64,000 nt of DNA from an uncultured Verrucomicrobiae bacterium. GTDB lineage: Bacteria; Verrucomicrobiota; Verrucomicrobiia; Limisphaerales; Palsa-1400. Position numbers and translations under genes: made by a program. Below, piece by piece: positions 1 through 64,000 of the stretch. The notes beneath the pieces are model-generated. The model saw nothing but the letters and a program-made list of their open reading frames with translations. It did no database searches and was not told where the DNA came from. The stretch lies in contig CAVWZG010000002.1 in assembly GCA_963759415.1 (NCBI GenBank), positions 259,131 through 323,130 on the forward strand, read 5' to 3'. Numbering within the stretch: position 1 is the first letter of the stretch; every line of letters starts with the position of its first letter.

Positions 1-633
1 CGGCGGAAAGTTATAACACAAAAACCCGATAATCGCACCCGCCATCCCCGCCGCGCACAGCGTTGGGAAGACTGCGGCTCCCGCCCATCCGGCATAGCAC
101 AGCAGTCCCATCAGCATCGCGGCTATGCCGCCGGCCAAACCATCCATTCCGTCAACCAGATTAATCAGATTGGGCAGGGCCACCAGCCAGAATACAGTCA
201 AGACGCATCCGAAGGAGCCCAAATAGTAGATGTGATTGGTAAACGGATTCTTAAAATTCTCGATCTGAATACCCGCGTACCAAGTCAACAGTGCAATCAA
301 GACTTGCCAGGCCAATTTCCTTTTTGCTCCCAAAGCTTTCACATCGTCCCAAAACCCGAGCAAAAACATCGCGGTCGCGCTGCACAGAATGACCCAGCGG
401 GTATGGGCCTGTGCGGTATCCCCCGGAAAGCAAAAACGGGCGGCCACAGTAACGACCCAAAACGAGACCACTATGGCAAGACCGCCCAACCGCGATCTTT
501 CGCGCTGATGGGTATGATGGAATTGCGCAGCGGCATTTCGATCAAGGAAGTGAAGATGCCGCTTGATGGCAGGGATCGTCAGCCATGTTATCAGGCCGCC
601 CCCGCAAGCAAACATGAGCGTTATCCAAATCAT
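1..633 (-). CDS. MraY/WecA-family undecaprenyl-phosphate sugar-1-phosphate transferase (3' end runs off window)
   Basis: Not in the ORF track; hand translation from ATG at 633: MIWITLMFACGGGLITWLTIP...HHTHQRERSRLGG...LLGFWDDVKAL...PNLINLVDGMDGLAGG...GFLCYNFPP, which has the GT4/MraY DD, NxxDGxDG and YNFPP motifs. Confidence 0.9.
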   Translation of the reverse strand, partial: MIWITLMFACGGGLITWLTIPAIKRHLHFLDRNAAAQFHHTHQRERSRLGGLAIVVSFWVVTVAARFCFPGDTAQAHTRWVILCSATAMFLLGFWDDVKALGAKRKLAWQVLIALLTWYAGIQIENFKNPFTNHIYYLGSFGCVLTVFWLVALPNLINLVDGMDGLAGGIAAMLMGLLCYAGWAGAAVFPTLCAAGMAGAIIGFLCYNFPP

Positions 634-668
634 TGTCGCATCTCTCTACGTCGCCAACGGCAATGCGC

Positions 669-3470
669 TCACCGATAGGATCCACGATAGAATTTATAGC
701 TGGACACGTTGGTGTCGGTAAACGTGAATGGCGAGGCATTGGTCACCAATGGAACCCAGGCCACCATGTTCGGGGATGCCTGGATGGAATAGCTGAGGGT
801 GGGCACGCCAGTCAAAGTAACCGTAAAATGCTGGTTGGTATAGGATACGACTGTCAATATGGGCACAGCCGAGGAATAGACCGATAGCGTGACATTACTG
901 CTGATTGCCGTGCCGGCGATGTTGGTCACGGTCACAGAATAGGTGCCGGCACTGTTGGTGGTCACGCTGTTCAGTGTCAGTGTCGAATTGGTCGCGGATG
1001 GCAAATTGGTGTCGCTCAAGTGCCATTGGTAGCACAGCACGCCTCCAGTGGCAGCCACGCCGAAATTCACCGTCTGCCCCGCCACGGCGGTCACGTTGAC
1101 TGGCTGAACCGTGATTGCCGGAGGCACAGCCACCGTCAAGGTGGCAACCTTGCTGGTTTGAGTGCCGCTCGGATTTACCACAACCACCTGATAGCTGCCG
1201 CCATTGTTGGTGGACACGTTGCTCAAGAAGATGAATCTGTTGGTGGCATTGGCCATGTTCGTTCCATTAAGCAACCATTGATAAGAGAACGGCGTCGCGC
1301 CGTTGACATCCACACTAAAGACCGCGGATTGTCCTTGAGGCACTGTCAGGCTGACGGGTTGGCTGGTAATCAATGGCGCCACCGTCACCAGCAAGGCCGG
1401 CGCACTGGTCACACTGCTTATCGAATTGCTGACCACCACGGTGTAGCTGCCCGCGTCACTGTCGGTGATATTCGTCAGGGCCAGGCTGCCATTGGTGTCG
1501 CCATAAAGCGGAGCGCCATCCTGGTACCATTGGTAGCTCAAGGCGGGCGTGCCCGCGGCGCTGACCGAGAATGTGACCGTGCCCCCCTCCATGTTCGTCA
1601 CCCCCACCGGCTGCACCAGAATCGCCGGATCCTGCACCACCAGCAAAGCGTTGCTGCTCTCCACCGTTCCCGCCGGGTTGCTGATGGTCACCGCGTAACT
1701 GCCCTCATCCGCCGCCAGCACGCTGGCCACCGTCAGCACGTTGCTGGTCGAGCCGGAAATGTTGCCGCCATTCGTCAACGCGTTGGTCGCCGTGACCGTC
1801 ATCTTATACCATTGATAGCTGAACGGCGCCGTGCCCGTGTTGGTCACGGCAAAGGTCGCCGTGGTGCTGGCGTTGTTCGTCTGGTTCTGCGGCTGGCCCG
1901 TGATCACCGGCCCGTCAATCACCGTCAAGCTCGCCGGATCGCTGGTCGCCGTCGCGCTGGCATTGCTCAACACCACGCTGTAACTGCCCGCGTCGGCGTC
2001 CTGCACGTTCGTCAAAACCAAGCTCGCCGCCGTGGCCCCGGTTATCGGCAAGACTCCCTGATACCACTGGAAGGTGGCCGCGCTGCCCGTGGCCGTCACG
2101 CTGAACGTGGCCGTCGTTCCGGCGTTGTTGGTCCGGCTCTGCGGCTGGCCCGTGATGACCGGCGGAACAATGACCGTCAACGTGGCAGACGGAGTGCTGG
2201 TCACCATGCCATACTGGTTGCTCACAACCACCGTGTAGCCAGTCGCATCCGACGGCCCGGCGCTTCCAATGGCATACGTGGATGTAGTGGCCCCGCTGAT
2301 GGCAACCCCATTCGAATACCATTGATAGTGCGGTGCTGTCCCGTAGGCCCCCACGCTAAAGCTGGCGGGATTGCCCACGTTGACCGTCAGGCTGGCGGGT
2401 TCATTGGTAATGATGGGATCGATCACCAGCAAAACAGCGTTGCTGCTGCTGGCCACTCCGGCCTGATTGCTGGCCACCAGCATGTAATAGCCGTCGTCGG
2501 CCCCCAGATTATTGGAAAGCGTCAGCACGTTGCTCAACGAGCCGGAAATACTGCCGCCATCGCTCAACGCGTTGGTGGCCGTGCCGGTCATCTTGAACCA
2601 CTGATAGGCGGGAGGCGTGCCGCTGACGGTCACGCTGAAAATCGCTGTCGCCCCGGCATCGTTGGTGAGGCCAACCGGCTGGCTGGTGATGGCCGGCGGG
2701 ACCACGACCGTCAAGGTCGCGGGACCGCTAAGGACGCCACCATCCGCGTTGGTGATGGCCAACTCATAGGTCGCCGCGTCGGCAGGAGTCACACTGCTCA
2801 AAATAAGCTGCCGGGAGGTCGCTCCGGGAATGCTCGCTCCATTCTTGGTCCATTGATAGGTGAAGGGCGAGGCCCCGTTGATGCCAACGTTGAAAATGGC
2901 CGTCGCGCCCTGGTTCAGCGTCAGGCTGGCCGGGTGACTGACAATCACCGGAGGATGAGTAATCGTCAGGGTCGCCGTGGCGCTGGCCATCTGACCAACG
3001 GAATTGGAGACCACGACGGAATAATCGCCCGCGTCGCTGTCTAAAATCTCGCTCAAAGTCAAAGAGCTGTTGGTTTCTCCCGGCAATTCAAAATCGTCCT
3101 GCTGCCACTGATAAGAAAGCGGGGTGGTTCCGACTGCCACAACCGAGAAGACCACGGTGCTGAAAAGGCTGTTGGTCACACTGGCTGGCTGGCCGGAGAT
3201 GAACGGGTCAATCACAACCAATGTTCCGTTCGTCGTGGCGGATCCCGCGGCATTGGTGACCGTGACCGCATATTCAGCCTGATCGGCTGCCAACACATTG
3301 CTGATCGTGAGCACATTGCTGGTTGCACCGAAGATATTGCCCGCGTCGCTCAACAAATTGGTTTCCGTGGCAGTCATTTTTGTCCACTGGTAACTGAACG
3401 GCGCTGTACCTCCGCTGACAATCACGGTGAAGGCGGCCGTTGTGGTTGCATTGTTGGTCTGGCTTGGTGG
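669..3470. repeat. Copy 1 of a ~2.8-kb direct repeat (Ig stalk plus C-terminal domain); copy 2 lies 6886 bp downstream
   Basis: 1501 ccataaagcggagcgcc matches 8387; stop codons at 669 and 7555 are also 6886 bp apart; the core is nearly identical and the edges are more diverged. Confidence 0.95.
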
Positions 3471-6400
3471 CTGGATGCTGGAAATTACAGGCGGCGTCGG
3501 AAGGACGTCAATCCCGACAGTCTTTGTGGCTGTCGTATAATCAGTGGTGTCGTTGGGCGTAAACGTGACCGAAAGGGATCGATTGCCGCCGACAGCCAGG
3601 ACGACGCCCGCCGACGGATTGTAGGCAAACGTGCCGGGCACGTTGGCGGTGGCATTGAGTTGGATGGAACTGAGAGCCGTGCCGTCGGTGATGGGGGCAG
3701 GATTCGCCCAGGTGATAACGGGCGTCGCCTGCTGCACGTTAATGGTCGTTGTGGTGGTGACGGTAGCATAGGCGTTCGTGTCGGCGGGCGTGAACGTGAC
3801 CGAAAGGGTTTGACTGTCGCCAAGACCCAGGGATGTGCCCGTCGGTGGAGTGTAGGTGAACGTGCCGGGCACATTGGCGGTGGCATTGAGTTGCCCGGAA
3901 CCGAGCGCTGTGCCGTAAGAGATGGGGGAAGGACTCGCCCACGTGATCACCGGCGTGCCCATGACCTCAATAACACCGGCGCCAGCGTTGTAGAGACCCG
4001 ACAACGACCATGATAGGCCGGCCGGCAGAGCCGGCGGGTTCGTAACGGTGAAGGTGTTGGTCGGCGCAGATTGCCAGTTGGCAATGGTCCACTTGTCACC
4101 TGCCGCCCATTGAGTCATGCCGTTCGGATTGCCGATATTGAGCACGGCGCCGCTGCTCAATGACACTGGAATTTGCGCGTTAAGCTCGCCGGCAGCCTGC
4201 GCATTGCCGGTGTTGTCGCCGTTGCCTGCGCCGCTGTAAAGGTTCACGGTCAGCGAGCCACCCGAGGTAATCTGCATGTAGCCACCGGTGCTGTTGGTAG
4301 TGGCAACAGTGAAGGTTTCACCTCCGCCCGTGGAGGCATTCGCGCCCGTATTGTTGCCGGGGTCGCCAACAACCAAACTGCCATTGACGGTGACGCCGCC
4401 GATGTTGGTGGTCATAATGCTCCCCAATCCGCACAGCGTGGTGCCGGAGTTCACCGTCACGGGGCCGGCGGGCAGGCCGGAACCGGTGGTGTTATCGAGC
4501 TGCATTGTGCCGGCTTGTATGGTGTTCGTGCCAAACATGCTGCTGCTGTCGCCAGTGAACACTTCCGTTCCGAGGCCGGTCTTGAAAAAGCTAAGTGCGG
4601 CAACGACGCCGGCGGTTGGAGCTCCACTCAGATATCCTTTGAAGACGGCGGTTTGGTTCGCGTTGGTGGGTCCGACGCTAATTGCTCTAAAGTTGGGGGG
4701 AGTGCCGCCGAAGTTCAGGACTATGGTCGGGCTGCCGTTGGACCCAGTCAAGGCCGCAAAGGTGACATTGAGGCCAGCGTAGCCCGCAACGCTCAACGAT
4801 GAGGTTTGATCCAAATCAAGATTCGGCAGCGGGCTGGGAGCGTTGTCCACCTTCAGCGATGTGCCGCCGTTGACGGCGATGTAGCCGTTGGTGAGTGAAA
4901 TTGCGCCTGTCATTTCAACGATATTGCCACCGGTTACCGTCACATTCCCATTGCTGCCAAAAACAGAGCCAGTGGCGAGACCCGCGTTAGCTGAGTTGAT
5001 GGTGATATTGGTGAAGAAGTTGATGGTGCTCACGTGGCCTGAGTAGCCTGGTGCGTTTCCGATCGTAACAGAGCCGGTGCAATTGGTGGTGACCGTCACC
5101 GGGATGCTCAGAGTCACTCCAGCAGAGAGCACGCTGACGGATGGACTGTTGTTGTAGGTGTAGCTGTCGCCCAGCGTCACGCTACTCGCGCCAAATGCAG
5201 AGGGGTTGCCAGCAACAAGGGTGCCTGCGCTGATTACAATACCGCTCCCAAATGTGTTGGCTGTGTTCAAAGTCAACGACCCGGCCCCTTGCTTGGTGAG
5301 GGTCCCCGTGGCACCGATAGTTTGTCCGGTGCTTGAGGAGAACACATAGGGATTCCCCGCGCTGTTGCTGACCACGAAGCTTGCGGGAGTCATGGGACCC
5401 GCGACGTTGACACTGAATTGGCTCACACCAGTGTCAGGAAAGAGGACAGGGTCGGCGCTCTGGAAGACGGTGGACTGCGATGGATTGAGGGCGTAAACCC
5501 AATTCTGATCGAACAGATTCCAGTTTGCGCTCTGAGATCCCGTCCAGACAAGATTGGAGGGGCTTCCCGAGGGGAAAAACTGGACCTGGATCACGTTCGG
5601 GTTATTGGTGATGAGGCTTCCAGCGACAAAGCCGCTAGGCCCGACCACGTTCATGCCCGTGCTGCCGGGGGCATGGGGGGTGAACGTGCCGCTGTACGCT
5701 ATCAGCGTGTAAGGGACACCGGTTGCAACCTTGCTCTTCCAAGCCCAGGTATAGGCTGTCGCCGTGCCCTGGCTCAGGTCCACGTTGCCGCACACGTTGA
5801 TCAAGGCGTTGGAGCCATTGCCGGGGGGACCGCTGCCGGCGGTGGTGCTGGCGCCATTGTTGGTACCGAGAACGAAATTCAAGGTGCCCCCTCCGGGAAC
5901 GAACGTGGGGTAGATGCGTGGTGAGTGGGCATACTCAAAAGCAGAGTTGGTAATAGTCAACGTGCCGATCACCAGGGAAGTCGAGGAGCCGCCAGCCACA
6001 TTCAACGTGCCACCATTCGTGGGTGAGCTGCTGGGATTGGGAGTTGCGAGGGCAAGACTCCCAATGATATCGGCGTTGCTGCTGGTGCCAGTGGAGCCGG
6101 CGTTCAGCGTATAAGGCGCGTTCGTGCCGATGGTATAGGGACCAACAGAGGGGGAGTTGGTGTCGTTCCAACTCACATCCAAAGTGGCGCCGCTGGCATC
6201 GGTGAGCGAGTAAGGGATAATCACCTGATTGCTTTGGATGATCAGCTTTGCATTGGAAGTGAGATTCCATGGGCCGTTAAGGCAATTAGTCAGGCCTTGG
6301 AAAACCCAGGTCCCAGGCCCCTTAACAGTCAGCCCAATCTCATTTGTGGGCCATAGGCCGGCGTAGATGCTATTATTCCAAGTGGCCCCAGCTACAGCAG

Positions 6401-7472
6401 TAGAACTGGCAATACTCTGCACGATGGTGTTTGTGCCGGTCGAACTGCCGCCCAACATCCAGGTAACGATGGGGTTTCCAGCCGTGCCAGCTTTAGAGCC
6501 GGGATATTCCCCAACCACAATCGGTCCGGCCCACGTCAAATTGTTGTTGTTTGGGCTGTTGTTGGACAACGTATAGTATCTGCCGGAGACACTAGCCTCA
6601 TAAAGATTCCATGCCCACAAGGCGCCGCTGGTGGCATCGGTCGTGCCGACATAACAGAGACTTTCAGCATATCCTGTCCCGGTGCTAGACCCCCCAAATC
6701 TGTCCATGACAGTGGCCGAACACGCCCCAAAGGAGGATGGTGCGCCGGCCAGGCCCATGGAGTTGAAGCACAAAGTGCCATCACAAGTGCATAACGGACC
6801 GTGGCTCTGATTCCAGGGTGAGCTATAGCAATGCCCACCGGTCCCAGTGAAGTCATTGGTCGTGCATAAAAGGTTAATTTGTTGTATGCCCGCAGAGCTG
6901 CCAGGCGTAAAAATGGCGCCGAGGCCGGTTATATAGCCCGCCAAAGTGAGAACCGAGGTACTTGTGCCGTAGGTTTGGTCGCTGCCCGTGCCATTACCAG
7001 AGATCATTATATCTGTATTGTTGTTCGTAATGGGGATTGACCAATAGTTGCTTTGGGCGGCAACAAAATTGCTTATGGCACAGTAGTTGTTTATTTGCCC
7101 GGCGCCTGTGGGACTGGCGTCGATTGTAATTGGAAGGCCAGCGATGGCGGCATTGGTGGTGTAGAACACGATGCCGTCAATCCCGCGCACGTTGACGAGA
7201 TTATTCGAGCTGTACATGATGCCATACTTGGTCTGGGCGGCAAAAATCAGCACTTGGCCGCTGGTGGCGGTGGTGGATGGCACAATGCCGCCGCTCCAAT
7301 TGGCCGTGTCGCTCCAGTTGCTGCTGGTGGCGCTGGCACCGGTCCAGGTGTAGGCGGTGAGCGCCGCCGACACCGGACTGGCCGATGCGAGCAGTAGGGT
7401 GGCCGCGGCGGTGAGCAGGGTGGCGCGCAAGATGAGCCGATTAGTTACAGAATGGTTGCGAATTATTGTCAT
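669..7472 (-). CDS. 2267-aa secreted surface protein: autotransporter-associated beta-strand repeats, two MBG-like domains, tandem Ig-like domains, C-terminal 'FYR' domain
   Basis: Signal peptide (LLTAAATLLLASASPVSA); PATR repeats (TLTKQGAGSLTLNTANTF); TPVITWAxPxPIxxGTAL repeats; repeated PxITxQP...YQW...DxGxYxVVVSN Ig units; no C-terminal beta-barrel. Confidence 0.88.
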   Translation of the reverse strand: MTIIRNHSVTNRLILRATLLTAAATLLLASASPVSAALTAYTWTGASATSSNWSDTANWSGGIVPSTTATSGQVLIFAAQTKYGIMYSSNNLVNVRGIDGIVFYTTNAAIAGLPITIDASPTGAGQINNYCAISNFVAAQSNYWSIPITNNNTDIMISGNGTGSDQTYGTSTSVLTLAGYITGLGAIFTPGSSAGIQQINLLCTTNDFTGTGGHCYSSPWNQSHGPLCTCDGTLCFNSMGLAGAPSSFGACSATVMDRFGGSSTGTGYAESLCYVGTTDATSGALWAWNLYEASVSGRYYTLSNNSPNNNNLTWAGPIVVGEYPGSKAGTAGNPIVTWMLGGSSTGTNTIVQSIASSTAVAGATWNNSIYAGLWPTNEIGLTVKGPGTWVFQGLTNCLNGPWNLTSNAKLIIQSNQVIIPYSLTDASGATLDVSWNDTNSPSVGPYTIGTNAPYTLNAGSTGTSSNADIIGSLALATPNPSSSPTNGGTLNVAGGSSTSLVIGTLTITNSAFEYAHSPRIYPTFVPGGGTLNFVLGTNNGASTTAGSGPPGNGSNALINVCGNVDLSQGTATAYTWAWKSKVATGVPYTLIAYSGTFTPHAPGSTGMNVVGPSGFVAGSLITNNPNVIQVQFFPSGSPSNLVWTGSQSANWNLFDQNWVYALNPSQSTVFQSADPVLFPDTGVSQFSVNVAGPMTPASFVVSNSAGNPYVFSSSTGQTIGATGTLTKQGAGSLTLNTANTFGSGIVISAGTLVAGNPSAFGASSVTLGDSYTYNNSPSVSVLSAGVTLSIPVTVTTNCTGSVTIGNAPGYSGHVSTINFFTNITINSANAGLATGSVFGSNGNVTVTGGNIVEMTGAISLTNGYIAVNGGTSLKVDNAPSPLPNLDLDQTSSLSVAGYAGLNVTFAALTGSNGSPTIVLNFGGTPPNFRAISVGPTNANQTAVFKGYLSGAPTAGVVAALSFFKTGLGTEVFTGDSSSMFGTNTIQAGTMQLDNTTGSGLPAGPVTVNSGTTLCGLGSIMTTNIGGVTVNGSLVVGDPGNNTGANASTGGGETFTVATTNSTGGYMQITSGGSLTVNLYSGAGNGDNTGNAQAAGELNAQIPVSLSSGAVLNIGNPNGMTQWAAGDKWTIANWQSAPTNTFTVTNPPALPAGLSWSLSGLYNAGAGVIEVMGTPVITWASPSPISYGTALGSGQLNATANVPGTFTYTPPTGTSLGLGDSQTLSVTFTPADTNAYATVTTTTTINVQQATPVITWANPAPITDGTALSSIQLNATANVPGTFAYNPSAGVVLAVGGNRSLSVTFTPNDTTDYTTATKTVGIDVLPTPPVISSIQPPSQTNNATTTAAFTVIVSGGTAPFSYQWTKMTATETNLLSDAGNIFGATSNVLTISNVLAADQAEYAVTVTNAAGSATTNGTLVVIDPFISGQPASVTNSLFSTVVFSVVAVGTTPLSYQWQQDDFELPGETNSSLTLSEILDSDAGDYSVVVSNSVGQMASATATLTITHPPVIVSHPASLTLNQGATAIFNVGINGASPFTYQWTKNGASIPGATSRQLILSSVTPADAATYELAITNADGGVLSGPATLTVVVPPAITSQPVGLTNDAGATAIFSVTVSGTPPAYQWFKMTGTATNALSDGGSISGSLSNVLTLSNNLGADDGYYMLVASNQAGVASSSNAVLLVIDPIITNEPASLTVNVGNPASFSVGAYGTAPHYQWYSNGVAISGATTSTYAIGSAGPSDATGYTVVVSNQYGMVTSTPSATLTVIVPPVITGQPQSRTNNAGTTATFSVTATGSAATFQWYQGVLPITGATAASLVLTNVQDADAGSYSVVLSNASATATSDPASLTVIDGPVITGQPQNQTNNASTTATFAVTNTGTAPFSYQWYKMTVTATNALTNGGNISGSTSNVLTVASVLAADEGSYAVTISNPAGTVESSNALLVVQDPAILVQPVGVTNMEGGTVTFSVSAAGTPALSYQWYQDGAPLYGDTNGSLALTNITDSDAGSYTVVVSNSISSVTSAPALLVTVAPLITSQPVSLTVPQGQSAVFSVDVNGATPFSYQWLLNGTNMANATNRFIFLSNVSTNNGGSYQVVVVNPSGTQTSKVATLTVAVPPAITVQPVNVTAVAGQTVNFGVAATGGVLCYQWHLSDTNLPSATNSTLTLNSVTTNSAGTYSVTVTNIAGTAISSNVTLSVYSSAVPILTVVSYTNQHFTVTLTGVPTLSYSIQASPNMVAWVPLVTNASPFTFTDTNVSSYKFYRGSYR
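3490..3960. repeat. Two ~231-bp tandem MBG-like domain repeats
   Basis: gtgccgggca(c/a)..ttggcggtggcattgagttg at 3631 and 3862; protein TPVITWA..P..I..GTAL...QLNATANVPGTF occurs twice. Confidence 0.8.
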
Positions 7473-7554
7473 AAATGTTGTTTGTCATTGGCTTATGATG
7501 GCCGGCTGCTGTCTGGTCACATGTCCTTCTCTTGAAAATATTTCATCTCCGCAG

Positions 7555-10356
7555 TCATTGATAGCAGCCACGATAGAACTTGTGGCTGGATGCGTTGGTG
7601 TCGGTAAACGTGAACGGCGAGGCATTGGTCACCAATGAAGTCCAGTTGAACAGGTTGGAGGATGCCTGGATGGAATAGTTGAGGGTGGGCACGCCGGTCA
7701 AGGTCACCGTGAGTTGGCTGTTGGCGTATGACACGATTGTCAACACCGGCACAGCCGAGGCATAGACCGATAGCGTGACATTACTGCTGACCGCCGTGCC
7801 GGCGATGTTGGTCACGGTGACGGAATACGTGCCAGCACTGTTGGTGCTGACGTTGTTCAGTGTCAGTGTCGAATTGGTCGCGGATGGCAAATTGGTGTCG
7901 CTCAAGTGCCATTGGTAGTACAATGCGCCTCCAGTGGCAGCCACGCCGAAATTCACCGTCTGGCCCACCAGGGCGGTCACGTTGGCCGGCTGAACCGTGA
8001 TTGCCGGAAGCACAGCCACCGTCAAGGTTGCAACCTTGCTTGTTTCAGTGGCCGTCGGATTTACCACAACCACCTGATAGTTGCCGCCATTGTTGGTGGA
8101 CACGTTGCTCAAGGAGAGAATTCTGTTGGTTGCGCCAAGGATATTTGTCCCATTAAGCAGCCATTGATAAGAGAACGGCGTTGCGCCGTTGACACCCACG
8201 GCAAAGTTCGCCGATCGTCCTTGAAGGATTGTCAGGCTGGCGGGTTGGGTGAAAATCAATGGCGCCACCGTCACCAGCAAGGCCGGCGCACTGGTCACAC
8301 TGCTTATTGAATTGCTGACCACCACGGTGTAGCTGCCCGCGTCACTGTCGGTGATATTCGTCAGGGCCAGGCTGCCGTTGGTGTCGCCATAAAGCGGAGC
8401 GCCGTCCTGATACCATTGGTAGCTCAAGGCGGGCGTGCCCGCGGCGCTGACCGAGAATGTGACCGTGCCCCCCTCCATGTTCGTCACCCCCACCGGCTGC
8501 ACCAGAATCGCCGGATCCTGCACCACCAGCAAAGCGTTGCTGCTCTCCACCGTTCCCGCCGGGTTGCTGATGGTCACCGCGTAACTGCCCTCATCCGCCG
8601 CCAGCACGCTGGCCACCGTCAGCACGTTGCTGGTCGAGCCGGAAATGTTGCCGCCATTCGTCAACGCGTTGGTCGCCGTGACCGTCATCTTATACCATTG
8701 ATAGCTGAACGGCGCCGTTCCCGTGTTGGTCACGGCAAAGGTCGCCGTGGTGCTGGCGTTGTTCGTCTGGTTCTGCGGCTGGCCCGTGATCACCGGCCCG
8801 TCAATCACCGTCAAGCTCGCCGGATCGCTGGTCGCCGTCGCGCTGGCATTGCTCAACACCACGCTGTAACTGCCCGCGTCGGCGTCCTGCACGTTCGTCA
8901 AAACCAAGCTCGCCGCCGTGGCCCCGGATATCGGCAAAACTCCCTGATACCACTGGAAGGTGGCCGCGCTGCCCGTGGCCGTCACGCTGAACGTGGCCGT
9001 CGTTCCGGCGTTGTTGGTCCGGCTCTGCGGCTGGCCCGTGATGACCGGCGGAACAATGACCGTCAACGTGGCTGACGGAGTGCTGGTCACCATGCCATAC
9101 TGGTTGCTCACAACCACCGTGTAGCCAGTCGCATCCGACGGCCCGGCGCTTCCAATGGCATACGTGGATGTAGTGGCCCCGCTGATGGCAACCCCATTCG
9201 AATACCATTGATACTGCGGTGCTGTCCCGTAGGCCCCCACGCTAAAGCTGGCGGGATTGCCCACGTTGACCGTCAGGCTGGCCGGTTCATTGGTAATGAT
9301 GGGATCGATCACCAGCAAAACAGCGTTGCTGCTGCTGGCCACTCCGGCCTGATTGCTGGCCACCAGCATGTAATAGCCGTCATCGGCCCCCAGATTATTG
9401 GAAAGCGTCAGCACGTTGCTCAACGAGCCGGAAATACTGCCGCCATCGCTCAACGCGTTGGTGGCCGTGCCGGTCATCTTGAACCACTGATAGGCGGGAG
9501 ACGTGCCGCTGACGGTCACGCTGAAAATCGCTGTCGCCCCGGCATCGTTGGTGAGGCCAACCGGCTGGCTGGTGATGGCCGGCGGGACCACGACCGTCAA
9601 GGTCGCGGGACCGCTAAGGACGCCACCATCCGCGTTGGTGATGGCCAACTCATAGGTCGCCGCGTCGGCAGGAGTCACACTGCTCAAAATAAGCTGCCGG
9701 GAGGTCGCTCCGGGAATGCTCGCTCCATTCTTGGTCCATTGATAGGTGAAGGGCGACGCCCCGTTGATGCCAACGTTGAAAATGGCCGTCGCGCCCTGGT
9801 TCAGCGTCAGGCTGGCCGGTTGACTGACAATCACCGGAGGATGAGTAATCGTCAGGGTCGCCGTGGCGCTGGCCATCTGACCAACGGAATTGGAGACCAC
9901 GACCGCATAACCACCCGCGTCGCTATCGGAAATATCACTCAGAGTCAAAGAGCTTCCGGTTTCTCCCGGCAAGTCATTTCCGTCCTGCTGCCACTGATAA
10001 CTTAACGGCGCGGTGCCGACGGCCACAACGGAGAAGACAGCGGTGCTGCTGAGGGCGTTGGTAACACTGACCGGCTGGACAAAAATGGCCGGATCAATCA
10101 CAACCAATGTTCCGTTCGTGGTCACGGATCCCGCCGCGTTGGTGGCAACGACCACATATTCAGCCTGATCGGCTGCCAACACATTGCTAATCGTGAGCAC
10201 ATTGCTGGTCGAACCAGAGATGTTGCCCATATCGCTCAACAGATTGGTTGCCGCGGCGGTGATTTTTGTCCACTGGTAACTGAACGGCGCGGTGCCTCCG
10301 CTGACAATCGCGGTGAAGGTGGCCGTTGTGGTTGCATTGTTAGTCTGGCTCGGCGG
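7555..10356. repeat. Copy 2 of the ~2.8-kb direct repeat
   Basis: Aligns to 669..3470 at offset 6886. Confidence 0.95.
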
Positions 10357-13300
10357 ATCCATACTGACACTCACCGGCGGATCAATCACGGTCAACGTCG
10401 CCGGACTGCTGGGGACGTTTCCGGCAAGATTGCTGATCTGCACCGTGTAAGAAGCAACATCCGAATCGGAAACATCGGCAATCGTCAGGGTCGCGTTAGT
10501 CGCACCGGAGATGTTTCCGCCATCACTCAACTGGGAGTTACCTTTAAACCATTGGTAACCCAGCGGCGCCGGACTGGAAGCAACCACTGTGAAGCTGGCG
10601 GTTGTGCCGGCGTTGTTGGTCCGGCTTGCAGGCTGGCTGGTTATCTGCGGCAAAGCAATGACCGCCACGTTAAATGAGTTGGTCGAACTGTTGCCATGAA
10701 GGTCGATCGCCACCACGGTCACGTTGTTCGTGCCAACTGGGAATTGGCTGCCAGACGATGGATTGGCCGTCACGCTTTGCACCCCACAGTTATCCACCGC
10801 GCCAATGGAAAAGGCCACGGTTGCATATTGCTGACCGGCGTCAACCCCCTGGACGATATCGAGTGCATTTGTAATGACCGGCGGCTGCGTGTCATTGACG
10901 GTCACGTTGAACGTGTTGGTCGCCGCGTTCCCGTGAATGTCCGTCACCACCACCGTCACCGGCGTGGTGCCCACGACGAATGTGCTGCCCGAGACCGGTG
11001 TCGCCACCTGCCCGGCCACGCCGCAATTGTCCGTCTGCTCCGGCAAGGTGAAACTCACCACCGCGCCGCATTGGCCTGCATCGTTCGCCTGCACAATGTC
11101 CAACGGCACGTTCGCGCTCGGCGGGGTGACATCCGCCACCACGATAGTATTGGTCGAGAAGTTGGTGTTGCCTGCTTGATCGGCCAGCGCAAGAACCACT
11201 TCGTTGCTGCCCCAGGGCAACGACGCCCCGTTGGTCGGCATCTGCGTGATGAACAAGTTGGTCCCGCTGCAATTGTCGAAGGCCTGAATGTAGTTGGTCC
11301 CCGTCACGTCCGGCATCAAAGCCTCGCAGTTGGCGCCAGCGTCCACCACCAAATTGGTAAAGCTCCAACTAATCACCGGCGCTTCCGTGTCTTGAACCGT
11401 CACGCTGAACGAGTTGGTCGCCTTGTTCCCGTGTATGTCCGTCACCACCACCGTTACCGGCGTGGCGCCGACCGAAAATGTGCTGCCCGAGGCTGGCGTC
11501 GCCACGGTGGTTGCCACTCCGCAATTGTCCGTCTGCGCCGGCAAGGTGAAGCTCACCACTGCGCCGCATTGGCCCGCATCGTTGGTCGTCACTATGTCCG
11601 ACGGCACGTTCGCGCTCGGCTTTTCCGTGTCGTTAACGGTCACGTTGAACGTGTTGGTCGCCTTGTTCCCGTGTATATCCGTCACCACCACCGTCACCGG
11701 CGTGGCGCCCACGACGAATGTGCTGCCCGAGACCGGCGTCGCCACCGTGGTTGCCACTCCGCAGTTGTCCGTCTGCGCCGGCAAGGTGAAGCTCACCACC
11801 GCGCCGCATTGGCCCGCATCGTTGGTCGTCACTATGTTCGCCGGCACGTTCGCGCTCGGCTTTTCCGTGTCGTTGACCGTCACGTTGAACGTGTTGGTCG
11901 CCGCGTTCCCGTGAATGTCCGTCACCACCACCGTCACCGGCGTGGCGCCCACCACGAATGTGCTGCCCGAGGCCGGTGTCGCCACCTGCCCGGCCACGCC
12001 GCAATTGTCCGTCTGCTCCGGCAAGGTGAAGCTCACCACCGCGCCGCACTGGCCCGCATCGTTGGTCGTCACTATGTCCGACGGCACGTTCGCGCTCGGC
12101 TTTTCCGTGTCGTTAACGGTCACGTTGAACGTGTTGGTCGCAGTGGTCCCGTGTATGTCCGTCACCACCACCGTCACCAGCGTGGCGCCCACCACGAATG
12201 TGCTGTCCGAGGCCGGCGTCGCCACCTGCCCGGCCACGCCGCAATTGTCCGTCTGCTCCGGCAAGGTGAAGCTCACCACCGCGCCGCATTGGCCCGCATC
12301 GTTGGTCGTCACTATGTCCGACGGCACGTTCGCGCTCGGCGGGGGATCCGCCACCACGATGCTGTTGGTCGAGTAGTTGGTGTTGCCTGCCTGATCGGCC
12401 ACCGCAAGAACCACTTCATTGGTGCCCCAAGGCAACGACGCCCCGTTGGTCGGCATCTGCGTGATGAACAAGTTGGTCCCGCTGCAATTGTCAAAAGCCT
12501 GAATGTAATTGGTTCCCGTCACGTCCGGCATCAACGTCTGGCAGTTGGCGCCAGCGTCCAGCACCAGATTGGTGAAGCTCCAACTAATCACCGGCGTTTC
12601 CGTGTCGTTGACCGTCACGCTGAACGTGTTGGTCGCTTTGTTCCCGTGTATGTCCGTCACCACAACCGTCACCGTTGTGGCGCCGACCGAAAATGTGCTG
12701 GCCGAGGCTGGCGTCGCCACTGTCGTTGCCACTCCGCAATTGTCCGTCTGCGCCGGCAATGTGAAGCTCACCACGGCGCTGCATTGGCCCGCATCGTTGG
12801 TCGTCACTATGTTCGCCGGCACGTTCGCGCTCGGCGATTGCGTATCATTGACGGTCACCGTGAAGGTGGTGATGGTGGCGTTCCCGCTGGTATCGGTTGC
12901 GATGTTCGTGACGGTGCTGCTTCCCACCTCGAAGGTGGAACCGCTCGGCGGGATTGAAACCACGCTGGCCAGGACGCAATTATCGCTGGCAATCACCGTC
13001 CACGTCACATTGCTTTTGCTGCACGTGCCCAAATCGGCGCTGAGAGTCAAATTAGGCAATGGAGTAACCACCGGCGGAATGGTGTCGCTCACAGTGATTG
13101 TCTGGCTCGCGATGCTTTGCGCGCTACAAGCATCCGTCACGGTGTATGTCCGCGTGATGACTCCGCTTCCAATGGTAATGTTCGTGTTGTCAGAGTACGA
13201 GACAGTGGCCGTGCCGGCCGAGTAATAGCCGCCTAGGGCATAGAGACCGGCCAGATCGGTTGCCCCCACGGGCACGTCGGAAGCGCAAACCACCGTGACG

Positions 13301-16300
13301 TTGGTTGGAGCCGAGAACACCTCCGGGCTTTGGGAATAAACCAACGCTGCGTTCGGGTCATAGAAAGCGGCGGGAATATTATCTCCCGCCGCCGCTCCAA
13401 AGTTGTCATGGTTAGCCAACACCGCCGGGGTGCTGCCACTGTTGAGGTTCAGAATGGCCCACGGCGTCGCGTCATCAAAGCCGTAACCCGACAGGTTGTT
13501 GCCGCCGGAACTGATGCCCAAACCGGTGACATCCACGCCGCTGCAATTGCCCGCGTCCACGATGGCATTATTGGTCAGACTGATGGCCGCCGTGGTATTG
13601 CCCGTCAAGTCATTGTTTTCAAGACGCGCAACGCCCGCATCCACGGAAACGCCGAAGCTGTTGCCGGTGATCGAGCTTATGTTGTCGTGGATGTTGGCCG
13701 ACGCATCGCTCCCGACGACGTAAATGGCCGTAGTGGAAGCGCTGACCGCCGTGTTACCGCAGATTTGCATTTTGGTCGTAATCGACCCAGAGTTGGCGCC
13801 TTCCACCAACACGCCGACGCCAGCGCCGGAGATGGTTGCCGCGCTGACGTTAGCCACCGAGCTTCCGGCGGCAGCGCCAAAGTTTTCATCGTCGTAACTC
13901 AAGGACAAGCCAATGAGGGCATTGCTGATCGCACCGCCAGACACCGTCGTCGCGGCGGCGGTTGGCAGGTTCCAAAGAACGATGCCGCGGGCGAGCTGGC
14001 CGCCGGATGTCCCGACAATGTTGTTGGTCAGATTGGCGGTTGTGCCGCCTCGCAGGCTGGAAAGATAAATACCGTAGGTATAGTCGTCGGTTCCGGTCAC
14101 GCCCGCAGCGGCATTAACCGTGTTGTCGTGGATGTTGATCGCCGCGGCCGAGGCATAAAAGAGATTGACCCAAATGCCGCCAAAGGCATCCTGACAAACC
14201 GTCACCGTATTGTGCGACCAGTCGAGCGTCTTGGGGGTCGCGCCGCTGCTGGAAAAGTCCTGCAGCCAGATCCCGGCCTCACTACCAACTGCCATGCTGA
14301 CGGTGTTGGATGTGACGTCGCTATAGGCGTTGTAAGCCAGCAATACACCAACCACACCGAAATTACCGACGACATTTCCAGTGATGAGGCTTCCCGAAGT
14401 CGCTGCCGAAACAGCGGTGGGGTTGGAAAGTTCGACGCCGCGATCAGCATAATTCTGGATGATGTTGTTTTTGATCACCGCGCTGTTGGCCGAGAAAAGA
14501 TTGCCGCTGGCGTCTTCAGTTTCGATCGCCCGCCGCGTATCCGTGTTGATACCGCCGACTACAACCGCGCTGTCTTGGGGCAAACTGGGGTTGTTCCCGT
14601 CCAGGACGAAGCCGTCGATCGTGACATTACCCGCCATGATATGCACCGAGTCGTTGGCCCCGCCCGCCGGGTCGGCCGCCGCGGCGGTGATGACACTCTC
14701 AACCGACGGATCAGCTTTCGGTCCGTTAATACCCGCCGTGAACGCGGCGAATCGCGTGTTGGCGTTCTGGCCGGACTGAGCGCCCAAAAGCGTCACGGAC
14801 TGGCTGACGAGGAGAACTTCCGGATATGTCCCCGGCGCCACGGTGACCGTGCCGTCGATTGCCACGCGATTGATGCCAGCCTGGATGGTGGAGAAAGCGT
14901 CGCACCCGATGTAATGGTCGGCCCCGCTTCCGCCATTGGGGAACTTCACAACTGTGCCGGACGGCAAACCGTTATAATCGTCGTCAACATACGTGGCCGC
15001 CGGCGCCGGACGCGTGTCTATAATGGTCAGGACAACATTGGTCGAAACTGAATTGCCGTTCTTGTCGGTCACAGTAACGATGACGTTGTTTGTTCCAAGG
15101 CTCACCAGCGTGCCGACCGCCGGATTCTGGGTGATGTTAACAGTGACGCAGTTGTCAGTCGCAACCACGGCCGTTGTCAAATTAGGAACAGCCACATTGC
15201 ATTGTCCACCTACGTCCAATGTCTGATCCGACGGCCACGCTGTCACCACCGGTGGGTGCGTGTCGTTGACCGTCACCGTGAAGGTGTTGGTCGCCTTGTT
15301 CCCATGAATGTCCGTCACCACCACCGTGACCGTATTCGTCCCCACTGGGAAGGTGCTGCCATCGGTGGGCGTCGCCACGGTGCTGGCCACGCCGCAGTTG
15401 TCCGTTTGAGCCGGCAACGTGAAGCCCACCACTGCGCTGCATTGGCCCGGATCGTTCTCCTGCACAATGTTCGCCGGTACGTTCGCGCTCGGCTTTTCCA
15501 CATCGTTGACCGTCACGGTGAAGGTGTTGGTCGCCCTGTTCCCGTGAATGTCCGCCACCACCACCGTCACCGGCGTGGTGCCGACCGAAAATGTGCTGTC
15601 TGAAGCCGGCGTCGCCACGGTGGTTGCCACCCCGCAGTTGTCCGTCTGATCCGGCAACGTGAAGCTCACCACCGCGCCGCATTGGCCCGCATCGTTGGTC
15701 GTCACAATGTTCGCCGGCACGTTCGCGCTCGGCTTTTCCGTGTCGTTGACCGTCACGCTGAACGTGTTGGTCGCCGCGTTGCCGTGAATGTCCGTCACCA
15801 CCACCGTCACCGGCGTGGTACCGACCAAAAATGTGCTGCCCGAGGCCGGCGCCGCCACGGTGCTGGCCACGCCGCAGTTGTCCGTCTGATCCGGCAACGT
15901 GAAGTTCACCACCGCGCCGCATTGACCCACATCGTTGGTCGTCACTATGTTCGCCAGCACGTTCGCGCTCGGCTTTTCCGTGTCGTTGACCGTCACCGTG
16001 AAGGTGTTGGTCGCCGCGCTCCCGTGAATGTCCGTCACCACCACCATGACAATATTCGTCCCCACTGGGAAGGTGCTGCCGTTAGTGGGTGTCGCCACGG
16101 TGCTGGCCACGCCGCAGTTGTCCGTCTGATCCGGCAACGTGAAGCTCACCACTGCGCCGCATTGACCCGCATCGTTGGTCGTCACTATGTTCGCCGGCAC
16201 GTTCGCGCTCGGCTTTTCCGCGTCGTTGACCGTCACGGTGAAGGTGTTGGTCGCCCTGTTCCCGTGAATGTCCGCCACCACCACCGTCACCGGCGTGGTG

Positions 16301-18654
16301 CCGACCGAAAATGTGCTGTCTGAAGCCGGCGTCGCCACGGTGGTTGCCACCCCGCAGTTGTCCGTCTGATCCGGCAACGTGAAGCTCACCACCGCGCCGC
16401 ATTGGCCCGCATCGTTGGTCGTCACAATGTTCGCCGGCACGTTCACGCTCGGCTTTTCCGTGTCGTTGACCGTCACGCTGAACGTGTTGGTCGCCGCGTT
16501 GCCGTGAATGTCCGTCACCACCACCGTCACCGGCGTGGTGCCCACCACGAATGTGCTGCCCGAGGCCGGTGTCGCCACCTGTCCGGCCACCCCGCAGTTG
16601 TCCGTCTGCGCCGGCAACGTGAAGCTCACCACCGCGCTGCATTGGCCCATATCGTTGGTCGTCACTATGTTCGCTGGCACATTCGCGCTCGGCGGCTGCG
16701 CGTCGTTGACCGTCACGGTGAAACTGCACGCGGCCGTGTCGCCTACGAGGTCCGTGGCGGTGGCGTTGACGATGGTTGTTCCGTATGGGAACACCCATGG
16801 CGAAGTAATGGTGACGCCGTTGGTTTGATATGAAATCGTTACTGGCTCCACATTCGCGTAATTGGTCGCAGCCGCCGCGAATGAAACCGTGGCGCTGCAA
16901 TCATTGAGGTCGTTTCCTTGCACAATCGGCGCAGGACAACTGATAACCGGCGCCGGGTCGAATTCCAGAACCATATTGACGCCGGAAACCAAAAGTCGAA
17001 AACTCCCGCCGCCAAGCGAGGATTCAAACGAGGCGGCATTGATGGTGAATTTGGACGGATCAAATCCAGTAATGCCATTGGCGGCGCTGGCAATGATCCA
17101 GTCATATTGCTGGGTATTATCAAAATTGCCGGGAACGCCTGACTGATAAGAGTTTGGATCCAAAGAAACGATGGAAATGGTGAACTTCTGAATGGAGGTG
17201 GCGTTGTTTGTCAAACCACCGCTGATATTCAAAAGACCGTTGGCAGAAGGATTGGCAGCGTCGGCAATTTCCCAGACATAACTGCCGCCTCCGTTCCAAG
17301 TTTGGGATCCGGAAGAAAATGTCCCGTTGGGATCAATGGCGCCGGAGAGCGTAATGCCTCCCGGGGCACTGCCGTTGCCAGCCAGGGCGGCCCCCGCGTT
17401 AACGGTAACCAAGCCATTGCCTGCGTTGGCAGGATCGTCAACCTCCAATGTGCCCGCAGCAACCAGCGTGTTGTTATAATTGTTGGGATAACCAGTCAAA
17501 TCCACCGTGCCCGCATCGGTTATGGTGAGATTGGGGGTCCCGCTGCTATTGACCGGAGTGCCTAAAAACAATTCGCTGTTTGCGGCCGCGCTCATCGTGG
17601 TGTCAGAGTTCAAGGTTATTGATCCCCCAAAATAATTTTGGCCGGTCAGACTTCGAAATGCACCGTTGTTGCCGACGCCCGCGCCATTGAGCGTCACCAA
17701 CTTAGCAGTCGAATAACTGACCCCGCCGTCCAATGCCAAAGTGGCGCCACTGTTGACCAAGGCGCCGTTCCCGGTCGCGCCAAGGGCGCCATCCGCCGCG
17801 ACGACCACGGTTCCTTGCTTGACGGTAAAGGCGCCCGAAAAAGTATTCGCCACGGATCCGCCCAATACAAGTGTGCCGGGCCCATTGGCCGACCACGCAT
17901 GCACGCCACTGATAACGCCGCTCAAGGCGAGCGTGTTGTTCGCCAGCGGGTCAATCTCGATCGTGGCGGAACTTGAATTGCCCACTGAAACGTTATTGCC
18001 AATGTTAATCGAAGCATTTGAGCTGGTCAGCGCCGCCGTGTTGGCGCCACTCGGGCCGAACACGATCAATCCGGAACTGGCCGCCGAACTGTTATTGAGC
18101 GTAAGCGTGCCGGCTTGGTTGGTCAGATTGCCGGCAAAAGTGTTTGCGGCGGCCAGCACCAGTTCGCCAGAGCTTCCCTTGGTCAGGCCAACCGACCCGG
18201 AAATGACCGAGGAGATGATGCCTTTGATCCCTGAGTTGACGTTAATGGCGCCACTGCCATTTAACGTTAGAGTTCCACTGGATAACGTGGCTGCGCCGGA
18301 CTGAAAAGTTATGCCCGCGGCAGTCTGCGTCCCGCTCAAGGTGATCGTGTAGTTGCCGCTTGCGCTCGTGCCTGCGGAAAAAATAGCCGTGTCGCCGTTC
18401 GTCCAAACGACGGTTGGACCCGTGCCGGAAGAAGCGACGCTCCAATTTGGCGTCATGGTGTCCCATGTCCCGGTAGGCGCTGAACCACCCACGTCCCAAT
18501 AAAGAGAACTGCCCGGCGGGACTGCTGTCGCGGTGAACGCCGTTAGGAACGAAAGCGCCGCCGCGAACGCGAAGCCTGGAAAATGGCGCGCAGGTTTGGT
18601 TCGCGAAGAAAAAACACCACAATGGTTGGGAAGACGGTTATGAGGGGGGTTCAT
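7555..18654 (-). CDS. 3699-aa secreted surface protein: PATR beta-strand repeats, HYR repeat arrays, right-handed beta-helix, Ig stalk, C-terminal 'FYR' domain
   Basis: Signal peptide (FAFAAALSFLTAFTATA); GLTKGSSGELVLAAANTF PATR; many HYR units (GQCGAVVSF...TDNCGV...GSTFxVGxTxVTVVVTDIHGN); central pectin-lyase-like segment. Confidence 0.88.
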   Translation of the reverse strand: MNPPHNRLPNHCGVFSSRTKPARHFPGFAFAAALSFLTAFTATAVPPGSSLYWDVGGSAPTGTWDTMTPNWSVASSGTGPTVVWTNGDTAIFSAGTSASGNYTITLSGTQTAAGITFQSGAATLSSGTLTLNGSGAINVNSGIKGIISSVISGSVGLTKGSSGELVLAAANTFAGNLTNQAGTLTLNNSSAASSGLIVFGPSGANTAALTSSNASINIGNNVSVGNSSSATIEIDPLANNTLALSGVISGVHAWSANGPGTLVLGGSVANTFSGAFTVKQGTVVVAADGALGATGNGALVNSGATLALDGGVSYSTAKLVTLNGAGVGNNGAFRSLTGQNYFGGSITLNSDTTMSAAANSELFLGTPVNSSGTPNLTITDAGTVDLTGYPNNYNNTLVAAGTLEVDDPANAGNGLVTVNAGAALAGNGSAPGGITLSGAIDPNGTFSSGSQTWNGGGSYVWEIADAANPSANGLLNISGGLTNNATSIQKFTISIVSLDPNSYQSGVPGNFDNTQQYDWIIASAANGITGFDPSKFTINAASFESSLGGGSFRLLVSGVNMVLEFDPAPVISCPAPIVQGNDLNDCSATVSFAAAATNYANVEPVTISYQTNGVTITSPWVFPYGTTIVNATATDLVGDTAACSFTVTVNDAQPPSANVPANIVTTNDMGQCSAVVSFTLPAQTDNCGVAGQVATPASGSTFVVGTTPVTVVVTDIHGNAATNTFSVTVNDTEKPSVNVPANIVTTNDAGQCGAVVSFTLPDQTDNCGVATTVATPASDSTFSVGTTPVTVVVADIHGNRATNTFTVTVNDAEKPSANVPANIVTTNDAGQCGAVVSFTLPDQTDNCGVASTVATPTNGSTFPVGTNIVMVVVTDIHGSAATNTFTVTVNDTEKPSANVLANIVTTNDVGQCGAVVNFTLPDQTDNCGVASTVAAPASGSTFLVGTTPVTVVVTDIHGNAATNTFSVTVNDTEKPSANVPANIVTTNDAGQCGAVVSFTLPDQTDNCGVATTVATPASDSTFSVGTTPVTVVVADIHGNRATNTFTVTVNDVEKPSANVPANIVQENDPGQCSAVVGFTLPAQTDNCGVASTVATPTDGSTFPVGTNTVTVVVTDIHGNKATNTFTVTVNDTHPPVVTAWPSDQTLDVGGQCNVAVPNLTTAVVATDNCVTVNITQNPAVGTLVSLGTNNVIVTVTDKNGNSVSTNVVLTIIDTRPAPAATYVDDDYNGLPSGTVVKFPNGGSGADHYIGCDAFSTIQAGINRVAIDGTVTVAPGTYPEVLLVSQSVTLLGAQSGQNANTRFAAFTAGINGPKADPSVESVITAAAADPAGGANDSVHIMAGNVTIDGFVLDGNNPSLPQDSAVVVGGINTDTRRAIETEDASGNLFSANSAVIKNNIIQNYADRGVELSNPTAVSAATSGSLITGNVVGNFGVVGVLLAYNAYSDVTSNTVSMAVGSEAGIWLQDFSSSGATPKTLDWSHNTVTVCQDAFGGIWVNLFYASAAAINIHDNTVNAAAGVTGTDDYTYGIYLSSLRGGTTANLTNNIVGTSGGQLARGIVLWNLPTAAATTVSGGAISNALIGLSLSYDDENFGAAAGSSVANVSAATISGAGVGVLVEGANSGSITTKMQICGNTAVSASTTAIYVVGSDASANIHDNISSITGNSFGVSVDAGVARLENNDLTGNTTAAISLTNNAIVDAGNCSGVDVTGLGISSGGNNLSGYGFDDATPWAILNLNSGSTPAVLANHDNFGAAAGDNIPAAFYDPNAALVYSQSPEVFSAPTNVTVVCASDVPVGATDLAGLYALGGYYSAGTATVSYSDNTNITIGSGVITRTYTVTDACSAQSIASQTITVSDTIPPVVTPLPNLTLSADLGTCSKSNVTWTVIASDNCVLASVVSIPPSGSTFEVGSSTVTNIATDTSGNATITTFTVTVNDTQSPSANVPANIVTTNDAGQCSAVVSFTLPAQTDNCGVATTVATPASASTFSVGATTVTVVVTDIHGNKATNTFSVTVNDTETPVISWSFTNLVLDAGANCQTLMPDVTGTNYIQAFDNCSGTNLFITQMPTNGASLPWGTNEVVLAVADQAGNTNYSTNSIVVADPPPSANVPSDIVTTNDAGQCGAVVSFTLPEQTDNCGVAGQVATPASDSTFVVGATLVTVVVTDIHGTTATNTFNVTVNDTEKPSANVPSDIVTTNDAGQCGAVVSFTLPEQTDNCGVAGQVATPASGSTFVVGATPVTVVVTDIHGNAATNTFNVTVNDTEKPSANVPANIVTTNDAGQCGAVVSFTLPAQTDNCGVATTVATPVSGSTFVVGATPVTVVVTDIHGNKATNTFNVTVNDTEKPSANVPSDIVTTNDAGQCGAVVSFTLPAQTDNCGVATTVATPASGSTFSVGATPVTVVVTDIHGNKATNSFSVTVQDTEAPVISWSFTNLVVDAGANCEALMPDVTGTNYIQAFDNCSGTNLFITQMPTNGASLPWGSNEVVLALADQAGNTNFSTNTIVVADVTPPSANVPLDIVQANDAGQCGAVVSFTLPEQTDNCGVAGQVATPVSGSTFVVGTTPVTVVVTDIHGNAATNTFNVTVNDTQPPVITNALDIVQGVDAGQQYATVAFSIGAVDNCGVQSVTANPSSGSQFPVGTNNVTVVAIDLHGNSSTNSFNVAVIALPQITSQPASRTNNAGTTASFTVVASSPAPLGYQWFKGNSQLSDGGNISGATNATLTIADVSDSDVASYTVQISNLAGNVPSSPATLTVIDPPVSVSMDPPSQTNNATTTATFTAIVSGGTAPFSYQWTKITAAATNLLSDMGNISGSTSNVLTISNVLAADQAEYVVVATNAAGSVTTNGTLVVIDPAIFVQPVSVTNALSSTAVFSVVAVGTAPLSYQWQQDGNDLPGETGSSLTLSDISDSDAGGYAVVVSNSVGQMASATATLTITHPPVIVSQPASLTLNQGATAIFNVGINGASPFTYQWTKNGASIPGATSRQLILSSVTPADAATYELAITNADGGVLSGPATLTVVVPPAITSQPVGLTNDAGATAIFSVTVSGTSPAYQWFKMTGTATNALSDGGSISGSLSNVLTLSNNLGADDGYYMLVASNQAGVASSSNAVLLVIDPIITNEPASLTVNVGNPASFSVGAYGTAPQYQWYSNGVAISGATTSTYAIGSAGPSDATGYTVVVSNQYGMVTSTPSATLTVIVPPVITGQPQSRTNNAGTTATFSVTATGSAATFQWYQGVLPISGATAASLVLTNVQDADAGSYSVVLSNASATATSDPASLTVIDGPVITGQPQNQTNNASTTATFAVTNTGTAPFSYQWYKMTVTATNALTNGGNISGSTSNVLTVASVLAADEGSYAVTISNPAGTVESSNALLVVQDPAILVQPVGVTNMEGGTVTFSVSAAGTPALSYQWYQDGAPLYGDTNGSLALTNITDSDAGSYTVVVSNSISSVTSAPALLVTVAPLIFTQPASLTILQGRSANFAVGVNGATPFSYQWLLNGTNILGATNRILSLSNVSTNNGGNYQVVVVNPTATETSKVATLTVAVLPAITVQPANVTALVGQTVNFGVAATGGALYYQWHLSDTNLPSATNSTLTLNNVSTNSAGTYSVTVTNIAGTAVSSNVTLSVYASAVPVLTIVSYANSQLTVTLTGVPTLNYSIQASSNLFNWTSLVTNASPFTFTDTNASSHKFYRGCYQ
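10880..12870. repeat. HYR-domain tandem array with 240-bp period plus a duplicated variant unit (PVISWSFTNL...)
   Basis: gttcgcgctcggc recurs at ~11608, 11848, 12088 and 12328, also ~11110 and ~12823; the variant unit is at ~11130-11390 and ~12340-12600. Confidence 0.9.
15253..16700. repeat. HYR-domain tandem array, six ~240-bp units
   Basis: (g/a)ttc(g/a)cgctcggc at 15481, 15721, 15961, 16201, 16441 and 16681; 15541-15600 is identical to 16261-16320 (720-bp higher-order repeat). Confidence 0.92.
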
Positions 18655-18997
18655 AATTGTTTGTTTGGCGCGATAAATTGTTCGATCCTAGATCAAGATT
18701 GCCTTACCATGACAAGCCAAGATATTTTTTGCAAGCTTTTTTTGACAAAATTTAGATAGTCAACATCCGGGTGCGTAAATTGCAGAGCATCAACGTGTTA
18801 TAAATAAATCCCTGCCTGTCTCTCCTTCCACATCCTGTGTAACCCATACAATATCAACCGCTTATGAATATTGATAAGTTTTCTTTGTTTGTCAGTTCAG
18901 TTGTTATTATCCACTTGACCTCCGCCCCCGGTGTCGCCAAGAGAATGAGCGCCGACCCCGGGTGGCTTGGCGGGTTCGGACCTCTTTCGGCTTATGG

Positions 18998-21763
18998 CTA
19001 CGGAAATCGCAACCGGTAAAACATCGCCGATCCAGAGGCAGTCATGTTGACCGTGTTGGTCGTTCCGTTCACTGTTACCGCGTTAGTTAGCGAAGTCCAT
19101 AGCACCGGAGGGGCCAGATCGGCGGTCTGCTGGACAATAAAGCCTGCCGGACTTGTCGGCCAGGATACCGAAATCGTCGTCGGGACTACATTGCCGCCGC
19201 CGGATTGAAAAACGCTGAGTTTCGGGGAGGATAGCACTTGCAAATCCGCGCAAAATTCCCAAGTGGTGTTGGCGCTGTCCGTTGCTGTGGCCGAAAGATA
19301 CCTGCCCGGCGGAACCCCGACATTTAAGGTCAGGCCAAAAATGGCCTGGCCGTTAGCGCCGGTTGTGATGTTAGTCGAACCGATGTATGTCAAACCTTCC
19401 CCATAACCAGAGGCGTTCGGCGCCACGTTCTCGTAAAACTGGATCAGGAACGGCCAATTGGCATGGGTGCTCAAAGAGCCTTTAATGCCCGTTGTGACAC
19501 CGTCGCTGACCGCCTCCGTCAAGGCCACCAAGTTGGAAGTGTTCAGTCCAGTGCTTGCTCCGATAACAATTCCAAGGTTTCCGTTGGAAAAGATGCCGTT
19601 GCGACTGATAAAGTTGCCCAGACATCCGGCGCGTATCCGCACGCCGTCGTAGGAGGACGAGCGCACAAAGGCGATGCGATTATCCCCGGCCGGGGACGAA
19701 CCACCGACAATGTTACTGCTGGCGGTGTCGGAGAAATCAATGTTGTGCAACTGATTACCCAAAGCGCTGGAACCATTCGCCTTTGTGCCGATGAAATTGC
19801 CCTGAATGGCGTTGAAATTTGCTCCGGGATCACCCACGGAAATGCCTTCCTGGAAATTCCCGGAAATAAGATTGCCGGCCCCGGCCACCGCGCCTCCAAT
19901 GGTGTTGGAGCCTGAGCCGTAAAGGTAGATTCCCCCGTTTAAGTTGCCCAGGACGGTGCTGCCCGTGACGTCAGTTCCGATATGGTTTCCCTGGATCACC
20001 GTCGCCGTCGCCGCGCCTCCACCCACTGTCACTCCGCTGTCGCCATTGGCCGAAATCACGTTGCCGGCTCCCGCGGTGGCGCCGCCGATGGTATTGGCAG
20101 GGGCGTTCGAAATGGCGACGCCCGCGTAACCATTGGCCAAGGCTGCCGCCCCGGTGATGTCGGTGCCGATGTAATTGCCTTCGACCAGATTGTTCGTGGC
20201 GGTTGTGCCGTAGATGAAAACGCCGTTTTGGGAATTGCCTGAGATGACATTTCGCAGCGTGGCTGTCAGATCGCCAATGGTATTGCCTGGAACTGCGATG
20301 TAAACGCCTGCCTGGGAATTGCCCACCGCCTTTTTCCCTGTGTAATCTGTGCCAATCAAGTTGCCCTGCACGAAATTGGCGCCCCCGCCGGAATCCACCA
20401 ACAGCACGCCATTGCCGCTGTTGCCAGATATGACATTTCCACCGTTGGTTCCTCCAACCATGTTCCCTGCCGCACCATCTATCGTGATGCCATCGTAGGT
20501 GTTGGGCAAGGCGTTGCTTCCGGTGGCATCAAGGCCAAGAAAGTTGCCCTGAACCAGATTGCCGGATGCGCCGGCATAAATGATCCAGACCCCGTTTTGC
20601 TTGTTGCCGGAGATGATGTTGCCCGCTCCAGCGTTGGTCCCGCCAATCGTGTTGCCGGGAACCCCATTGACGACCACGCCCGTGCCTTGGTTGGGGATCG
20701 CCAATTTCCCCGTAACATCAGTGCCAATGTAATTGCCCAGCACGGTATTGCTTGTCGCGCCGGTGATCAAAATATTGATACCTTCAGCGCCATTCCCAGA
20801 GAGAATATTTCTTGCGCCGGCGGCGGTTCCTCCCACCACGTTTCCAGCCACGCCATAAATCGTCACACCGTCTTGAGCATTCCCGACGGCCCCGGTCCCG
20901 CTGGCATTCACGCCAATGTAATTGCCCTCAATAAAATTGCCCGTTGCTCCGGAGGTCAGAAGATAGATGCCACTTTGGCCGTTGCCCGAGATAACATTGC
21001 CCGCGCCGACAACAACCCCTCCAATGGTATTTCCAGGCGCGCCGGAGATTTCGAGGCCATTGTGAACATTGCCCAGGCTCTTGAGGCCCGTCACTGAAGT
21101 TCCAATATAATTGCCCTCGATCACATTGCCGGTTGCGTCCGCATTGAGCAGAATAATTCCATTTTGGTTGCTGCCAGAAATGATATTGCGAGCCGCCGCG
21201 TTCGTTCCGCCAATGAGGTTTCCAGGCGATCCGTTGATCATAATCCCGGCCTCGCCATTGCCGTAAGCCACCATGCCGGTAACATCCGTTCCCAGAAAAT
21301 TGGCCTGAATCACGTTGCTGCCAAGCTCTTGCAGCCGAATACCGTCGCGAGGGCACCTGTTGATGGCCAGGCCACAAATCATGCTTCCTCCTGCCGTCAC
21401 CATCAATCCATCATTATTGGCTCCGATATTCGAGCCGTTGATTTCAATCAAGGGGTTTCCCGCGTAATTGGGTTCGGTGGTCCCATCAATAACCACAACA
21501 TTTGTAATCGTCGGCAAGACGGATGCCGGCCTAATAGCAAAGGGTCCGGCACCTGATATATCGAAGACAATTGTGTTTGAACCAGAGTTCCCGTTTGCGT
21601 TGAGTATCGCCTGGCGCAAGGAACCGATTCCACTGTCATTAGTACTTGATACCGTGTAAGTTGCAGCCGCAAGGTGGCCGGCGTGGATCGCCAATAAGAC
21701 ACAAAGAAAGACATGCCAATTGCGCTCAAACCAACGGTTTGGGAGCTGCCGGTCACTTTTCAT
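18998..21763 (-). CDS. Secreted right-handed parallel beta-helix repeat protein with C-terminal 'FYR' domain
   Basis: Start reassigned to ATG 21763 (MKSDRQ...VFLCVLLAIHAGHLAA signal); DSGIGSLRQAILNAN motif; repeated GNxIGG...NxISGN...GNYIGTD units. The ORF-track 5' extension overlaps the divergent gene. Confidence 0.85.
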   Translation of the reverse strand: MKSDRQLPNRWFERNWHVFLCVLLAIHAGHLAAATYTVSSTNDSGIGSLRQAILNANGNSGSNTIVFDISGAGPFAIRPASVLPTITNVVVIDGTTEPNYAGNPLIEINGSNIGANNDGLMVTAGGSMICGLAINRCPRDGIRLQELGSNVIQANFLGTDVTGMVAYGNGEAGIMINGSPGNLIGGTNAAARNIISGSNQNGIILLNADATGNVIEGNYIGTSVTGLKSLGNVHNGLEISGAPGNTIGGVVVGAGNVISGNGQSGIYLLTSGATGNFIEGNYIGVNASGTGAVGNAQDGVTIYGVAGNVVGGTAAGARNILSGNGAEGINILITGATSNTVLGNYIGTDVTGKLAIPNQGTGVVVNGVPGNTIGGTNAGAGNIISGNKQNGVWIIYAGASGNLVQGNFLGLDATGSNALPNTYDGITIDGAAGNMVGGTNGGNVISGNSGNGVLLVDSGGGANFVQGNLIGTDYTGKKAVGNSQAGVYIAVPGNTIGDLTATLRNVISGNSQNGVFIYGTTATNNLVEGNYIGTDITGAAALANGYAGVAISNAPANTIGGATAGAGNVISANGDSGVTVGGGAATATVIQGNHIGTDVTGSTVLGNLNGGIYLYGSGSNTIGGAVAGAGNLISGNFQEGISVGDPGANFNAIQGNFIGTKANGSSALGNQLHNIDFSDTASSNIVGGSSPAGDNRIAFVRSSSYDGVRIRAGCLGNFISRNGIFSNGNLGIVIGASTGLNTSNLVALTEAVSDGVTTGIKGSLSTHANWPFLIQFYENVAPNASGYGEGLTYIGSTNITTGANGQAIFGLTLNVGVPPGRYLSATATDSANTTWEFCADLQVLSSPKLSVFQSGGGNVVPTTISVSWPTSPAGFIVQQTADLAPPVLWTSLTNAVTVNGTTNTVNMTASGSAMFYRLRFP

Positions 21764-21802
21764 TGTTAGGAATTCATATTCAATGCCGGCAAACCGCCGT
21801 AT

Positions 21803-21838
21803 TGTGGCTTTCTCTATTAATGTGGCCTTCTCTATTAA
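21803..21838. repeat. 18-bp tandem direct repeat (1 mismatch) in a divergent promoter region
   Basis: tgtggctttctctattaa / tgtggccttctctattaa. Confidence 0.85.
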
Positions 21839-21915
21839 AACTGATCTTCCGCCCTTACCGTAGCAGGTTCTGCGACAACTCCACCAGAAGAATGTGAAAA
21901 AAATGAAGAAATGAT

Positions 21916-21943
21916 TTGACGGTGGCATTCCCTTTGCTAAAAT
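21916..21943 (+). promoter_or_regulatory. Overlapping candidate sigma54 (-24/-12) and sigma70 promoters for the export operon
   Basis: TGGCATTCCCTTTGCT (GG-N10-GC, 21923-21938) nested in TTGACG-N16-TAAAAT, ~55 bp before ATG 21999. Confidence 0.5.
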
Positions 21944-21998
21944 GCGCGCGAAAGATGAATTGGGTGTTCCGATCTGGGGAGAGCCGTGAGCGTATGTT

Positions 21999-22832
21999 AT
22001 GAGAACTAAATTACTGAATATTTTGTGCTTCTTGGCGGTCAGTGGAGGGTTGGCTGGAAACCAGCTTGCCATGGCCAGCGAGCCTGCTGACTTCGCGAAG
22101 ATTCTCGCTGCGACTTCTGTTGTGGAGATGCCAGCCAAAGCCGCCAGTCTGGTGGGCAAAACGGGTACTCCACAAGAGCGCAAAAATGCCGCTGTGGCGG
22201 TTGTTAAAGCGGCCGTACGGCTGAATCCGACTATCGCAGTCGCCGTGGTGGGTGCCATTTCCCAAAGCAATCCCGAGTTGGCTCCCGTTGCCGCGGCCAC
22301 CGCCGCCTCCTTGCAGCATAAGCAGCTTGCTTCGATCGCCAAGGCCGCGGCGGCGGCCGCTCCTTCGCAAGCCGGCAAAATAGTGGCCGCATTGATAAAG
22401 GAATTCCCCTCAAGCTACGCGGTTATCGCGATCTCCGCCTCCGAAGGCGCACCCTTGGCCGGCAAGGAAATTCTCGAAGTCGTTGCCGACTATGTGCCAG
22501 CATTGCAAGCCAGCATCAACAGCGCTATTGCCTCCTTCTCGTTGAGCGCGGCGCAACCCCAATCGACAAACGGCCTGTCAGTCAGTGGAACTTCTTCGAC
22601 TCAGAGATTGCCAGTATCAGCCATCTTGGAACACGCCACAGACCAGCCGGCAAGCTCTGCGCCAGTGGCCAGCGGCGTCTCCATGGCGACGCAGAACCCC
22701 TTGGCGACGAGGCCCATGCGCTCCGACGCACAGTCCTCGCCTCTGCCTGCCACTCCGACTCCGCCGATCCTGCCGCTGCCTCCCCAAACTAATCCACAGT
22801 CGCCAGGTGGGCGCAATTACGCAACGCCCTGA
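21999..22832 (+). CDS. Exported Ala-rich helical protein with Pro/Ser-rich tail, unknown function
   Basis: Signal peptide; Ala-rich pseudo-repeats (AVAVVKAAVRLNP, SIAKAAAAAAPSQAGKIVAA); ends PGGRNYATP; first gene of the export operon. Confidence 0.75.
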   Translation: MRTKLLNILCFLAVSGGLAGNQLAMASEPADFAKILAATSVVEMPAKAASLVGKTGTPQERKNAAVAVVKAAVRLNPTIAVAVVGAISQSNPELAPVAAATAASLQHKQLASIAKAAAAAAPSQAGKIVAALIKEFPSSYAVIAISASEGAPLAGKEILEVVADYVPALQASINSAIASFSLSAAQPQSTNGLSVSGTSSTQRLPVSAILEHATDQPASSAPVASGVSMATQNPLATRPMRSDAQSSPLPATPTPPILPLPPQTNPQSPGGRNYATP

Positions 22833-22882
22833 GGATTTCAATTGCCAGCCAGTATGCTGCTTGAGTAGGCTCTGATGAGCGA

Positions 22883-24232
22883 ATGGCATCGGTACATATC
22901 AAGCGCGGGCGCGATTTTCGCCTGGTTGTGCCGATGAGTCATGGCTCCGCAATGTGCTTCCAAAGAACGCGCCCCCTTCTTGCTACTCTGTCTTTTATCG
23001 GGAGTGTCTGTGCGCTGCTCTTGTATTCCAAACCCGCCCTCTGCCAGGAGGCCCTCCGCATGTCCACCGCCGCCGATCAAACGGCCGAACTCGAAAAGAA
23101 AACCAGCGTTCCTGATTACTACAACTTAAGTCTTGGTCCCGTAAAACTACGTTTCCAAGGCGAAATGGGCGTCGCTTTTAACGATAATGTTAATTATTCT
23201 GACGTCAATCGCCAGGCAGATATAATCCTCAGTCCCGGCGTCAATGTCAGAGCACTTTGGCCGGCGACCCAAGAAAACACCCTCCAATTCTCCACCGGCA
23301 TCGGATACGAGGACTATCTGAAAACCACCAGCCTCAGCCACCTCTATGTCACTCCGGATTCCGCGCTTGTTTATAAAATGTACGTGAGTGATTTTGTGAT
23401 CAATTTTCACGATCGTTTTTCGCTGATCGAGGATGTCGCGCAGACTCCGACGATCAGTGGAACCGGCGAGTTCGGCCAACTGGAAAATGCGGCAGGCGTT
23501 GGCCTGGACTGGAACCTTTACAAAAAGGTCATTTCCTTCAGTTACGACCATGATTTGATGCTGTCCACCACCCCGAATTTTGATTACGTTGACCACGGCT
23601 CCGAATTATTCACCCTGCGCGCCGCCTCTCTTTTTCACGGGACGAGCAGGCTTGGCCTTGAATTGGGAGGCGGGGTCACAACCTACGACCAACCGGTGCT
23701 GAACAACAACACGGAGTTTAGCGCCGGCCCCTATTATCAAGGGCGGCTCACCGAGCATATACGCGTCACATTGTCGAGCGGTTACGTTTCCTACATGTTC
23801 TCTCCCAACGGCCACACCAATACTCTGATCAACACCGCCAATGAGGCCGGCAACATCAGCGGATATTATGGGGACCTGTCCCTGACGCACCAAGTCAACA
23901 CCTGGTTCAATCAAACCTTATCCGCAGGCCGCCAACTGCAATTGGGCATCACGGCAAACCTCGTGGATCTCTATTACGTCCGATACCAGAACAATTGGAG
24001 TTTCATTAGGAAAGTTAACATCACATCCCAGCTTCTCTATGAGCATGGCACGACATCTGAAGGGGTTCTGCAAATCCTTGATATTTACGGCGGTGGCGCC
24101 GGCCTGACCTATAATTTCACGCAGAAACTTGCCGGCAGCGTGATTTATAGCCTGCAGGTGAAAAAATCCAACCCGTCATCCTTTGATTATTTCCAGAATC
24201 AGCTTGTTTTCGACTTCAAATACAGCTTCTAA
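22883..24232 (+). CDS. Outer-membrane beta-barrel protein associated with polysaccharide export
   Basis: FNDNVN motif near the N-terminus, alternating amphipathic strands, C-terminal FDFKYSF BAM-type signal; abuts the OPX gene; start uncertain. Confidence 0.8.
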   Translation: MASVHIKRGRDFRLVVPMSHGSAMCFQRTRPLLATLSFIGSVCALLLYSKPALCQEALRMSTAADQTAELEKKTSVPDYYNLSLGPVKLRFQGEMGVAFNDNVNYSDVNRQADIILSPGVNVRALWPATQENTLQFSTGIGYEDYLKTTSLSHLYVTPDSALVYKMYVSDFVINFHDRFSLIEDVAQTPTISGTGEFGQLENAAGVGLDWNLYKKVISFSYDHDLMLSTTPNFDYVDHGSELFTLRAASLFHGTSRLGLELGGGVTTYDQPVLNNNTEFSAGPYYQGRLTEHIRVTLSSGYVSYMFSPNGHTNTLINTANEAGNISGYYGDLSLTHQVNTWFNQTLSAGRQLQLGITANLVDLYYVRYQNNWSFIRKVNITSQLLYEHGTTSEGVLQILDIYGGGAGLTYNFTQKLAGSVIYSLQVKKSNPSSFDYFQNQLVFDFKYSF

Positions 24233-24891
24233 TGGTGCTGTTTATGCGCATTTGTCTGTACATTTTGGTTTGGACCGCATGGGCGGCGTCGATTCTGGCG
24301 CAATCGCCCGGCAATACCAACGCTGTCCCGTCCCTAATCCTCAATGTCGGCGGCTCTTACGTGCTGGATGATAAGCATTTATTGGAGCCTGGCGACAAAA
24401 TCAGCTTCCAGATTATCGAGGACCGGGATCCGGTCCGGAGCCTGATAGTGGCCGATTCCCGCGAGTTGGATGTCCCGTACATCGGACGTGTCTCGGTGGT
24501 GGACAAAACGTGCAAACAGTTGGCCAAGGAACTCAAGGGGCTTCTGGAGAAGGAGTACTATTATCGCGCAACTGTCATTATCGGCCTCGATTCGGTCAAC
24601 AAGGTGCGCGGAAAGGTTTACATTATGGGGCAGGTTCGCACCCAAGGCCCGGTCGATATGCTCTTCGACGAAAGTCTCACCGCCGGACAGGCTATTCTGC
24701 GCACAGGCGGCTTTCTTGATTTTGCAAACAGGAGCAAAGTCAAAGTCACCCGTAATTCCGGCACCGGCAGCGCCAGCCAAACGTTTGAAATCAACATGAT
24801 CGACGTGTTGGAGAAGGGCAAGGCGGACCAGGACATCGTTTTGGAGCCTGGGGACTTGATATTCGTGCCGACAAGAACGGTTAACTTCTAA
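24232..24891 (+). CDS. wza: Short OPX/Wza-type polysaccharide export protein (Poly_export plus SLBB)
   Basis: LEPGDKISF...LDVPYIGRV; VYIMGQVRTQG; AILRTGGF; DIVLEPGDLIFVP; no lipobox and no C-terminal OM helix. Confidence 0.88.
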   Translation: MVLFMRICLYILVWTAWAASILAQSPGNTNAVPSLILNVGGSYVLDDKHLLEPGDKISFQIIEDRDPVRSLIVADSRELDVPYIGRVSVVDKTCKQLAKELKGLLEKEYYYRATVIIGLDSVNKVRGKVYIMGQVRTQGPVDMLFDESLTAGQAILRTGGFLDFANRSKVKVTRNSGTGSASQTFEINMIDVLEKGKADQDIVLEPGDLIFVPTRTVNF

Positions 24892-24897
24892 TAGCTC

Positions 24898-27075
24898 ATG
24901 GACGAACGAATGGAACAACAACCTGGAGCCGAGCACCACAAGCGAATCAATGTGGCGACCCGCTTTTTCAGCCGTCTCTACCGGTTGACAAATATTCTTC
25001 GGGCCAAATGGTGGATTCTGGTCTTAACCATCGCTCTGGGTCTTGGAATTCAGTTATACCTGCTCTCGACTGCCCCGCCCTCTTTCCAATCCGTAGGGCG
25101 GATGATCGTGAGTGTAAAACTATCGCTGCCCAACGGATCCGCTTACTCCGAAGAATTGAACAACTTCTTCGGCACGCAAACGGCCTTGATGCAAAGCGAC
25201 TCGGTTTCGAACCGCGCCCTGGTCCGGCTGCAATCACAGAACCTCGGCCTTCACCCGGTGCCCGTCCATATCCAGGTGGCAATCTCCCCCAAGACGAGCA
25301 TTTTTAATCTGCACGCCATAGGCGCCAATCCAGATTATGTCCAGGCGTATTTGCTGGCCTGCATGGAGGAATATATCAACCTCAAAAAGGAAATGCGCCA
25401 GCAGGCAACCGACACCACGAAATCCGGCATCATAGAAGAACTCACCTCTCTGAACGTCGAATTGCGGAAGGGCAAGGAAGATTTGGTCAATTACGAATCC
25501 AGCAACAGCGTGGTCTTCTTGCAGGACCGCGGAAACAGCGCCGGCAACTACTTGTCCTCCCTGACCCAACAGCATGCCGATCTGAAATCGGAACTCCAAT
25601 TGCTCAATATGCTCACCTTGGACCAGAACGTGGAGCGGGAACAAGGGCTTGCCCGGCAGAGTCTGGCCTCAACGCCCTCACCGCTAAAAGCGGCAAATCC
25701 TGGAGGGGACAATTCTACTGCCAGTCCGCCGACGGATGATGCCACGGCCTCGGACCACAGCAACGCAGGCCTGGTGGGTTCGGAATCCGAATACTTGAAA
25801 GCCAAACAGCAAATCCTGCTCCTAAAAGCGGAACGGGATGAGTTGGGTGAGTTTCTTCGCCCAAAGCATCCCAAGATTATTGCCTTGGAAGAGGATATCG
25901 CTCACAAGGACAAACTGCTGGAGATCTTCCGTCAGCAAACTCAAGGGCAATTGGAGAACAGGAAACACACACTGGAACTACAAATTCAGAACTGTGAGGG
26001 GGAAATCAAGGTCTGGGAGGCGAAATCACTGGAAATCAGCAAGAAGATGAGCGACTACCTGTCGATCAAGGAGATTAACCAGCGGCTGCAAAGCCTCTAT
26101 GACAGCCTGCTGACCACCGAACGCACATTGGACGTGGACCGGCAAATCAGTCAGGAGAGCGTCGCCATTCTTGAGCCGGCTTCCCCGGCCTCGGCTGCCC
26201 CTCGCGAAGCTTTTCAACACCTGAGTATCGCCGGATTGCTTGGCTTGGCCTTGGGAATCGGCATCTTGATGTTTTTGGACCGGTTGGACGACAGGCCCAC
26301 TTCCTTCGCCGAGGTGGAAGAAATCTTTGATGAACCGCTCTTGGGCCAAATTCCTCTGGAACATGCGAAAAACAAAAAGGCCGGCGTTCCCGTCATTCAA
26401 GCGGAGGATGACCGCCACGCCTTGGTGGAAGCCAACCGCAATCTTCGCTCCTCCATCGTCTTCATGGCCTCTCCCACAAAGCCTCCCAAGACGATCGTTC
26501 TAACCAGCGCCATTCCCGGAGACGGCAAATCCATGACCTCCACCAATCTGGCCATCACCATGGCGCGTTCCGGCTCGAAGGTTCTGCTGGTGGATGCGGA
26601 TTTGCGCCGTGGCGGCCTGCACAAGTCTTTCTCGCTTCCAGCCGAGCCAGGTTTCTCGGACGTGTTGAGCGGGCAAATCCACTGGTCCAAAGCCGTGCAG
26701 CCAACTTCAATTTCAAACCTTGATCTCCTCCCACGCGGGCCGCTTCCATCCCACCCCGGCGAACTGTTCGCCGCCGCTTTCCTGGAAAAGTTAATCAAAG
26801 AAGTGGCCGGCAATAAATACGACTACATCTTGTTTGACACGCCCCCGGTCATGGCCGCGGACGACGTTTCCAATCTGGCGCCTTTTGTGGACGGAGTCAT
26901 CATGGTCATCCGATGCGGATACACTTCCGGCCGGGTTGCCCGCGCCGCGTTGGATTTGATGTACTTGCGAAAAATGCATATTCTGGGCCTGGTGCTCAAC
27001 GCAGTGAGAACAAACGCCAGCGAATACTACTACTACAAGTACAAGGATTACTACGCGGCGCCAAAGACTGCCTAG
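24898..27075 (+). CDS. wzc: Polysaccharide co-polymerase / BY-kinase (Wzc family)
   Basis: Two TM segments flanking a coiled coil; Walker A PGDGKS, LLVDADLRR, ILFDTPP; C-terminal Tyr cluster EYYYYKYKDYY. Confidence 0.93.
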   Translation: MDERMEQQPGAEHHKRINVATRFFSRLYRLTNILRAKWWILVLTIALGLGIQLYLLSTAPPSFQSVGRMIVSVKLSLPNGSAYSEELNNFFGTQTALMQSDSVSNRALVRLQSQNLGLHPVPVHIQVAISPKTSIFNLHAIGANPDYVQAYLLACMEEYINLKKEMRQQATDTTKSGIIEELTSLNVELRKGKEDLVNYESSNSVVFLQDRGNSAGNYLSSLTQQHADLKSELQLLNMLTLDQNVEREQGLARQSLASTPSPLKAANPGGDNSTASPPTDDATASDHSNAGLVGSESEYLKAKQQILLLKAERDELGEFLRPKHPKIIALEEDIAHKDKLLEIFRQQTQGQLENRKHTLELQIQNCEGEIKVWEAKSLEISKKMSDYLSIKEINQRLQSLYDSLLTTERTLDVDRQISQESVAILEPASPASAAPREAFQHLSIAGLLGLALGIGILMFLDRLDDRPTSFAEVEEIFDEPLLGQIPLEHAKNKKAGVPVIQAEDDRHALVEANRNLRSSIVFMASPTKPPKTIVLTSAIPGDGKSMTSTNLAITMARSGSKVLLVDADLRRGGLHKSFSLPAEPGFSDVLSGQIHWSKAVQPTSISNLDLLPRGPLPSHPGELFAAAFLEKLIKEVAGNKYDYILFDTPPVMAADDVSNLAPFVDGVIMVIRCGYTSGRVARAALDLMYLRKMHILGLVLNAVRTNASEYYYYKYKDYYAAPKTA

Positions 27076-27117
27076 TTTCCCCCACTGCTTTGTCGCCATG
27101 GCCGGGTTGCGAAGACC

Positions 27118-28635
27118 TTAAGATTTGTGGGACAAGGAAAAGAGCGCCGCGCACAGGACGAGGAAGAGAAAGACTATGGAGTAAACTTGAAAGGGGAAAT
27201 CATAACGCGCATAAAACAGGCATCCGGCCAGAGCGGCCCAAAAAAGCGGCACCAGATGCCGGGAGCCGTGTATGCCGCGCGCCACAAACCAGTGAGAGAG
27301 GACGACAAAGAAGGCCGCCGCAATTAACACACTGCCCAGCCCGCCAAAGGTAATCAGCGTCTCCAACCAGTCGTTATGGAGTTGTTCCGGCCAATACTCC
27401 TCAGGGTCAGGCCGATAAAGTTGAAAAAGCGGTCCGAACGTGCCAGGCCCGGTTCCGAACAACGGACAATCCTCCGCCATGGGACGAGCCATCTCATACA
27501 TGCTGTTTCTGCCCGCCAATCCCGCATCAAATTCATCTTTTTCAAATCGCGGCCCCAGATCGCTCCACCCCAGGGATGCGGCAAGCCCCAATACCACCGC
27601 CACGCAAACGACGATGCCAGCTTTGGTACGGCGGTTCTCCTTATGTTGGGCGCTCCACAGGACCACGGCCACCACCACCAGGTTTGCCACGGCCACAACC
27701 GCCCCAACCCGGCTCGCGGAAATAATCGGGCATGCGGCCATGATCATGGCGCACACAAGAATCATGTGCCGGGAGCGCAGCCCAAACGTTGTGCTGTCCC
27801 GCCATCCGCGCCGATAGGCCCGCTCAAGACTCCACCATAGGCCCAACGAAACCGGCCAGAGCAGATTGAAGTATTGCGCCGCATTGGAGCGGTAGGCGAA
27901 CGGGCCGAACTGGGAAAGCGCCTGCGGGTTGTCATGCGTTGGCATGAAAAAAAGCAGGTAGGCCGTTCCATCCAGGCGCTGGAAAATGCCTTCAATGCCC
28001 AGAAGCGCGCCATTCACGCTTAAAACCCAAAGCAGCCGCCTTAAACGCTCTGGCAGGAGAGATGCCCGCCGCCCCTTTTCGTACTCCTGGCCTCGTTCGG
28101 CCATTTCCTCCGCGCTGGTTTTTCCGAGCAGCCAGTCGCGCAGCGCCCAAAACGAAAGGCCCAACGCAAGATAATTGCAAAAGGCGAACCAGGAACTGGA
28201 TTGATCATAGCTGTGGGGCAGCCAGGGAATGTAGTGGTGATACTCGAAAGTGAAGGCGTCACGATTATAGATCGATCGTGAATTCAAAGCGCTGGCCAGG
28301 CAATAACCAAGAATGACCGCAGTCAAGATCGCCAGGGCGCGGGTGAGAAAGCGTTGGGCCGAGGGCTTGCCGCCGAATTCAGATTGAATTTCGCCGCCGT
28401 GCCCGCCCCATCGCGGATTGCGATAGCCGGTCAAAAGGCGGATGGACAACTTGATCGACAACAGGAAACCTGCCAGGTACCCGGCCCCGTTCATCACCCA
28501 AATGGACCATGCTTGGGTGGTGCCGAACGCCCAAGGGCCGAAGATGACCATGAAATAAAACAGCTTTTCCGATACCGCGTCGCACACCTGGTACATCCGC
28601 AACATTCGCAACGAAAGGCTTAAGGGTCTGCGCAT
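27118..28635 (-). CDS. O-antigen ligase / Wzy_C family membrane protein
   Basis: Multi-TM; SASRVG, GTGPGTF and HNDWLE motifs. Confidence 0.85.
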   Translation of the reverse strand: MRRPLSLSLRMLRMYQVCDAVSEKLFYFMVIFGPWAFGTTQAWSIWVMNGAGYLAGFLLSIKLSIRLLTGYRNPRWGGHGGEIQSEFGGKPSAQRFLTRALAILTAVILGYCLASALNSRSIYNRDAFTFEYHHYIPWLPHSYDQSSSWFAFCNYLALGLSFWALRDWLLGKTSAEEMAERGQEYEKGRRASLLPERLRRLLWVLSVNGALLGIEGIFQRLDGTAYLLFFMPTHDNPQALSQFGPFAYRSNAAQYFNLLWPVSLGLWWSLERAYRRGWRDSTTFGLRSRHMILVCAMIMAACPIISASRVGAVVAVANLVVVAVVLWSAQHKENRRTKAGIVVCVAVVLGLAASLGWSDLGPRFEKDEFDAGLAGRNSMYEMARPMAEDCPLFGTGPGTFGPLFQLYRPDPEEYWPEQLHNDWLETLITFGGLGSVLIAAAFFVVLSHWFVARGIHGSRHLVPLFWAALAGCLFYARYDFPFQVYSIVFLFLVLCAALFSLSHKS

Positions 28636-28748
28636 GAGTCATTTGCGTCGCTGATGTATTCCAGTTTTCATCCTTGTAACGGCTCATTGATAACAACACC
28701 CCATCGCATCCACAATCCCAAAACTCAACTCACAACCGCGAAATTCCA

Positions 28749-31031
28749 TCACTCCTTTTTGCTGCGATTCAACGCTTCGGTGAACCAATCCGTCGCTTGG
28801 GGTTTGGCTTGTTGAACGCGTGGTTGTGGCCGACTGGGACCTGGCGAGGTCTTGCCAGTGGCGGCCGGGCCAAGAGTTGGCGCCGCCTTCATCGAGAGGG
28901 CGATTCGCTTTCTTGGCAAGTCCACCTCCGTCACAGTGACCATGACTTTCTGCTGCACTTTGACCACCTCCGCCGGATCTTTGACGAAACGGTCGCTGAG
29001 TTGGCTGACGTGGACCAGTCCATCCTGGTGGACGCCGATGTCCACGAAGGCGCCGAAAGCCGTCACGTTGGTGACGATCCCCGGCAGCTTCATACCCGGT
29101 TTCAAATCCTCCATTTTCTCGACGCCAGCCTGGAAGGCGAACACTTCAAATTGCTGGCGCGGGTCGCGGCCCGGTTTGGCCAGTTCGGCCAGGATGTCGT
29201 TGAGCGTCGGCAGGCCAACGTCGGCGGTGACATATTTCGTAAGTTGGATTTTTTGGCGTCGTCCCGCGTCCCGCATCAAGTCATTGACGGTACAGCTTAC
29301 GTCCCGGGCCATCTGGTTCACGATGGGATAACTCTCGGGATGCACCGCGCTGGCATCCAGCGGTTGCGCGCCGTCGCGGATGCGCAAAAACCCGGCCGCT
29401 TGCTCGAACGCTTTTGGCCCCAAACGCGGGACCTCCTTTAATCCGGCGCGGGACTTGAACGGGCCGTGTTCATTGCGGTAGGCCACGATGTTTTCCGCCA
29501 GCGCAGGACCGAAGCCGGAGACGTATGCAAGCAACTGCTTGCTGGCGGTGTTGAGTTCCACGCCCACGCCGTTGACGCAACTCATCACGACATCGTCGAG
29601 GGTCCGTTTAAGGGCGAGTTGATCCACGTCGTGTTGATACTGCCCCACGCCAATGGATTTGGGATCGAGCTTCACCAATTCCGCCAGCGGATCCATCAGC
29701 CGGCGGCCGATGGACACCGCGCCTCGCACGGTGAGGTCGTGGTTCGGAAATTCTTCACGCGCGACCTCCGACGCCGAGTAAATGGAAGCGCCGCTCTCGT
29801 TGACCATGACCACGGGAATGGTGGACGGCAGTTTGAGCATCTTGACGAAGGCCTCGGTCTCGCGGCTGGCTGTGCCATTGCCGATGGCGATGGCTTCGAT
29901 TTGAAATTTGCGAATCATGCCAAGCACCGCCTCGGCCGCTTCGCGCACCTCGCCCTGCGAGGAGGCGGTCGGGTAAATCACATCGTTGTGCAACAGCTTG
30001 CCTTGCCGGTCCAGGCAGACGACTTTGCAACCGGTGCGGAACCCTGGATCAATCGCCAGCACGTTCTTGCGGCCCAGTGGCGAGGATAACAGCAACTCGC
30101 GCAGGTTCTCCGAAAACACCCGAATCGCTTCCGTGTCGGCACGTTTTTTGGATTCAATCCGAATTTCCACTTCAATCGCCTGGCCGAGCAAGCGCTTGTA
30201 ACCGTCCTGCACCGCCAGACGCACCTGTTCGGCGGCAGGGCCTTTGTCGGTGACAAAAAGTGGTTCGATCAAAGCCAACGCCTCTTCCTCCGGCGGAGTG
30301 ATCCGCATCATGAGCAAGCCTTCGCTCTCGCCACGGCGAATGGCCAGCATCCGGTGGCTGGGGATTTTGGCGACCGGCTCGCTCCAATTAAAGTAGTCCT
30401 TGAACTTGGCGGCGGCTTCCTCTTTTTCGAACGCAACTTTCGATTTCACCACCGCTTTGCTCCAGAACAACTCGCGCAGCTTGGCGCGCGCCTGGGCATC
30501 GTCGCTGATGCGCTCGGCGAGAATATCGCGTGCGCCCGCCAGGGCGGCAGCCACATCCGCCACGCCCTTTTCCGCGTTGACATAAGCCTGGGCTGCCGTG
30601 TTCGGGTCCGTCGTGGATTGCTGGTTGAAGAGCAGGTCAGCCAGCGGTTCCAGCCCAAGCTCCTTGGCAATGGTGGCGCGGGTCCGGCGTTTCGGTCGGT
30701 AAGGCTGAAAAACATCCTCCAGAGCAGTCAGCGTCTCAGCCCCGACAACGGCGGACTTGAGTTGGTCCGTCAGGAGATTGCGCTCGGTGAGAGATTTGAG
30801 GATGGCCTCCCGGCGCTGATCCAGTTCCGCCAGGCTCAGGAGTCGTTCGCGAATGGTCATGATGGCCACTTCATCCAACGATCCCGTTGCCTCCTTGCGA
30901 TAACGGGCGATAAACGGAACGGTTGCGCCCTCCGCGAAAAGTTTGGCGGTGGCGGTGACTTGCCTCGGTTGAACCTTGAGTTCACCCGCAATTTTAAAAA
31001 TATGTGCTTCGTTCATTTCAAAAGTGGTCAA
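28749..31031 (-). CDS. tex: Tex family RNA-binding transcriptional accessory protein
   Basis: GATVPFIARYRKE, IDPGFRTGCK, IGVGQYQHDV and a C-terminal S1 domain; start at TTG 31031 or ATG 31016. Confidence 0.96.
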   Translation of the reverse strand: MTTFEMNEAHIFKIAGELKVQPRQVTATAKLFAEGATVPFIARYRKEATGSLDEVAIMTIRERLLSLAELDQRREAILKSLTERNLLTDQLKSAVVGAETLTALEDVFQPYRPKRRTRATIAKELGLEPLADLLFNQQSTTDPNTAAQAYVNAEKGVADVAAALAGARDILAERISDDAQARAKLRELFWSKAVVKSKVAFEKEEAAAKFKDYFNWSEPVAKIPSHRMLAIRRGESEGLLMMRITPPEEEALALIEPLFVTDKGPAAEQVRLAVQDGYKRLLGQAIEVEIRIESKKRADTEAIRVFSENLRELLLSSPLGRKNVLAIDPGFRTGCKVVCLDRQGKLLHNDVIYPTASSQGEVREAAEAVLGMIRKFQIEAIAIGNGTASRETEAFVKMLKLPSTIPVVMVNESGASIYSASEVAREEFPNHDLTVRGAVSIGRRLMDPLAELVKLDPKSIGVGQYQHDVDQLALKRTLDDVVMSCVNGVGVELNTASKQLLAYVSGFGPALAENIVAYRNEHGPFKSRAGLKEVPRLGPKAFEQAAGFLRIRDGAQPLDASAVHPESYPIVNQMARDVSCTVNDLMRDAGRRQKIQLTKYVTADVGLPTLNDILAELAKPGRDPRQQFEVFAFQAGVEKMEDLKPGMKLPGIVTNVTAFGAFVDIGVHQDGLVHVSQLSDRFVKDPAEVVKVQQKVMVTVTEVDLPRKRIALSMKAAPTLGPAATGKTSPGPSRPQPRVQQAKPQATDWFTEALNRSKKE

Positions 31032-31035
31032 AGAG

Positions 31036-32052
31036 TTAACTCGTCGCGTTTGGTCGTTGCGCCAGCCGCTTTAATCTTTCCAGCAGCTCAGATGGAGTCG
31101 GACGCGTGGAGAGCGGCACCCCTGCGGCCGTAAAATCAGGTTGTGCCTCGGTCAACGCTTTGCCGATTTCGGACTCGAAGAGATAATCCGTCAAGTTCTC
31201 TTCTTTCATGGTATAGGCCCTCTTCCATACAACCGAGACGGCTCGGCCAAACGCTCGCCAGTTGAACCAGGCCGCGCGTTCCGAAGTCGATTCGAACATC
31301 AGTTGCCAGCCCTTATTCACGTCGAGGGAATACTCCTTTCGATTGCCATCATACCGGGCTTGGAAAAGCTCGGCGAGTTGCATTTCCGCGAGCGTGTCCT
31401 GTACGCGGCGTTGTGAGTAGCCAAGTTCGCGCGCCAGTCCGCTGGCTGTTCCGCGTCCATGCGCCACCAACCACGCGAATACATCGGCGCGGATATTAAC
31501 CCCAAAAAAGGCGCGGCATTTCAACATCAGACTCGTGGGCGTCCATGCAGGCATCGGCTGCGCCTGCCCGCGAAGAAAGGCGGGTGATCGCGCCCAGCCA
31601 TAGCGCGCAAAAGCCTCGTCTCGCTCGTCATCCATAGGGACCATCGGCCTGCCTTGCCTTTGGAACAGGGGCTCCAACGGTTGCTTGGTCACCAACCGGC
31701 ATCGTTCGGCGAGAGTCCGCCATTTCGGTCCCTTTTCGTGCTGCGTCATGAACGCAGCCACCGCTCCCACCAGCGACGGTGAGCAAGTCCGGTCTTCATT
31801 TAGCAGCGTGGTCAGCCGCACGACATTGATCCACCGTCCATTGCGCACGAGCCAATCCAGCACTTCGTCAAAAACTCGTGCGTCCTGCCGCGCACATTCC
31901 CACGTGAGAAGCAGCAACGGTTCCGGGTCCACTATCCGAGCGGCTCCGCCCTTGTCGTGCCCCATGACTCCAACCTGAGACCAGGCGGTCCATATTGCGT
32001 CCAGCACCACCTTTGACAGATCGGCTCTAAATGTTTTCAGCAAGTCTTTCAT
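31036..32052 (-). CDS. Hypothetical protein with winged-helix-like segment, probable partner of the upstream nucleotidyltransferase
   Basis: RADVFAWLVAHGRGTASGLARELGYSQRRVQDTL HTH-like segment; ATG 32052 overlaps the upstream relic. Confidence 0.65.
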   Translation of the reverse strand: MKDLLKTFRADLSKVVLDAIWTAWSQVGVMGHDKGGAARIVDPEPLLLLTWECARQDARVFDEVLDWLVRNGRWINVVRLTTLLNEDRTCSPSLVGAVAAFMTQHEKGPKWRTLAERCRLVTKQPLEPLFQRQGRPMVPMDDERDEAFARYGWARSPAFLRGQAQPMPAWTPTSLMLKCRAFFGVNIRADVFAWLVAHGRGTASGLARELGYSQRRVQDTLAEMQLAELFQARYDGNRKEYSLDVNKGWQLMFESTSERAAWFNWRAFGRAVSVVWKRAYTMKEENLTDYLFESEIGKALTEAQPDFTAAGVPLSTRPTPSELLERLKRLAQRPNATS

Positions 32053-32367
32053 GGCCAATACGATCAAGAACCTTCTTGAGTTTAAGACGAAAATCCGCGC
32101 CGGTCTTCCGCTTGAGCAACCAATCCACTGCGGCGCGCGCTTCGGCTTCCGTCGGTTCCAAATCGATCAGGTCGCCCAGATGCGTCTCGATGCGAGTCTT
32201 CGGATCCATCGCCGCGTAAATCTTGAGGTGGATTTGGTCCAGGCGCAACTGACCAATTCAACCGGCTCCAATTCCGCATAGACCATTTTGGCGTTCAACC
32301 GCTTGAGCGCCTCTTCAATGCCGGCTTTGCCGGAAAATTGGCCACCGATTGTGTCTTTATTTATCAC
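32027..32367 (-). pseudogene. Internally deleted DUF6036-like nucleotidyltransferase
   Basis: N-terminus ...EEALKRLNAKMVYAELEPVELV joins out of frame near 32250 to C-terminus RLDQIHLKIYAAMD...HLGDLIDLEPTEAEARAAVDW; the catalytic GG...DxD core is absent. Confidence 0.6.
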
Positions 32368-32584
32368 GTTTCTAGCGCAATAACGTCAGAAGCCGCCGCT
32401 TTATGCAAGTGAAAAAACATCCTCCAGCGCAGGAGCGCCGGCTTTGGCGGTGAGAGATTTGAGGATGGCCTCCGAAAATGTTGCGGGTTATGGATGCAGC
32501 CTCCTTGTCAATGGGCATGTAGCCATTGAAATCGCCGCAATACATACACGCCACCGCCAATCCGAACCAGCTTCTGTGGTATCA

Positions 32585-34006
32585 TCATTGGCCTTGCTGT
32601 TGGTTATACTGAAGCCACTCTTTTTCCCACATGTCATAACTCCCGTCGCCAGACGCCGCCATCTGAACCGATCCATCAATAAGGAGGTAAGCCCGGGACC
32701 AAATTCCATCCGGCATTTGGCGGGCCTGTTTCTCGCGGGCGCAAAAGAAATAGGGTGGGGTCTTTGTGGACAATGGCGTCCCGTGATTAAGAATCTCGAA
32801 GGAATTCGTTCCGACGCCTAAGTCGGGATATTGTTGTACAAGGTTCGGAATTTGCCCAAAGTCTGTCGGAAGCAGGCCGCCATTGGTGGCCGCATACTTC
32901 CGGCTTGCCTCGCCAACTTCATGTAGAGAATTTTCAACGGCTGCCCTGATTGTTCGAGACTTCGCCTCGGCCTCCCTCAAAGCCAGCATCTTGGCGTTTT
33001 CGGCCTGCGCGGCAGCCAGATCAGCTTGCCGCTTTGTGAGTGCATCGCGAAGGACCCCGACTTCTCCACGCAGCCTCAACAAGTCCGCGTGTTCGCGCCG
33101 CAACTCCACCAATTCGCCACTATCCGAGTTCTCGCCACTGGCCGCTTTCGACGAAAGCGACGGCTGAGGCTGCTGGCGCAGTTGGCTGATTTGTTGGCTC
33201 AAGGCCGCGTTCTCGCCTTGCAATCCGTTGAGTGAACGATATTCCGCCGTCAGCCAAACGGCCAATCCAGCGGCAATTCCTGTGGCGATGATTCCTGCCT
33301 TGAACGAGGTAAGGGTCATAAGAGTGACTGTGATTGCGGTTGGGGTTGCCGCGCCTGCCAGCGACGCCCCTGCCAGTCTGGCGGCAAGTCCCACGGGCGC
33401 GGTTTGAATTGCATTAGTTGACAAAACGGCCAAGAGCATGGCCGCCGTGGTCGTGATTCCGTGGCGGGCGAGGATCGCCCGAAGTTTTTCCAGCGCGCGC
33501 GCCACCCTCTTCTGCGCGGCGTCGTCGCTGATCTCCAGGGCCGCGCCGATGGCTTGAAAATCCTGGTTCTGGAAAAACCGCAGCAACATCGCCTGACGGT
33601 CCTCTTCCCCCAGATCAGCCAGAGCTTCGTCCAACCTCGGTCGGACTTGCTCCCAGTCGGGTGACGCTACTGCGGCGGGATCAAAGTCTTGCATGGCTTG
33701 GCTTTCTCGGATGTGGCGGCGGTGCTCGGTTCGCAGGTGTTTGGAAACCGCATAACGTGTGCTGCGATAGAGCCAGCCCACAATCGTGCCATTCTCCTCA
33801 AGTGTGCTGGCCAGCGACGACGCTTTGCGAGCCAGATCCGTGAAAACACTTTGGGCGACATCCTCGGCAAGAGCGGCGCAGCCAACTTGTCTCAACACGG
33901 CAGAGTAAATCAGGTCGGTGTAGCGGGCGACGATCTCCGCGAATGCCGCCTCCGAACCCAGGTGGGCGTATTCGCTGAGCAGTTGTGCGTCGGCTTTAGC
34001 TTGCAT
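32585..34006 (-). CDS. ECF sigma factor with TM anchor, coiled coil and extracytoplasmic C-terminal domain
   Basis: sigma2 (AEDVAQSVFTDLARKA, GWLYRSTR); sigma4 (LRFFQNQDFQAIGAALEISDDAAQKRVARALEKLR); TM GIIATGIAAGLAVWL. Confidence 0.9.
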   Translation of the reverse strand: MQAKADAQLLSEYAHLGSEAAFAEIVARYTDLIYSAVLRQVGCAALAEDVAQSVFTDLARKASSLASTLEENGTIVGWLYRSTRYAVSKHLRTEHRRHIRESQAMQDFDPAAVASPDWEQVRPRLDEALADLGEEDRQAMLLRFFQNQDFQAIGAALEISDDAAQKRVARALEKLRAILARHGITTTAAMLLAVLSTNAIQTAPVGLAARLAGASLAGAATPTAITVTLMTLTSFKAGIIATGIAAGLAVWLTAEYRSLNGLQGENAALSQQISQLRQQPQPSLSSKAASGENSDSGELVELRREHADLLRLRGEVGVLRDALTKRQADLAAAQAENAKMLALREAEAKSRTIRAAVENSLHEVGEASRKYAATNGGLLPTDFGQIPNLVQQYPDLGVGTNSFEILNHGTPLSTKTPPYFFCAREKQARQMPDGIWSRAYLLIDGSVQMAASGDGSYDMWEKEWLQYNQQQGQ

Positions 34007-34016
34007 CTGAATATAA

Positions 34017-34043
34017 AACACCCGCCGGATCCAAAATCCGACA
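34017..34043 (-). promoter_or_regulatory. Candidate ECF-type autoregulatory promoter
   Basis: TGTCGGA-N16-TGTT ending ~10 nt before ATG 34006; layout resembles the TGTC-led -35/N16/-10 of ECF41-type promoters. Confidence 0.4.
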
Positions 34044-34078
34044 GGTTTTGGCGAAAGCCGGGGGTAACCAGATTCACG

Positions 34079-36825
34079 TCATTTCGCATCGCTTTTCTTC
34101 TTGTCTTGCTTTGACTCCGAGTCGTTCTGCTCCCATTTTTGGATTAGTGACATTTTTTTGTTTGCTTCCTCCAGCAACTGCCGGGCTTGTGCCTGGGTGC
34201 GCACGACCTTGGGGCGGAGAAAGACCAGCAGTTCGGTCTGTTTGCTGGATGTGTCCCGTTTGCCGAACAAATATTTCAATCCAGGGATGCTGCCCAAAAT
34301 GGGGGTTTTGTAGCTGGTATCGCTAAGTTGCTTCTGATTGATGCCACCCAAAACGAGCGTCTCGCCGGCTTTGGCGGTCAGTTTCGTGCGGAATTGGGCG
34401 GAATCAAACACCGGCTGGCCCAGGATTTGGCTTGGGTCAAGGGTGGACGATTCCGTGCGGATTCTACAGGCAAAGTCCCCGGCGTCGTTGATGTGAGGTT
34501 CGACCTCGACGATCACGCCGACATTCCTGTAAGTGAAGCTTTGCGAACTCCCACCTGTGGCCGGGTTCAAGTTGCCGGTCTCGATCGGGATCGCCTGGCC
34601 GACAAAAAGCTTGCCCATGTCATTGTCCTCGATGGTGATTTGCGGTTCGGAGATGACCGTGGCGTCGGCTTTTTCATGCAGGAACTGGATGAGGAAATCC
34701 ATGCTGATGCTGCCGGTCAACACGCCGGAGCGCAAACTGGTCAGGGCTTGGGCCACCGAGGCAGCGGTACTGGAACCGCCGGCGTTGATGGGATTGTTGA
34801 CTTGGGTGTTGTTGCCAACACCTTGCAGGTATGTCCCTCCCACGTTGGGCATGAGGGAGTTCTGATAGTCGGCCCCGGTAAAGACCTGGCTGCCGTTGGG
34901 CGTGTAGCGCACGCCGATTTGATCCAGATAATTGGCGGATATTTGCACCAGCCGGGCTTCGATCATCACTTCGGCGCGCGGGATGTCCATTTCCTCGATC
35001 ATCTTGCTCACCTGGGCAAACAGGTGAACATTGGCCGTGACCAGCAAGGCACTGCTGGCTTCGTCCGGCACCACCCGCACCCTTCCCACCAAATCGCTTA
35101 CCGGGCGATCCGTGCTCCGCTCCACCGAGGCGTTGCGCCCGGTGACATCGGGCGTTCCGCCAAGCCAGGAATAATAGGCGTCTTCCTTGACAACCTGTTC
35201 CAGCGAGAAATCGTCCGCCGGGGGAGTGGCGGTCTGCGTTTGCTGCGCGGTCTGGGTTTGGGGATTGGCGCCGTTGGGATTCTGCTGGGTGACCGGCCTC
35301 AACGGTTGGGCGCCGTTCTTGGCAAAGAGGATGTTGATCCGGTTGGCGATCTTCTGCGCGTTGCCAAAATTCAACTTGACATGATAGGTGGTGTCGCCCG
35401 CCGCCGATGGCTTGTCCAGTTCTTTCACCACAGTTCTTTCACCACCGCGATCACCGCCTCGAGGTTCTCCTGCGAATTGGCCGTGATGATGAGGGCGTTG
35501 GCGGACGCCTCGCTGGTGATGCGCACCTTGCCATACAACCGCCCCACGTCCCGGTCGGCTTGCGGGGCCTGCGGCTCGAAGTAATCAAAATAAGACCGTT
35601 GCGTCGTCTTTTTGAGAAACAGTTCGTTCAGGACGTCTTCGATGTCTCCTGCGCTGACGTTTTCCAGGTGGACGATTTTTGGCTCAAGACTGTTGTCCTG
35701 AATCGGTTTGTCCAGCGCGGCGACAATGGCGGCGATGCCCTCCATCGCGGCGGGCGGGGCCTGGACCAGGATGGCGTTGCGGCGGCGATCGGCCACGATG
35801 GTCGCCTTTTTGGTGTCCTTCGCGTTCGAGTTGCCGCGGTAGTAATAGAAGGGGTTGGACTCGTTCTCCTGGTCCTTGCCCAGGTCCTGCAATTGTTTGG
35901 CCACGTCCTGGGCGTCGGCGTTTGTCAACTCAACTGTCCTCATCACCTTCTCCTGTGCGTCGGCCGTGTCGAGCGACGTTGCAAACTGCTCGATCTCCTT
36001 GAAATTGGCTGCGCTGGAAAGCACCATCAGCGCATTGGCGCTGTCGCTGGCCGAAACTTCGATAAGTTCCTTGGACTGCTTGGCGGTCAATTTTTGGAAG
36101 AGAGGCTGGATCTGCTTGGACAATTCCTGCGCGTTGACGTTCTTCAAATTGATCGCCCGCACGACGACGTCGTCTGTCTTTTCCACGTCCAGGGCGCTGA
36201 TGAGCCTGGCGGCGGCGGCCAGATTATCGTTGTAGTCCGTGACGATCATGACATTGGCCCGATCGTCGGTCACAACCACGGCATTGGTGAAGACGCCTTT
36301 GACTTTCTCGGTCAGGTCCGCGGAGGGAACGTGGTGCAGAGGAAAGACCTTGACCAATCGCTCGTGGCCGCCGGGGATGGCCGTGTCCGCGGACCCGAGC
36401 AGGTCGGGTGTCAGACTCATCTTCGATTCCTGGTCCGCCGGCACAATCAGGATGGAGTCCCTGGTTTCAATGGCGGCAACTCCTTCCATGTTCATGGCGC
36501 GATAGACCATCGTCACCGCTTCCTGCCGGGTGATCTTCTTGACGCCCACGATGGTTACCTGGCAACGGGCATTGGGATGTTTGACAACGGTCTTGCCGGT
36601 GTTCTCGCATAGCCACTGGACGACTTGGTCAATCGGCATGTTCTGAAAGCTCAACTGGATCAAATCGGTCGGCAGTTTCTTGACTTCAATCGGCGCGTTG
36701 GTCGAACCGTCGGGCGCATTGGTCGAAGCTGCCGCCGTCGCGGGAGAATTGGTCTCCGCCGCGGCGCGCGGGGGGCGTTGGTGGCGCCGGGGGGCGCGGC
36801 GGTTGGGTTCGCGTCTTGCGCAGCG
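34079..36825 (-). pseudogene. gspD: Type II secretion GspD-like secretin, disrupted
   Basis: N-domains (IQLSFQNMPIDQV, DDRANVMIVT) and secretin core (YRNVGVIVEVEPHIN, TPILGSIPGLKYLF, ELLVFLRPKVV); split by a 14-bp duplication at 35417-35444, frameshifted near 36772, signal peptide missing. Confidence 0.88.
35417..35444. repeat. Perfect 14-bp tandem duplication causing the secretin frameshift
   Basis: cagttctttcacca cagttctttcacca. Confidence 0.95.
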
Positions 36826-36943
36826 TAAATGCCCTGCAAAATCGAGTAAAGCGTCGTCGTCTTGCCGCTTCCGGTCGGCCCGGTGGCCAGAAACAGGCCA
36901 TGCGGCTTCTCCACCAACCGCGCCATCAACTCCGTGCGCTCCC
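36826..36943 (-). pseudogene. gspE: GspE/PilB ATPase fragment (Walker A only)
   Basis: [36 protein letters not shown] fused directly to the secretin N-terminal linker. Confidence 0.85.
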
Positions 36944-36966
36944 GCGCTATGGGGTGTTCACCTACC
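36944..36966 (-). promoter_or_regulatory. Stress-cluster box, truncated promoter lacking its -10
   Basis: gcgctatggggtgttcacctacc; the gspE relic begins immediately where the spacer and -10 should be. Confidence 0.6.
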
Positions 36967-36990
36967 AGGGCTTTCACCCTGCTACAATGG

Positions 36991-37596
36991 CTATGGAGTC
37001 CTGCTCCGGTTGGTCACAGATGATTCTGTTCTCGAAAGCAACAGCAGGAACACTTCCTGATAGAGATTCTTCATGTCCTCGCCCACGCCTGCGACCGCGC
37101 GGGCACGCTCGGGTTGAGGTTCGTTCTTGCTGGTGACTTGTGCCAGATGCCAGGCGTAGCTCAAGGCCTCGGTCTGGGTCAAAAGCAAGGTCAGCTCAAA
37201 CTTGGCGCCAGTCTGAGTCAATAATTCTTTCTCCTTGGTGGACGCTATGGCATCGCGCGTCCTGGCTTCCCCCGGTGGAAGCTGGATGTCGTCCAAACTG
37301 ATCGAAGGATCATGTTTGGCAAATTCTTCCAACAGCTTTGATCCGGCCCCGGAAGCAGCGGCGATTTTCTTAACGATGTTCTTGACTTCGGAATCTTCCG
37401 GCTTGATGAAGCGCAGGATGCTGACGTCTTTTTGTTCGTCCAGGAGCTGATGAAGCAAACTGTAGCCATTGTTTCGCGTTGATCTCGTCACGCTGCTTGA
37501 GAATGGAGGCTTGCCCTTTGACGATTCACAGCCAGTCAGAACGCAAATGAGCGATAACAATGCCGCAATCTGCGGGAAAGTAATCTTCGTTTTCAC
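36991..37596 (-). CDS. Helical (ferritin/DUF4142-like) lipoprotein
   Basis: Lipobox VLTGC after a hydrophobic stretch (start GTG 37596 or ATG 37623); all-helical [20 protein letters not shown]. Confidence 0.65.
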
Positions 37597-37669
37597 AAAT
37601 AGACGCCCTGGCTGGTCGTTCATGGATGGTTCTTCCGGAACTTGCGGATCGCAACCTCGGAATATTCGC

Positions 37670-37846
37670 TCAATGGCAGCAGCAACCGGCGGCAAATTCT
37701 GTGATCGCCTTTTTGATCGCCTCACGCGTCTCTCCTGTGCATTTCTGAATTCGGCCCAACAGTTCTTCCTGCTTGCCTTCGACGTATTGGAGATCGTCGT
37801 CCGTGAGCTTGGCCCACGCCAAATCCATTGTCCGGTTTATTTTCAT
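37670..37846 (-). CDS. CsbD family stress protein with apparently replaced N-terminus (possible pseudogene)
   Basis: WAKLTDDDLQYVEGKQEELLGRIQKCTGETRE is CsbD-like; the usual GNWxxxKGKLK segment is absent. Confidence 0.75.
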   Translation of the reverse strand: MKINRTMDLAWAKLTDDDLQYVEGKQEELLGRIQKCTGETREAIKKAITEFAAGCCCH

Positions 37847-37852
37847 GCTTCT

Positions 37853-37898
37853 AGAATAACCTGGAGACCTTCCTGCCGCCATGGGGTGTTCTCCCCTT
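37853..37898 (-). promoter_or_regulatory. Stress-cluster box plus promoter (leaderless)
   Basis: Minus strand: AAGGGGAGAACACCCCA-TGGCGG-N17-TATTCT-N6-ATG. Confidence 0.7.
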
Positions 37899-37909
37899 CC
37901 GATTTGTCA

Positions 37910-38092
37910 TCAGGTTGACAGGATCGGTCTTGTCATTGCCTGGTACATCATTTCCTCGCTGAAGAATGGGGTGCCATATAATTCGTACCCGCCTTTTAGC
38001 TTTTCGTTCACTTTCTGCGCAAGCTCGTCGTGGGTTGCGGCATTGACGTGAAAAGGCACAGCGACGATGATGTATTCGATCGGAGTTTTCAT
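37910..38092 (-). CDS. Small DUF1737-like protein
   Basis: EYIIV...[21 protein letters not shown]...YQAMTR; ATGA overlap with the zwf stop. Confidence 0.75.
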
Positions 38093-39642
38093 TTTGTTTT
38101 GAGTTTTTGTTTTTTTCCCTGCTTCACGCATTCCCCCACCAACTCGGTTGGCAGGGGCCAACTATGTCCGAGAGCCAACAGACCCTGTGTTTCCTCGGGT
38201 CCCCAGGTTCCCGCGGCGTAATTTGGAAAGTCGCTGGGCGGAGCCATTGCCCAGACCTCGAGCACCGGCATCAATAATTGCCAAGCCGCTTCGACTTGGT
38301 CGGCGCGCATGAACAGCGTGGCGTCATTCTTCATGATGTCCCAGAGCAGCGTTTCATAAGCGTCGGGCGACTGGGTGTCGAACGTGTCCCGGTAATTGAA
38401 CTTCATCTCCACGGACCGCAGGCGCATCTTTGGACCGGGATGTTTGGCCTGAAAGCGCAGCACAATGCCCTCGTCAGGGTGGATGGACATCGTCAAACGG
38501 GACGGTTGCCAATCGAGAGTGGCCTCGGGCGGAAACGACTGGTGCGGCACGCTGCGGAATTGGATCGTAATTTCCGAGGCCTGCCGGACAAGCCGCTTCC
38601 CGGTGCGAAGGTAGAAAGGCACGTCCTGCCAGCGCCAATTGTCCAGGAAGAGCCTTAAAGCCACAAACGTTTCCGTTTGGGAAGCTGGCGACACACCGTC
38701 TTCTTCGCGATAACCGGAAACTTTTTTTCCGCCGACCCAGCCTTGGCCGTATTGTCCGCGCACCACGCATTGATGGACGGCGTCAGGGTGAATTGGACGC
38801 ACGGCGTGGAGGACATCCACTTTCTTATTGCGAATCTCGTCGGCATTGAATGACACCATCGGTTCCATGGCCACAAGGCAGAGCAATTGCATGAGGTGAT
38901 TCTGCACCATGTCGCGCAGCGCTCCCGCGTGATCGTAATAGCCGCCTCGATGTTCGACTCCCACCTCTTCGGCAGCGGTGATGGTCACATAATCCACATA
39001 TCGCCGGTTCCAGAGCGGTTCGAAGAGCGGGTTGGCAAAGCGGAAAGCCAGAATATTTTGGACCGTTTCCTTGCCCAAATAATGGTCGATACGGAAGATT
39101 TGGCATTCTTCGAAATTGGCGGCGAGGATGGCATTGAGGGCGCGGGCCGATTCCAGGTCGTAACCGATCGGTTTCTCGACCACGATCCGCGCCCATTTCC
39201 GGTCGCGGGCCAGGCCGGCTCGTCCAAGGTATTTTGGGATCTCGCCGAACATGCTCGGCGGAGTGGCCATGTAAAAGATCCGGTGGACTTTGGCGCCCCA
39301 TTCCTTTTCTAGTTTCGCGCATTGTTCGCCAAGAGCCGTGTAAGTTTGCAGCTTCTCGAAATCCCCCTGCTCATAGTGAATATGCCGGGCAAACTCGGCC
39401 CATTCACCGGCTTTCGCCTTTCCCTGGCGCGAGAACTTCTTTACGCCGTCGCCGAGACGCCGTCGCAGTGTTTCATCGCTCAGGTCAATGCGATCCACCG
39501 CGATGACCGCAAAATGCGCGGGCATGCTTCGATCCTGGGAAAGGTCAAACAAGGCCGGCACCAGCTTTCGCCAGGTCAGGTCGCCGGCCCCGCCAAAAAT
39601 GACAAATACAGTCGGTTCAAGTTGGTCGTTTGTTTTCATCAT
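38089..39642 (-). CDS. zwf: Glucose-6-phosphate 1-dehydrogenase
   Basis: [38 protein letters not shown]. Confidence 0.97.
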
Positions 39643-39664
39643 TCCGGCTTCCTCTCCCATATAA

Positions 39665-42211
39665 TCACCGCTGCCATAGGATGTATGAGGCCTCCAGAGG
39701 AACCGCGACACTGTCCCGGCGCGGGATCACGCGCGCGGTGTAATCCCCTGGCGGGCGGGCCGCAGGGACAGTTGCGCTATAGACATAGCCGCCGGTTGCG
39801 CCGGTCAGTGGACGAACGTTCTTCATTTCCTGCCGCTCCGGATTGCCCCCATCGGCTCTGTCGGCATAAAGCTCGACTTGCACCGCCTTGGGGTCGAGGT
39901 CGTCGAGATAAACTTGAAGTTCAAAAACGTGCTGCTGATCTTTAGTCTCCACCTTCATTTGGCCGAAGCGCAACGCGGACCATTTCTGTTTGAGACCGTG
40001 CTGCCACTCGACTATCTGCCTTCCTCTGGCGCCCTTATTCGCGACGCGCAACTGCTGGGCAACGGCAGCCGGCAGGTAGTGCTGCTCGGTGTAATCGCGC
40101 ACGGTGCGGCTGGCGGAAAAGCGCGGCGTCAACTGTGCCATGCTTTCCCTCATCCGCGCCACCCAGGCAGTGGGAATGCCCTTATCGTTGCGGGAATAAA
40201 ACTCGGGGATCACTTCCCGTTCCAGCCGCTCGTAAAGCGCCACGGCTTCGGCCGCCTCCCAGGCCGGATCGTCGCCGTGCTCCTGGCCATCCCCCAAAGC
40301 CCACCCCACTTGGGGCGCATACGCCTCGGCCCACCAACCATCCAACTCCGAGAGATTAATGCCGCCATTGACAAGCACCTTCATGCCGCTCGTTCCGCAC
40401 GCCTCCCAAGGCCGTCGTGGTGTGTTGAGCCAAACATCCACCCCCTGCACCAGGCGCTCGGTCAAATGCATGTCGTAGTCACTGAGAAAAATCGCATGGG
40501 GGCGGACTTCGGGCTGGCGAATGAACTGGATCCATTGCCGGATCAGGGCTTGTCCCGCCGCGTCCGCGGGGTGGGCCTTGCCCGCAATGATGAGTTGCAC
40601 CGGGCGTTGAGACTGGGTGAGCAGACGAAGCAGTCGCCCCGGGTCGTGCAGCAGCAGGTTGGGCCGTTTGTAGGTGGCGAAACGCCGCGCAAAGCCCAGC
40701 GTCAACGCGTTGGGATCGAAGAGATGCTTTGCCTCCTCAACCGTCTCGGGCGACGCGCCGGCAGCCGCATAGTGGAGAGCCAGGCGCTCGCGAGCGTATT
40801 CTATCAGAGACTTTCTGGAGGAATTGCGAAATTGCCAAAGGTTGGCGTCGGAAACCCGGCGGATCTCCTGCTCCAGATTATCCTGTCTTCCAAGCCAGCG
40901 GTCCTTTTGACAGGCTTTCGTCCAAAGATCGTCGGCTGCCGCCGAATCCCAGGTCGGCATGTGGACTCCGTTGGTCACGTGTCCGACAGGCACTTCGTCC
41001 GCCGGCCAGTGAGGAAAAAGAGGCTCAAAGAGATGCCGGCTGACTTTCCCATGCAAGCGGCTCACGCCATTGACCGCCCCGCTGCCGCGGATGGCCAGAT
41101 AGGCCATGTTGAAACTTTCCGACGAGTCGTCCGCATTCTGGCGGCCCAGAGCCAGCAAATCCCGGAGCGGAATGCCAAGCTTTTCCCCGGCGTACTTGCC
41201 GAGGTATCGTTCGATGAGATCGGGAGCAAAGCGATCAAAGCCGGCGGCGACCGCCGTGTGGGTGGTAAAAAGGTTTCCCGCTCGCGTGGCGGCCAACGCA
41301 ACGTCAAAGGGCTGCCCATTCTCCTGCATGAAACTGCGGGCGCGCTCCAACACGGCGAAGGCCGCATGTCCCTCGTTGAGATGACAGACTTCCGGGCGGA
41401 TGCCAAGCGCTGCCAGCAGCCGCCATCCGCCAATGCCCAGAAGCAGCTCCTGCTTGAGGCGCAAATCCGGCCCGCCTCCATACAGTTCGCTGGTGATCCC
41501 GCGATGAGCAGGAAAGTTCGCCGCGTCGTTGCTGTCCAACAGGTAGAGTTTGACCCGGCCAACCTGGGCCTGCCAGGCGCGCAGCCAGACCGAGTACCCG
41601 GGCAAGGCGATCTCCAACCTCAACCACTCGCCGTTCGGGTGGCGCACCGGCGAGATCGGCAACTGTCCGGGGTCGTTATAGGGATAGAGGGCCTGTTGTG
41701 CGCCGTCCTTATCAATCACCTGTCGAAAATAGCCCTGTTGATAGAGCAGTCCCACTCCGGCCACTGGGACGCCAAGGTCGCTGGCGGCCTTGAGTTGATC
41801 ACCCGCCACGTTGCCCAGCCCACCCGAGTAAATCGGCAGCGCTTCGCTCAACATGAATTCCATGCTGAAATAGGCCACGCACGTCAAGGCAGACTGGGGA
41901 TGCTGTTGCTGGAACCACGCCGGCGCCGCCGCCGACTGGCGTTTGGCTTGCAGCAGGTCATCCACTTTCTTCCGAAAGGCTGGATCGGCCAGCGTGCGCT
42001 CGAGTCGGTCCCTCGCGACCGTCTGCAGGACAACCCAGGGATTTTGCGTCAGTTCCCAAAGCGCGGGATCCAGCAGCCGCCACACCTCGTCGGCGCCATG
42101 ATTCCACGACCAGCGCATATCCAAGGCCAGCTCCGCCAAGGAATCGAAGCCCTCGACTTCCGTAGGAAGAAGATTGTAGATCGGGTGGCTTATTTGCGTT
42201 TGTTTGCTCAT
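39665..42211 (-). CDS. glgP: Alpha-glucan (glycogen) phosphorylase
   Basis: [31 protein letters not shown] (PLP lysine). Confidence 0.96.
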
Positions 42212-43857
42212 AATTTCCTTTCCAAAGCATTACTGACAATCGTTTGTGCTTCCTCCAGTATGCGGCGCAGATGGTCTGCTCCCTGGAAGCTCTCCCCATA
42301 AATCTTGTAAATCTCTTCTGTTCCGGACGGACGGGCCGCGAACCATCCGCTCTGCGCTGCCACCTTCAAACCGCCGATAGGCGCGCTGTTGCCTGGGGCC
42401 TGAGTAAGAACGCTCTGGATTTTTTCACCGGCCAACTCCGTGATCTTCACCTGCTGAGGTGAAAGTTTCGCCAGCAATGCTTTTTGGGCAGGAGTGGCAG
42501 GCGCTTCAACGCGGTCATAGACAGCCTCACCGAATTCGCGCGTAAGCTTGTGGTAGATTTCTCCAGGATCCTGTCCCGTTCGCGCGGTCATCTCCGCGGC
42601 GAGCAGACACGGAACGATTCCATCTTTGTCCGTCGTCCAAACGGCGCCGTTCAAACGAGCGAAGGAGGCCCCGGCGCTTTCCTCTCCGCCAAAAGCCAGC
42701 GAGCCGTCGAGCAAACCATCGACAAACCACTTGAAACCAACGGGAACCTCATAAAGTTTGCGGCCCAGTTTTGCGGTGACGCGATCGATCATTTGGCTGC
42801 TCACCAGGGTCTTGCCGACCGCCGCTTCCCTGCGCCACTCCGGCCGGTGTTGAAGAAGATAGAAGATGGCGACAGAAAGGTAATGATTAGGGGGCAGCAA
42901 TCCTTTGCTCTTGGTCACAATGCCGTGCCGGTCATGGTCGGTGTCGCAGGCAAAGGAAAGGTCAAAACGGTGCTTTATCCCGATCAACCGTTCCATCGCA
43001 TAAGTCGAGGACGGGTCCATCCGTATCTGACCATCCCAATCCACGGTCATAAACCGAAAAGTGGGATCCACCTCTTCATTGACCACAGCAAGTTTCAAAT
43101 CATAGCGCTCGGCAATTCGTCCCCAGTAATGGATGCCGGCGCCGCCAAGGGGATCCACACCCATGTCAAGCCTCGCGTCGCGAATGACCTCCATGTGAAC
43201 CATGTCGCCAAGATCGGCAACGTAGGGGCTGAGATAGTCGTGCTGATGCGTTGTCGAAGCGCGCAGAGCCTGCGCATGGGGGATCCGTTTCACCCCGGCG
43301 AGCCGGGCTTCGAGCAACTCGTTGGCCTTTGCCTCAATCCAATCGGTGACGACATTGTCCGCCGGCCCGCCCTTGGGCGGATTATACTTGAAACCGCCGT
43401 CCTGTGGCGGATTGTGCGAGGGCGTGATGACAATTCCGTCGGCCAGCCCCATCTTCCTGTTGCGATTGTAGGACACAATCGCATGAGAAATCACCGGGGT
43501 CGGAGTGTATTCGTCTCTTTCTGCGAGCATCACCTCGACTTCATTTGCCGCCAGGACCTCAAGCGCGGTGGTGCGCGCCGGAACGGAAAGCGCATGTGTG
43601 TCGATACCCAGAAACAACGGGCCGGAGATATTTTGCTGCTTGCGATAAAGGCAAATCGCCTGGGTGATCGCGAGGATGTGCCACTCGTTGAAAGCCCGGT
43701 TGAACGAGGAGCCGCGATGCCCCGAGGTGCCAAACGCGACGCGTTGCGCCGACACCGCTGGATCGGGATCATCGGTATAATAGGCGGTGATAAGCCGCGA
43801 AACATCGACCAGTATTCCGGATGGAGCCGGTTTCCCGGCAAGGGGACTTATTTTCAT
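42208..43857 (-). CDS. pgm: Phosphoglucomutase
   Basis: MKISPLAGK start, FGTSGHRG, TPSHNPP, DTDHDRH, GEESAG, RPSGTE. Confidence 0.96.
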   Translation of the reverse strand: MKISPLAGKPAPSGILVDVSRLITAYYTDDPDPAVSAQRVAFGTSGHRGSSFNRAFNEWHILAITQAICLYRKQQNISGPLFLGIDTHALSVPARTTALEVLAANEVEVMLAERDEYTPTPVISHAIVSYNRNRKMGLADGIVITPSHNPPQDGGFKYNPPKGGPADNVVTDWIEAKANELLEARLAGVKRIPHAQALRASTTHQHDYLSPYVADLGDMVHMEVIRDARLDMGVDPLGGAGIHYWGRIAERYDLKLAVVNEEVDPTFRFMTVDWDGQIRMDPSSTYAMERLIGIKHRFDLSFACDTDHDRHGIVTKSKGLLPPNHYLSVAIFYLLQHRPEWRREAAVGKTLVSSQMIDRVTAKLGRKLYEVPVGFKWFVDGLLDGSLAFGGEESAGASFARLNGAVWTTDKDGIVPCLLAAEMTARTGQDPGEIYHKLTREFGEAVYDRVEAPATPAQKALLAKLSPQQVKITELAGEKIQSVLTQAPGNSAPIGGLKVAAQSGWFAARPSGTEEIYKIYGESFQGADHLRRILEEAQTIVSNALERKL

Positions 43858-43908
43858 GGATTCTTGTTCCGTGTCAGCACCGCCAGTGGCCGGTGCAGTT
43901 ATCACGCC

Positions 43909-43954
43909 AACATAATCCACTGAACCGTCCGGGCGCTATGAGGGATAACCCTAT
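43909..43954 (-). promoter_or_regulatory. Stress-cluster box plus promoter upstream of pgm
   Basis: Minus strand: ATAGGGTTATCCCTCA-TAGCGC-N18-TATGTT. Confidence 0.6.
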
Positions 43955-43959
43955 TTTGT

Positions 43960-44112
43960 CTATGAGATTTTGAGGCGATTGAACACGGGGATTTTAGCAA
44001 AGTCCAAGATGAATCCAAAAACCACTGGCGCCACGAATATTCCTGCCACAACAAATAGAGGCAGAGGAGCCATGGCGATCCCGCAAATCGCCAGGGTTGA
44101 GGCAATCATCAA
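43960..44112 (-). pseudogene. C-terminal remnant of a P-type (PMA-like proton-efflux) ATPase
   Basis: Not in the ORF track; hand translation LMIASTLAICGIAMAPLPLFVVAGIFVAPVVFGFILDFAKIPVFNRLKIS* resembles the last two TM helices of bacterial PMA-type ATPases. Confidence 0.6.
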
Positions 44113-44124
44113 ATACGCACTTTC

Positions 44125-44265
44125 TTATGCGGCTTCTCCGCTCGCCTGACGCATTTGGTCGTGCTCCGCATCAGCGATGCCTTCTTCGATAAGCCTCTCA
44201 TTATCGCTTCGCCCCTCGTCGTCCTCATCCGCACTGGGCGCCACTGGCGCTTTGTGTCCGGCCGA
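44125..44265 (-). pseudogene. 3' remnant of a small acidic protein
   Basis: SAGHKAPVAPSADEDDEGRSDNERLIEEGIADAEHDQMRQA with no own start; overlaps the PRC-barrel gene end out of frame. Confidence 0.5.
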
Positions 44266-44905
44266 ACACCGTGGATTCCTCGTAACTGATGCGGTCCCCT
44301 TTATTCGTCGGTATGAGCACTTCCTTGCCGGAAATGCGGTGACCCGTCTTGACAACCAATTGGTTAACCGCCCAACTCTTGGCGTCCATCATAAAATCGC
44401 AGACATGGCCGATCACCTCGCCGCCCGCCTTGAGGTTGTAACCGATGACGGCTTGCGCGCTTCGCAAATGCGCATCGGCGCATCCGGATTGCGGCCCGCT
44501 CGTGCCGTCTCGTGCGCTCAGGGGAGGTTTTACGGACAGCTCCACAAGCGGGAACCCGCTCGGGCCCCACAGCCCGTCACCCTGCCAGTATGCCGGCCAA
44601 CCGTAATAGCGGTAATACTCCTCTTCATATTGTCGCGACACTGGCTTGTGCGACTCAATCGAAGGGCTGTTCTCAATTTGTTTCCGGGTCAGCTTCACGC
44701 GCAGGAGTTTTCCAGGCTCGTCGAGGTTGCCGAGCGAGTGGGGCGAGATAAGCACCTGCCGCCCAGGCAACCAGGAGCCTGTGTCCGCGACCACATAGCG
44801 AATCGCCCAGCTTTGATCGTCGAAATAAAAGTCTTTCACGTGGCCGATTTCTCCATCGGACGCACCGAGTTTCTCCCCAAACAATTGTTTAATGCTTCGT
44901 ACCAT
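44225..44905 (-). CDS. Tandem PRC-barrel domain protein, C-terminus apparently truncated
   Basis: DGEIGHVKDFYFDDQSWAIRYVVADTGSWLPGRQVLISP and a second barrel IGHVCDFMMDAKSWAV; ends abruptly after ISYEESTVF. Confidence 0.85.
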   Translation of the reverse strand: MVRSIKQLFGEKLGASDGEIGHVKDFYFDDQSWAIRYVVADTGSWLPGRQVLISPHSLGNLDEPGKLLRVKLTRKQIENSPSIESHKPVSRQYEEEYYRYYGWPAYWQGDGLWGPSGFPLVELSVKPPLSARDGTSGPQSGCADAHLRSAQAVIGYNLKAGGEVIGHVCDFMMDAKSWAVNQLVVKTGHRISGKEVLIPTNKGDRISYEESTVFGRTQSASGAQCG

Positions 44906-44920
44906 AATATAGTCCTTTGT

Positions 44921-45250
44921 TTAAATTGACTGCTGACGGTGACCTGGCGGGCGGAATGCCAGCCAGAGGGTGAAAATCAGGCTCGCGCCTTTAAGAATGG
45001 TTTGCAGCCAGGAAGGTTTTGCATTGGCGTCCACAGGTTTGCCGCGCCGGAAGGCCGCCAAGCCCGCCACCAGCACTGCGGCTGATGAAGCGATCGAAGT
45101 GAAGGATTTGGCGCGGTCGGCGAACATGCAAACGTCCGCCGTCAACCCGGCCAGATTCCCGGCCATCTCGGCGCGGTTAAGTTCACTTTCGGCAAGCAAG
45201 AGCTGTTTCCGCAATTCGAGCGGCTTCAAGCGAGGATTTCTTCCAAACAT
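44921..45250 (-). CDS. YqjK-like small membrane-associated protein
   Basis: LELRKQLLLAESELNR; position after YqjE-like and DUF883 genes; true start may be slightly downstream. Confidence 0.65.
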   Translation of the reverse strand: MFGRNPRLKPLELRKQLLLAESELNRAEMAGNLAGLTADVCMFADRAKSFTSIASSAAVLVAGLAAFRRGKPVDANAKPSWLQTILKGASLIFTLWLAFRPPGHRQQSI

Positions 45251-45616
45251 GCGCGATCCTTTCGAAGTTGGTCCAGTGAGGCGGAAAACGACTCCCAGTC
45301 ACGCAGCAACCCAGTGAGTCGGCGGCAAAGCCAAACTCCGGCTGCGCCATAGAGTCCGGTTAATGTGAGGAGAACGGCCACGGGTGAGCCAGCCCAGAAC
45401 AAAACCACGATGGCAGCCGTCAACGTCATGCCTTGCGAGCAGACCAAACGCGGCCACGCCCAGGGCCAAAAGAAAGGCCTGCAGGAGGCGTTCGCGCCCC
45501 TCCTGCACTTCCACCGTCAACAGTTCGAGCCGGTTTTCCCCGATGGTCAACAGCCGGCGCGCGAAGTCCTTCGAGCTCGCGGCCAGTTGACTGACGCTGA
45601 CAGAGGCTTCTTCCAT
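45226..45616 (-). pseudogene. YqjE / phage-holin-family membrane protein, frameshifted (real lesion or sequencing error)
   Basis: ENRLELLTVEVQEGRER...AAFGLLA continues in another frame as GMTLTAAIVV...FSASLDQLRKDR; one extra base at ~45433. Confidence 0.8.
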
Positions 45617-45623
45617 AACGCGC

Positions 45624-45929
45624 TCAATCGCGATTACAGGAGCACCGGCGGGCGACGAGATAACCCACGAGCGCTCCGACTCCGACCCCGATGGCTATGG
45701 CTTGATAGGGATGCTCATGCACGGCTTCGTCGGCCGCTTTGGCGCCTTCGACCGCTTTGGCGCGGACACGTCCCGCGATTTCCTTGGCGCGTTCCAGCGC
45801 GACGGTCAGACGCTTGCGGGCTTCCGCAACTTTCTCTCCGGCCACATCGGCGGTGGCGGTCATCAAAGCGCGCGCGTCTTCGGCGATCGTGCCCAGGTCA
45901 TTACCGATATCTTGTGTAGGTGTATTCAT
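45624..45929 (-). CDS. DUF883 / ElaB-YqjD family protein
   Basis: AKAADEAVHEHPYQAIAIGVGVGALVGYLVARR. Confidence 0.92.
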   Translation of the reverse strand: MNTPTQDIGNDLGTIAEDARALMTATADVAGEKVAEARKRLTVALERAKEIAGRVRAKAVEGAKAADEAVHEHPYQAIAIGVGVGALVGYLVARRCSCNRD

Positions 45930-45944
45930 ATTTTTCTGTCGTTT

Positions 45945-46313
45945 CTATTTGTTTGAGTTATTCAGTGGTAAATTTTCCGCGTCGGCCAGATGGGCGGCTT
46001 CCGGCGAACTGGCCACCTTCAATACCGAGTTTCTTCCGCCAAACGGGTTGGGCACGGTTTCTCTGGCTAGCGGGTCGGGCATCCATTGACCGTCCACCAC
46101 CAGGCAGTATTCGTAGGTGCCGGGTGCCAGTTCCGTATCTTTGAGCCAATGACCTTGGCCTGCCGGATGCATGGCTTTGGTGGCGGGCTGCCACTGGTTG
46201 AAAGTTCCGGCGACGCACACCTTTGTAGCCGTGGGATGAGTGAATTCAAAGCGAACGCGCATGAGCTGGGGGCCGGGGCCAGGGACGTTGTCGTGGTTGC
46301 GATTGTGTTTCAT
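45945..46313 (-). CDS. Stand-alone glycogen-binding domain protein (CBM48/AMPK-beta-like)
   Basis: VCVAGTFNQW...LAPGTYEYCLVVDGQWMPDP...NPFGGRNSVL. Confidence 0.9.
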   Translation of the reverse strand: MKHNRNHDNVPGPGPQLMRVRFEFTHPTATKVCVAGTFNQWQPATKAMHPAGQGHWLKDTELAPGTYEYCLVVDGQWMPDPLARETVPNPFGGRNSVLKVASSPEAAHLADAENLPLNNSNK

Positions 46314-46378
46314 AGTTGGTGATTCATTTTGAACGGTTGACTTTCGATTTTCAAAAAATGTTGCATGTCACGCCGCTA

Positions 46379-46423
46379 ATAATACGGCGGAAACATTGTC
46401 AATGCTATGGGTGTTACCCCACC
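46379..46423 (-). promoter_or_regulatory. Stress-cluster box plus promoter upstream of the CBM48 operon
   Basis: Minus strand: GGTGGGGTAACACCCA-TAGCAT-N17-TATTAT. Confidence 0.7.
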
Positions 46424-46437
46424 CAACCTTCCAGCAC

Positions 46438-48459
46438 TCAGTCGGATTTCGGCGGCAATGACTTCAAACCTCCCAGCGCTCCCAAAATGGTCTTTTGCAC
46501 CGCCGGATTGTAGAGATTCCCCAAGTGCCCGCCCTGCGCGAATACGGTCAATTGTTTCGGGGCAAACGTGGCGCGCAGCCAGGCCAGGTCCTCGTCCGCG
46601 AGCAGAAAGTCATTTTGATTGACTATAACGCGGATGTTGGGATTTGCGCGCAGACCGGCATCATACGTCCGCAAATCACCGGCTTTCTCCATCGCTTCCG
46701 CCACCGGTGAGGCCATGCCCCTGGCCCGATAATAGGGGACGGCAAATTTCGCAAAGTAATCCTGGTAGGAATACTGAAGGATTTCCTGATAAGCCGGATC
46801 CCGCCTCCAGCTCCGCATCGGGTGTCGCAGGACTCCCTGATTGTTTCGGCGCTGACTGCTGAAAATAATATCCCGCAGCATGAACCGAAACGTCAGTCCG
46901 ATGAGAAACTTGGACTCAATGGCGTTGAATGGCAGCGAGGTTTGCGGCGTGATTTTGTTCTTGCTCATGGCGGCCATCTTCAAAAAAGTGTTGTCGATGT
47001 TGTCGGTTCGTTCGGCTTCCGGCCAGGACAGGGGCGCCCGATAATATGCGTCCAACTGGGAAATCCCATGCAGTAACCGGACTGGGGTGTTAATGGCAAC
47101 GTAGCGGTCAAACTTCATCAACGGCAATGCGTTCGTCGGCTCGGTGGACGCGACGTACAAAGAATCGAATGCGCCCATGGAATAGCCCATCAACGCTTTC
47201 TGGCCCAGGCGCCCCGGATACAACGTCCTCAATCGGTGATCCATCTCGGTCAAAGCGACGTGCAAGTCGTGGCCATCGACCGGCAGATAAGCCGGCATGG
47301 CCGCGGTCGAGGCGTGCTCCATGAACTCAGAGTTGAAAGGGCTGCTGATGCACACGGCGGAAAAGCCGTTCGAGTAAACCAACTCGGCCAGCGCCAGGGA
47401 TGTTTCAGCCAGTCGATGGGAGCCAAGGCCGGGTATAATGTAAACCACGGGCGCTTTTCCCGGTTGCAACCAAAACGTGAACTTTAATCTGCGGCCCGTG
47501 CTCGGAATCAGAACCGACCGGGTCGTGCCTCGATCTGGGAAGCCAGGGTCTTTGTAGGTAAAGAAGACCGATTCGAGGGTTTCCAAGGAGGCTTCGTCCT
47601 GTTTTCCCTTCACTTGAAAATCCGCCACCCGGTTCTCCCGCACGAACGTCCACGCATACTGGATTTCGGCATACGGATCCATTTCGGCCTGACTGAAGCG
47701 CACCGATTCGCGCACGGTATCGGCAAAATCGTTATACATGACCGCGTAGGTGAAATAAGTGTAGGGGCCGAGATAGGTCAGCGGATTGTTCGCGTCAAAT
47801 TTGTAGGGAGAGATGTAGAGCAACGGATTGGCGGCCGTGTCCGCGGCCCAGCCAACCGTATCCCGTTCATTGCTCGGCCCCAGAATGGGCAGCATCAGAA
47901 AACAGGAAGGCTTCCAGCCCCACTGGCCAAACGTCTGGCCAAAATCCGCGTCCGATTTCAGAATGTGCCATTTAAGCGCCACATCGAAAAACCCGCCCAC
48001 TCCGACCGTCGTGTTGCAAACGAAACGGTAGGATTCGTCGCGTGCTCCGGTCCACTTTCCCTGGAGCAAGTTGTTGATCGCCCGTCCCGGGTACACGAGG
48101 TTCCTGCCCATATTTCCGAATCCGGTTCGGACCGGTTTCACGACCACAAACCGATAAAGCTTGCTCGTCGGCTTGATGACGTCGGTCATCAACCCTTTAT
48201 TGAAGGCCCACATCGCCCGATTCCATGGTTCGATGGGGTCGGGAACGGATTTGGGCAGAACAACGGTCTGCGCCGCCGGCGAGTTCGTGACTCCTACGGC
48301 TGGCTGCTGCCCGCGTGCAAACGGCAAGAAGCACAACGGCAGAATTAACAGCGCCCAACCTCGAAGAATACGGCCCAATCGACTTTTCAATTTACCCGCC
48401 TTTCCGGCCATGAGAGACAAAACTTTGGGGCTTATTGGCGGAATGACATCGTCGTTCAT
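46438..48459 (-). CDS. VacJ/MlaA domain fused to an alpha/beta-hydrolase
   Basis: DPIEPWNRAMWAFN, NTTVGVGGFFDVA, DFGQTFGQWG, LPILGPSNERD, followed by GYSMG elbow, NQNDFL and GGHLGN; ATG 48459 lies 6 nt after the -10. Confidence 0.85.
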   Translation of the reverse strand: MNDDVIPPISPKVLSLMAGKAGKLKSRLGRILRGWALLILPLCFLPFARGQQPAVGVTNSPAAQTVVLPKSVPDPIEPWNRAMWAFNKGLMTDVIKPTSKLYRFVVVKPVRTGFGNMGRNLVYPGRAINNLLQGKWTGARDESYRFVCNTTVGVGGFFDVALKWHILKSDADFGQTFGQWGWKPSCFLMLPILGPSNERDTVGWAADTAANPLLYISPYKFDANNPLTYLGPYTYFTYAVMYNDFADTVRESVRFSQAEMDPYAEIQYAWTFVRENRVADFQVKGKQDEASLETLESVFFTYKDPGFPDRGTTRSVLIPSTGRRLKFTFWLQPGKAPVVYIIPGLGSHRLAETSLALAELVYSNGFSAVCISSPFNSEFMEHASTAAMPAYLPVDGHDLHVALTEMDHRLRTLYPGRLGQKALMGYSMGAFDSLYVASTEPTNALPLMKFDRYVAINTPVRLLHGISQLDAYYRAPLSWPEAERTDNIDNTFLKMAAMSKNKITPQTSLPFNAIESKFLIGLTFRFMLRDIIFSSQRRNNQGVLRHPMRSWRRDPAYQEILQYSYQDYFAKFAVPYYRARGMASPVAEAMEKAGDLRTYDAGLRANPNIRVIVNQNDFLLADEDLAWLRATFAPKQLTVFAQGGHLGNLYNPAVQKTILGALGGLKSLPPKSD

Positions 48460-48465
48460 CACATG

Positions 48466-48531
48466 ACAATAGATTGGAAAACGCTTGGGCGCTATGGGGT
48501 GTTTTCCCCATAGAAGAGCACCCCATGGCGC
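48466..48531 (-). promoter_or_regulatory. Double stress-cluster box plus promoter (leaderless)
   Basis: Perfect CTATGGGG-N6-CCCCATAG plus an inverted second copy (gagcaccccatggcgc); minus strand TAGCGC-N17-TATTGT-N6-ATG. Confidence 0.72.
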
Positions 48532-48560
48532 TCGCACCTGCCGGAACGATGCTGATTCCC

Positions 48561-48626
48561 GGTAGGGTGAGACTCCGTCGAACCCCGACTCGATTTAGTC
48601 ACAGCTCGACAGAGTCTCGCTCTACC
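48561..48626. repeat. GTAG-type REP-like inverted repeat
   Basis: GGTAGGGTGAGACTCCGTCGAAC ... GCTCGACAGAGTCTCGCTCTACC. Confidence 0.75.
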
Positions 48627-48740
48627 GAGCCATATCCGATACCAACCTCGGGGGCCAAGTCTTGCCCCTACGCAAATAGTCCGTGAATGCAGATCTTCCA
48701 GGCGCGTTGAATAATTGATTTTTTAGTAGTATCAGAATAT

Positions 48741-49346
48741 ATGAAACTGGCTAAACTGCAAGAAACCAAGTCAACGATTCGCTTCAGCGCCAAGCTGTTT
48801 CGGCCTAAGGCAACCGATAAGTTTGGATCGCGGACCCTTCTAACTCTGCCCAAGAACGCGAGTGCGAAGCTTCCATCACGAAGCATGACGATGGTCGAGG
48901 GCACCATCAATGGCTTCCCTTTTCGAGACGCTCTCGAACCAGACGGCAAAGGAAGCCACTGGCTCAGCGTTGACAAAGCGCTGCACAATGCTGCCGGCGC
49001 AGACGATGGAGACACGGTCACGGTGGAGATTACGCGCGTCGGAGAAGAACCGGAGATCAGGGTGCCAATGGATCTACACGCAGCCCTTGCAGCCGCCCCG
49101 CTGGCGCAGGCGTTGTGGGCGAAAATCACACCCATGGCGCGGCGGGACTGGATTCTCTGGATAAGCTCAGCCAAGCAACCGGAAACGCGCAGGGGCCGGA
49201 TCGAGAAAGCGTGCGACATGCTGGCATCTGGAAAGCGGCGAGTGTGCTGTTTTGGCGGTCTAAATTGGCTTAGGAAAGATCACCCAACAGCAGGCGAAAC
49301 ATGGCTTCCGTTGCCGGACTCGCCCAGAATAGTGGACAGTGGCTAG
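48741..49346 (+). CDS. DUF1905 plus YdeI/OmpD-associated domain protein
   Basis: VEGTINGFPF...PDGKGSHWL; VPMDLHAAL...RRDWILWISSAKQPETRRGRIEKA. Confidence 0.88.
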   Translation: MKLAKLQETKSTIRFSAKLFRPKATDKFGSRTLLTLPKNASAKLPSRSMTMVEGTINGFPFRDALEPDGKGSHWLSVDKALHNAAGADDGDTVTVEITRVGEEPEIRVPMDLHAALAAAPLAQALWAKITPMARRDWILWISSAKQPETRRGRIEKACDMLASGKRRVCCFGGLNWLRKDHPTAGETWLPLPDSPRIVDSG

Positions 49347-49398
49347 TGATTAGTGGCCAGTCAGACGCCATTCTAACCACTGGCCACTAACCACTAAT
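49330..49398. repeat. Inverted pair of 7-bp-period tandem repeats between convergent genes
   Basis: agtggac agtggct agtgatt agtggcc ... taaccac tggccac taaccac. Confidence 0.8.
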
Positions 49399-49420
49399 TC
49401 AGGGAAACAGGGACCCGCAA

Positions 49421-50842
49421 TTATTGCGCAACAATCTTAATTACATGCGTCACGGGCAGAAAGGCCGCATGCACCGCCGCCACCAAAGCATCGTGTTCCC
49501 TTTCGGCGTCGCCCACCACCTGGTCGGTTTGGGCGGCGACTTGCGCCATCGTTGGCCGGCGGTTGACGGTGGCAGGGCGGAACAACTGCTTCATTTCTTT
49601 GGTTTCATAAGCCTGCTTGGCCGCGACCGCCGCGTCCACTTTGGCAAAGGTTGCACTGAAGGGATTGGCGGGGAATTCCGCCGCCAGATTGATGCCTTTG
49701 GCCAATCGCTCCGCCGGGAAGGTTTTGCTCTCGCCACCCCATGTGATCTGGTATTGGCTGGCATTGCCGCTTTTAACCACCAGCGTCAGCCGGTTCAATT
49801 CCTGATTGAAAGGCACAAAGGTCATTCCAGAACGAATGCTGTCGTCTGAATCAAGGCCATCCCGGCCGCAGACAGGATAGGAGACTGCCGCCTGACCTTC
49901 CGGCGCGCAGGCACAGAACGGATAGCGGCTGCTTTCAATTTCATATTCTCCCGCCTTGGCCGAAACTACTTGATGACCTTTTGAGACCTTCATCTTGTTC
50001 TTCTTCAAATCCACCGAGAATGTTCCAATGTCGCCGTCCAGTCCGAGCGCTTTCAAATAAGCATACGCCATCAACGTATGCCCGGCCCAATGCGGATGCA
50101 CGCCGTCGTTGCCGGGAATGCCGTAATTGGCGCCATATCGCTGGCTTCCCAAAAATCCACCGGTCAGCATCGGCCAGAAAACATCGGCAAATCCGACATG
50201 TTCTTTCTGGGCGAGTGTCACGTCAATGTTGCGCAATTGGCACAAACTCAAATTCAAATCCTCCACGGTGCCGTTGGCGGACTTCACCCAGCCCGGCGTT
50301 TTGCTCACGTCACCAGGCGCGCCGAGAACCACTCGGACGCCGTGCGCTTTGAAAGCTTCGACCATTTTCATCGAATTCGACTCATAGGCCTGCCCAATGC
50401 GATCTTGGTAGGGACGATACTCGAAATCGTTCATACCGTAAGCAGTCGTGGCAACGGTAGGATGGAAGCGCAAACAATCATTGGTCATGCGCGCCAAAAA
50501 ACCCGGCACTTTTTCACCGCTCCAGCCAAATTGGCGCACCGAGACTTGGAGTTGTGGAACACACATCGTCAGGTAATCCTCCATGAGGCGCGAATACATT
50601 TTCTGTTCGGTGATCGAATCACCGCAAATCGCCAGATGGTCTCCCTTTCTTAGGACCAGTCTGGAGGGCGCGGGCGCTTTGAGCGGTTGATATTTTTCAA
50701 AATAAACGTCGTCGGGTTTCGGCTCCAGCAGTGGCGATGCGACCAACGTAAATTGAACGAGTCCGAAAAAGAAAATCAGTTGTGCGCGCAAAAGTGAGCT
50801 GAAAAGGTTTGTTTTCACACGCCGGTCTAAAGCTGGAGTCAT
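49421..50842 (-). CDS. Secreted SGNH/GDSL hydrolase
   Basis: GDSIT, GWSG, GMND and DGVHP blocks; start uncertain. Confidence 0.88.
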   Translation of the reverse strand: MTPALDRRVKTNLFSSLLRAQLIFFFGLVQFTLVASPLLEPKPDDVYFEKYQPLKAPAPSRLVLRKGDHLAICGDSITEQKMYSRLMEDYLTMCVPQLQVSVRQFGWSGEKVPGFLARMTNDCLRFHPTVATTAYGMNDFEYRPYQDRIGQAYESNSMKMVEAFKAHGVRVVLGAPGDVSKTPGWVKSANGTVEDLNLSLCQLRNIDVTLAQKEHVGFADVFWPMLTGGFLGSQRYGANYGIPGNDGVHPHWAGHTLMAYAYLKALGLDGDIGTFSVDLKKNKMKVSKGHQVVSAKAGEYEIESSRYPFCACAPEGQAAVSYPVCGRDGLDSDDSIRSGMTFVPFNQELNRLTLVVKSGNASQYQITWGGESKTFPAERLAKGINLAAEFPANPFSATFAKVDAAVAAKQAYETKEMKQLFRPATVNRRPTMAQVAAQTDQVVGDAEREHDALVAAVHAAFLPVTHVIKIVAQ

Positions 50843-51014
50843 GATTTCATCCCCCGCAAAACAGAGGATCGAATCGCGCTGTTCAACCACGCGAGCTTGA
50901 TTTCGAAGAACAATTTCACTTCTGAGGTCTGTTTTCATGCCACGAGATTAGCCAATTTGGGACCGCTGGCAAGCGTTTGTGATAGGTTATGAATGATTCA
51001 ATCAGCACGCTCCT

Positions 51015-52076
51015 ATGGACCTGACGAAGTTGGGCTGGAATGCGCGCCTCAACCAGCAGTTCGCGCCTCACCTTGCCAAGGGCCTGATTCCCGCTCGCGT
51101 GGCGGTCGAGGATAAACATTTCTTCCGCGTCTGGACCGCGGATGCGGAACTTCTGGCGCAAGTCACCGGCCATTGCCTCCACGGAGCACGCGGGTTCAAT
51201 GCAAAACTTCCCAAGGTCGGGGATTGGGTCGCCGTAAAGCTCGTGGCCAACGAGGAGAAGGCCATGATTCATGCCATCCTTCCACGACGCACCCAACTCT
51301 GCCGCAAGATGACGACCGACCGCGGCAGCACGGAGCATATCCTGGCCACGAATATCGACACGGCGTTCATGGTGACCGCCGCGGACGGGAGCTTCGACGG
51401 TGCGTGTCTGGAGCAGATGCTGGCCATGGCCCACGAAAGCGGCGCACGCCCGGTGGTCCTTCTCAATAAAATCGATTTGTGCGACGACCTTGATGCAAGG
51501 CTCGCGGACGCCACTCGCGTGGCCGGCGACGCGTTAGTGCTCGCGGCCTGTGCGCTCACCGGGCGGGGCGTGAAGAGATTGGCGCAACTGATCAAGCCCG
51601 GCGACACCGCCGTGTTCATCGGCACCTCGGGTGTTGGCAAGTCGAGCCTCATCAACCGCCTCTATGGGGAAGACATCCAGGCCACGGTCGAAGTCCGCAG
51701 CAATGACTCCAAAGGCCGGCATACCACTTCGTGGCGCGAGATGATTTTCCTCCCGCAAGGCGGCGTGGTCATCGACACGCCAGGCATGAGAGAATTCCAC
51801 ACTTGGATCGCCAGTGCAGGATCGAAGCAAACCTTTCCCGAAATCGACGCGCTGTCTGTGCGCTGCCATTTCCGCGACTGCACCCATACGAAGGAGAATC
51901 AGTGTGCGGTGGTCGAAGCGCTCGCCGCCGGCACGCTGCCGCGCGAGCGGTATGACAGTTTCCGCAAACTCCAACTCGGAATCCGCTACCTGCGCCAAAC
52001 GGAAAAGAGAGCCGCCTGGCCAAAGCGTAAAAAGAGCGGCCGCGGGGCCCATGGCGTGTTCAGCAAGAAGGATTGA
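51015..52076 (+). CDS. rsgA: Ribosome small subunit-dependent GTPase A
   Basis: Circularly permuted NKID...GTSGVGKS...GRHTT...DTPG; Zn finger CHFRDCTHxxExxC. Confidence 0.95.
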   Translation: MDLTKLGWNARLNQQFAPHLAKGLIPARVAVEDKHFFRVWTADAELLAQVTGHCLHGARGFNAKLPKVGDWVAVKLVANEEKAMIHAILPRRTQLCRKMTTDRGSTEHILATNIDTAFMVTAADGSFDGACLEQMLAMAHESGARPVVLLNKIDLCDDLDARLADATRVAGDALVLAACALTGRGVKRLAQLIKPGDTAVFIGTSGVGKSSLINRLYGEDIQATVEVRSNDSKGRHTTSWREMIFLPQGGVVIDTPGMREFHTWIASAGSKQTFPEIDALSVRCHFRDCTHTKENQCAVVEALAAGTLPRERYDSFRKLQLGIRYLRQTEKRAAWPKRKKSGRGAHGVFSKKD

Positions 52077-52127
52077 ACCGCCCCTTTTCTGATAATAAGG
52101 GTATCAATACGGTGGACTTGTGCGACA

Positions 52128-52856
52128 ATGAGCCGTGGGTTTTCCATCGTGAATATTTCATCCGCCATTTTTGACTGTAGCGCGCCGGATTTAGCTTCGT
52201 GTCCGGACGAGTTGCTGCCGGAGTTCGCCTTCATCGGCCGCTCGAACGTCGGCAAGTCCTCGCTGCTGAACATGCTGGCGGGGGAGCGGGGATTGGCCCG
52301 CGTCTCGCCCACACCGGGGTTCACCAAGCTCATTAACATCTTCACCATGAACCAATGTTGGCGGCTGGTGGATCTGCCGGGATATGGCTACGCCCACGTC
52401 GCGCGGGAGGACAAGGCCCGTTTCAACCAAACCGTGAACGATTACTTGGAGAATCGCCCGAACCTCTGCCTGGTCTTTGCGTTGATCGAGTCCGGTCTGG
52501 CGCCGCAAGAAATAGATCTGGAGTTCGTGGAATGGCTCGTGCGCCACGCCGTGCCGTTCGTCTTCGTGTTCACCAAGACCGACAAGGTGTCCACCGTCAC
52601 GGCGCAGACGAACATCGCAGCTTTTACAGATCGCATTTCGCCGTGGTTCGAAAAGCTGCCGGCGATGTTCACCTGTTCCGCAGCGACCCGGCAGGGCCGG
52701 CAAGAGTTGCTCAGGGTAATCGACGACGAGATGACGGCCATAAACACCGCGGCAAATCCGGCACGGGTGCCTCCCGAAAGCTCACCAAACCTAAGCCTGG
52801 AAGCGCGCGTTCGGGAAAACCGAAAACGGCGTCCCGACCTCAACCGCCCCTGGTAA
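52128..52856 (+). CDS. engB: Ribosome biogenesis GTPase YihA/YsxC
   Basis: EFAFIGRSNVGKSS, LVDLPGYGYA, TKTD. Confidence 0.94.
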   Translation: MSRGFSIVNISSAIFDCSAPDLASCPDELLPEFAFIGRSNVGKSSLLNMLAGERGLARVSPTPGFTKLINIFTMNQCWRLVDLPGYGYAHVAREDKARFNQTVNDYLENRPNLCLVFALIESGLAPQEIDLEFVEWLVRHAVPFVFVFTKTDKVSTVTAQTNIAAFTDRISPWFEKLPAMFTCSAATRQGRQELLRVIDDEMTAINTAANPARVPPESSPNLSLEARVRENRKRRPDLNRPW

Positions 52857-52920
52857 GCTCGTGCCTATCAGATTGAGTTGATGCCGAAAATCTGGCCACC
52901 GCGCTCATTGATTGTCAACT

Positions 52921-55620
52921 CTACCTGCTCATGATCTTCACCGCCGCTTCCTTCAACCCGCCGGCTTTCGCCCGGAGCCAAAGCGTCCCAGGTTGGCCGG
53001 CTTTGGCGCGGATGATGACTATTGCCTTGCCGTTAAACGCATTCCGGGCTGGTAATTGAAATGGCTCGAAACTGGTCGCGTCGCCATTGTCGGTCGCCAC
53101 GATTTCCCCGGGGCCGTCCAACTCGAACGTCACCCGGTTCGCGGCCCGCGGCGCGGTGATGCCGTCTTTGTCGCCCACGGTGACCGTGATGTAGGCCAGG
53201 TCCCGTCCGTCGGCCTGAAGGCGGGTCCGATCGGCTTGCAGGGAGAGTTGCGTGGGCGCGCCGGCCGTCTTGACAATGTCGGTGGCCCACTCGTGGCCGT
53301 TCTTATAAGCGACAACTTTCAGCGTGCCGGGATTGTAAACGACATCGTCCCAGTGCAGGCGATATTCGAACCGTCCCTTTGTCTTTCGTCCGAGCGACTT
53401 GCCATTGAGGAACAACTCAGCGGAATCGCCGGAGGTATAGACATGCACCGGCGTGATCTGTCCGGCGCGCTCCGGCCACGACCAATGCGGCAGAATATGC
53501 GCCATGCGCAGTTCCGGCCGCCAGCGGGCTTGGTAAAGGTAAAAGCGGTCCTTCTTGAGTCCCGCCAGATCGACAATGCCGAAATAGGAACTGCGGGAGA
53601 GGCAGATGATGCGGCCGTGTTTGTCCAATTCCTCCTGCATGCGCGCGCGTTCTTGCGGGTCGGTAAAGTTGGCCGCGCTGTTGAGTTCCTCCTCGTCATA
53701 AGGTGTCGGTTCGCCCAGGTAGTCGAAACCGGTCCAGACGAATTCACCGCAGCAGGATGGGCAACCGTCCTGGGCCTTGAACTCCCAATCGGGCGGCATA
53801 GCCCAGGGCGGAGCATACAAGTCATAGGAACTCACTTGGAAATTGGCCAGGCCGTTGCTCTTGTTGGTGGTGACGGGGAAGAAATACTCGCCGCGCGAAC
53901 TGACGCAGGAGGCAGTCTCGCTTGCAAACAAAGGCTGGTTGGGGTTGGTTTTTTTACGGAAGTTGGCGTAGGAGACCGCCTGGTAATTGCAGCCAAAGAC
54001 ATCCACGTGATGGTGGAAATCGTTAAGGGCGGATAGGCCGGCGTGGGAAGCACAGGTGGTGGGGCGGGTGGGGTCTTCCGCATGGGCGATGGCGGTCAAT
54101 TCCGCGGCGATGGCCCAACTGGCGGCCATGACGTTGGTGTTCTCGGAATGTTGGTCGGGGATTTCGTTGCCCATGCTCCAGAGAATGACGCACGGATGGT
54201 TGCGGTCCCGGCGCAGTTGCGCCCGCCAATCCTTCTCGTGCCAGGCATCAAAGAGAAGGTGGTAATCGTTGGTGCATTTGGCTATGCGCCAGCAATCGAA
54301 GGATTCGTCCATGACAACCATGCCCATCGAGTCGCACAGGTCCAGCAACTCGGGCGCCGGCGGATTGTGGCTGGTGCGAATCGCATTGCAGCCCATCTCC
54401 TGCAAAATGTTGATCTGCCGCCGCAACGCGCTCACGTTGATGGCCGCGCCCAATGCCCCCAGATCATGATGATCGCACACCCCGTTCAAAGGCACCCGCC
54501 GCCCGTTGAGCAAAAATCCGTTGGTCGCGCTGAATTCAATCGTCCGAATCCCAAAGGGCGTCTCACACCGATCCACCAACTTCCCGTCCCGCTCGATCGA
54601 CGTCACCACCACGTAACGATTCGGCGTTTCGATGCTCCACAGGCGCGGCATCTTCACGGTCGCCCGGCTTTCATTGGTCGCCGTTTGGCGCGGGCCGATC
54701 TTCAAGGAAACCGTTTCCGTCCCGGCGGCGGAACGCCCTTTGGCCCCGCCGGCCCCAAGCTCGTAAATCTCATTCTTGACGGTCACCTCCGCATCCGCGT
54801 CCGATTCATTCTCCACCTGCACGCGCACGTTCACCCCGGCCGACCGGGCGCCCACTTCAGGAGTGGTCACATAAACGCCCCAATGCGCGGCGTGGACGGG
54901 CGCCGTCTTGACCAGCCACACATTGCGGTAAATGCCGCCCCCCGGATACCACCGCGACGAATTCGGCGGGTTGTCAAGACGGATGGCAAGGACATTGTCC
55001 CCGCCAAACTTGATCCCCGGTGTCAAATCGACCCGCCAGGAGGCGTAACCGTAAGGCCAGCCGCCGATAAAATGGCCATTGAGCCAGACCGTCGCGTAGG
55101 CCATCGCGCCATCCACGTCCAGACAAATGCGCCGCCCCTGGTCCGACGCGGGAATTTGCACGTGCCTCCGGTACCAGGCCGCGCCCCACCACGGCAGCTT
55201 GCCCGTTTCACCGGGGTATTCCTGTTTGAACGGCCCTTCCACGCCCCAATCATGCGGCAGGTTCAACAACCGCCAGTGGCTGTCGTCAAAACCATCCCGC
55301 GCGTAAGAAACCTCCCCGCCCGGATCCCCCGCCGGCTTGGTCTTCGCGGCGAACACCGCATTGGCCGTAAATTCAGCGCCCGTTGCCTCCACCCAATCCT
55401 TGATGCCGCCGTAGTCGAGTTTTCCATCCGTCCCGACCGGGTCGCCTTTAACAAACCGCCAGCCGTCGTTCAGGGAAATCCGTTCGCCGGGCGAAATCGG
55501 CTGCGCCGCTGCCTTGCAAAAAACGCAGACCGCCAACGATGTAATCAGGAACAGTCCGCCCACCCCGGCAAGGGATAAGACGGCCTTCACCCGCAGTTGT
55601 GTCGGTGTATTACTCATCAT
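52921..55620 (-). CDS. Glycoside hydrolase family 2 (beta-galactosidase-like)
   Basis: LPHDW, SRWYPGGGIYRNV, IRTSHNPP, WSMGNE, SET nucleophile region, WTGFDYLGEPTP. Confidence 0.93.
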   Translation of the reverse strand: MMSNTPTQLRVKAVLSLAGVGGLFLITSLAVCVFCKAAAQPISPGERISLNDGWRFVKGDPVGTDGKLDYGGIKDWVEATGAEFTANAVFAAKTKPAGDPGGEVSYARDGFDDSHWRLLNLPHDWGVEGPFKQEYPGETGKLPWWGAAWYRRHVQIPASDQGRRICLDVDGAMAYATVWLNGHFIGGWPYGYASWRVDLTPGIKFGGDNVLAIRLDNPPNSSRWYPGGGIYRNVWLVKTAPVHAAHWGVYVTTPEVGARSAGVNVRVQVENESDADAEVTVKNEIYELGAGGAKGRSAAGTETVSLKIGPRQTATNESRATVKMPRLWSIETPNRYVVVTSIERDGKLVDRCETPFGIRTIEFSATNGFLLNGRRVPLNGVCDHHDLGALGAAINVSALRRQINILQEMGCNAIRTSHNPPAPELLDLCDSMGMVVMDESFDCWRIAKCTNDYHLLFDAWHEKDWRAQLRRDRNHPCVILWSMGNEIPDQHSENTNVMAASWAIAAELTAIAHAEDPTRPTTCASHAGLSALNDFHHHVDVFGCNYQAVSYANFRKKTNPNQPLFASETASCVSSRGEYFFPVTTNKSNGLANFQVSSYDLYAPPWAMPPDWEFKAQDGCPSCCGEFVWTGFDYLGEPTPYDEEELNSAANFTDPQERARMQEELDKHGRIICLSRSSYFGIVDLAGLKKDRFYLYQARWRPELRMAHILPHWSWPERAGQITPVHVYTSGDSAELFLNGKSLGRKTKGRFEYRLHWDDVVYNPGTLKVVAYKNGHEWATDIVKTAGAPTQLSLQADRTRLQADGRDLAYITVTVGDKDGITAPRAANRVTFELDGPGEIVATDNGDATSFEPFQLPARNAFNGKAIVIIRAKAGQPGTLWLRAKAGGLKEAAVKIMSR

Positions 55621-55814
55621 TTTATGACGTTCCTTGTAACGCAACGGATGGCCTTCTGTCTATAGAAGTATTTCACCCGCCAAGCAGAGGGTAGAGCAGG
55701 CGAAGTGGAGCGGGCGGATTTAACTGACCGTAATTGTCGCTTCCGCTGCTGCCAATACTGGCTTTCAGTCCGTGCCGTGGAACCCGCTGTTCCAAACCAA
55801 ATCCTCCGCCGCCT

Positions 55815-58800
55815 TTACGGCAGTCCGAGGCGGTAGAACTTGGCTTGACCTGACGGCGTGTTGGTATCGATGAACGTCCCCATGCCATTGACTGCGGCGG
55901 TGTTGGTGGCCAGGGGACGCCAGTTGGCCGGGGAAGCCAGATTCGTCGTCGCCTGCAATACATAATTGGAGCCGGGCATTCCGGTGTATTGGAGTTGCAC
56001 GGCCTCTCCGCCGCCAAGGCTTAACGTCACGGGCGGCAGCACCGCCGTCACTACAATCACGGCGCTGGTGCTTGAGCCGAACGCGTTGGAGAGGATCAGT
56101 TGATACGTGCCGGACTGGCCCGCGCTGAAATTGTCCAGCGGCAGTTCAGCGCCAAATGCGCTGATTTTCCGAATGCAGTTGTCACCCGTGTCGGCTAGGT
56201 ACACGTTGCCGGAAAGGTCCGTCGCCACCCCGTACACTTCACTCAACTTGGAGTTGGTCGCCGGACCGCCGTCGCCGGAATAGCCCAGCCCGGCGTTGCC
56301 CGCCACGGTGCTGATGATCCCTTTGACGTTGACTTTGCGCACGTGTTCGGTTCCGTCGGCAATGTAGAGGTTGCCCAAGGCATCGACTGCCACGCTGGCC
56401 GGTGATTCCATGAACGCGCCGGTGGCCGCGCCGCCATCGCCGTAGTAACCGGCGTTCCCGCTGCCTGCCACCGTGCTAATGACACCACTCACCGCCACCT
56501 TGCGAATGCGTTTGTTGCCGCTGTCCGCGATGAACAGATTACCCACGGCGTCCACCACCACGTCCGCCGGAGAAGACAGGCTGGCGTTGGTGGCCTGGCC
56601 GCCGTCGCCGAAGAAGACGTTGGCTCCATTGCCGGCGACGGTGCTAATGATGCCGTTGGTGGCGACTTGGCGGATGGCGTTGTTGCCCTGATCGGCTATA
56701 TAAAGATTGCCCGAGGCGTCCACCGCCACGCCCACCGGGCTGGAGATGTTGGCGTTGGTGGCCGCGGCGCCGTCTCCCCAGTAACTCGGGAATCCGTTGC
56801 CGGCCACCGTGGTGATGACGCCATGGGTGTCCATCCGGCGAACGCGGTTGTTGTCCTCATCCGCAATATACAAGTTGCCCCAAGCGTCCACCGCTACGGC
56901 CGCCGGGTTCTGAAATTGGGCGTTGGTGGCTGGTCCGCCGTCGCCCGAAAAGCCGAGCGTCCCGTTGCCGGCCACGGTGCTGATGATTCCGCTGGCATTA
57001 ACATGGCGCACACGGCCATTGGCCGAATCGGCAATGTAGAAGCCGCCCGCCCCATCCACGGTGACAGGCCCGGCGTAGAGCGTGGCATTAGTCGCCATTC
57101 CCCCATCGCCGGATTCGCCGTTGCCGCCGTCGCCGGCCACTGTCGTAATGATGTCCGGCAAGGCCGCACCGTTAAGCTCCCACAGGTAGAGATACGGGCT
57201 GGTGCCGCTGGTCGTTGCGTTCAGGGTGACGTCGCTCCCCACGACGGCCGTCAGGCTGCCCGCCGGGATCGAAGCGCCCGGCAGGGTTCCAACGGACAAT
57301 ACGGCGACGCTGCTGGTGACGCTGCCACCAGCGTTGCTGATGACCACATCGTAATTTCCGGCGTTGGTGGCCGCAAAAGCGGGCAGCGTCAAAATTGGCC
57401 CCTGAGCAGAAACATTTAAATTAGAGCTATTAAACTGCCAATGGTAGAAGAGCGGACCGACGCCGGCAGTCGCGACGCTTAAAGTTGCCTGGCTTCCGAG
57501 ATAGACCGCCTGGCTGACGGGTTGACGGGTTATGGCGGGCGCTGCCGGGGGCAGGTTGGAAGGATAGAAGATACCCACCGAACGCTCGCCGGTGCTGATA
57601 AAGATGCGCCCACGCCGGTAGGGGTCCAGGGCCACTTGATACGCATTGCCGAAGCGATAGTTTGGCCCCGTGACTTCGTTCCAGGTGGCGCCGTTGTTGG
57701 CCGAGTAATAAATTTTGTTCCAGGCGTCGTTCATCGTCTGGCCAAGCACGACGACGTCGCCGTTGAACGCGTCCACAGCCATTACGTTTGTAAAGCCTGG
57801 AACCCAAGTCCAATTGGAGCCGCTGTTGACGCTGTGCGCCAGGCCTTGGGAACCACCTTCCACCGCGATCCAGATATTGCCGCTGAGGCCGTGATCGGAC
57901 ACCATCATCACGCCTTGCCAATCAGAATAGTCGCCTGGCACTATCGCGCCGGTTGCCCCGGTCGTTTGCGTCCAGGTTACTCCGCGATTGGTCGAAATAA
58001 AGAATCCACCGCCAGAATTTGTCGCCGGTGGGGCCGAAGGAAAGGCCGCCCGACTGAACAAATAGCGCACGTCGGCGTTGGTGGCGTCTCGATCCAGGTA
58101 CACGAACGTGTATTGAAAGGCGCCGAGAAACGTTCTGCTGGAAGGGTACCAACTGCATTGGGTGAAGGAGGCCCCGGCGTCGGTCGTCCGATACACTCCG
58201 CCCGCATTCACGCCTGTGTTGCCTCCGATCAAGACTAGGAAATCATCGGGATTATCCAGGGAATCCATCGCATCTTCGATGACCGCCCCGCTGGTGCTGG
58301 TCGGCAACCCGACGGAAGCCGGAAGGTACCAACTGGCCCCGTCGTTGGTGGTCGCGTAGAGGCGCCCCTGGCTGGTGAGTTCAGAGCCGCCGGCGAAAAT
58401 GACACGGTTGTAGCCGTTGGTGTAGCACGACAATGCGCGGTGCGCATACTGAGTCACATCGCTCTGGAAAAACTCATGGGCCATCGACACTGTATTGCCG
58501 CTGAATCCTCCATCGGTGACAATGGCTCCGCCCAGATCCATGCAGGGGATATAGAGGCGATTGGAATCCGTGGGATGAAAGCAAACTTTCCAAGTGACGA
58601 CCTCCCCGATGCCATTGACTATATATTGCCAGTTGGTCCCGCTGTTGGTGGTGGCGATCGGGCCGTAGCCTCCCCCTCCGTACCAAAAGTTGGTGTTGTT
58701 TACGTCTTGGATCAGACTCGTGGGCCGCCATTCGAATGTGGTGGTACTGGCCCATTGCGGTATAGGGAGGCCGGGTGCGTAAATGAAGGGCATGGTCGAG

Positions 58801-59773
58801 AAGGTTACGCCCTCGTTGGCGCTGATCCGGGTGTTGCCGTATTCATCTCCCACTAGCAGCCGGCCATCCTGCAAAACGGACGCGGTATTGAGCACCAAGC
58901 CGTTGTCCCCGATGCCGTTTGTGTAAGATGAGTATAGGTCGGTATAGGTGTAAGTCGCGGTGTTGTTCCAGCTCGTCGCGGTGATCTTCTGGATCAATTT
59001 CTTGGATCCATTGATGCCGGAATAATACACGGTCCCATCAGTTCCGCGCGTGACACGATAGACAAGTGAGTAGGTGTTTAATTGCGTCCAACTAGTCCCA
59101 TGATTGACCGACACCCATAAGCCGTTGTCACCCCCTGCGAATATTTGGTCGGGAAATGAGGGATGAATATAGATAGAAGAAAAGATGATATTGGTGGGTA
59201 ACGCGGTATTGAGCGTCCACGTGCTGCCGGCGTCCGAGGATCTCCAGAACCCGTAAGCGCGGGTGCCTACAAACGCCTCCGAGTCGTTTGTGGGATGGAA
59301 GATGATGCACTCGCCCCCGACCCGCTCGTTGTCGCCCCCGGATAACCACACATTCGTCAATGTTTGCGTCCAGGTCGCTCCGCCGTCGGTCGATTTCCAG
59401 ACCCCGCGCCCTTGATCGCTCGCCGGCTGAGTGCCATAGCCGCACGCCATCAGGATCAGGTTGGAGCTTGAGCCGGCGGTCTGCGGCACGGCGACGCCCT
59501 GCGGGACCAACGCCGCTGACGTGACCATATTGCTGCACAAGAACGTCCACAGATTGGCCTGGTTGTCGCTACTGTAGATGCCACCGCCGTCGGTGCGGGC
59601 GATCAAACGGCCGCTCGGATGCTGGACGATCCCCGTCAGAAAGCCCCCGTCCTGCATGTTGATCTGGGTAAAGTTGCCGGGGATCTGGGGACGGCGCTTA
59701 CAGTTACGCATAAAGCCAGCGTGATCAGCAAAACGCCTAATCCGGGATTTGAATAATAAAACCTCTTGTACAT
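55815..59773 (-). CDS. GH74-like double beta-propeller plus Ig plus NHL propeller plus 'FYR' C-terminal domain; frameshift just after the signal peptide
   Basis: GGFLTGIVQHP..LIARTDGGG and PCMDLGG (both GH74-type Asp positions); BNR boxes SxDGGxTW; NHL repeats; signal peptide MYKRF...LALCVTVSAVP lies in another frame, with the shift at the G4 run 59687-59690. Confidence 0.8.
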
Positions 59774-60118
59774 AACGTGCCGTCTATCTTGGCAGGATTT
59801 TGCCTCTTCACAAGAGGTTCTTGCAGGTTTAAGTGTTGCCATTTCTTGTCACTTGGGCTGCAAGGCATGGTTAGTGATGATTCACCAATTCCTCGGGTCT
59901 CGCCAACAAGCTTCAGTTTCTTCCCGTGTCATATGTCCTCCACTGCGAGCATGAAATGGCTCCGTCCGGGATGCGGGTCGCAGCCGCATTGAGATTTATC
60001 GCGCGAGCACTGTGTGAGGAACCCCCTGACACAATATTACTCATTTTCCTGACTATCCAACCGACGAGCAGTGATCTATTCTACTTACGTCGATTGGAAT
60101 GAGAGGAACAAGACTTTT

Positions 60119-60202
60119 GCAGCAATGTTCAGGTAGCGGCACGTTTCTTCAGCGGGGTTCCCCACCCCCACCTCCTTGGCGTACGCTACCTGGACATTCT
60201 GC
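60119..60202. other. Long intergenic stem-loop
   Basis: aatgttcaggtagcg (60124-60138) pairs with cgctacctggacatt (60184-60198), with one G-U pair on the + strand. Confidence 0.65.
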
Positions 60203-60370
60203 TTTGAGTGCTCCCAAAAGAACCCGGGAGAAAGCGGTTTTCCACGACCGGGGACCACCTTTCAAGCTGTCGTTTCCGACAACTTGTTGGATTATGTTTT
60301 GCCGTCTAATCGATTTCGCTTTCGTGTTTGACATTACAGGCCAGGCGTTGCTCAGTCTTTGGATAATTAA

Positions 60371-60964
60371 ATGAAGTACTGCACAATCTTGTGTCTGGCC
60401 ATCCTCTGCGGGTGCTCAACAATGACCACTCAAGTCGCGCCTCTTGCGTCCCAACAAGTCAGGAACGGGAAATACGCAATTCTTGTTCGCGCAGGAGATC
60501 CGGGCATGGACAAGATTCTGTATAAAATCGCAGTCATGGAATTTGGCCAGTTGCTGAACATAGACAAAAATGGGACTCAAATAGACCAGCGCGGGAGATT
60601 AGAAATCACATTCGCAAACACTTCGGAAGGCGGATTATTGGATTCAGCGAGCACGATTAGCGCGGCTGATTCAAGGGCAGTTGGTTGGTATAACGGGAAC
60701 GGATATTGGGGGGGAACAGCATATCCATCGGGGACTTCAACCGCACTTGAGCCTGGAACAATGTTAAATCTGCAAAACAGCACCATGTTAATAACCCTAA
60801 AAGATACCAACGGAATTCAATTGTGGACTGCCAGCTATAATTATAATGGCGAATGGGAAATGTCCGGATTTTGGGTTAACACGCCGGACAAAGCTGCAAG
60901 GCTGTGCGTCAAACGGTTAAAGGCGCGTATGGAGAGGGACCTTTTTAAGAGCAGCAACAAGTGA
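60371..60964 (+). CDS. Lipoprotein of unknown function, AT-richer than neighbours
   Basis: MKYCTILCLAILCGC lipobox; LLITLKDTNGIQLW motif reminiscent of DUF4136-like proteins. Confidence 0.7.
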   Translation: MKYCTILCLAILCGCSTMTTQVAPLASQQVRNGKYAILVRAGDPGMDKILYKIAVMEFGQLLNIDKNGTQIDQRGRLEITFANTSEGGLLDSASTISAADSRAVGWYNGNGYWGGTAYPSGTSTALEPGTMLNLQNSTMLITLKDTNGIQLWTASYNYNGEWEMSGFWVNTPDKAARLCVKRLKARMERDLFKSSNK

Positions 60965-61005
60965 CGAACTGGCCCGATCCATCTTTGGTGGTGGCAGCAT
61001 ATCCT

Positions 61006-62313
61006 TCACCACCGGCCAAATTGCCGGCGTTGACCTTGCGGACGCGCAGCCTTTTGCCCGCTTGGCCCGCCCCGTTGCGCCCCGCCGCCCGGGCCTCCTC
61101 GCCTTTGGGGCGCCTGATGACCATGTGCGTGTTGTTGCTGCCGGCCACCACGGCTGGTTTCGGACTGCGCCGGGGCGGCCGTGGCGTAATTGAATCCTTC
61201 GGCGCGTTTGCGCACGATGCCGCGTCCGATGAAGCGCTCCAGCAAACGCAGCTCGCCGTGATCTTCCGGCGTGACAAAGCTGATGGCATCGCCCACTGCG
61301 TGGGCGCGTCCCGTGCGCCCGATGCGGTGGACGTAATCTTCCGAGTGCATCGGGAAATCATAATTCACGACGTGAGAAATTCCGTCCACGTCAATGCCGC
61401 GCGCCGCGATGTCCGTCGCCACCAACACGCGCACGGCGCCCGATTTGAAATCCTTCAAAGCCTTCAGCCGCTGGTTTTGCGAGCGATTCGAGTGCAGCGT
61501 CGCGGTGCGAATTCCGTTTTGCTCCAGTTGGCGCGCAATGCGATCCGCCCCGTGCTTCATCCTCGAGAAGACCAGCACCATGTCCATTTTCGAATCGCGC
61601 AGCAAATGCAACAGCAGCGCCCCCTTCAAATGTTTCGGCACTTCATAAATCAGTTGCGTGACGGTCTCGGCCGGGTTCGAGCGCCGGCCGATTTGCACCA
61701 GTTTCGGGCTGCGTTGAAATTCGTGGGTGAGGGCTTCGATCTCCTTCGACAGCGTCGCCGAAAAAAGGAGCGTCTGCCTCTTCGCCGGCAACTGGCGCAC
61801 AATCTGCCGGATGGAAGGAAGGAAACCCATGTCCAACATCCGGTCCGCCTCGTCCAGCACCAGGAATTGCAGGCCGGAAAAGTTGCCATGACGCCGGCCC
61901 ATCAAGTCCAGCAGCCGCCCCGGACACGCGATGATCACATCGGTCCCGGCGCGCAGGGCGCGGATCTGCGGCTGTTCCCCAACCCCGCCAAAAACCGTGG
62001 CGACGGTGAATGGCAGATGCCGGGCATGGATCCGGGTGTGCTCCTCGATCTGCAAGGCCAGTTCCCGCGTCGGGGCGACCACCAGCACCCGTGTGCCGCG
62101 CGGCGAGCCCGCAGGCTGCGCCGCCAGCTTGGTCAGAATGGGCAGCGTGAAGGCTGCGGTCTTTCCCGTCCCGGTTTGCGCGATGCCGATGAGATCGTGC
62201 CCGGCCAGTATCAGCGGAACGGCGGCCGCCTGAATGGGCGTAGGTTCGGTGTAGCCAGCTTCCTGGACAGCTTTCAAAATTCTGGCTTCAAGCCCTAACG
62301 TGCGAAATGACAT
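61006..62313 (-). CDS. DEAD-box RNA helicase (RhlE-like)
   Basis: PTPIQ, AQTGTGKT, PTRELA, DEAD, SAT, HRIGRTGR; Gly/Arg-rich tail. Confidence 0.96.
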   Translation of the reverse strand: MSFRTLGLEARILKAVQEAGYTEPTPIQAAAVPLILAGHDLIGIAQTGTGKTAAFTLPILTKLAAQPAGSPRGTRVLVVAPTRELALQIEEHTRIHARHLPFTVATVFGGVGEQPQIRALRAGTDVIIACPGRLLDLMGRRHGNFSGLQFLVLDEADRMLDMGFLPSIRQIVRQLPAKRQTLLFSATLSKEIEALTHEFQRSPKLVQIGRRSNPAETVTQLIYEVPKHLKGALLLHLLRDSKMDMVLVFSRMKHGADRIARQLEQNGIRTATLHSNRSQNQRLKALKDFKSGAVRVLVATDIAARGIDVDGISHVVNYDFPMHSEDYVHRIGRTGRAHAVGDAISFVTPEDHGELRLLERFIGRGIVRKRAEGFNYATAAPAQSETSRGGRQQQHAHGHQAPQRRGGPGGGAQRGGPSGQKAARPQGQRRQFGRW

Positions 62314-62426
62314 CGGTCATAGCATGACATGCCCCCGCCGAATAGCACGCCCAAACACGGAAATTGATTGGGGTGCAGGGCATGGTTTGGATTGTTTATC
62401 GCGGTGAATGGCATAATTTTGTTTCC

Positions 62427-62960
62427 ATGAAAACTTCGGCAGAACTGGAAGCGGCGGCGACACTGCAGGTCGCGGCGTTGATGGTCGCGGCGGCGCGTAC
62501 GGCGCCCAAAACGCGTGGCATCGACAATATCAAGACAGCGGCGATTGAGGATGAACCAAGCAAACGGCAGTTGATCGCCAAGATGCGGGAGATCGCGGCC
62601 AACGAAGACCGTCCCGGATTGGCGCGCGACGCGGGCAACATCGAGCGCGCGCCCGCCGTGGTGATCATTGGCGTGGAATCGAACACGGCCGATTTGAATT
62701 GCGGGTTCTGCGGGAAGCCGTCCTGCAAGGTCTTGCAAGAGGCTGACGGGGTCTGCGCGTTCAACTCCATTGACCTTGGAATTGCGGCGGCGTCGGCGGC
62801 GGAAGTGGCCGGGCGGTTCCACGTGGACAACCGCGTCATGTATTCGATCGGCCGCGCGGCGCTGGATTTGGGCTGGCTGGGACCGAAGGCTAAACAAGCG
62901 CTGGGGATTCCGTTAAGTGTCACCGGGAAGAACCCGTTTTTCGACCGACCCGCTCGCTAA
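62427..62960 (+). CDS. DUF2148 ferredoxin-like protein
   Basis: AARTAPK, CGFCGxxxC...C, IDLGIA, VDNRVMYSIG, GIPLSVTGKNPFFDR. Confidence 0.88.
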   Translation: MKTSAELEAAATLQVAALMVAAARTAPKTRGIDNIKTAAIEDEPSKRQLIAKMREIAANEDRPGLARDAGNIERAPAVVIIGVESNTADLNCGFCGKPSCKVLQEADGVCAFNSIDLGIAAASAAEVAGRFHVDNRVMYSIGRAALDLGWLGPKAKQALGIPLSVTGKNPFFDRPAR

Positions 62961-63014
62961 CGGGCAAATTGCCGGCCTCTGTGCTACCTTTGGCGTGAAA
63001 GTGCCGCTACATCC

Positions 63015-64000
63015 ATGAATGCATTGCCTCTGATAGTGGGCGCAGTCGCGGTCTTTGCCCTGGCCTACCGGTTTTACTATGGGTTCATTGTGGCCAAGGC
63101 CCTGGCTCTGGACGATTCCCGACAGACCCCTGCCAAGGGTTTGTACGACGGCCAGAATTATATTCCGATGAGCAAAGGGGTTGTCTTCGGGCAACACTTT
63201 GCGGCGATCGCGGGCGCGGGGCCTTTGGTCGGGCCGGTTTTGGCGGCGCAATTCGGCTACTTCCCCGGTTTTCTCTGGATCCTGCTGGGTGCGGTCGCGG
63301 CCGGGGCGGTCCATGACCTGGTAATCCTGGCGGCTTCGGTGAGGCATGATGGGAAATCGCTGGCCGAGATCGCGAAAAAGGAAATCAGCAACGTGAGCGG
63401 TTTCACGGCGTCAATTGTGACGCTGATCATCATCATTTTGACAATCGCCGGCTTGGGTTTGGTGGTTGTTTCCGCGCTGGCCGATAGTTCGTGGGTGACG
63501 TTCACCATCGCCTCGACCATTCCCATTGCGATTGCGATGGGGCTGTGGATGTTTCGATTCCGTCCTGGGCGAACGACGGAGGCGACGATTTTTGGCGTGG
63601 TGTTGCTGACGGCGACGGTTATTGGCGGGAAGTTCATCGCGGGTTCTCCGCTGGCGCCTTGGTTCAGCTTTGACCATAAGCACTCCACCTTGTTGCTGGC
63701 AGGCTACGGCTTTTTTGCGTCGGCTCTTCCCGTCTGGCTGCTGCTTTCGCCGCGGGGCTACTTGAGCTCGATCATGAAACTGGCGGTGTTGGGAATGCTG
63801 GGAGTGGGAGTGGTGTTTGTGGCGCCGGAATTGAAGATGCCGGCGGTGACGCCATTCGTGCATGGGGGCGGGCCGATCATTCCCGGGACGCTCTATCCGT
63901 ATTTGTTCATTACCATCGCCTGCGGAGCGATCTCCGGGTTCCATTCGCTGGTCAGCTCTGGCACAACCGCAAAAATGATCATGGCGGAGTCTCACATGAA
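63015..64000 (+). CDS. cstA: Carbon starvation protein A (peptide/pyruvate transporter), runs off window
   Basis: Not in the ORF track; hand translation MNALPLIVG...DGQNYIP...VFGQHFAAIAGAGPLVGPVLAAQFGY...ITIACGAISGFHSL. Confidence 0.95.
   Translation, partial: MNALPLIVGAVAVFALAYRFYYGFIVAKALALDDSRQTPAKGLYDGQNYIPMSKGVVFGQHFAAIAGAGPLVGPVLAAQFGYFPGFLWILLGAVAAGAVHDLVILAASVRHDGKSLAEIAKKEISNVSGFTASIVTLIIIILTIAGLGLVVVSALADSSWVTFTIASTIPIAIAMGLWMFRFRPGRTTEATIFGVVLLTATVIGGKFIAGSPLAPWFSFDHKHSTLLLAGYGFFASALPVWLLLSPRGYLSSIMKLAVLGMLGVGVVFVAPELKMPAVTPFVHGGGPIIPGTLYPYLFITIACGAISGFHSLVSSGTTAKMIMAESHM

Follow-up and report, generated by a model that had tools for sequence, protein, structure and literature searches.

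Several described systems place a common domain or tag at the C-terminus of otherwise different exported proteins. The T9SS CTD (type A, PF18962 / TIGR04183) of Bacteroidota is a small sandwich that occurs as a single copy, located at the extreme C-terminus, on a wide range of exported proteins. PEP-CTERM, together with exosortase, is likewise a C-terminal tag on diverse cargo and is classically linked to EPS loci. Dockerins (PF00404) are docking modules on diverse exported cargo, and SLH, GW and choline-binding repeats are C-terminal modules for non-covalent anchoring, which are terminal and often repeated. The export and retention of very large surface proteins and polysaccharide-degrading enzymes in soil and freshwater Verrucomicrobiota are poorly known. 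In this study, we analyzed a 64,000-nucleotide stretch of DNA (hereafter, the window) from a genome of this phylum, in which four secreted proteins had been noted to end in a similar pattern. The pattern is a single C-terminal domain common to many unrelated Sec-exported proteins.

Carriers of the module in the window

The four tails are located at the ends of their proteins as quoted in the initial annotation, and all four ORFs lie on the minus strand (Table 1). They are copies of the same module of approximately 70 residues, which was recovered by a profile built without them. The test HMM drew on 90 further genomic copies; the four tails of the window and two closely related paralogues were withheld, and E-values were calculated with Z = 21,587 ORFs. 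This held-out HMM matches each window tail only at the C-terminus of its protein, and the Ig repeats upstream of the tails score below 3 bits. The tails of genes 1 and 2 are indeed paralogous, non-independent copies, as the final 2.8 kb of the two genes share 93.6% DNA identity. The fourth ORF falls beyond the range 669–28635 initially given for the observation.

Table 1 Features of the window that carry or adjoin the C-terminal module.
Feature	Position	Strand	Description
GT4/WecA-like gene	1..633	-	Neighbor of the module genes
Gene 1	669..7472	-	2267 aa: signal peptide, PATR repeat region, Ig (I-set/Ig_3) array, terminal module
Gene 1 terminal RFYR-type module	672..896	-	Last ~75 codons; E 8.7e-8
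Gene 2	7555..18654	-	3699 aa: signal peptide, PATR, 15 HYR stretches, Ig array, terminal module
Gene 2 terminal module	7558..7782	-	E 1.4e-8
Gene 3	18998..21763	-	~921 aa: signal peptide, long repeat region without Pfam match, terminal module
Gene 3 terminal module	19001..19225	-	E 1.2e-5; most divergent among the four
Polysaccharide export locus	22883..28635	.	OM-protein-like (22883–24232), OPX, Wzc-like, Wzy_C (-); context, judged not functionally tied
OPX gene	24232..24891		Part of the polysaccharide export locus
Wzc-like gene	24898..27075		Part of the polysaccharide export locus
Wzy_C gene	27118..28635	-	Part of the polysaccharide export locus
Gene 4	55815..59711	-	1298 aa as assembled: Sortilin/BNR (GH74-like) propeller region, Ig, NHL repeats, terminal module
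Gene 4 terminal module	55818..56042	-	E 1.3e-16; copy used for modelling
Gene 4 signal-peptide-like coding stretch	59681..59773	-	Different frame, ATG at 59773

Sec signals had been ascribed to all four proteins. As assembled, three of the four carry one, and the protein of gene 4 starts without it. In this gene, a frame change within a C-run at approximately 59681–59692 separates the signal-peptide-like stretch from the ORF, and its paralogues carry an in-frame signal peptide. The ORF listing extends gene 3 to a TTG codon (18998–22378), which is an unlikely start; the ATG at 21763 is most likely the true one and yields a signal peptide. The PATR repeats described for the two giant proteins were recovered by TIGR02601 above its cut-off in both and by PF12951 above its cut-off in one. 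No autotransporter barrel family of Pfam or NCBIfam matched either giant, in agreement with the initial annotation. Autotransporter (type V) secretion was rejected because the C-terminal outer-membrane β-barrel domain is absent from both giants, although the repeats are present.

Distribution, position, and cargo of the module

The genome contains 96 copies of the module in 92 open frames, and 80 of these copies are at the extreme C-terminus (the distance to the end of the ORF is at most 10 residues for 79 of them and 12 for the other). Non-terminal copies include four in tandem and nine internal ones, the latter located in nine long ORFs among PKD and InlB-B-repeat modules. C-terminal matches far outnumber internal ones in this profile count, which had been suggested as a check. 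A separate search of the genome yielded 107 module matches. The module is matched by 30 of 31 genomes of the same order, with 20 to 150 or more matches in each relative, and by 61 of the 151 genomes in a sample of the phylum. One relative of the order, whose genome is 94% complete, has 0 matches. The module is terminal in 29/29 closed ORFs from five distant genomes of the phylum. Among public proteins, 79,257 representatives match at E up to 0.001, part of which are ordinary Fn3 arrays. A single-tail search of genome contigs for related loci returned no relative. No Pfam or NCBIfam model covers the module in the whole window proteins or in 44 tails, even at lenient E-values, and a literature search of titles and abstract openings, in which subscription journals were mostly outside the scope, found no description of it. 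The module is a family absent from domain libraries that closes many exported proteins. An unnamed module on approximately 100 proteins per genome, with tens of thousands of public matches, represents a clear gap in these libraries, and a curated model would bring an immediate gain in annotation.

Two sequence hallmarks mark the module: a Trp that follows an S-T-[ND]-L turn and is invariant, and [FY][FY]R in the final strand. The last residue of the terminal copies is Pro in 53/80 and Gln in 16/80 (69/80 together), against a Pro background of 9.7%, and 5–6 residues follow the aromatic pair in 62/78. Pro and Gln are also the last residues in 65/117 and 14/117 public proteins, respectively. Internal copies have Pro at position +5 in only 20/228 cases. 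The fixed end of the terminal copies is explained at least as well by recognition of a free C-terminus, as expected of a sorting tag, as by docking. This sharp Pro/Gln end also provides a simple handle for probing whether a dedicated recognition system exists.

The proteins that carry the module are diverse. Pfam analysis of a random 20 of the 54 eligible ORFs with a terminal copy identified LRR, RCC1, NHL, Kelch, PL8 lyase, transglutaminase-like, and other domains. In distant homologues of the GH74-like cargo, the place of the module is taken by a T9SS CTD (four proteins) or a dockerin (two proteins). The initial annotation had postulated a sorting domain on diverse cargo, analogous to known C-terminal signals. 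The terminal position, the diverse Sec cargo, and the lack of a library model bear out this part of the proposal, whereas the folded nature of the module and its tandem and internal copies do not suit a pure signal. Any role of the module as an address or anchor tag is putative.

The module and its fixed end might serve as the address tag of an undescribed Verrucomicrobial pathway for surface display or outer-membrane export. An outer-membrane machine or a processing enzyme would then recognize the folded module together with the fixed end, as the T9SS does with its CTD. Such a pathway would handle approximately 100 proteins per genome and parallel the T9SS CTD in function, while being evolutionarily unrelated to it and having no specific coupling to a glycan locus. 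The predominance of terminal copies both here and in the five distant genomes, the Pro/Gln end at a fixed distance that internal copies lack, the diversity of the cargo, the T9SS CTD on homologous cargo in other lineages, and the rarity of PEP-CTERM in this genome are consistent with this explanation. However, tandem arrays of two to six true copies and internal copies are unexpected for a secretion signal, and the module has no sequence relation to T9SS CTDs. In addition, no candidate translocon or other machine for the module was found. Secretins, against which profiling had been suggested, are present in 147 of the 151 genomes of the phylum sample and do not discriminate. We consider an address tag unlikely. 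The distance to a module gene is below the random median of 18.4 kb for all five secretin genes of the genome, in a sample too small to interpret.

Polysaccharide export genes beside the locus

The neighbors of the module genes are those named in the initial annotation. Three of the module genes lie between the GT4 gene and the OPX/Wzc/Wzy_C cluster (Table 1), and this locus resembles EPS loci of the XrtA/PEP-CTERM type, below curated cut-offs only. This arrangement is the basis for proposing that the module sorts or anchors its cargo in conjunction with the polysaccharide export/ligase machinery next to it; the cargo might, for instance, be attached to a glycan that the locus produces. Genome-wide, however, a module gene was located within 5 kb of only one of four OPX loci and two of eight Wzy_C loci, compared with 0.20 for random positions. 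The remaining OPX loci are 23–95 kb from the nearest module gene. Furthermore, carriers are found on average once per 58 kb (92 ORFs per 5.33 Mb), and two of the three neighboring genes are a recent duplicate pair. The proximity count largely refutes coupling to the glycan export machinery, which we now regard as very improbable. We infer that the adjacent polysaccharide export genes are neighbors by chance, and the claimed tie to this locus should be dropped.

The genome encodes five PEP-CTERM matches (PF07589) and three exosortases, all of which are away from the window. Assignment of the tails to PEP-CTERM (PF07589 / TIGR02595) was rejected because they lack the PEP motif, the transmembrane helix, and the basic C-terminal cluster, and end instead with a strand followed by 5–6 residues. 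A swap between PEP-CTERM and the module within this genome was also rejected, since BLASTP detected no similarity between the five PEP-CTERM proteins and the module carriers.

Fold, possible function, and comparison with known C-terminal systems

The AlphaFold2 model of the gene 4 tail is a confidently predicted six-stranded sandwich with a mean pLDDT of 86.4. A model of tandem modules has six strands in both and no additional strand in the linker. The VIA-align list consists mostly of Fn3 domains with Z-scores of 7–8.2, which are middling by the tool's own note. Foldseek ranked the Fn3 domain of PelI and an Fn3-like protein of C. thermocellum highest. The end of the model aligns to approximately residue 74–82 of Fn3 domains of 90–100 residues, and some 15–20 C-terminal Fn3 residues are unmatched. 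In profile comparisons, the tail profile reaches PF00041 arrays with E-values of 1e-105 to 1e-71 overall, corresponding to approximately 17 bits per copy, and matches neuroglian Fn3 at E 0.01. In the reverse direction, PF00041 did not match a single one of the 44 tails with the E threshold relaxed to 10. The module is predicted to be a self-folding domain of approximately 70 residues resembling fibronectin type III.

It shares with Fn3 (PF00041, E-set sandwich) the A, B, C, C', E, and F strands, the Trp/Tyr core pattern, and the aromatic F strand. Unlike the seven-stranded A-B-E / C-C'-F-G sandwich of Fn3, the module is predicted to have six strands in terminal and internal copies alike. It further differs from Fn3 in its strong preference for the last position and its fixed Pro/Gln end. 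The six-strand form looks intrinsic in the predicted structures. The missing seventh strand might come from a partner or from the linker that follows the module, but the tandem model does not place an extra strand in the linker. A two-copy complex prediction of the tail gave a score of 0.00 against the mark of 0.42, a result that speaks neither way on self-association.

Another possibility is that the module is purely structural, an Fn3-type spacer or end cap that has no specific partner. Its position would then result from domain shuffling, and the Pro/Gln end would guard against carboxypeptidases, many of which are resisted by a C-terminal Pro. The Fn3-like fold, the internal copies among other sandwich modules, the existence of tandem arrays, and the remote likeness to canonical Fn3 arrays all agree with a spacer. 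However, a spacer would not normally be restricted to the final position in more than 80% of its carriers throughout a phylum. Moreover, in 26 tandem proteins, conservation is as strong at polar and charged positions as in the core: it is 90% or more for the two Arg residues of the R-[FY]-[FY]-R strand and for the Asp that follows the fifth strand. A spacer role is rather unlikely.

We favor the explanation that this is a terminal docking or retention module of exported proteins and that the glycan genes next to it are coincidental, and we give it about an even chance of being correct. This genome carries approximately 100 copies, and more than 80% of them form the final domain of a large, multi-domain protein exported by Sec. 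After export, the module would dock non-covalently and hold the protein at the cell surface, in the glycan matrix, or on its substrate. It would be akin to other anchoring modules, which are C-terminal and often tandem, and not to a linear signal that is clipped off. In accordance with docking, arrays in which the final copy closes the protein are frequent: among the best 150 public proteins, 149 have at least two copies and 122 have the last copy within 12 residues of the end, in a list skewed to multi-copy proteins because scores add up. The diverse cargo, the T9SS CTD or dockerin in the place of the module on GH74-like homologues, and a local sequence likeness to a chitosan-binding module of CBM32 also point to docking. 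On the other hand, its ligand or partner was not identified, the internal copies in nine long ORFs look like ordinary spacers, the Pro/Gln end suits a sorting tag at least as well, the fold-search Z-scores are only middling, and the best-150 list itself favors multi-copy proteins.

The likeness to CBM32 / F5_F8_type_C (PDB 2rv9 and 4zxe) is a local profile match (E 2e-5, 59/136 residues) that includes a shared Y-x-[IV]-x-x-S...W turn, and PF00754 touches 2/44 tails at E 1e-4. Membership in CBM32 was rejected because the match is partial and the CBM32 jelly roll has approximately 130 residues, compared with approximately 70 residues, six strands, and Fn3 structural matches for the module.

A likeness to the T9SS CTD was part of the initial proposal, and sequence homology between the two is not detectable. 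PF18962 and TIGR04183 matched neither the whole window proteins nor the 44 tails at lenient E, and the tail profile aligned to five CTDs from cargo homologues with an hhalign probability of 0.4%. The fold lists are led by Fn3, and absence of the CTD, or of any other family, from these lists is not exclusionary. SprA/Sov (TIGR04189) had no match in this 93%-complete genome, and control genomes were equally silent. Unlike the T9SS CTD, the module also occurs in tandem and internally. The two are alike as small sandwiches that end many diverse exported proteins, and they occupy the same place on homologous GH74-like cargo of different lineages. The fold and sequence of the module are unrelated to those of dockerin-type modules, and an equivalent of cohesin is not known for it. 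Like these docking modules, however, it is terminal, often repeated, and carried by diverse exported cargo, and a dockerin stands in for it on two distant cargo homologues.

The C-terminal module and its distribution

The module, a domain of about 70 residues whose last strand carries an aromatic pair followed by Arg ([FY][FY]R), belongs to a family of six-stranded Fn3-like domains that is very large, is unlisted in Pfam and NCBIfam, and closes many exported Verrucomicrobiota proteins. No published description is apparent from listings of the searchable literature. The translated ORFs of the four window genes end in the tails quoted in the initial annotation, which had proposed that secreted proteins share them. 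The 5.33-Mb genome (11 contigs, with the window at C2:259131-323130) contains 21,587 stop-to-stop frames of 100 or more residues. Across these, an HMM seeded with the window tails and iterated until convergence yielded 96 copies in 92 frames. A hold-out HMM built from 90 copies, with the window's own four tails and two closely paralogous ones excluded, recovered each window tail solely at its C-terminus (E = 1.3e-16, 1.4e-8, 8.7e-8 and 1.2e-5), and the Ig repeats of the giant genes 1 and 2 scored below 3 bits; the shared tail is therefore real. In whole-protein scans, none of the four proteins has a Pfam or NCBIfam model over its final ~70 residues. Scanned as isolated sequences, 44 tails matched no genuine family: with a limit of E = 10 in Pfam, the best match was F5_F8_type_C (2/44, E = 1e-4), and with a limit of E = 1, NCBIfam gave nothing beyond single chance rows.

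Window genes ending in the module (body domains assigned with Pfam and NCBIfam)
Gene	Position	Strand	Body	C-terminus
1	669-7472	minus	PATR repeats, Ig/I-set array	module
2	7555-18654	minus	PATR repeats, Ig/I-set array, 15 HYR stretches	module
3	18998-22378 (long ORF reading)	minus	no family	module
4	55815-59711	minus	Sortilin/BNR region, NHL repeats	module

The 3' 2.8 kb of genes 1 and 2 (669-3470 and 7555-10356, minus strand; Ig array and tail) are 93.6% identical in DNA, pointing to recent duplication or gene conversion; both tails lie inside this stretch, and the earlier count of three independent tail versions stands. The HYR stretches (PF02494, E = 3e-175) lie within a bacterial protein of 3699 residues; animal proteins are the best-known setting of this domain. 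The long reading of gene 3 has a TTG start and ~205 extra low-complexity residues (21764-22378), and overlaps a plus-strand ORF (21999-22832); the ATG at 21763, with a normal signal peptide, is the likelier start. Gene 4 as assembled has no signal peptide. A signal-peptide-like stretch (59681-59773) runs from an ATG at 59773 (minus strand) in another frame, and the switch between the two frames falls within a short run of C residues at ~59681-59692. In two paralogues from other parts of the genome, the signal is read in frame. Assembly error, pseudogene formation and phase variation are possible explanations of the frame change. Elsewhere in the window, a 699-residue protein (46438-48537, minus) has an MlaA lipoprotein domain at residues 99-301 only, its other ~400 residues matching no Pfam family.

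Searches for the spread of the family used an alignment of the 44 tails. Its profile gave 107 matches in this genome and 20 to at least 150 in each of 30 of the 31 genomes of the same order, one 2.6-Mb relative having none, and it matched 61 of 151 genomes across the phylum sample. Among 1.84 billion representative proteins, 79,257 pass an E cut-off of 0.001 and 13,893 one of 1e-10. The larger count is inflated; the four top scorers that were checked are canonical PF00041 arrays, which reach ~17 bits per copy on the module profile, as against 45-65 bits for true copies. Most matches are named "hypothetical protein"; the nearest ESM Atlas clusters and the few named matches lead to Verrucomicrobiota.

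Position, cargo and possible roles

C-terminal placement holds for most copies in this genome (80/96), 79 ending within 10 residues of the frame end and one at 12. It fails for nine copies deep within long frames, amid PKD and InlB-B-repeat modules, and for four that are the penultimate members of terminal tandem pairs; the other three are incomplete matches to short frames. The 30 best matches from five distant genomes of this phylum comprise 29 in closed frames, and all 29 end at most 9 residues from the stop. A crude signal-peptide rule found an N-terminal signal in 66 of 92 carrier frames, the remaining 26 including fragments and frames cut at contig ends.

The cargo is very diverse. Pfam families in a random 20 of 54 eligible terminal-copy frames comprise BspA-type LRR with PKD, RCC1, Big_7, NHL, transglutaminase core, PL8 lyase, Kelch/glyoxal-oxidase-like, PPC, DUF11 and surface Ig modules, and seven frames have none. 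The N-terminal region of gene 4 is GH74-like, and among its 86 homologues the HMM places the module on 10 (terminal in nine); more distant homologues bear PF18962 (four) or dockerin (two) in its stead. Both observations suggest more than a spacer, and we give an even chance to a terminal docking or retention module. Many close, ~900-residue homologues of the GH74-like region (57552-59654) end in a different, similar-looking short strand that escapes the HMM, so these counts probably understate the family. The strand is conserved, its aromatic and hydrophobic residues forming a pattern that precedes a Pro, and may represent a divergent offshoot of the module family.

Terminal copies have a fixed end. 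Of the 80 in this genome, 53 terminate in Pro and 16 in Gln, whereas Pro ends 9.7% of the 3,839 other long frames used for comparison (p = 2e-34 for the excess in a binomial test), and exactly 5 or 6 residues follow the aromatic pair in 62 of 78. Public proteins with a terminal copy likewise end in Pro (65/117) or Gln (14/117); their internal copies have Pro at +5 in only 20/228 and at +6 in 39/228, so this end belongs to terminal copies and is not a linker remnant. It fits either recognition of a free C-terminus or carboxypeptidase protection. A C-terminal Pro resists many carboxypeptidases, and such protection would suit a plain structural end cap, a less likely alternative against which the diverse cargo and the replacement by PF18962 or dockerin weigh. 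Free C-terminus recognition would suit a true sorting tag, its machine as yet only postulated, which we consider rather doubtful. Of the best 150 public proteins, 149 have at least two copies and 107 at least three, which speaks against a pure signal, although this list favours multi-copy proteins, scores being additive. The last copy lies within 12 residues of the end in 122 of these 150.

The polysaccharide locus

The neighbours of genes 1-3 are as initially annotated, with a GT4/WecA-like gene (1-633, minus) on one side and OPX, Wzc-like and Wzy_C genes on the other. The OM-protein-like, OPX, kinase and ligase genes (22883-28635) resemble an XrtA/PEP-CTERM-type EPS set, only below curated cut-offs (TIGR03016, TIGR03027, TIGR03018 and TIGR03097). 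The window contains no exosortase, the genome's three all lying elsewhere; two other OPX loci (contigs C6 and C8) adjoin exosortase genes. Genome-wide, a module gene lies within 5 kb of one of four OPX matches, that of the window (the others are 23, 34 and 95 kb off), and of two of eight Wzy_C matches, compared with 20% of random positions; 4.7% of random positions have three or more within 25 kb. Given these rates, and since genes 1 and 2 account for two of the three clustered genes as recent duplicates of each other, we judge the adjacency to be chance, and the proposed coupling of the module to glycan machinery is very improbable. All five secretins are nearer module genes than the random median, but they say nothing specific because 147 of 151 genomes in the phylum sample have secretins. 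A secretin gene in the window (34079-35431, minus) adjoins an ECF-type sigma-70 family gene (32585-34021) with a long C-terminal extension.

Fold and comparison with known domains

The AlphaFold2 model of a single module, made from the 44-tail alignment, has six strands (mean pLDDT 86.4). No Foldseek match to it reached E = 0.001; at the top of the list stand pectate lyase PelI, through its Fn3 domain (E = 8e-3, TM 0.68), and an Fn3-like protein from C. thermocellum. Fn3 domains also dominate the list of a second, Foldseek-independent fold search, with Z of 7-8.2, middling by the tool's own warning. The model's end aligns with about residue 74-82 of 90-100-residue Fn3 domains, suggesting that the last strand corresponds to the Fn3 F strand and that the seventh is absent. 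A two-module protein modelled from its own alignment (pLDDT 83.8) has six strands per module and a linker without an extra strand; the six-strand form thus looks intrinsic, not special to terminal copies. Searched against PDB sequences, the module's profile locally matched CBM32 chitosan-binding modules (E = 2e-5, over ~59 of 136 residues) and a neuroglian Fn3 (E = 0.01). Profile-profile comparison with five T9SS CTDs from gene 4 homologues gave a probability of 0.4%. In the models, the module resembles the Fn3 (PF00041) sandwich but seems to lack its seventh strand.

Follow-up and report, generated by a model that had tools for sequence, protein, structure and literature searches.

Five intergenic sites in the window, a 64,000-nucleotide stretch of DNA from an uncultured Verrucomicrobiae bacterium, carry copies of one short box, and the question they raise is which protein acts on this box and which genes it would govern. 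A sequence-only reading of the window had proposed a general-stress regulon run either by an activator of class II type, akin to NarL or DosR and encoded outside the window, or by an alternative sigma factor. We suspect, with a probability of roughly two in three, that each box forms the upstream half of an activator-dependent promoter and that these promoters serve a conserved stress regulon, with a NarL-family regulator encoded outside the window as the predicted activator. Most likely, the box would be a docking site, at a fixed distance before stress-protection and glycogen-breakdown genes, for a two-component response regulator whose gene lies elsewhere in the genome of this soil bacterium.

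Boxes and genes in the window

The five sites lie where the earlier reading placed them (36944, 37877, 43933, 46404 and 48489), with their genes on the minus strand. Its shared box needs some correction: the 10-mer ATGGGGTGTT is exact at 36944, 37877 and 48489, and the copies at 43933 and 46404 are merely approximate. In gene orientation the box reads ctATGGGGT-N4-ACCCCATaGCgc, or has the variant left half GGTAGGGT. Three sites are strong (36951, 37883 and 48496, minus strand) and two are degenerate, the pgm site (43933) with two mismatches, both in the promoter-proximal half, and the CBM48 site (46404) with a 1-nt deletion, CCC replacing CCCC. At up to one mismatch the 10-mer has 9 matches in the window against 4.48 expected, a number reached by 2 of 100 shuffles; by itself, and in the window only, it is weak evidence, and the genome-wide result given below is decisive.

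Box 5 (48489..48513, minus strand, type I) scores 38.2 with the position weight matrix (PWM) and 36.9 with a relatives-only PWM. As had been claimed, it is a perfect palindrome, CTATGGGG-N6-CCCCATAG, accompanied by a second inverted half-copy, GCACCCCATGGCGC, directly upstream (48517..48531, plus strand, PWM 16.7). This half-box faces a divergent DUF1905/YdeI gene. Box 5 forms the promoter, with a -10 TATTGT (48466-48471, minus strand) and an ATG (48457-48459) 6 nt past it, of a gene for an MlaA-domain lipoprotein (Pfam MlaA, E 4.7e-54) fused to a C-terminal hydrolase-like region (46438..48459, minus strand), which is predicted to be leaderless. The orthologue of this gene in the related genome G119 is also found behind a box, and its ATG is 7 nt past the -10.

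Box 4 (46402..46426, minus strand), with a type II left half and the deletion in its CCCC run, is followed by a -10 TATTAT (46379-46384, minus strand) and a leader of about 65 nt, and then by the CBM48 operon (44225..46313, minus strand). The operon encodes an AMPK1_CBM/CBM48 protein (45945-46313), a DUF883 ElaB-like protein (45624-45929), a holin_3_6/YqjE-like protein (45299-45616), a 109-aa membrane protein (44921-45250) and a PRC-barrel protein (44225-44905), all on the minus strand. A paralogous operon lies behind a box elsewhere in the genome (G000:C2:1923755), and a promoter of the box-4 type also precedes CBM48 genes in five loci of relatives (L002, L043, L044, L050 and L052).

Box 3 (43933..43957, minus strand) is a degenerate type II site upstream of pgm. 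A -10 TATGTT (43909-43914, minus strand) is followed by a leader of about 45 nt up to the likely pgm start, ATG 43857, which was chosen from alignment to orthologues. The genes for phosphoglucomutase (pgm, 42208-43857; Pfam PGM), alpha-glucan phosphorylase (39665-42211; Pfam) and glucose-6-phosphate dehydrogenase (38089-39711; Pfam G6PD) are contiguous or overlapping on the minus strand (38089..43857), and presumably constitute one operon. By textbook pathways, such an operon would carry glycogen to NADPH. The pgm site comes fourth genome-wide with a type II PWM made from relatives only, at 16.6 against 13.7 for the next match, which is marginal, and a box was found within 250 nt in 0 of 17 pgm-homologue loci of relatives (best score 4.7). 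Because the pgm box is degenerate and not conserved in relatives, the case for the glycogen operon as a member of the regulon comes from this genome alone.

Box 2 (37876..37900, minus strand; PWM 28.1, relatives-only PWM 23.7) forms, with a -10 TATTCT (37853-37858, minus strand) and an ATG (37844-37846) 6 nt past it, the promoter of a gene for a CsbD-like protein (37670-37846, minus strand; Pfam E 3.9e-9, below the curated cut-off). The next gene (36991-37623, minus strand) encodes a 210-aa lipoprotein that matched no Pfam family. Most of the gene names first given by eye agree with Pfam (CsbD, PGM, alpha-glucan phosphorylase, G6PD, AMPK1_CBM/CBM48, DUF883 or ElaB-like, PRC and MlaA). YqjE corresponds to holin_3_6, matched weakly by the window copy (E 0.0046), and in the window the names "ferritin-like", for the lipoprotein, and "YqjK" are without Pfam support.

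Box 1 (36944..36968, minus strand; PWM 33.5, type II PWM 29.0) is an orphan with neither a -10, the best candidate scoring 3 of 7, nor a gene, and is a remnant promoter. It had been described as cut after TAGCGC, and homology to a GspE-type ATPase does begin within a few bases past TAGCGC, at about residue 13 of the open reading frame. What is fused to the box is an internal remnant of a GspE/PilB-type secretion ATPase (36816..36941, minus strand), about 40 codons of the Walker A region that match positions 129-168 only of the T2SSE profile. The secretin downstream is split over two open reading frames (34079-35431 and 35425-36663), with its domains divided between them. An ECF-type sigma factor gene lies 3 kb from box 1; it has no box, and the decayed secretion genes are located between the two.

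Recurrence across the genome and the order

A motif scan over the genome and its relatives, the check that the sequence-only reading had proposed, came out in its favour. The PWM made from the strong sites isolates nine hits from the background of the 5.33 Mb genome, with scores of 25.7-38.9 against 17.7 for the next best, and confines them to three loci, the window and two others that hold six more such promoters. PWMs made from relatives' sites only put the same sites of this genome on top. The design recurs across the order: the 15-mer AACACCCCATAGCGC, at up to one mismatch, is found in 90 of 201 genomes, with its reversed control near zero per genome (e.g., 16 vs 1 in G216, 12 vs 0 in G035 and 12 vs 0 in G165), and the type II pattern in 118 of 201 (e.g., 20 vs 1 in G098 and 17 vs 1 in G119).

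The predicted targets in this genome include CsbD, a BON/OsmY-like protein, DUF883/ElaB-like operons with CBM48 and a PRC barrel, an MlaA-type envelope lipid protein and the pgm operon. Among 62 proteins scanned behind boxes we found entericidin (7), AMPK1_CBM (5), PRC (4) and Ice_binding (3) families, and further DUF3309, BON, receiver domains, DUF883, YflT, DUF4142, ferritin and MlaA. CsbD, BON/OsmY-like, ElaB/DUF883, entericidin, PRC-barrel, Dps/ferritin-like and glycogen-linked genes belong to RpoS, SigB and EcfG regulons, and the gene content here overlaps with theirs. General-stress families among the targets, recurring in relatives, support the proposal of a general-stress regulon. Signalling genes are also among this genome's own targets, namely a REC-PAS-HisKA_3 kinase, a PAS kinase and a GerE-only paralogue. 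Since these signalling genes of the system are themselves behind boxes, feedback is implied.

Promoter geometry

A TAnnnT -10 sits 25-26 nt past the CAT of the box (offset 25 or 26 in 80 of 94 sites), so that the spacing is constant to about 1 nt, and the four -10s named above lie at the spacing that had been claimed for them. We compared 111 non-redundant sites, the nine of this genome and 102 taken from loci in some 31 related genomes. TA...T occurs at offsets 24-27 in 67 of them, and in 0-9 in ten control windows of the same width. An ATG or GTG occurs at offsets 37-39 in 63 of the 111 (18, 27 and 18), and other single offsets have mostly 0-8 and at most 13. Eight of the nine strong sites of this genome face a gene in the right orientation, the exception being the orphan at 36951, and in seven a start codon is 6-7 nt past the -10. 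The exact 6-nt distance previously noted at the CsbD and MlaA-hydrolase genes is confirmed.

The hexamer at the -35 position is a nearly invariant TAGCGC. The promoter-proximal half and AGCGC are better conserved than the distal half, which is poorly conserved or of another type at many sites, and this is less than a symmetric dimer should show. Most sites have one box per promoter, and only box 5 has an extra half-copy.

This geometry suggests how the promoters may work. A regulator dimer would bind the imperfect inverted repeat ATGGGGT-N4-ACCCCAT, or the variant GGTAGGGT-N3-ACCCCAT, with the promoter-proximal half-site abutting or overlapping the -35 position; for a transcription start 7 nt past the -10, the 22-bp site would cover about -54 to -33. 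The regulator would then recruit RNA polymerase with a housekeeping-type sigma factor to promoters that have a TAnnnT -10 and no recognisable -35. Transcripts from about half of the promoters may start at or beside the start codon, giving leaderless mRNAs. Such promoters would resemble class II promoters of the CRP/FNR type, and also NarL-family cases, in having a predicted dimer site that overlaps the -35 at fixed spacing with no usable -35. The site centre would differ, lying at about -43.5 here against -41.5 for CRP/FNR, and no CRP/FNR-family genes were found among 130 proteins scanned around boxes.

A site that covers the -35 region and has dyad symmetry would be equally typical of a repressor, in which case the box would be an operator and the genes would be turned on by de-repression. 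We consider this improbable. TAGCGC is, in our reading, a poor match to the canonical sigma-70 -35, so the promoters look too weak to work unaided, and a spacing held to about 1 nt is what the face-of-helix contacts of an activator require. The presence of the system's own signalling genes in the regulon fits positive feedback and counts against a repressor.

Even less probable, in our view, is that an alternative general-stress sigma factor uses the conserved 15-mer as its -35 element, the second option of the earlier reading. In other phyla the target families belong to sigma-controlled general stress regulons, the proximal half with AGCGC is the better conserved, and there is the ECF-type gene near box 1. 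However, the best-conserved letters, CCCCAT, are upstream of the -35 hexamer position, a dyad-symmetric element of about 22 bp exceeds what a region 4 contact would cover, and the promoters pair it with a housekeeping-type -10 rather than forming a sigma-specific -35/-10 pair as in RpoS, SigB or EcfG regulons. No sigma factor genes were found among the proteins scanned behind boxes, including the 62; the ECF-type gene of the window has no box of its own and is parted from box 1 by decayed genes. An activator is favoured over a sigma factor because of the dyad, the fixed spacing, the recurring stress families, and the box-linked regulator with its HisKA_3 kinases, which would form a two-component rather than a sigma/anti-sigma module.

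A candidate regulator and its likeness to known systems

The predicted activator is a NarL-family response regulator of REC-GerE type (G000:C2:964492-965169), about 660 kb from the window in the second box cluster of this genome, where an RsbU_N-HisKA_3 kinase gene and the regulator gene are followed at once by a box. Pfam identifies its receiver (Response_reg, 1.9e-27) and GerE (1.4e-17) domains (L001:9378-10169). Receiver, GerE/LuxR helix-turn-helix and an adjoining HisKA_3-type kinase gene are all found, and on our best reading regulator and box are probably a further example of the NarL/FixJ (LuxR-type HTH) two-component regulon. HisKA_3 histidine kinases, here with an RsbU_N-type N-terminus, would phosphorylate the regulator.

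Orthologues 64-87% identical adjoin boxes in many families, and in seven loci (L031, L033, L035, L039, L042, L043 and L051) orthologues 68-86% identical are directly upstream of a box. In 9 of 12 further loci the regulator has boxes nearby with PWM scores above 12, and in 13 of 13 loci a HisKA_3 kinase gene is found one or two genes upstream of it. In three relatives the kinases come after KaiC-KaiB-KaiB. Strong homologues (E<1e-79) occur in 78 of 200 genomes of the order, in 29 of 32 with at least three 15-mer hits and in 30 of 33 with at least six type II hits, counts whose thresholds were picked after seeing the data, in interrelated genomes where NarL-type paralogues give up to 13 matches each. 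G012 (98% complete) has neither a regulator homologue at E<=1e-40 nor a convincing box. G001, of the same genus and 95% complete, has a 78% identical homologue, yet zero boxes near it or genome-wide. The dyad symmetry, the fixed spacing to a housekeeping-type -10 and this linked regulator all point to the NarL/DosR-type activator outside the window that the earlier reading had suggested.

Box-rich genomes without a strong homologue (G137, G151 and G194 by the 15-mer; G062, G142 and G194 by type II), three to four in number, are among the reasons to consider that another factor binds the box and that the NarL-type neighbour is merely a target or co-regulator. This factor could be a GerE-only paralogue (P0001), whose helix-turn-helix gene is behind the genome's highest-scoring box, a receiver protein of the regulon, as receiver-only and REC-DUF7354 genes are repeatedly behind boxes, or an unlinked factor. 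We regard this as unlikely, if somewhat less so than a repressor. Of 201 genomes of the order, only 29 yielded the P0001 lineage (E<=1e-25), which was not found in box-rich G117, G119, G159, G193, G108, G166 and G070; receiver-only proteins have no DNA-binding domain; and among the 38, 62 and 30 proteins scanned around boxes no other DNA-binding family recurs.

The closest parallel to the NarL-family activator favoured here is DosR/DevR of mycobacteria, with OsdR of Streptomyces. They share a NarL-family response regulator with HisKA_3-type kinases and a stress/dormancy gene set, with activation predicted here, as well as inverted-repeat boxes whose half-sites open with a run of G, and the regulator's own signalling genes inside the regulon. 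In the DevR regulon half-sites begin with GGG, the proximal Dev box is 33-34 nt away from the transcription start, and DevR promoters all have two or more boxes in tandem (PMC3177182); the proximal edge here would be at about -33 to -35 for a start 7 nt past the -10, and, unlike the promoters described there, most here have one box. Further differences are the half-site letters, the choice of target families and the leaderless design. The sensor kinases DosS and DosT carry GAF (haem) domains, whereas the kinases scanned here have RsbU_N, seen only as a kinase N-terminus, or PAS, with HisKA_3 and HATPase_c, and GAF was not found in them by Pfam. The regulator aligns full-length to VraR, NarL, DesR and DevR, and is closest to VraR (6e-43); DevR (3c3w, 5e-24) comes behind VraR, NarL and DesR, which rules out a DevR orthologue. 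Our best reading is class II-type activation by this NarL-family regulator, as an analogue of DosR and not a member of its group.

In the literature searched we found no published description of this regulon and promoter design, which recurs across the order, nor of how the general stress response is organised in Verrucomicrobia and relatives, which are abundant in soil and mostly uncultured. The near-invariant box and fixed promoter geometry make the regulon readable from any genome of the order, and name a candidate master regulator and its kinases. Leaderless translation is predicted for many small, functionally uncharacterised stress proteins (DUF3309, DUF5670, and 52-aa and 51-aa proteins), and in this genome the mobilisation of glycogen towards NADPH may be tied to the stress programme. 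Tentatively, and with more doubt than confidence, we raise the possibility that the general stress response of this order, and perhaps of PVC bacteria beyond it, has the box and the NarL-type regulator as its master system. Such a system would be a two-component, activator-based counterpart of RpoS, SigB and EcfG, with leaderless mRNAs for fast, ribosome-direct expression. Its sensory input would change from lineage to lineage, with kinases of RsbU_N type here, PAS kinases in others and, in at least three families, a timer module of KaiC-KaiB-KaiB.

Boxes in the window and across the genome

All five boxes lie where the sequence-only reading had placed them, as inspection of the window (G000:C2:259131-323130) showed, and every gene of the box-linked set is carried on the minus strand. 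The CsbD promoter (anchor 37883, minus strand) consists of GGAAGGGGAGAACACCCCATGGCGG, 17 nt, TATTCT, AGAAGC and an ATG, and that of the MlaA-hydrolase gene (48496, minus) of CTATGGGGAAAACACCCCATAGCGC, 17 nt, TATTGT, CATGTG and an ATG. Upstream of the CBM48 operon (46409, minus), GGTGGGGTAACACCC-ATAGCAT is followed by 17 nt, TATTAT and a leader of ~65 nt; at pgm (43940, minus) the order is AATAGGGTTATCCCTCATAGCGC, 18 nt and TATGTT. The orphan box (36951, minus), CTGGTAGGTGAACACCCCATAGCGC, has no -10 after it. It runs immediately into some 40 codons left from a GspE-type ATPase (positions 129-168 only of the T2SSE profile, the homology spanning residues ~13-54 of the remnant ORF), beyond which come GC-rich junk and a secretin broken into two ORFs. 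We interpret the orphan box as a promoter remnant fused to a decayed secretion locus, which agrees with the earlier proposal that this site was cut by a deletion, the junction being placeable within a few bases only.

The decayed locus (34079-36977) comprises overlapping ORFs with N0/Secretin_N domains and a Secretin domain. Beside it, an ECF-type sigma factor gene (32585-34021, minus) has regions 2 and 4 in the first 180 residues of its product, and a C-terminal extension of ~300 residues, in which one membrane segment is predicted and one stretch resembles a coiled coil; the gene is not preceded by a box. At the other end of the set, a gap of ~200 nt (48532-48740) separates an inverted half-box from a DUF1905/YdeI gene (48741-49346, plus strand). 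It holds a GATGCT hexamer on the plus strand, 24 nt after the half-box, and matched nothing in Rfam or tRNA scans, which also gave no match over 36000-50000 as a whole.

Within the window the 10-mer core is in weak excess (9 occurrences against 4.48 expected, with 9 reached in 2 of 100 shuffles), and chance was therefore assessed genome-wide. One exact copy, at 28695 in plus orientation, was ruled out as a box, being without AGC, a -10 or a gene start. The pattern ACACCCCAT[AG]GC occurs seven times in the entire genome (5.33 Mb in 11 contigs). A position weight matrix (PWM) built on nine sites scores those sites at 25.7-38.9 and no other match above 17.7. Because this test is circular, matrices were rebuilt from relatives' sites alone (57 type I, 25 type II), and these again rank the G000 sites at the top. 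In descending order, the type I matrix recovers 967008, 967877, window 48496, 962003, 965328 and window 37883, and the type II matrix 1923755, window 36951, 961664 and window 43940. The last of these, the pgm box, is marginal (16.6 versus 13.7 for the following match), and 961664 is a newly found weak site before a BON gene. The CBM48 site at 46409 is missed by an ungapped matrix because of a 1-nt deletion; it is clearly the same promoter as that of the paralogue at 1923755 and those before CBM48 genes in five further genomes. G000 thus carries some 11-12 promoters of this kind, spread over three loci, namely the window, C2:961.6-967.9 kb (L001) and C2:1923.6 kb (L002). A motif scan of the genome and its relatives had been proposed as a check on the original observation, and in these scans the nine strong sites stand clear of background. 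The observation holds, and chance falls far short of explaining it.

Promoter architecture and conservation

The box is an imperfect inverted repeat, ATGGGGT-N4-ACCCCAT in type I; in type II the left half is GGTAGGGT, one base nearer. Its best-kept part is the promoter-proximal half with the subsequent AGCGC, in a profile that is biased within the PWM columns. Of 201 genomes sampled from the order, 90 contain the 15-mer AACACCCCATAGCGC at one mismatch or fewer, with about zero per genome for the reversed-pattern control. The type II pattern GGTAGGGT-N4-CCCCAT is found in 118 of the 201, many of them far over control. Among 250 further genomes of the phylum outside the order, the 15-mer reaches at most two per genome, by eye not above the reversed control, and the full architecture accompanies only one of 13 inspected strict matches (L088).

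We compiled 111 non-redundant sites with PWM scores above 18 (9 own and 102 from ~31 genomes, the latter drawn from box-rich stretches and regulator loci of relatives). As these loci were picked for motif or regulator matches, the counts speak to architecture and not to frequency. A TA...T follows the CAT at offsets 24-27 in 67 of the 111, against 0-9 in ten other four-offset windows; ATG or GTG lies at offsets 37-39 in 63, other single offsets mostly giving 0-8 and at most 13. Thus a fixed box-to--10 spacing and a start codon 6-7 nt beyond the -10 characterise the whole family, and the result is independent of how a -10 is picked. A division into leadered type II and leaderless type I promoters is unsupported, the leaderless position being occupied at 44 of the 62 sites of type I and at 15 of the 26 of type II; a leader of ~60-70 nt is common to the CBM48 promoters only.

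Among the sequencing runs listed for 38601-48600 there were three DNA runs from soil metagenomes, with small shares, and no RNA run. Assuming that transcription begins 7 nt past the -10, the 22-bp site would cover about -54 to -33. The box would then abut or overlap the -35 position, where TAGCGC stands in place of a canonical -35, and this placement would be the layout of an activator substituting for the -35 contact. A repressor acting at the box is hard to square with these promoters, as the absent -35 and the rigid spacing fit it poorly. The same holds for recognition of the box by a sigma factor: the element, a dyad of 22 bp, lies upstream of a -10 of housekeeping type, and the proteins scanned behind boxes include no sigma factors.

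Genes behind the boxes and a probable glycogen link

The 62 proteins scanned behind boxes include seven entericidin-like lipoproteins of 51 aa, five AMPK1_CBM/CBM48, four PRC-barrel and three Ice_binding-like proteins. DUF3309, BON, B12-radical-SAM and receiver domains and PAS kinases are also repeated, and DUF883, YflT, DUF4142, ferritin, DUF5670, DUF3185, a P-type ATPase and an orthologue of the MlaA-hydrolase occur in addition. General stress regulons of other phyla are the known home of these families, and their recurrence lends good support to the stress regulon first proposed from the window. A protein of ~52 aa with the motif ...LTFGEY/F...CGKRRA... and no Pfam family, predicted to be leaderless, also follows the box repeatedly (in relatives at L005, L048:3670-3765, and L052:417-572 and 4912-5067); we regard it as an unnamed family of small stress proteins.

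CBM48 proteins are firm members of the regulon. The case of pgm is different in strength. In the window, the genes for pgm, alpha-glucan phosphorylase and glucose-6-phosphate dehydrogenase adjoin or overlap, and such enzymes would convert glycogen to glucose-1-phosphate and glucose-6-phosphate, yielding NADPH. A second pgm lies elsewhere in G000 (C3:435119-436750, 60% identical), so the window copy looks like a stress-specific paralogue. Of 24 genomes in the same family, only 12 have a closer orthologue of it (70-88% identical). The pgm box is degenerate and unconserved among relatives: none of 17 relatives' loci has a box within 250 nt of the pgm homologue, and in two genomes (G013, G018) pgm sits at the margin of a box cluster. 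The operon likely belongs to the regulon in G000; as a general feature of the regulon it is unproven.

A candidate regulator and its nearest analogue

Locus L001 combines boxes with signalling genes. One box precedes genes for an 89-aa protein and a BON-domain protein. Divergent from these run a frameshifted kinase remnant, an RsbU_N-HisKA_3-HATPase kinase, a 173-aa ORF and the NarL-family REC-GerE regulator P0002 (G000:C2:964492-965169), directly after which come a box and a REC-PAS-HisKA_3 kinase. The palindrome at L001:7003 may serve the kinase-regulator operon too, although the first kinase gene appears frameshifted (with an RsbU_N-like start in another frame) and the -10 candidates vary among genomes. 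Further boxes precede P0001, a 216-aa protein made of a coiled-coil repeat region and a GerE domain, and the PAS kinase P0003, whose residues 1-108 are 78% identical to the P0001 N-terminus. These two genes (L001:12047-12694 and L001:12915-14360; G000:C2:967047-969360) have a duplicated promoter in common, and their common 108 residues form AEARTEQ-like heptad repeats. The GerE-only protein looks like a response regulator with its receiver swapped for the kinase's coiled coil. Locus L002 holds two divergent boxes, one leading to a lipoprotein and the other to a second CBM48-DUF883-holin_3_6 operon.

REC-GerE is the sole DNA-binding family found repeatedly beside boxes. Orthologues of P0002 (68-86% identical over their full length) end 50-300 nt ahead of a box at seven loci in at least six families. 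At nine of 12 further loci with a homologue, boxes lie within a few kb; of the exceptions (L053, L055, L059), L055 and L059 are short contigs. At 13 of 13 loci, one of the two genes next upstream of the regulator encodes a HisKA_3 kinase. Strong homologues (E<1e-79) occur in 78 of 200 genomes of the order, including 29 of the 32 with at least three 15-mer matches and 30 of the 33 with at least six type II matches. Five genomes (G062, G137, G142, G151, G194) are box-rich and without a strong homologue, although in G151 and G194 control counts are close to match counts. Since the thresholds were chosen post hoc and related genomes are not independent, we take the association as supportive and not as proof. 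With a probability of about two in three, the NarL-type activator P0002 is the best candidate for the reader of the box. Reading of type II boxes by the P0001 lineage gives no general rule: the lineage is too rare (29 of 201 genomes of the order), and type II boxes are abundant in many genomes without it.

Neither G001 (same genus, 95% complete), which has a homologue 78% identical to P0002, nor G012 (same family, 98%), where no regulator homologue was found at E<=1e-40, has convincing boxes; even near kin thus show a patchy distribution of the regulon. In three families the regulator operon consists of KaiC (585-588 aa), KaiB, KaiB, a PAS-HisKA_3 kinase and a NarL-type regulator (L043:3543-7338 in G150, L054:1914-5693 in G173, L063:7449-11333 in G098), which suggests a KaiBC timer or hourglass feeding the stress regulon. 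The kinase beside the regulator bears an RsbU_N domain instead in G000 and three relatives (L035, L060, L064).

In function, the DevR/DosR regulon comes nearest. Its kinases DosS and DosT carry GAF domains, whereas those here have RsbU_N or PAS. In sequence comparison P0002 is closest to VraR (6e-43), with DevR at 5e-24, and it is an ordinary member of the NarL family. One study describes a DevR C-terminal dimer that recognises, in either half of the palindrome, a motif opening with a G run, and a proximal box 33-34 nt from the start point (PMC3177182). The same study gives each DevR promoter at least two tandem boxes (PMC3177182), unlike most promoters here. The box system would be DosR-like in its working and lies outside the DosR family.

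A literature search, with supplementary files outside its reach, found no published description of the box or regulon, and nothing relevant on the general stress response, promoter motifs or leaderless transcription start sites of Verrucomicrobia; motif strings matched only unrelated primers, and the 16-mers went unmatched. Although its mechanism belongs to a familiar type, the regulon itself has gone undescribed; it is conserved across an order that is large and has been little studied.
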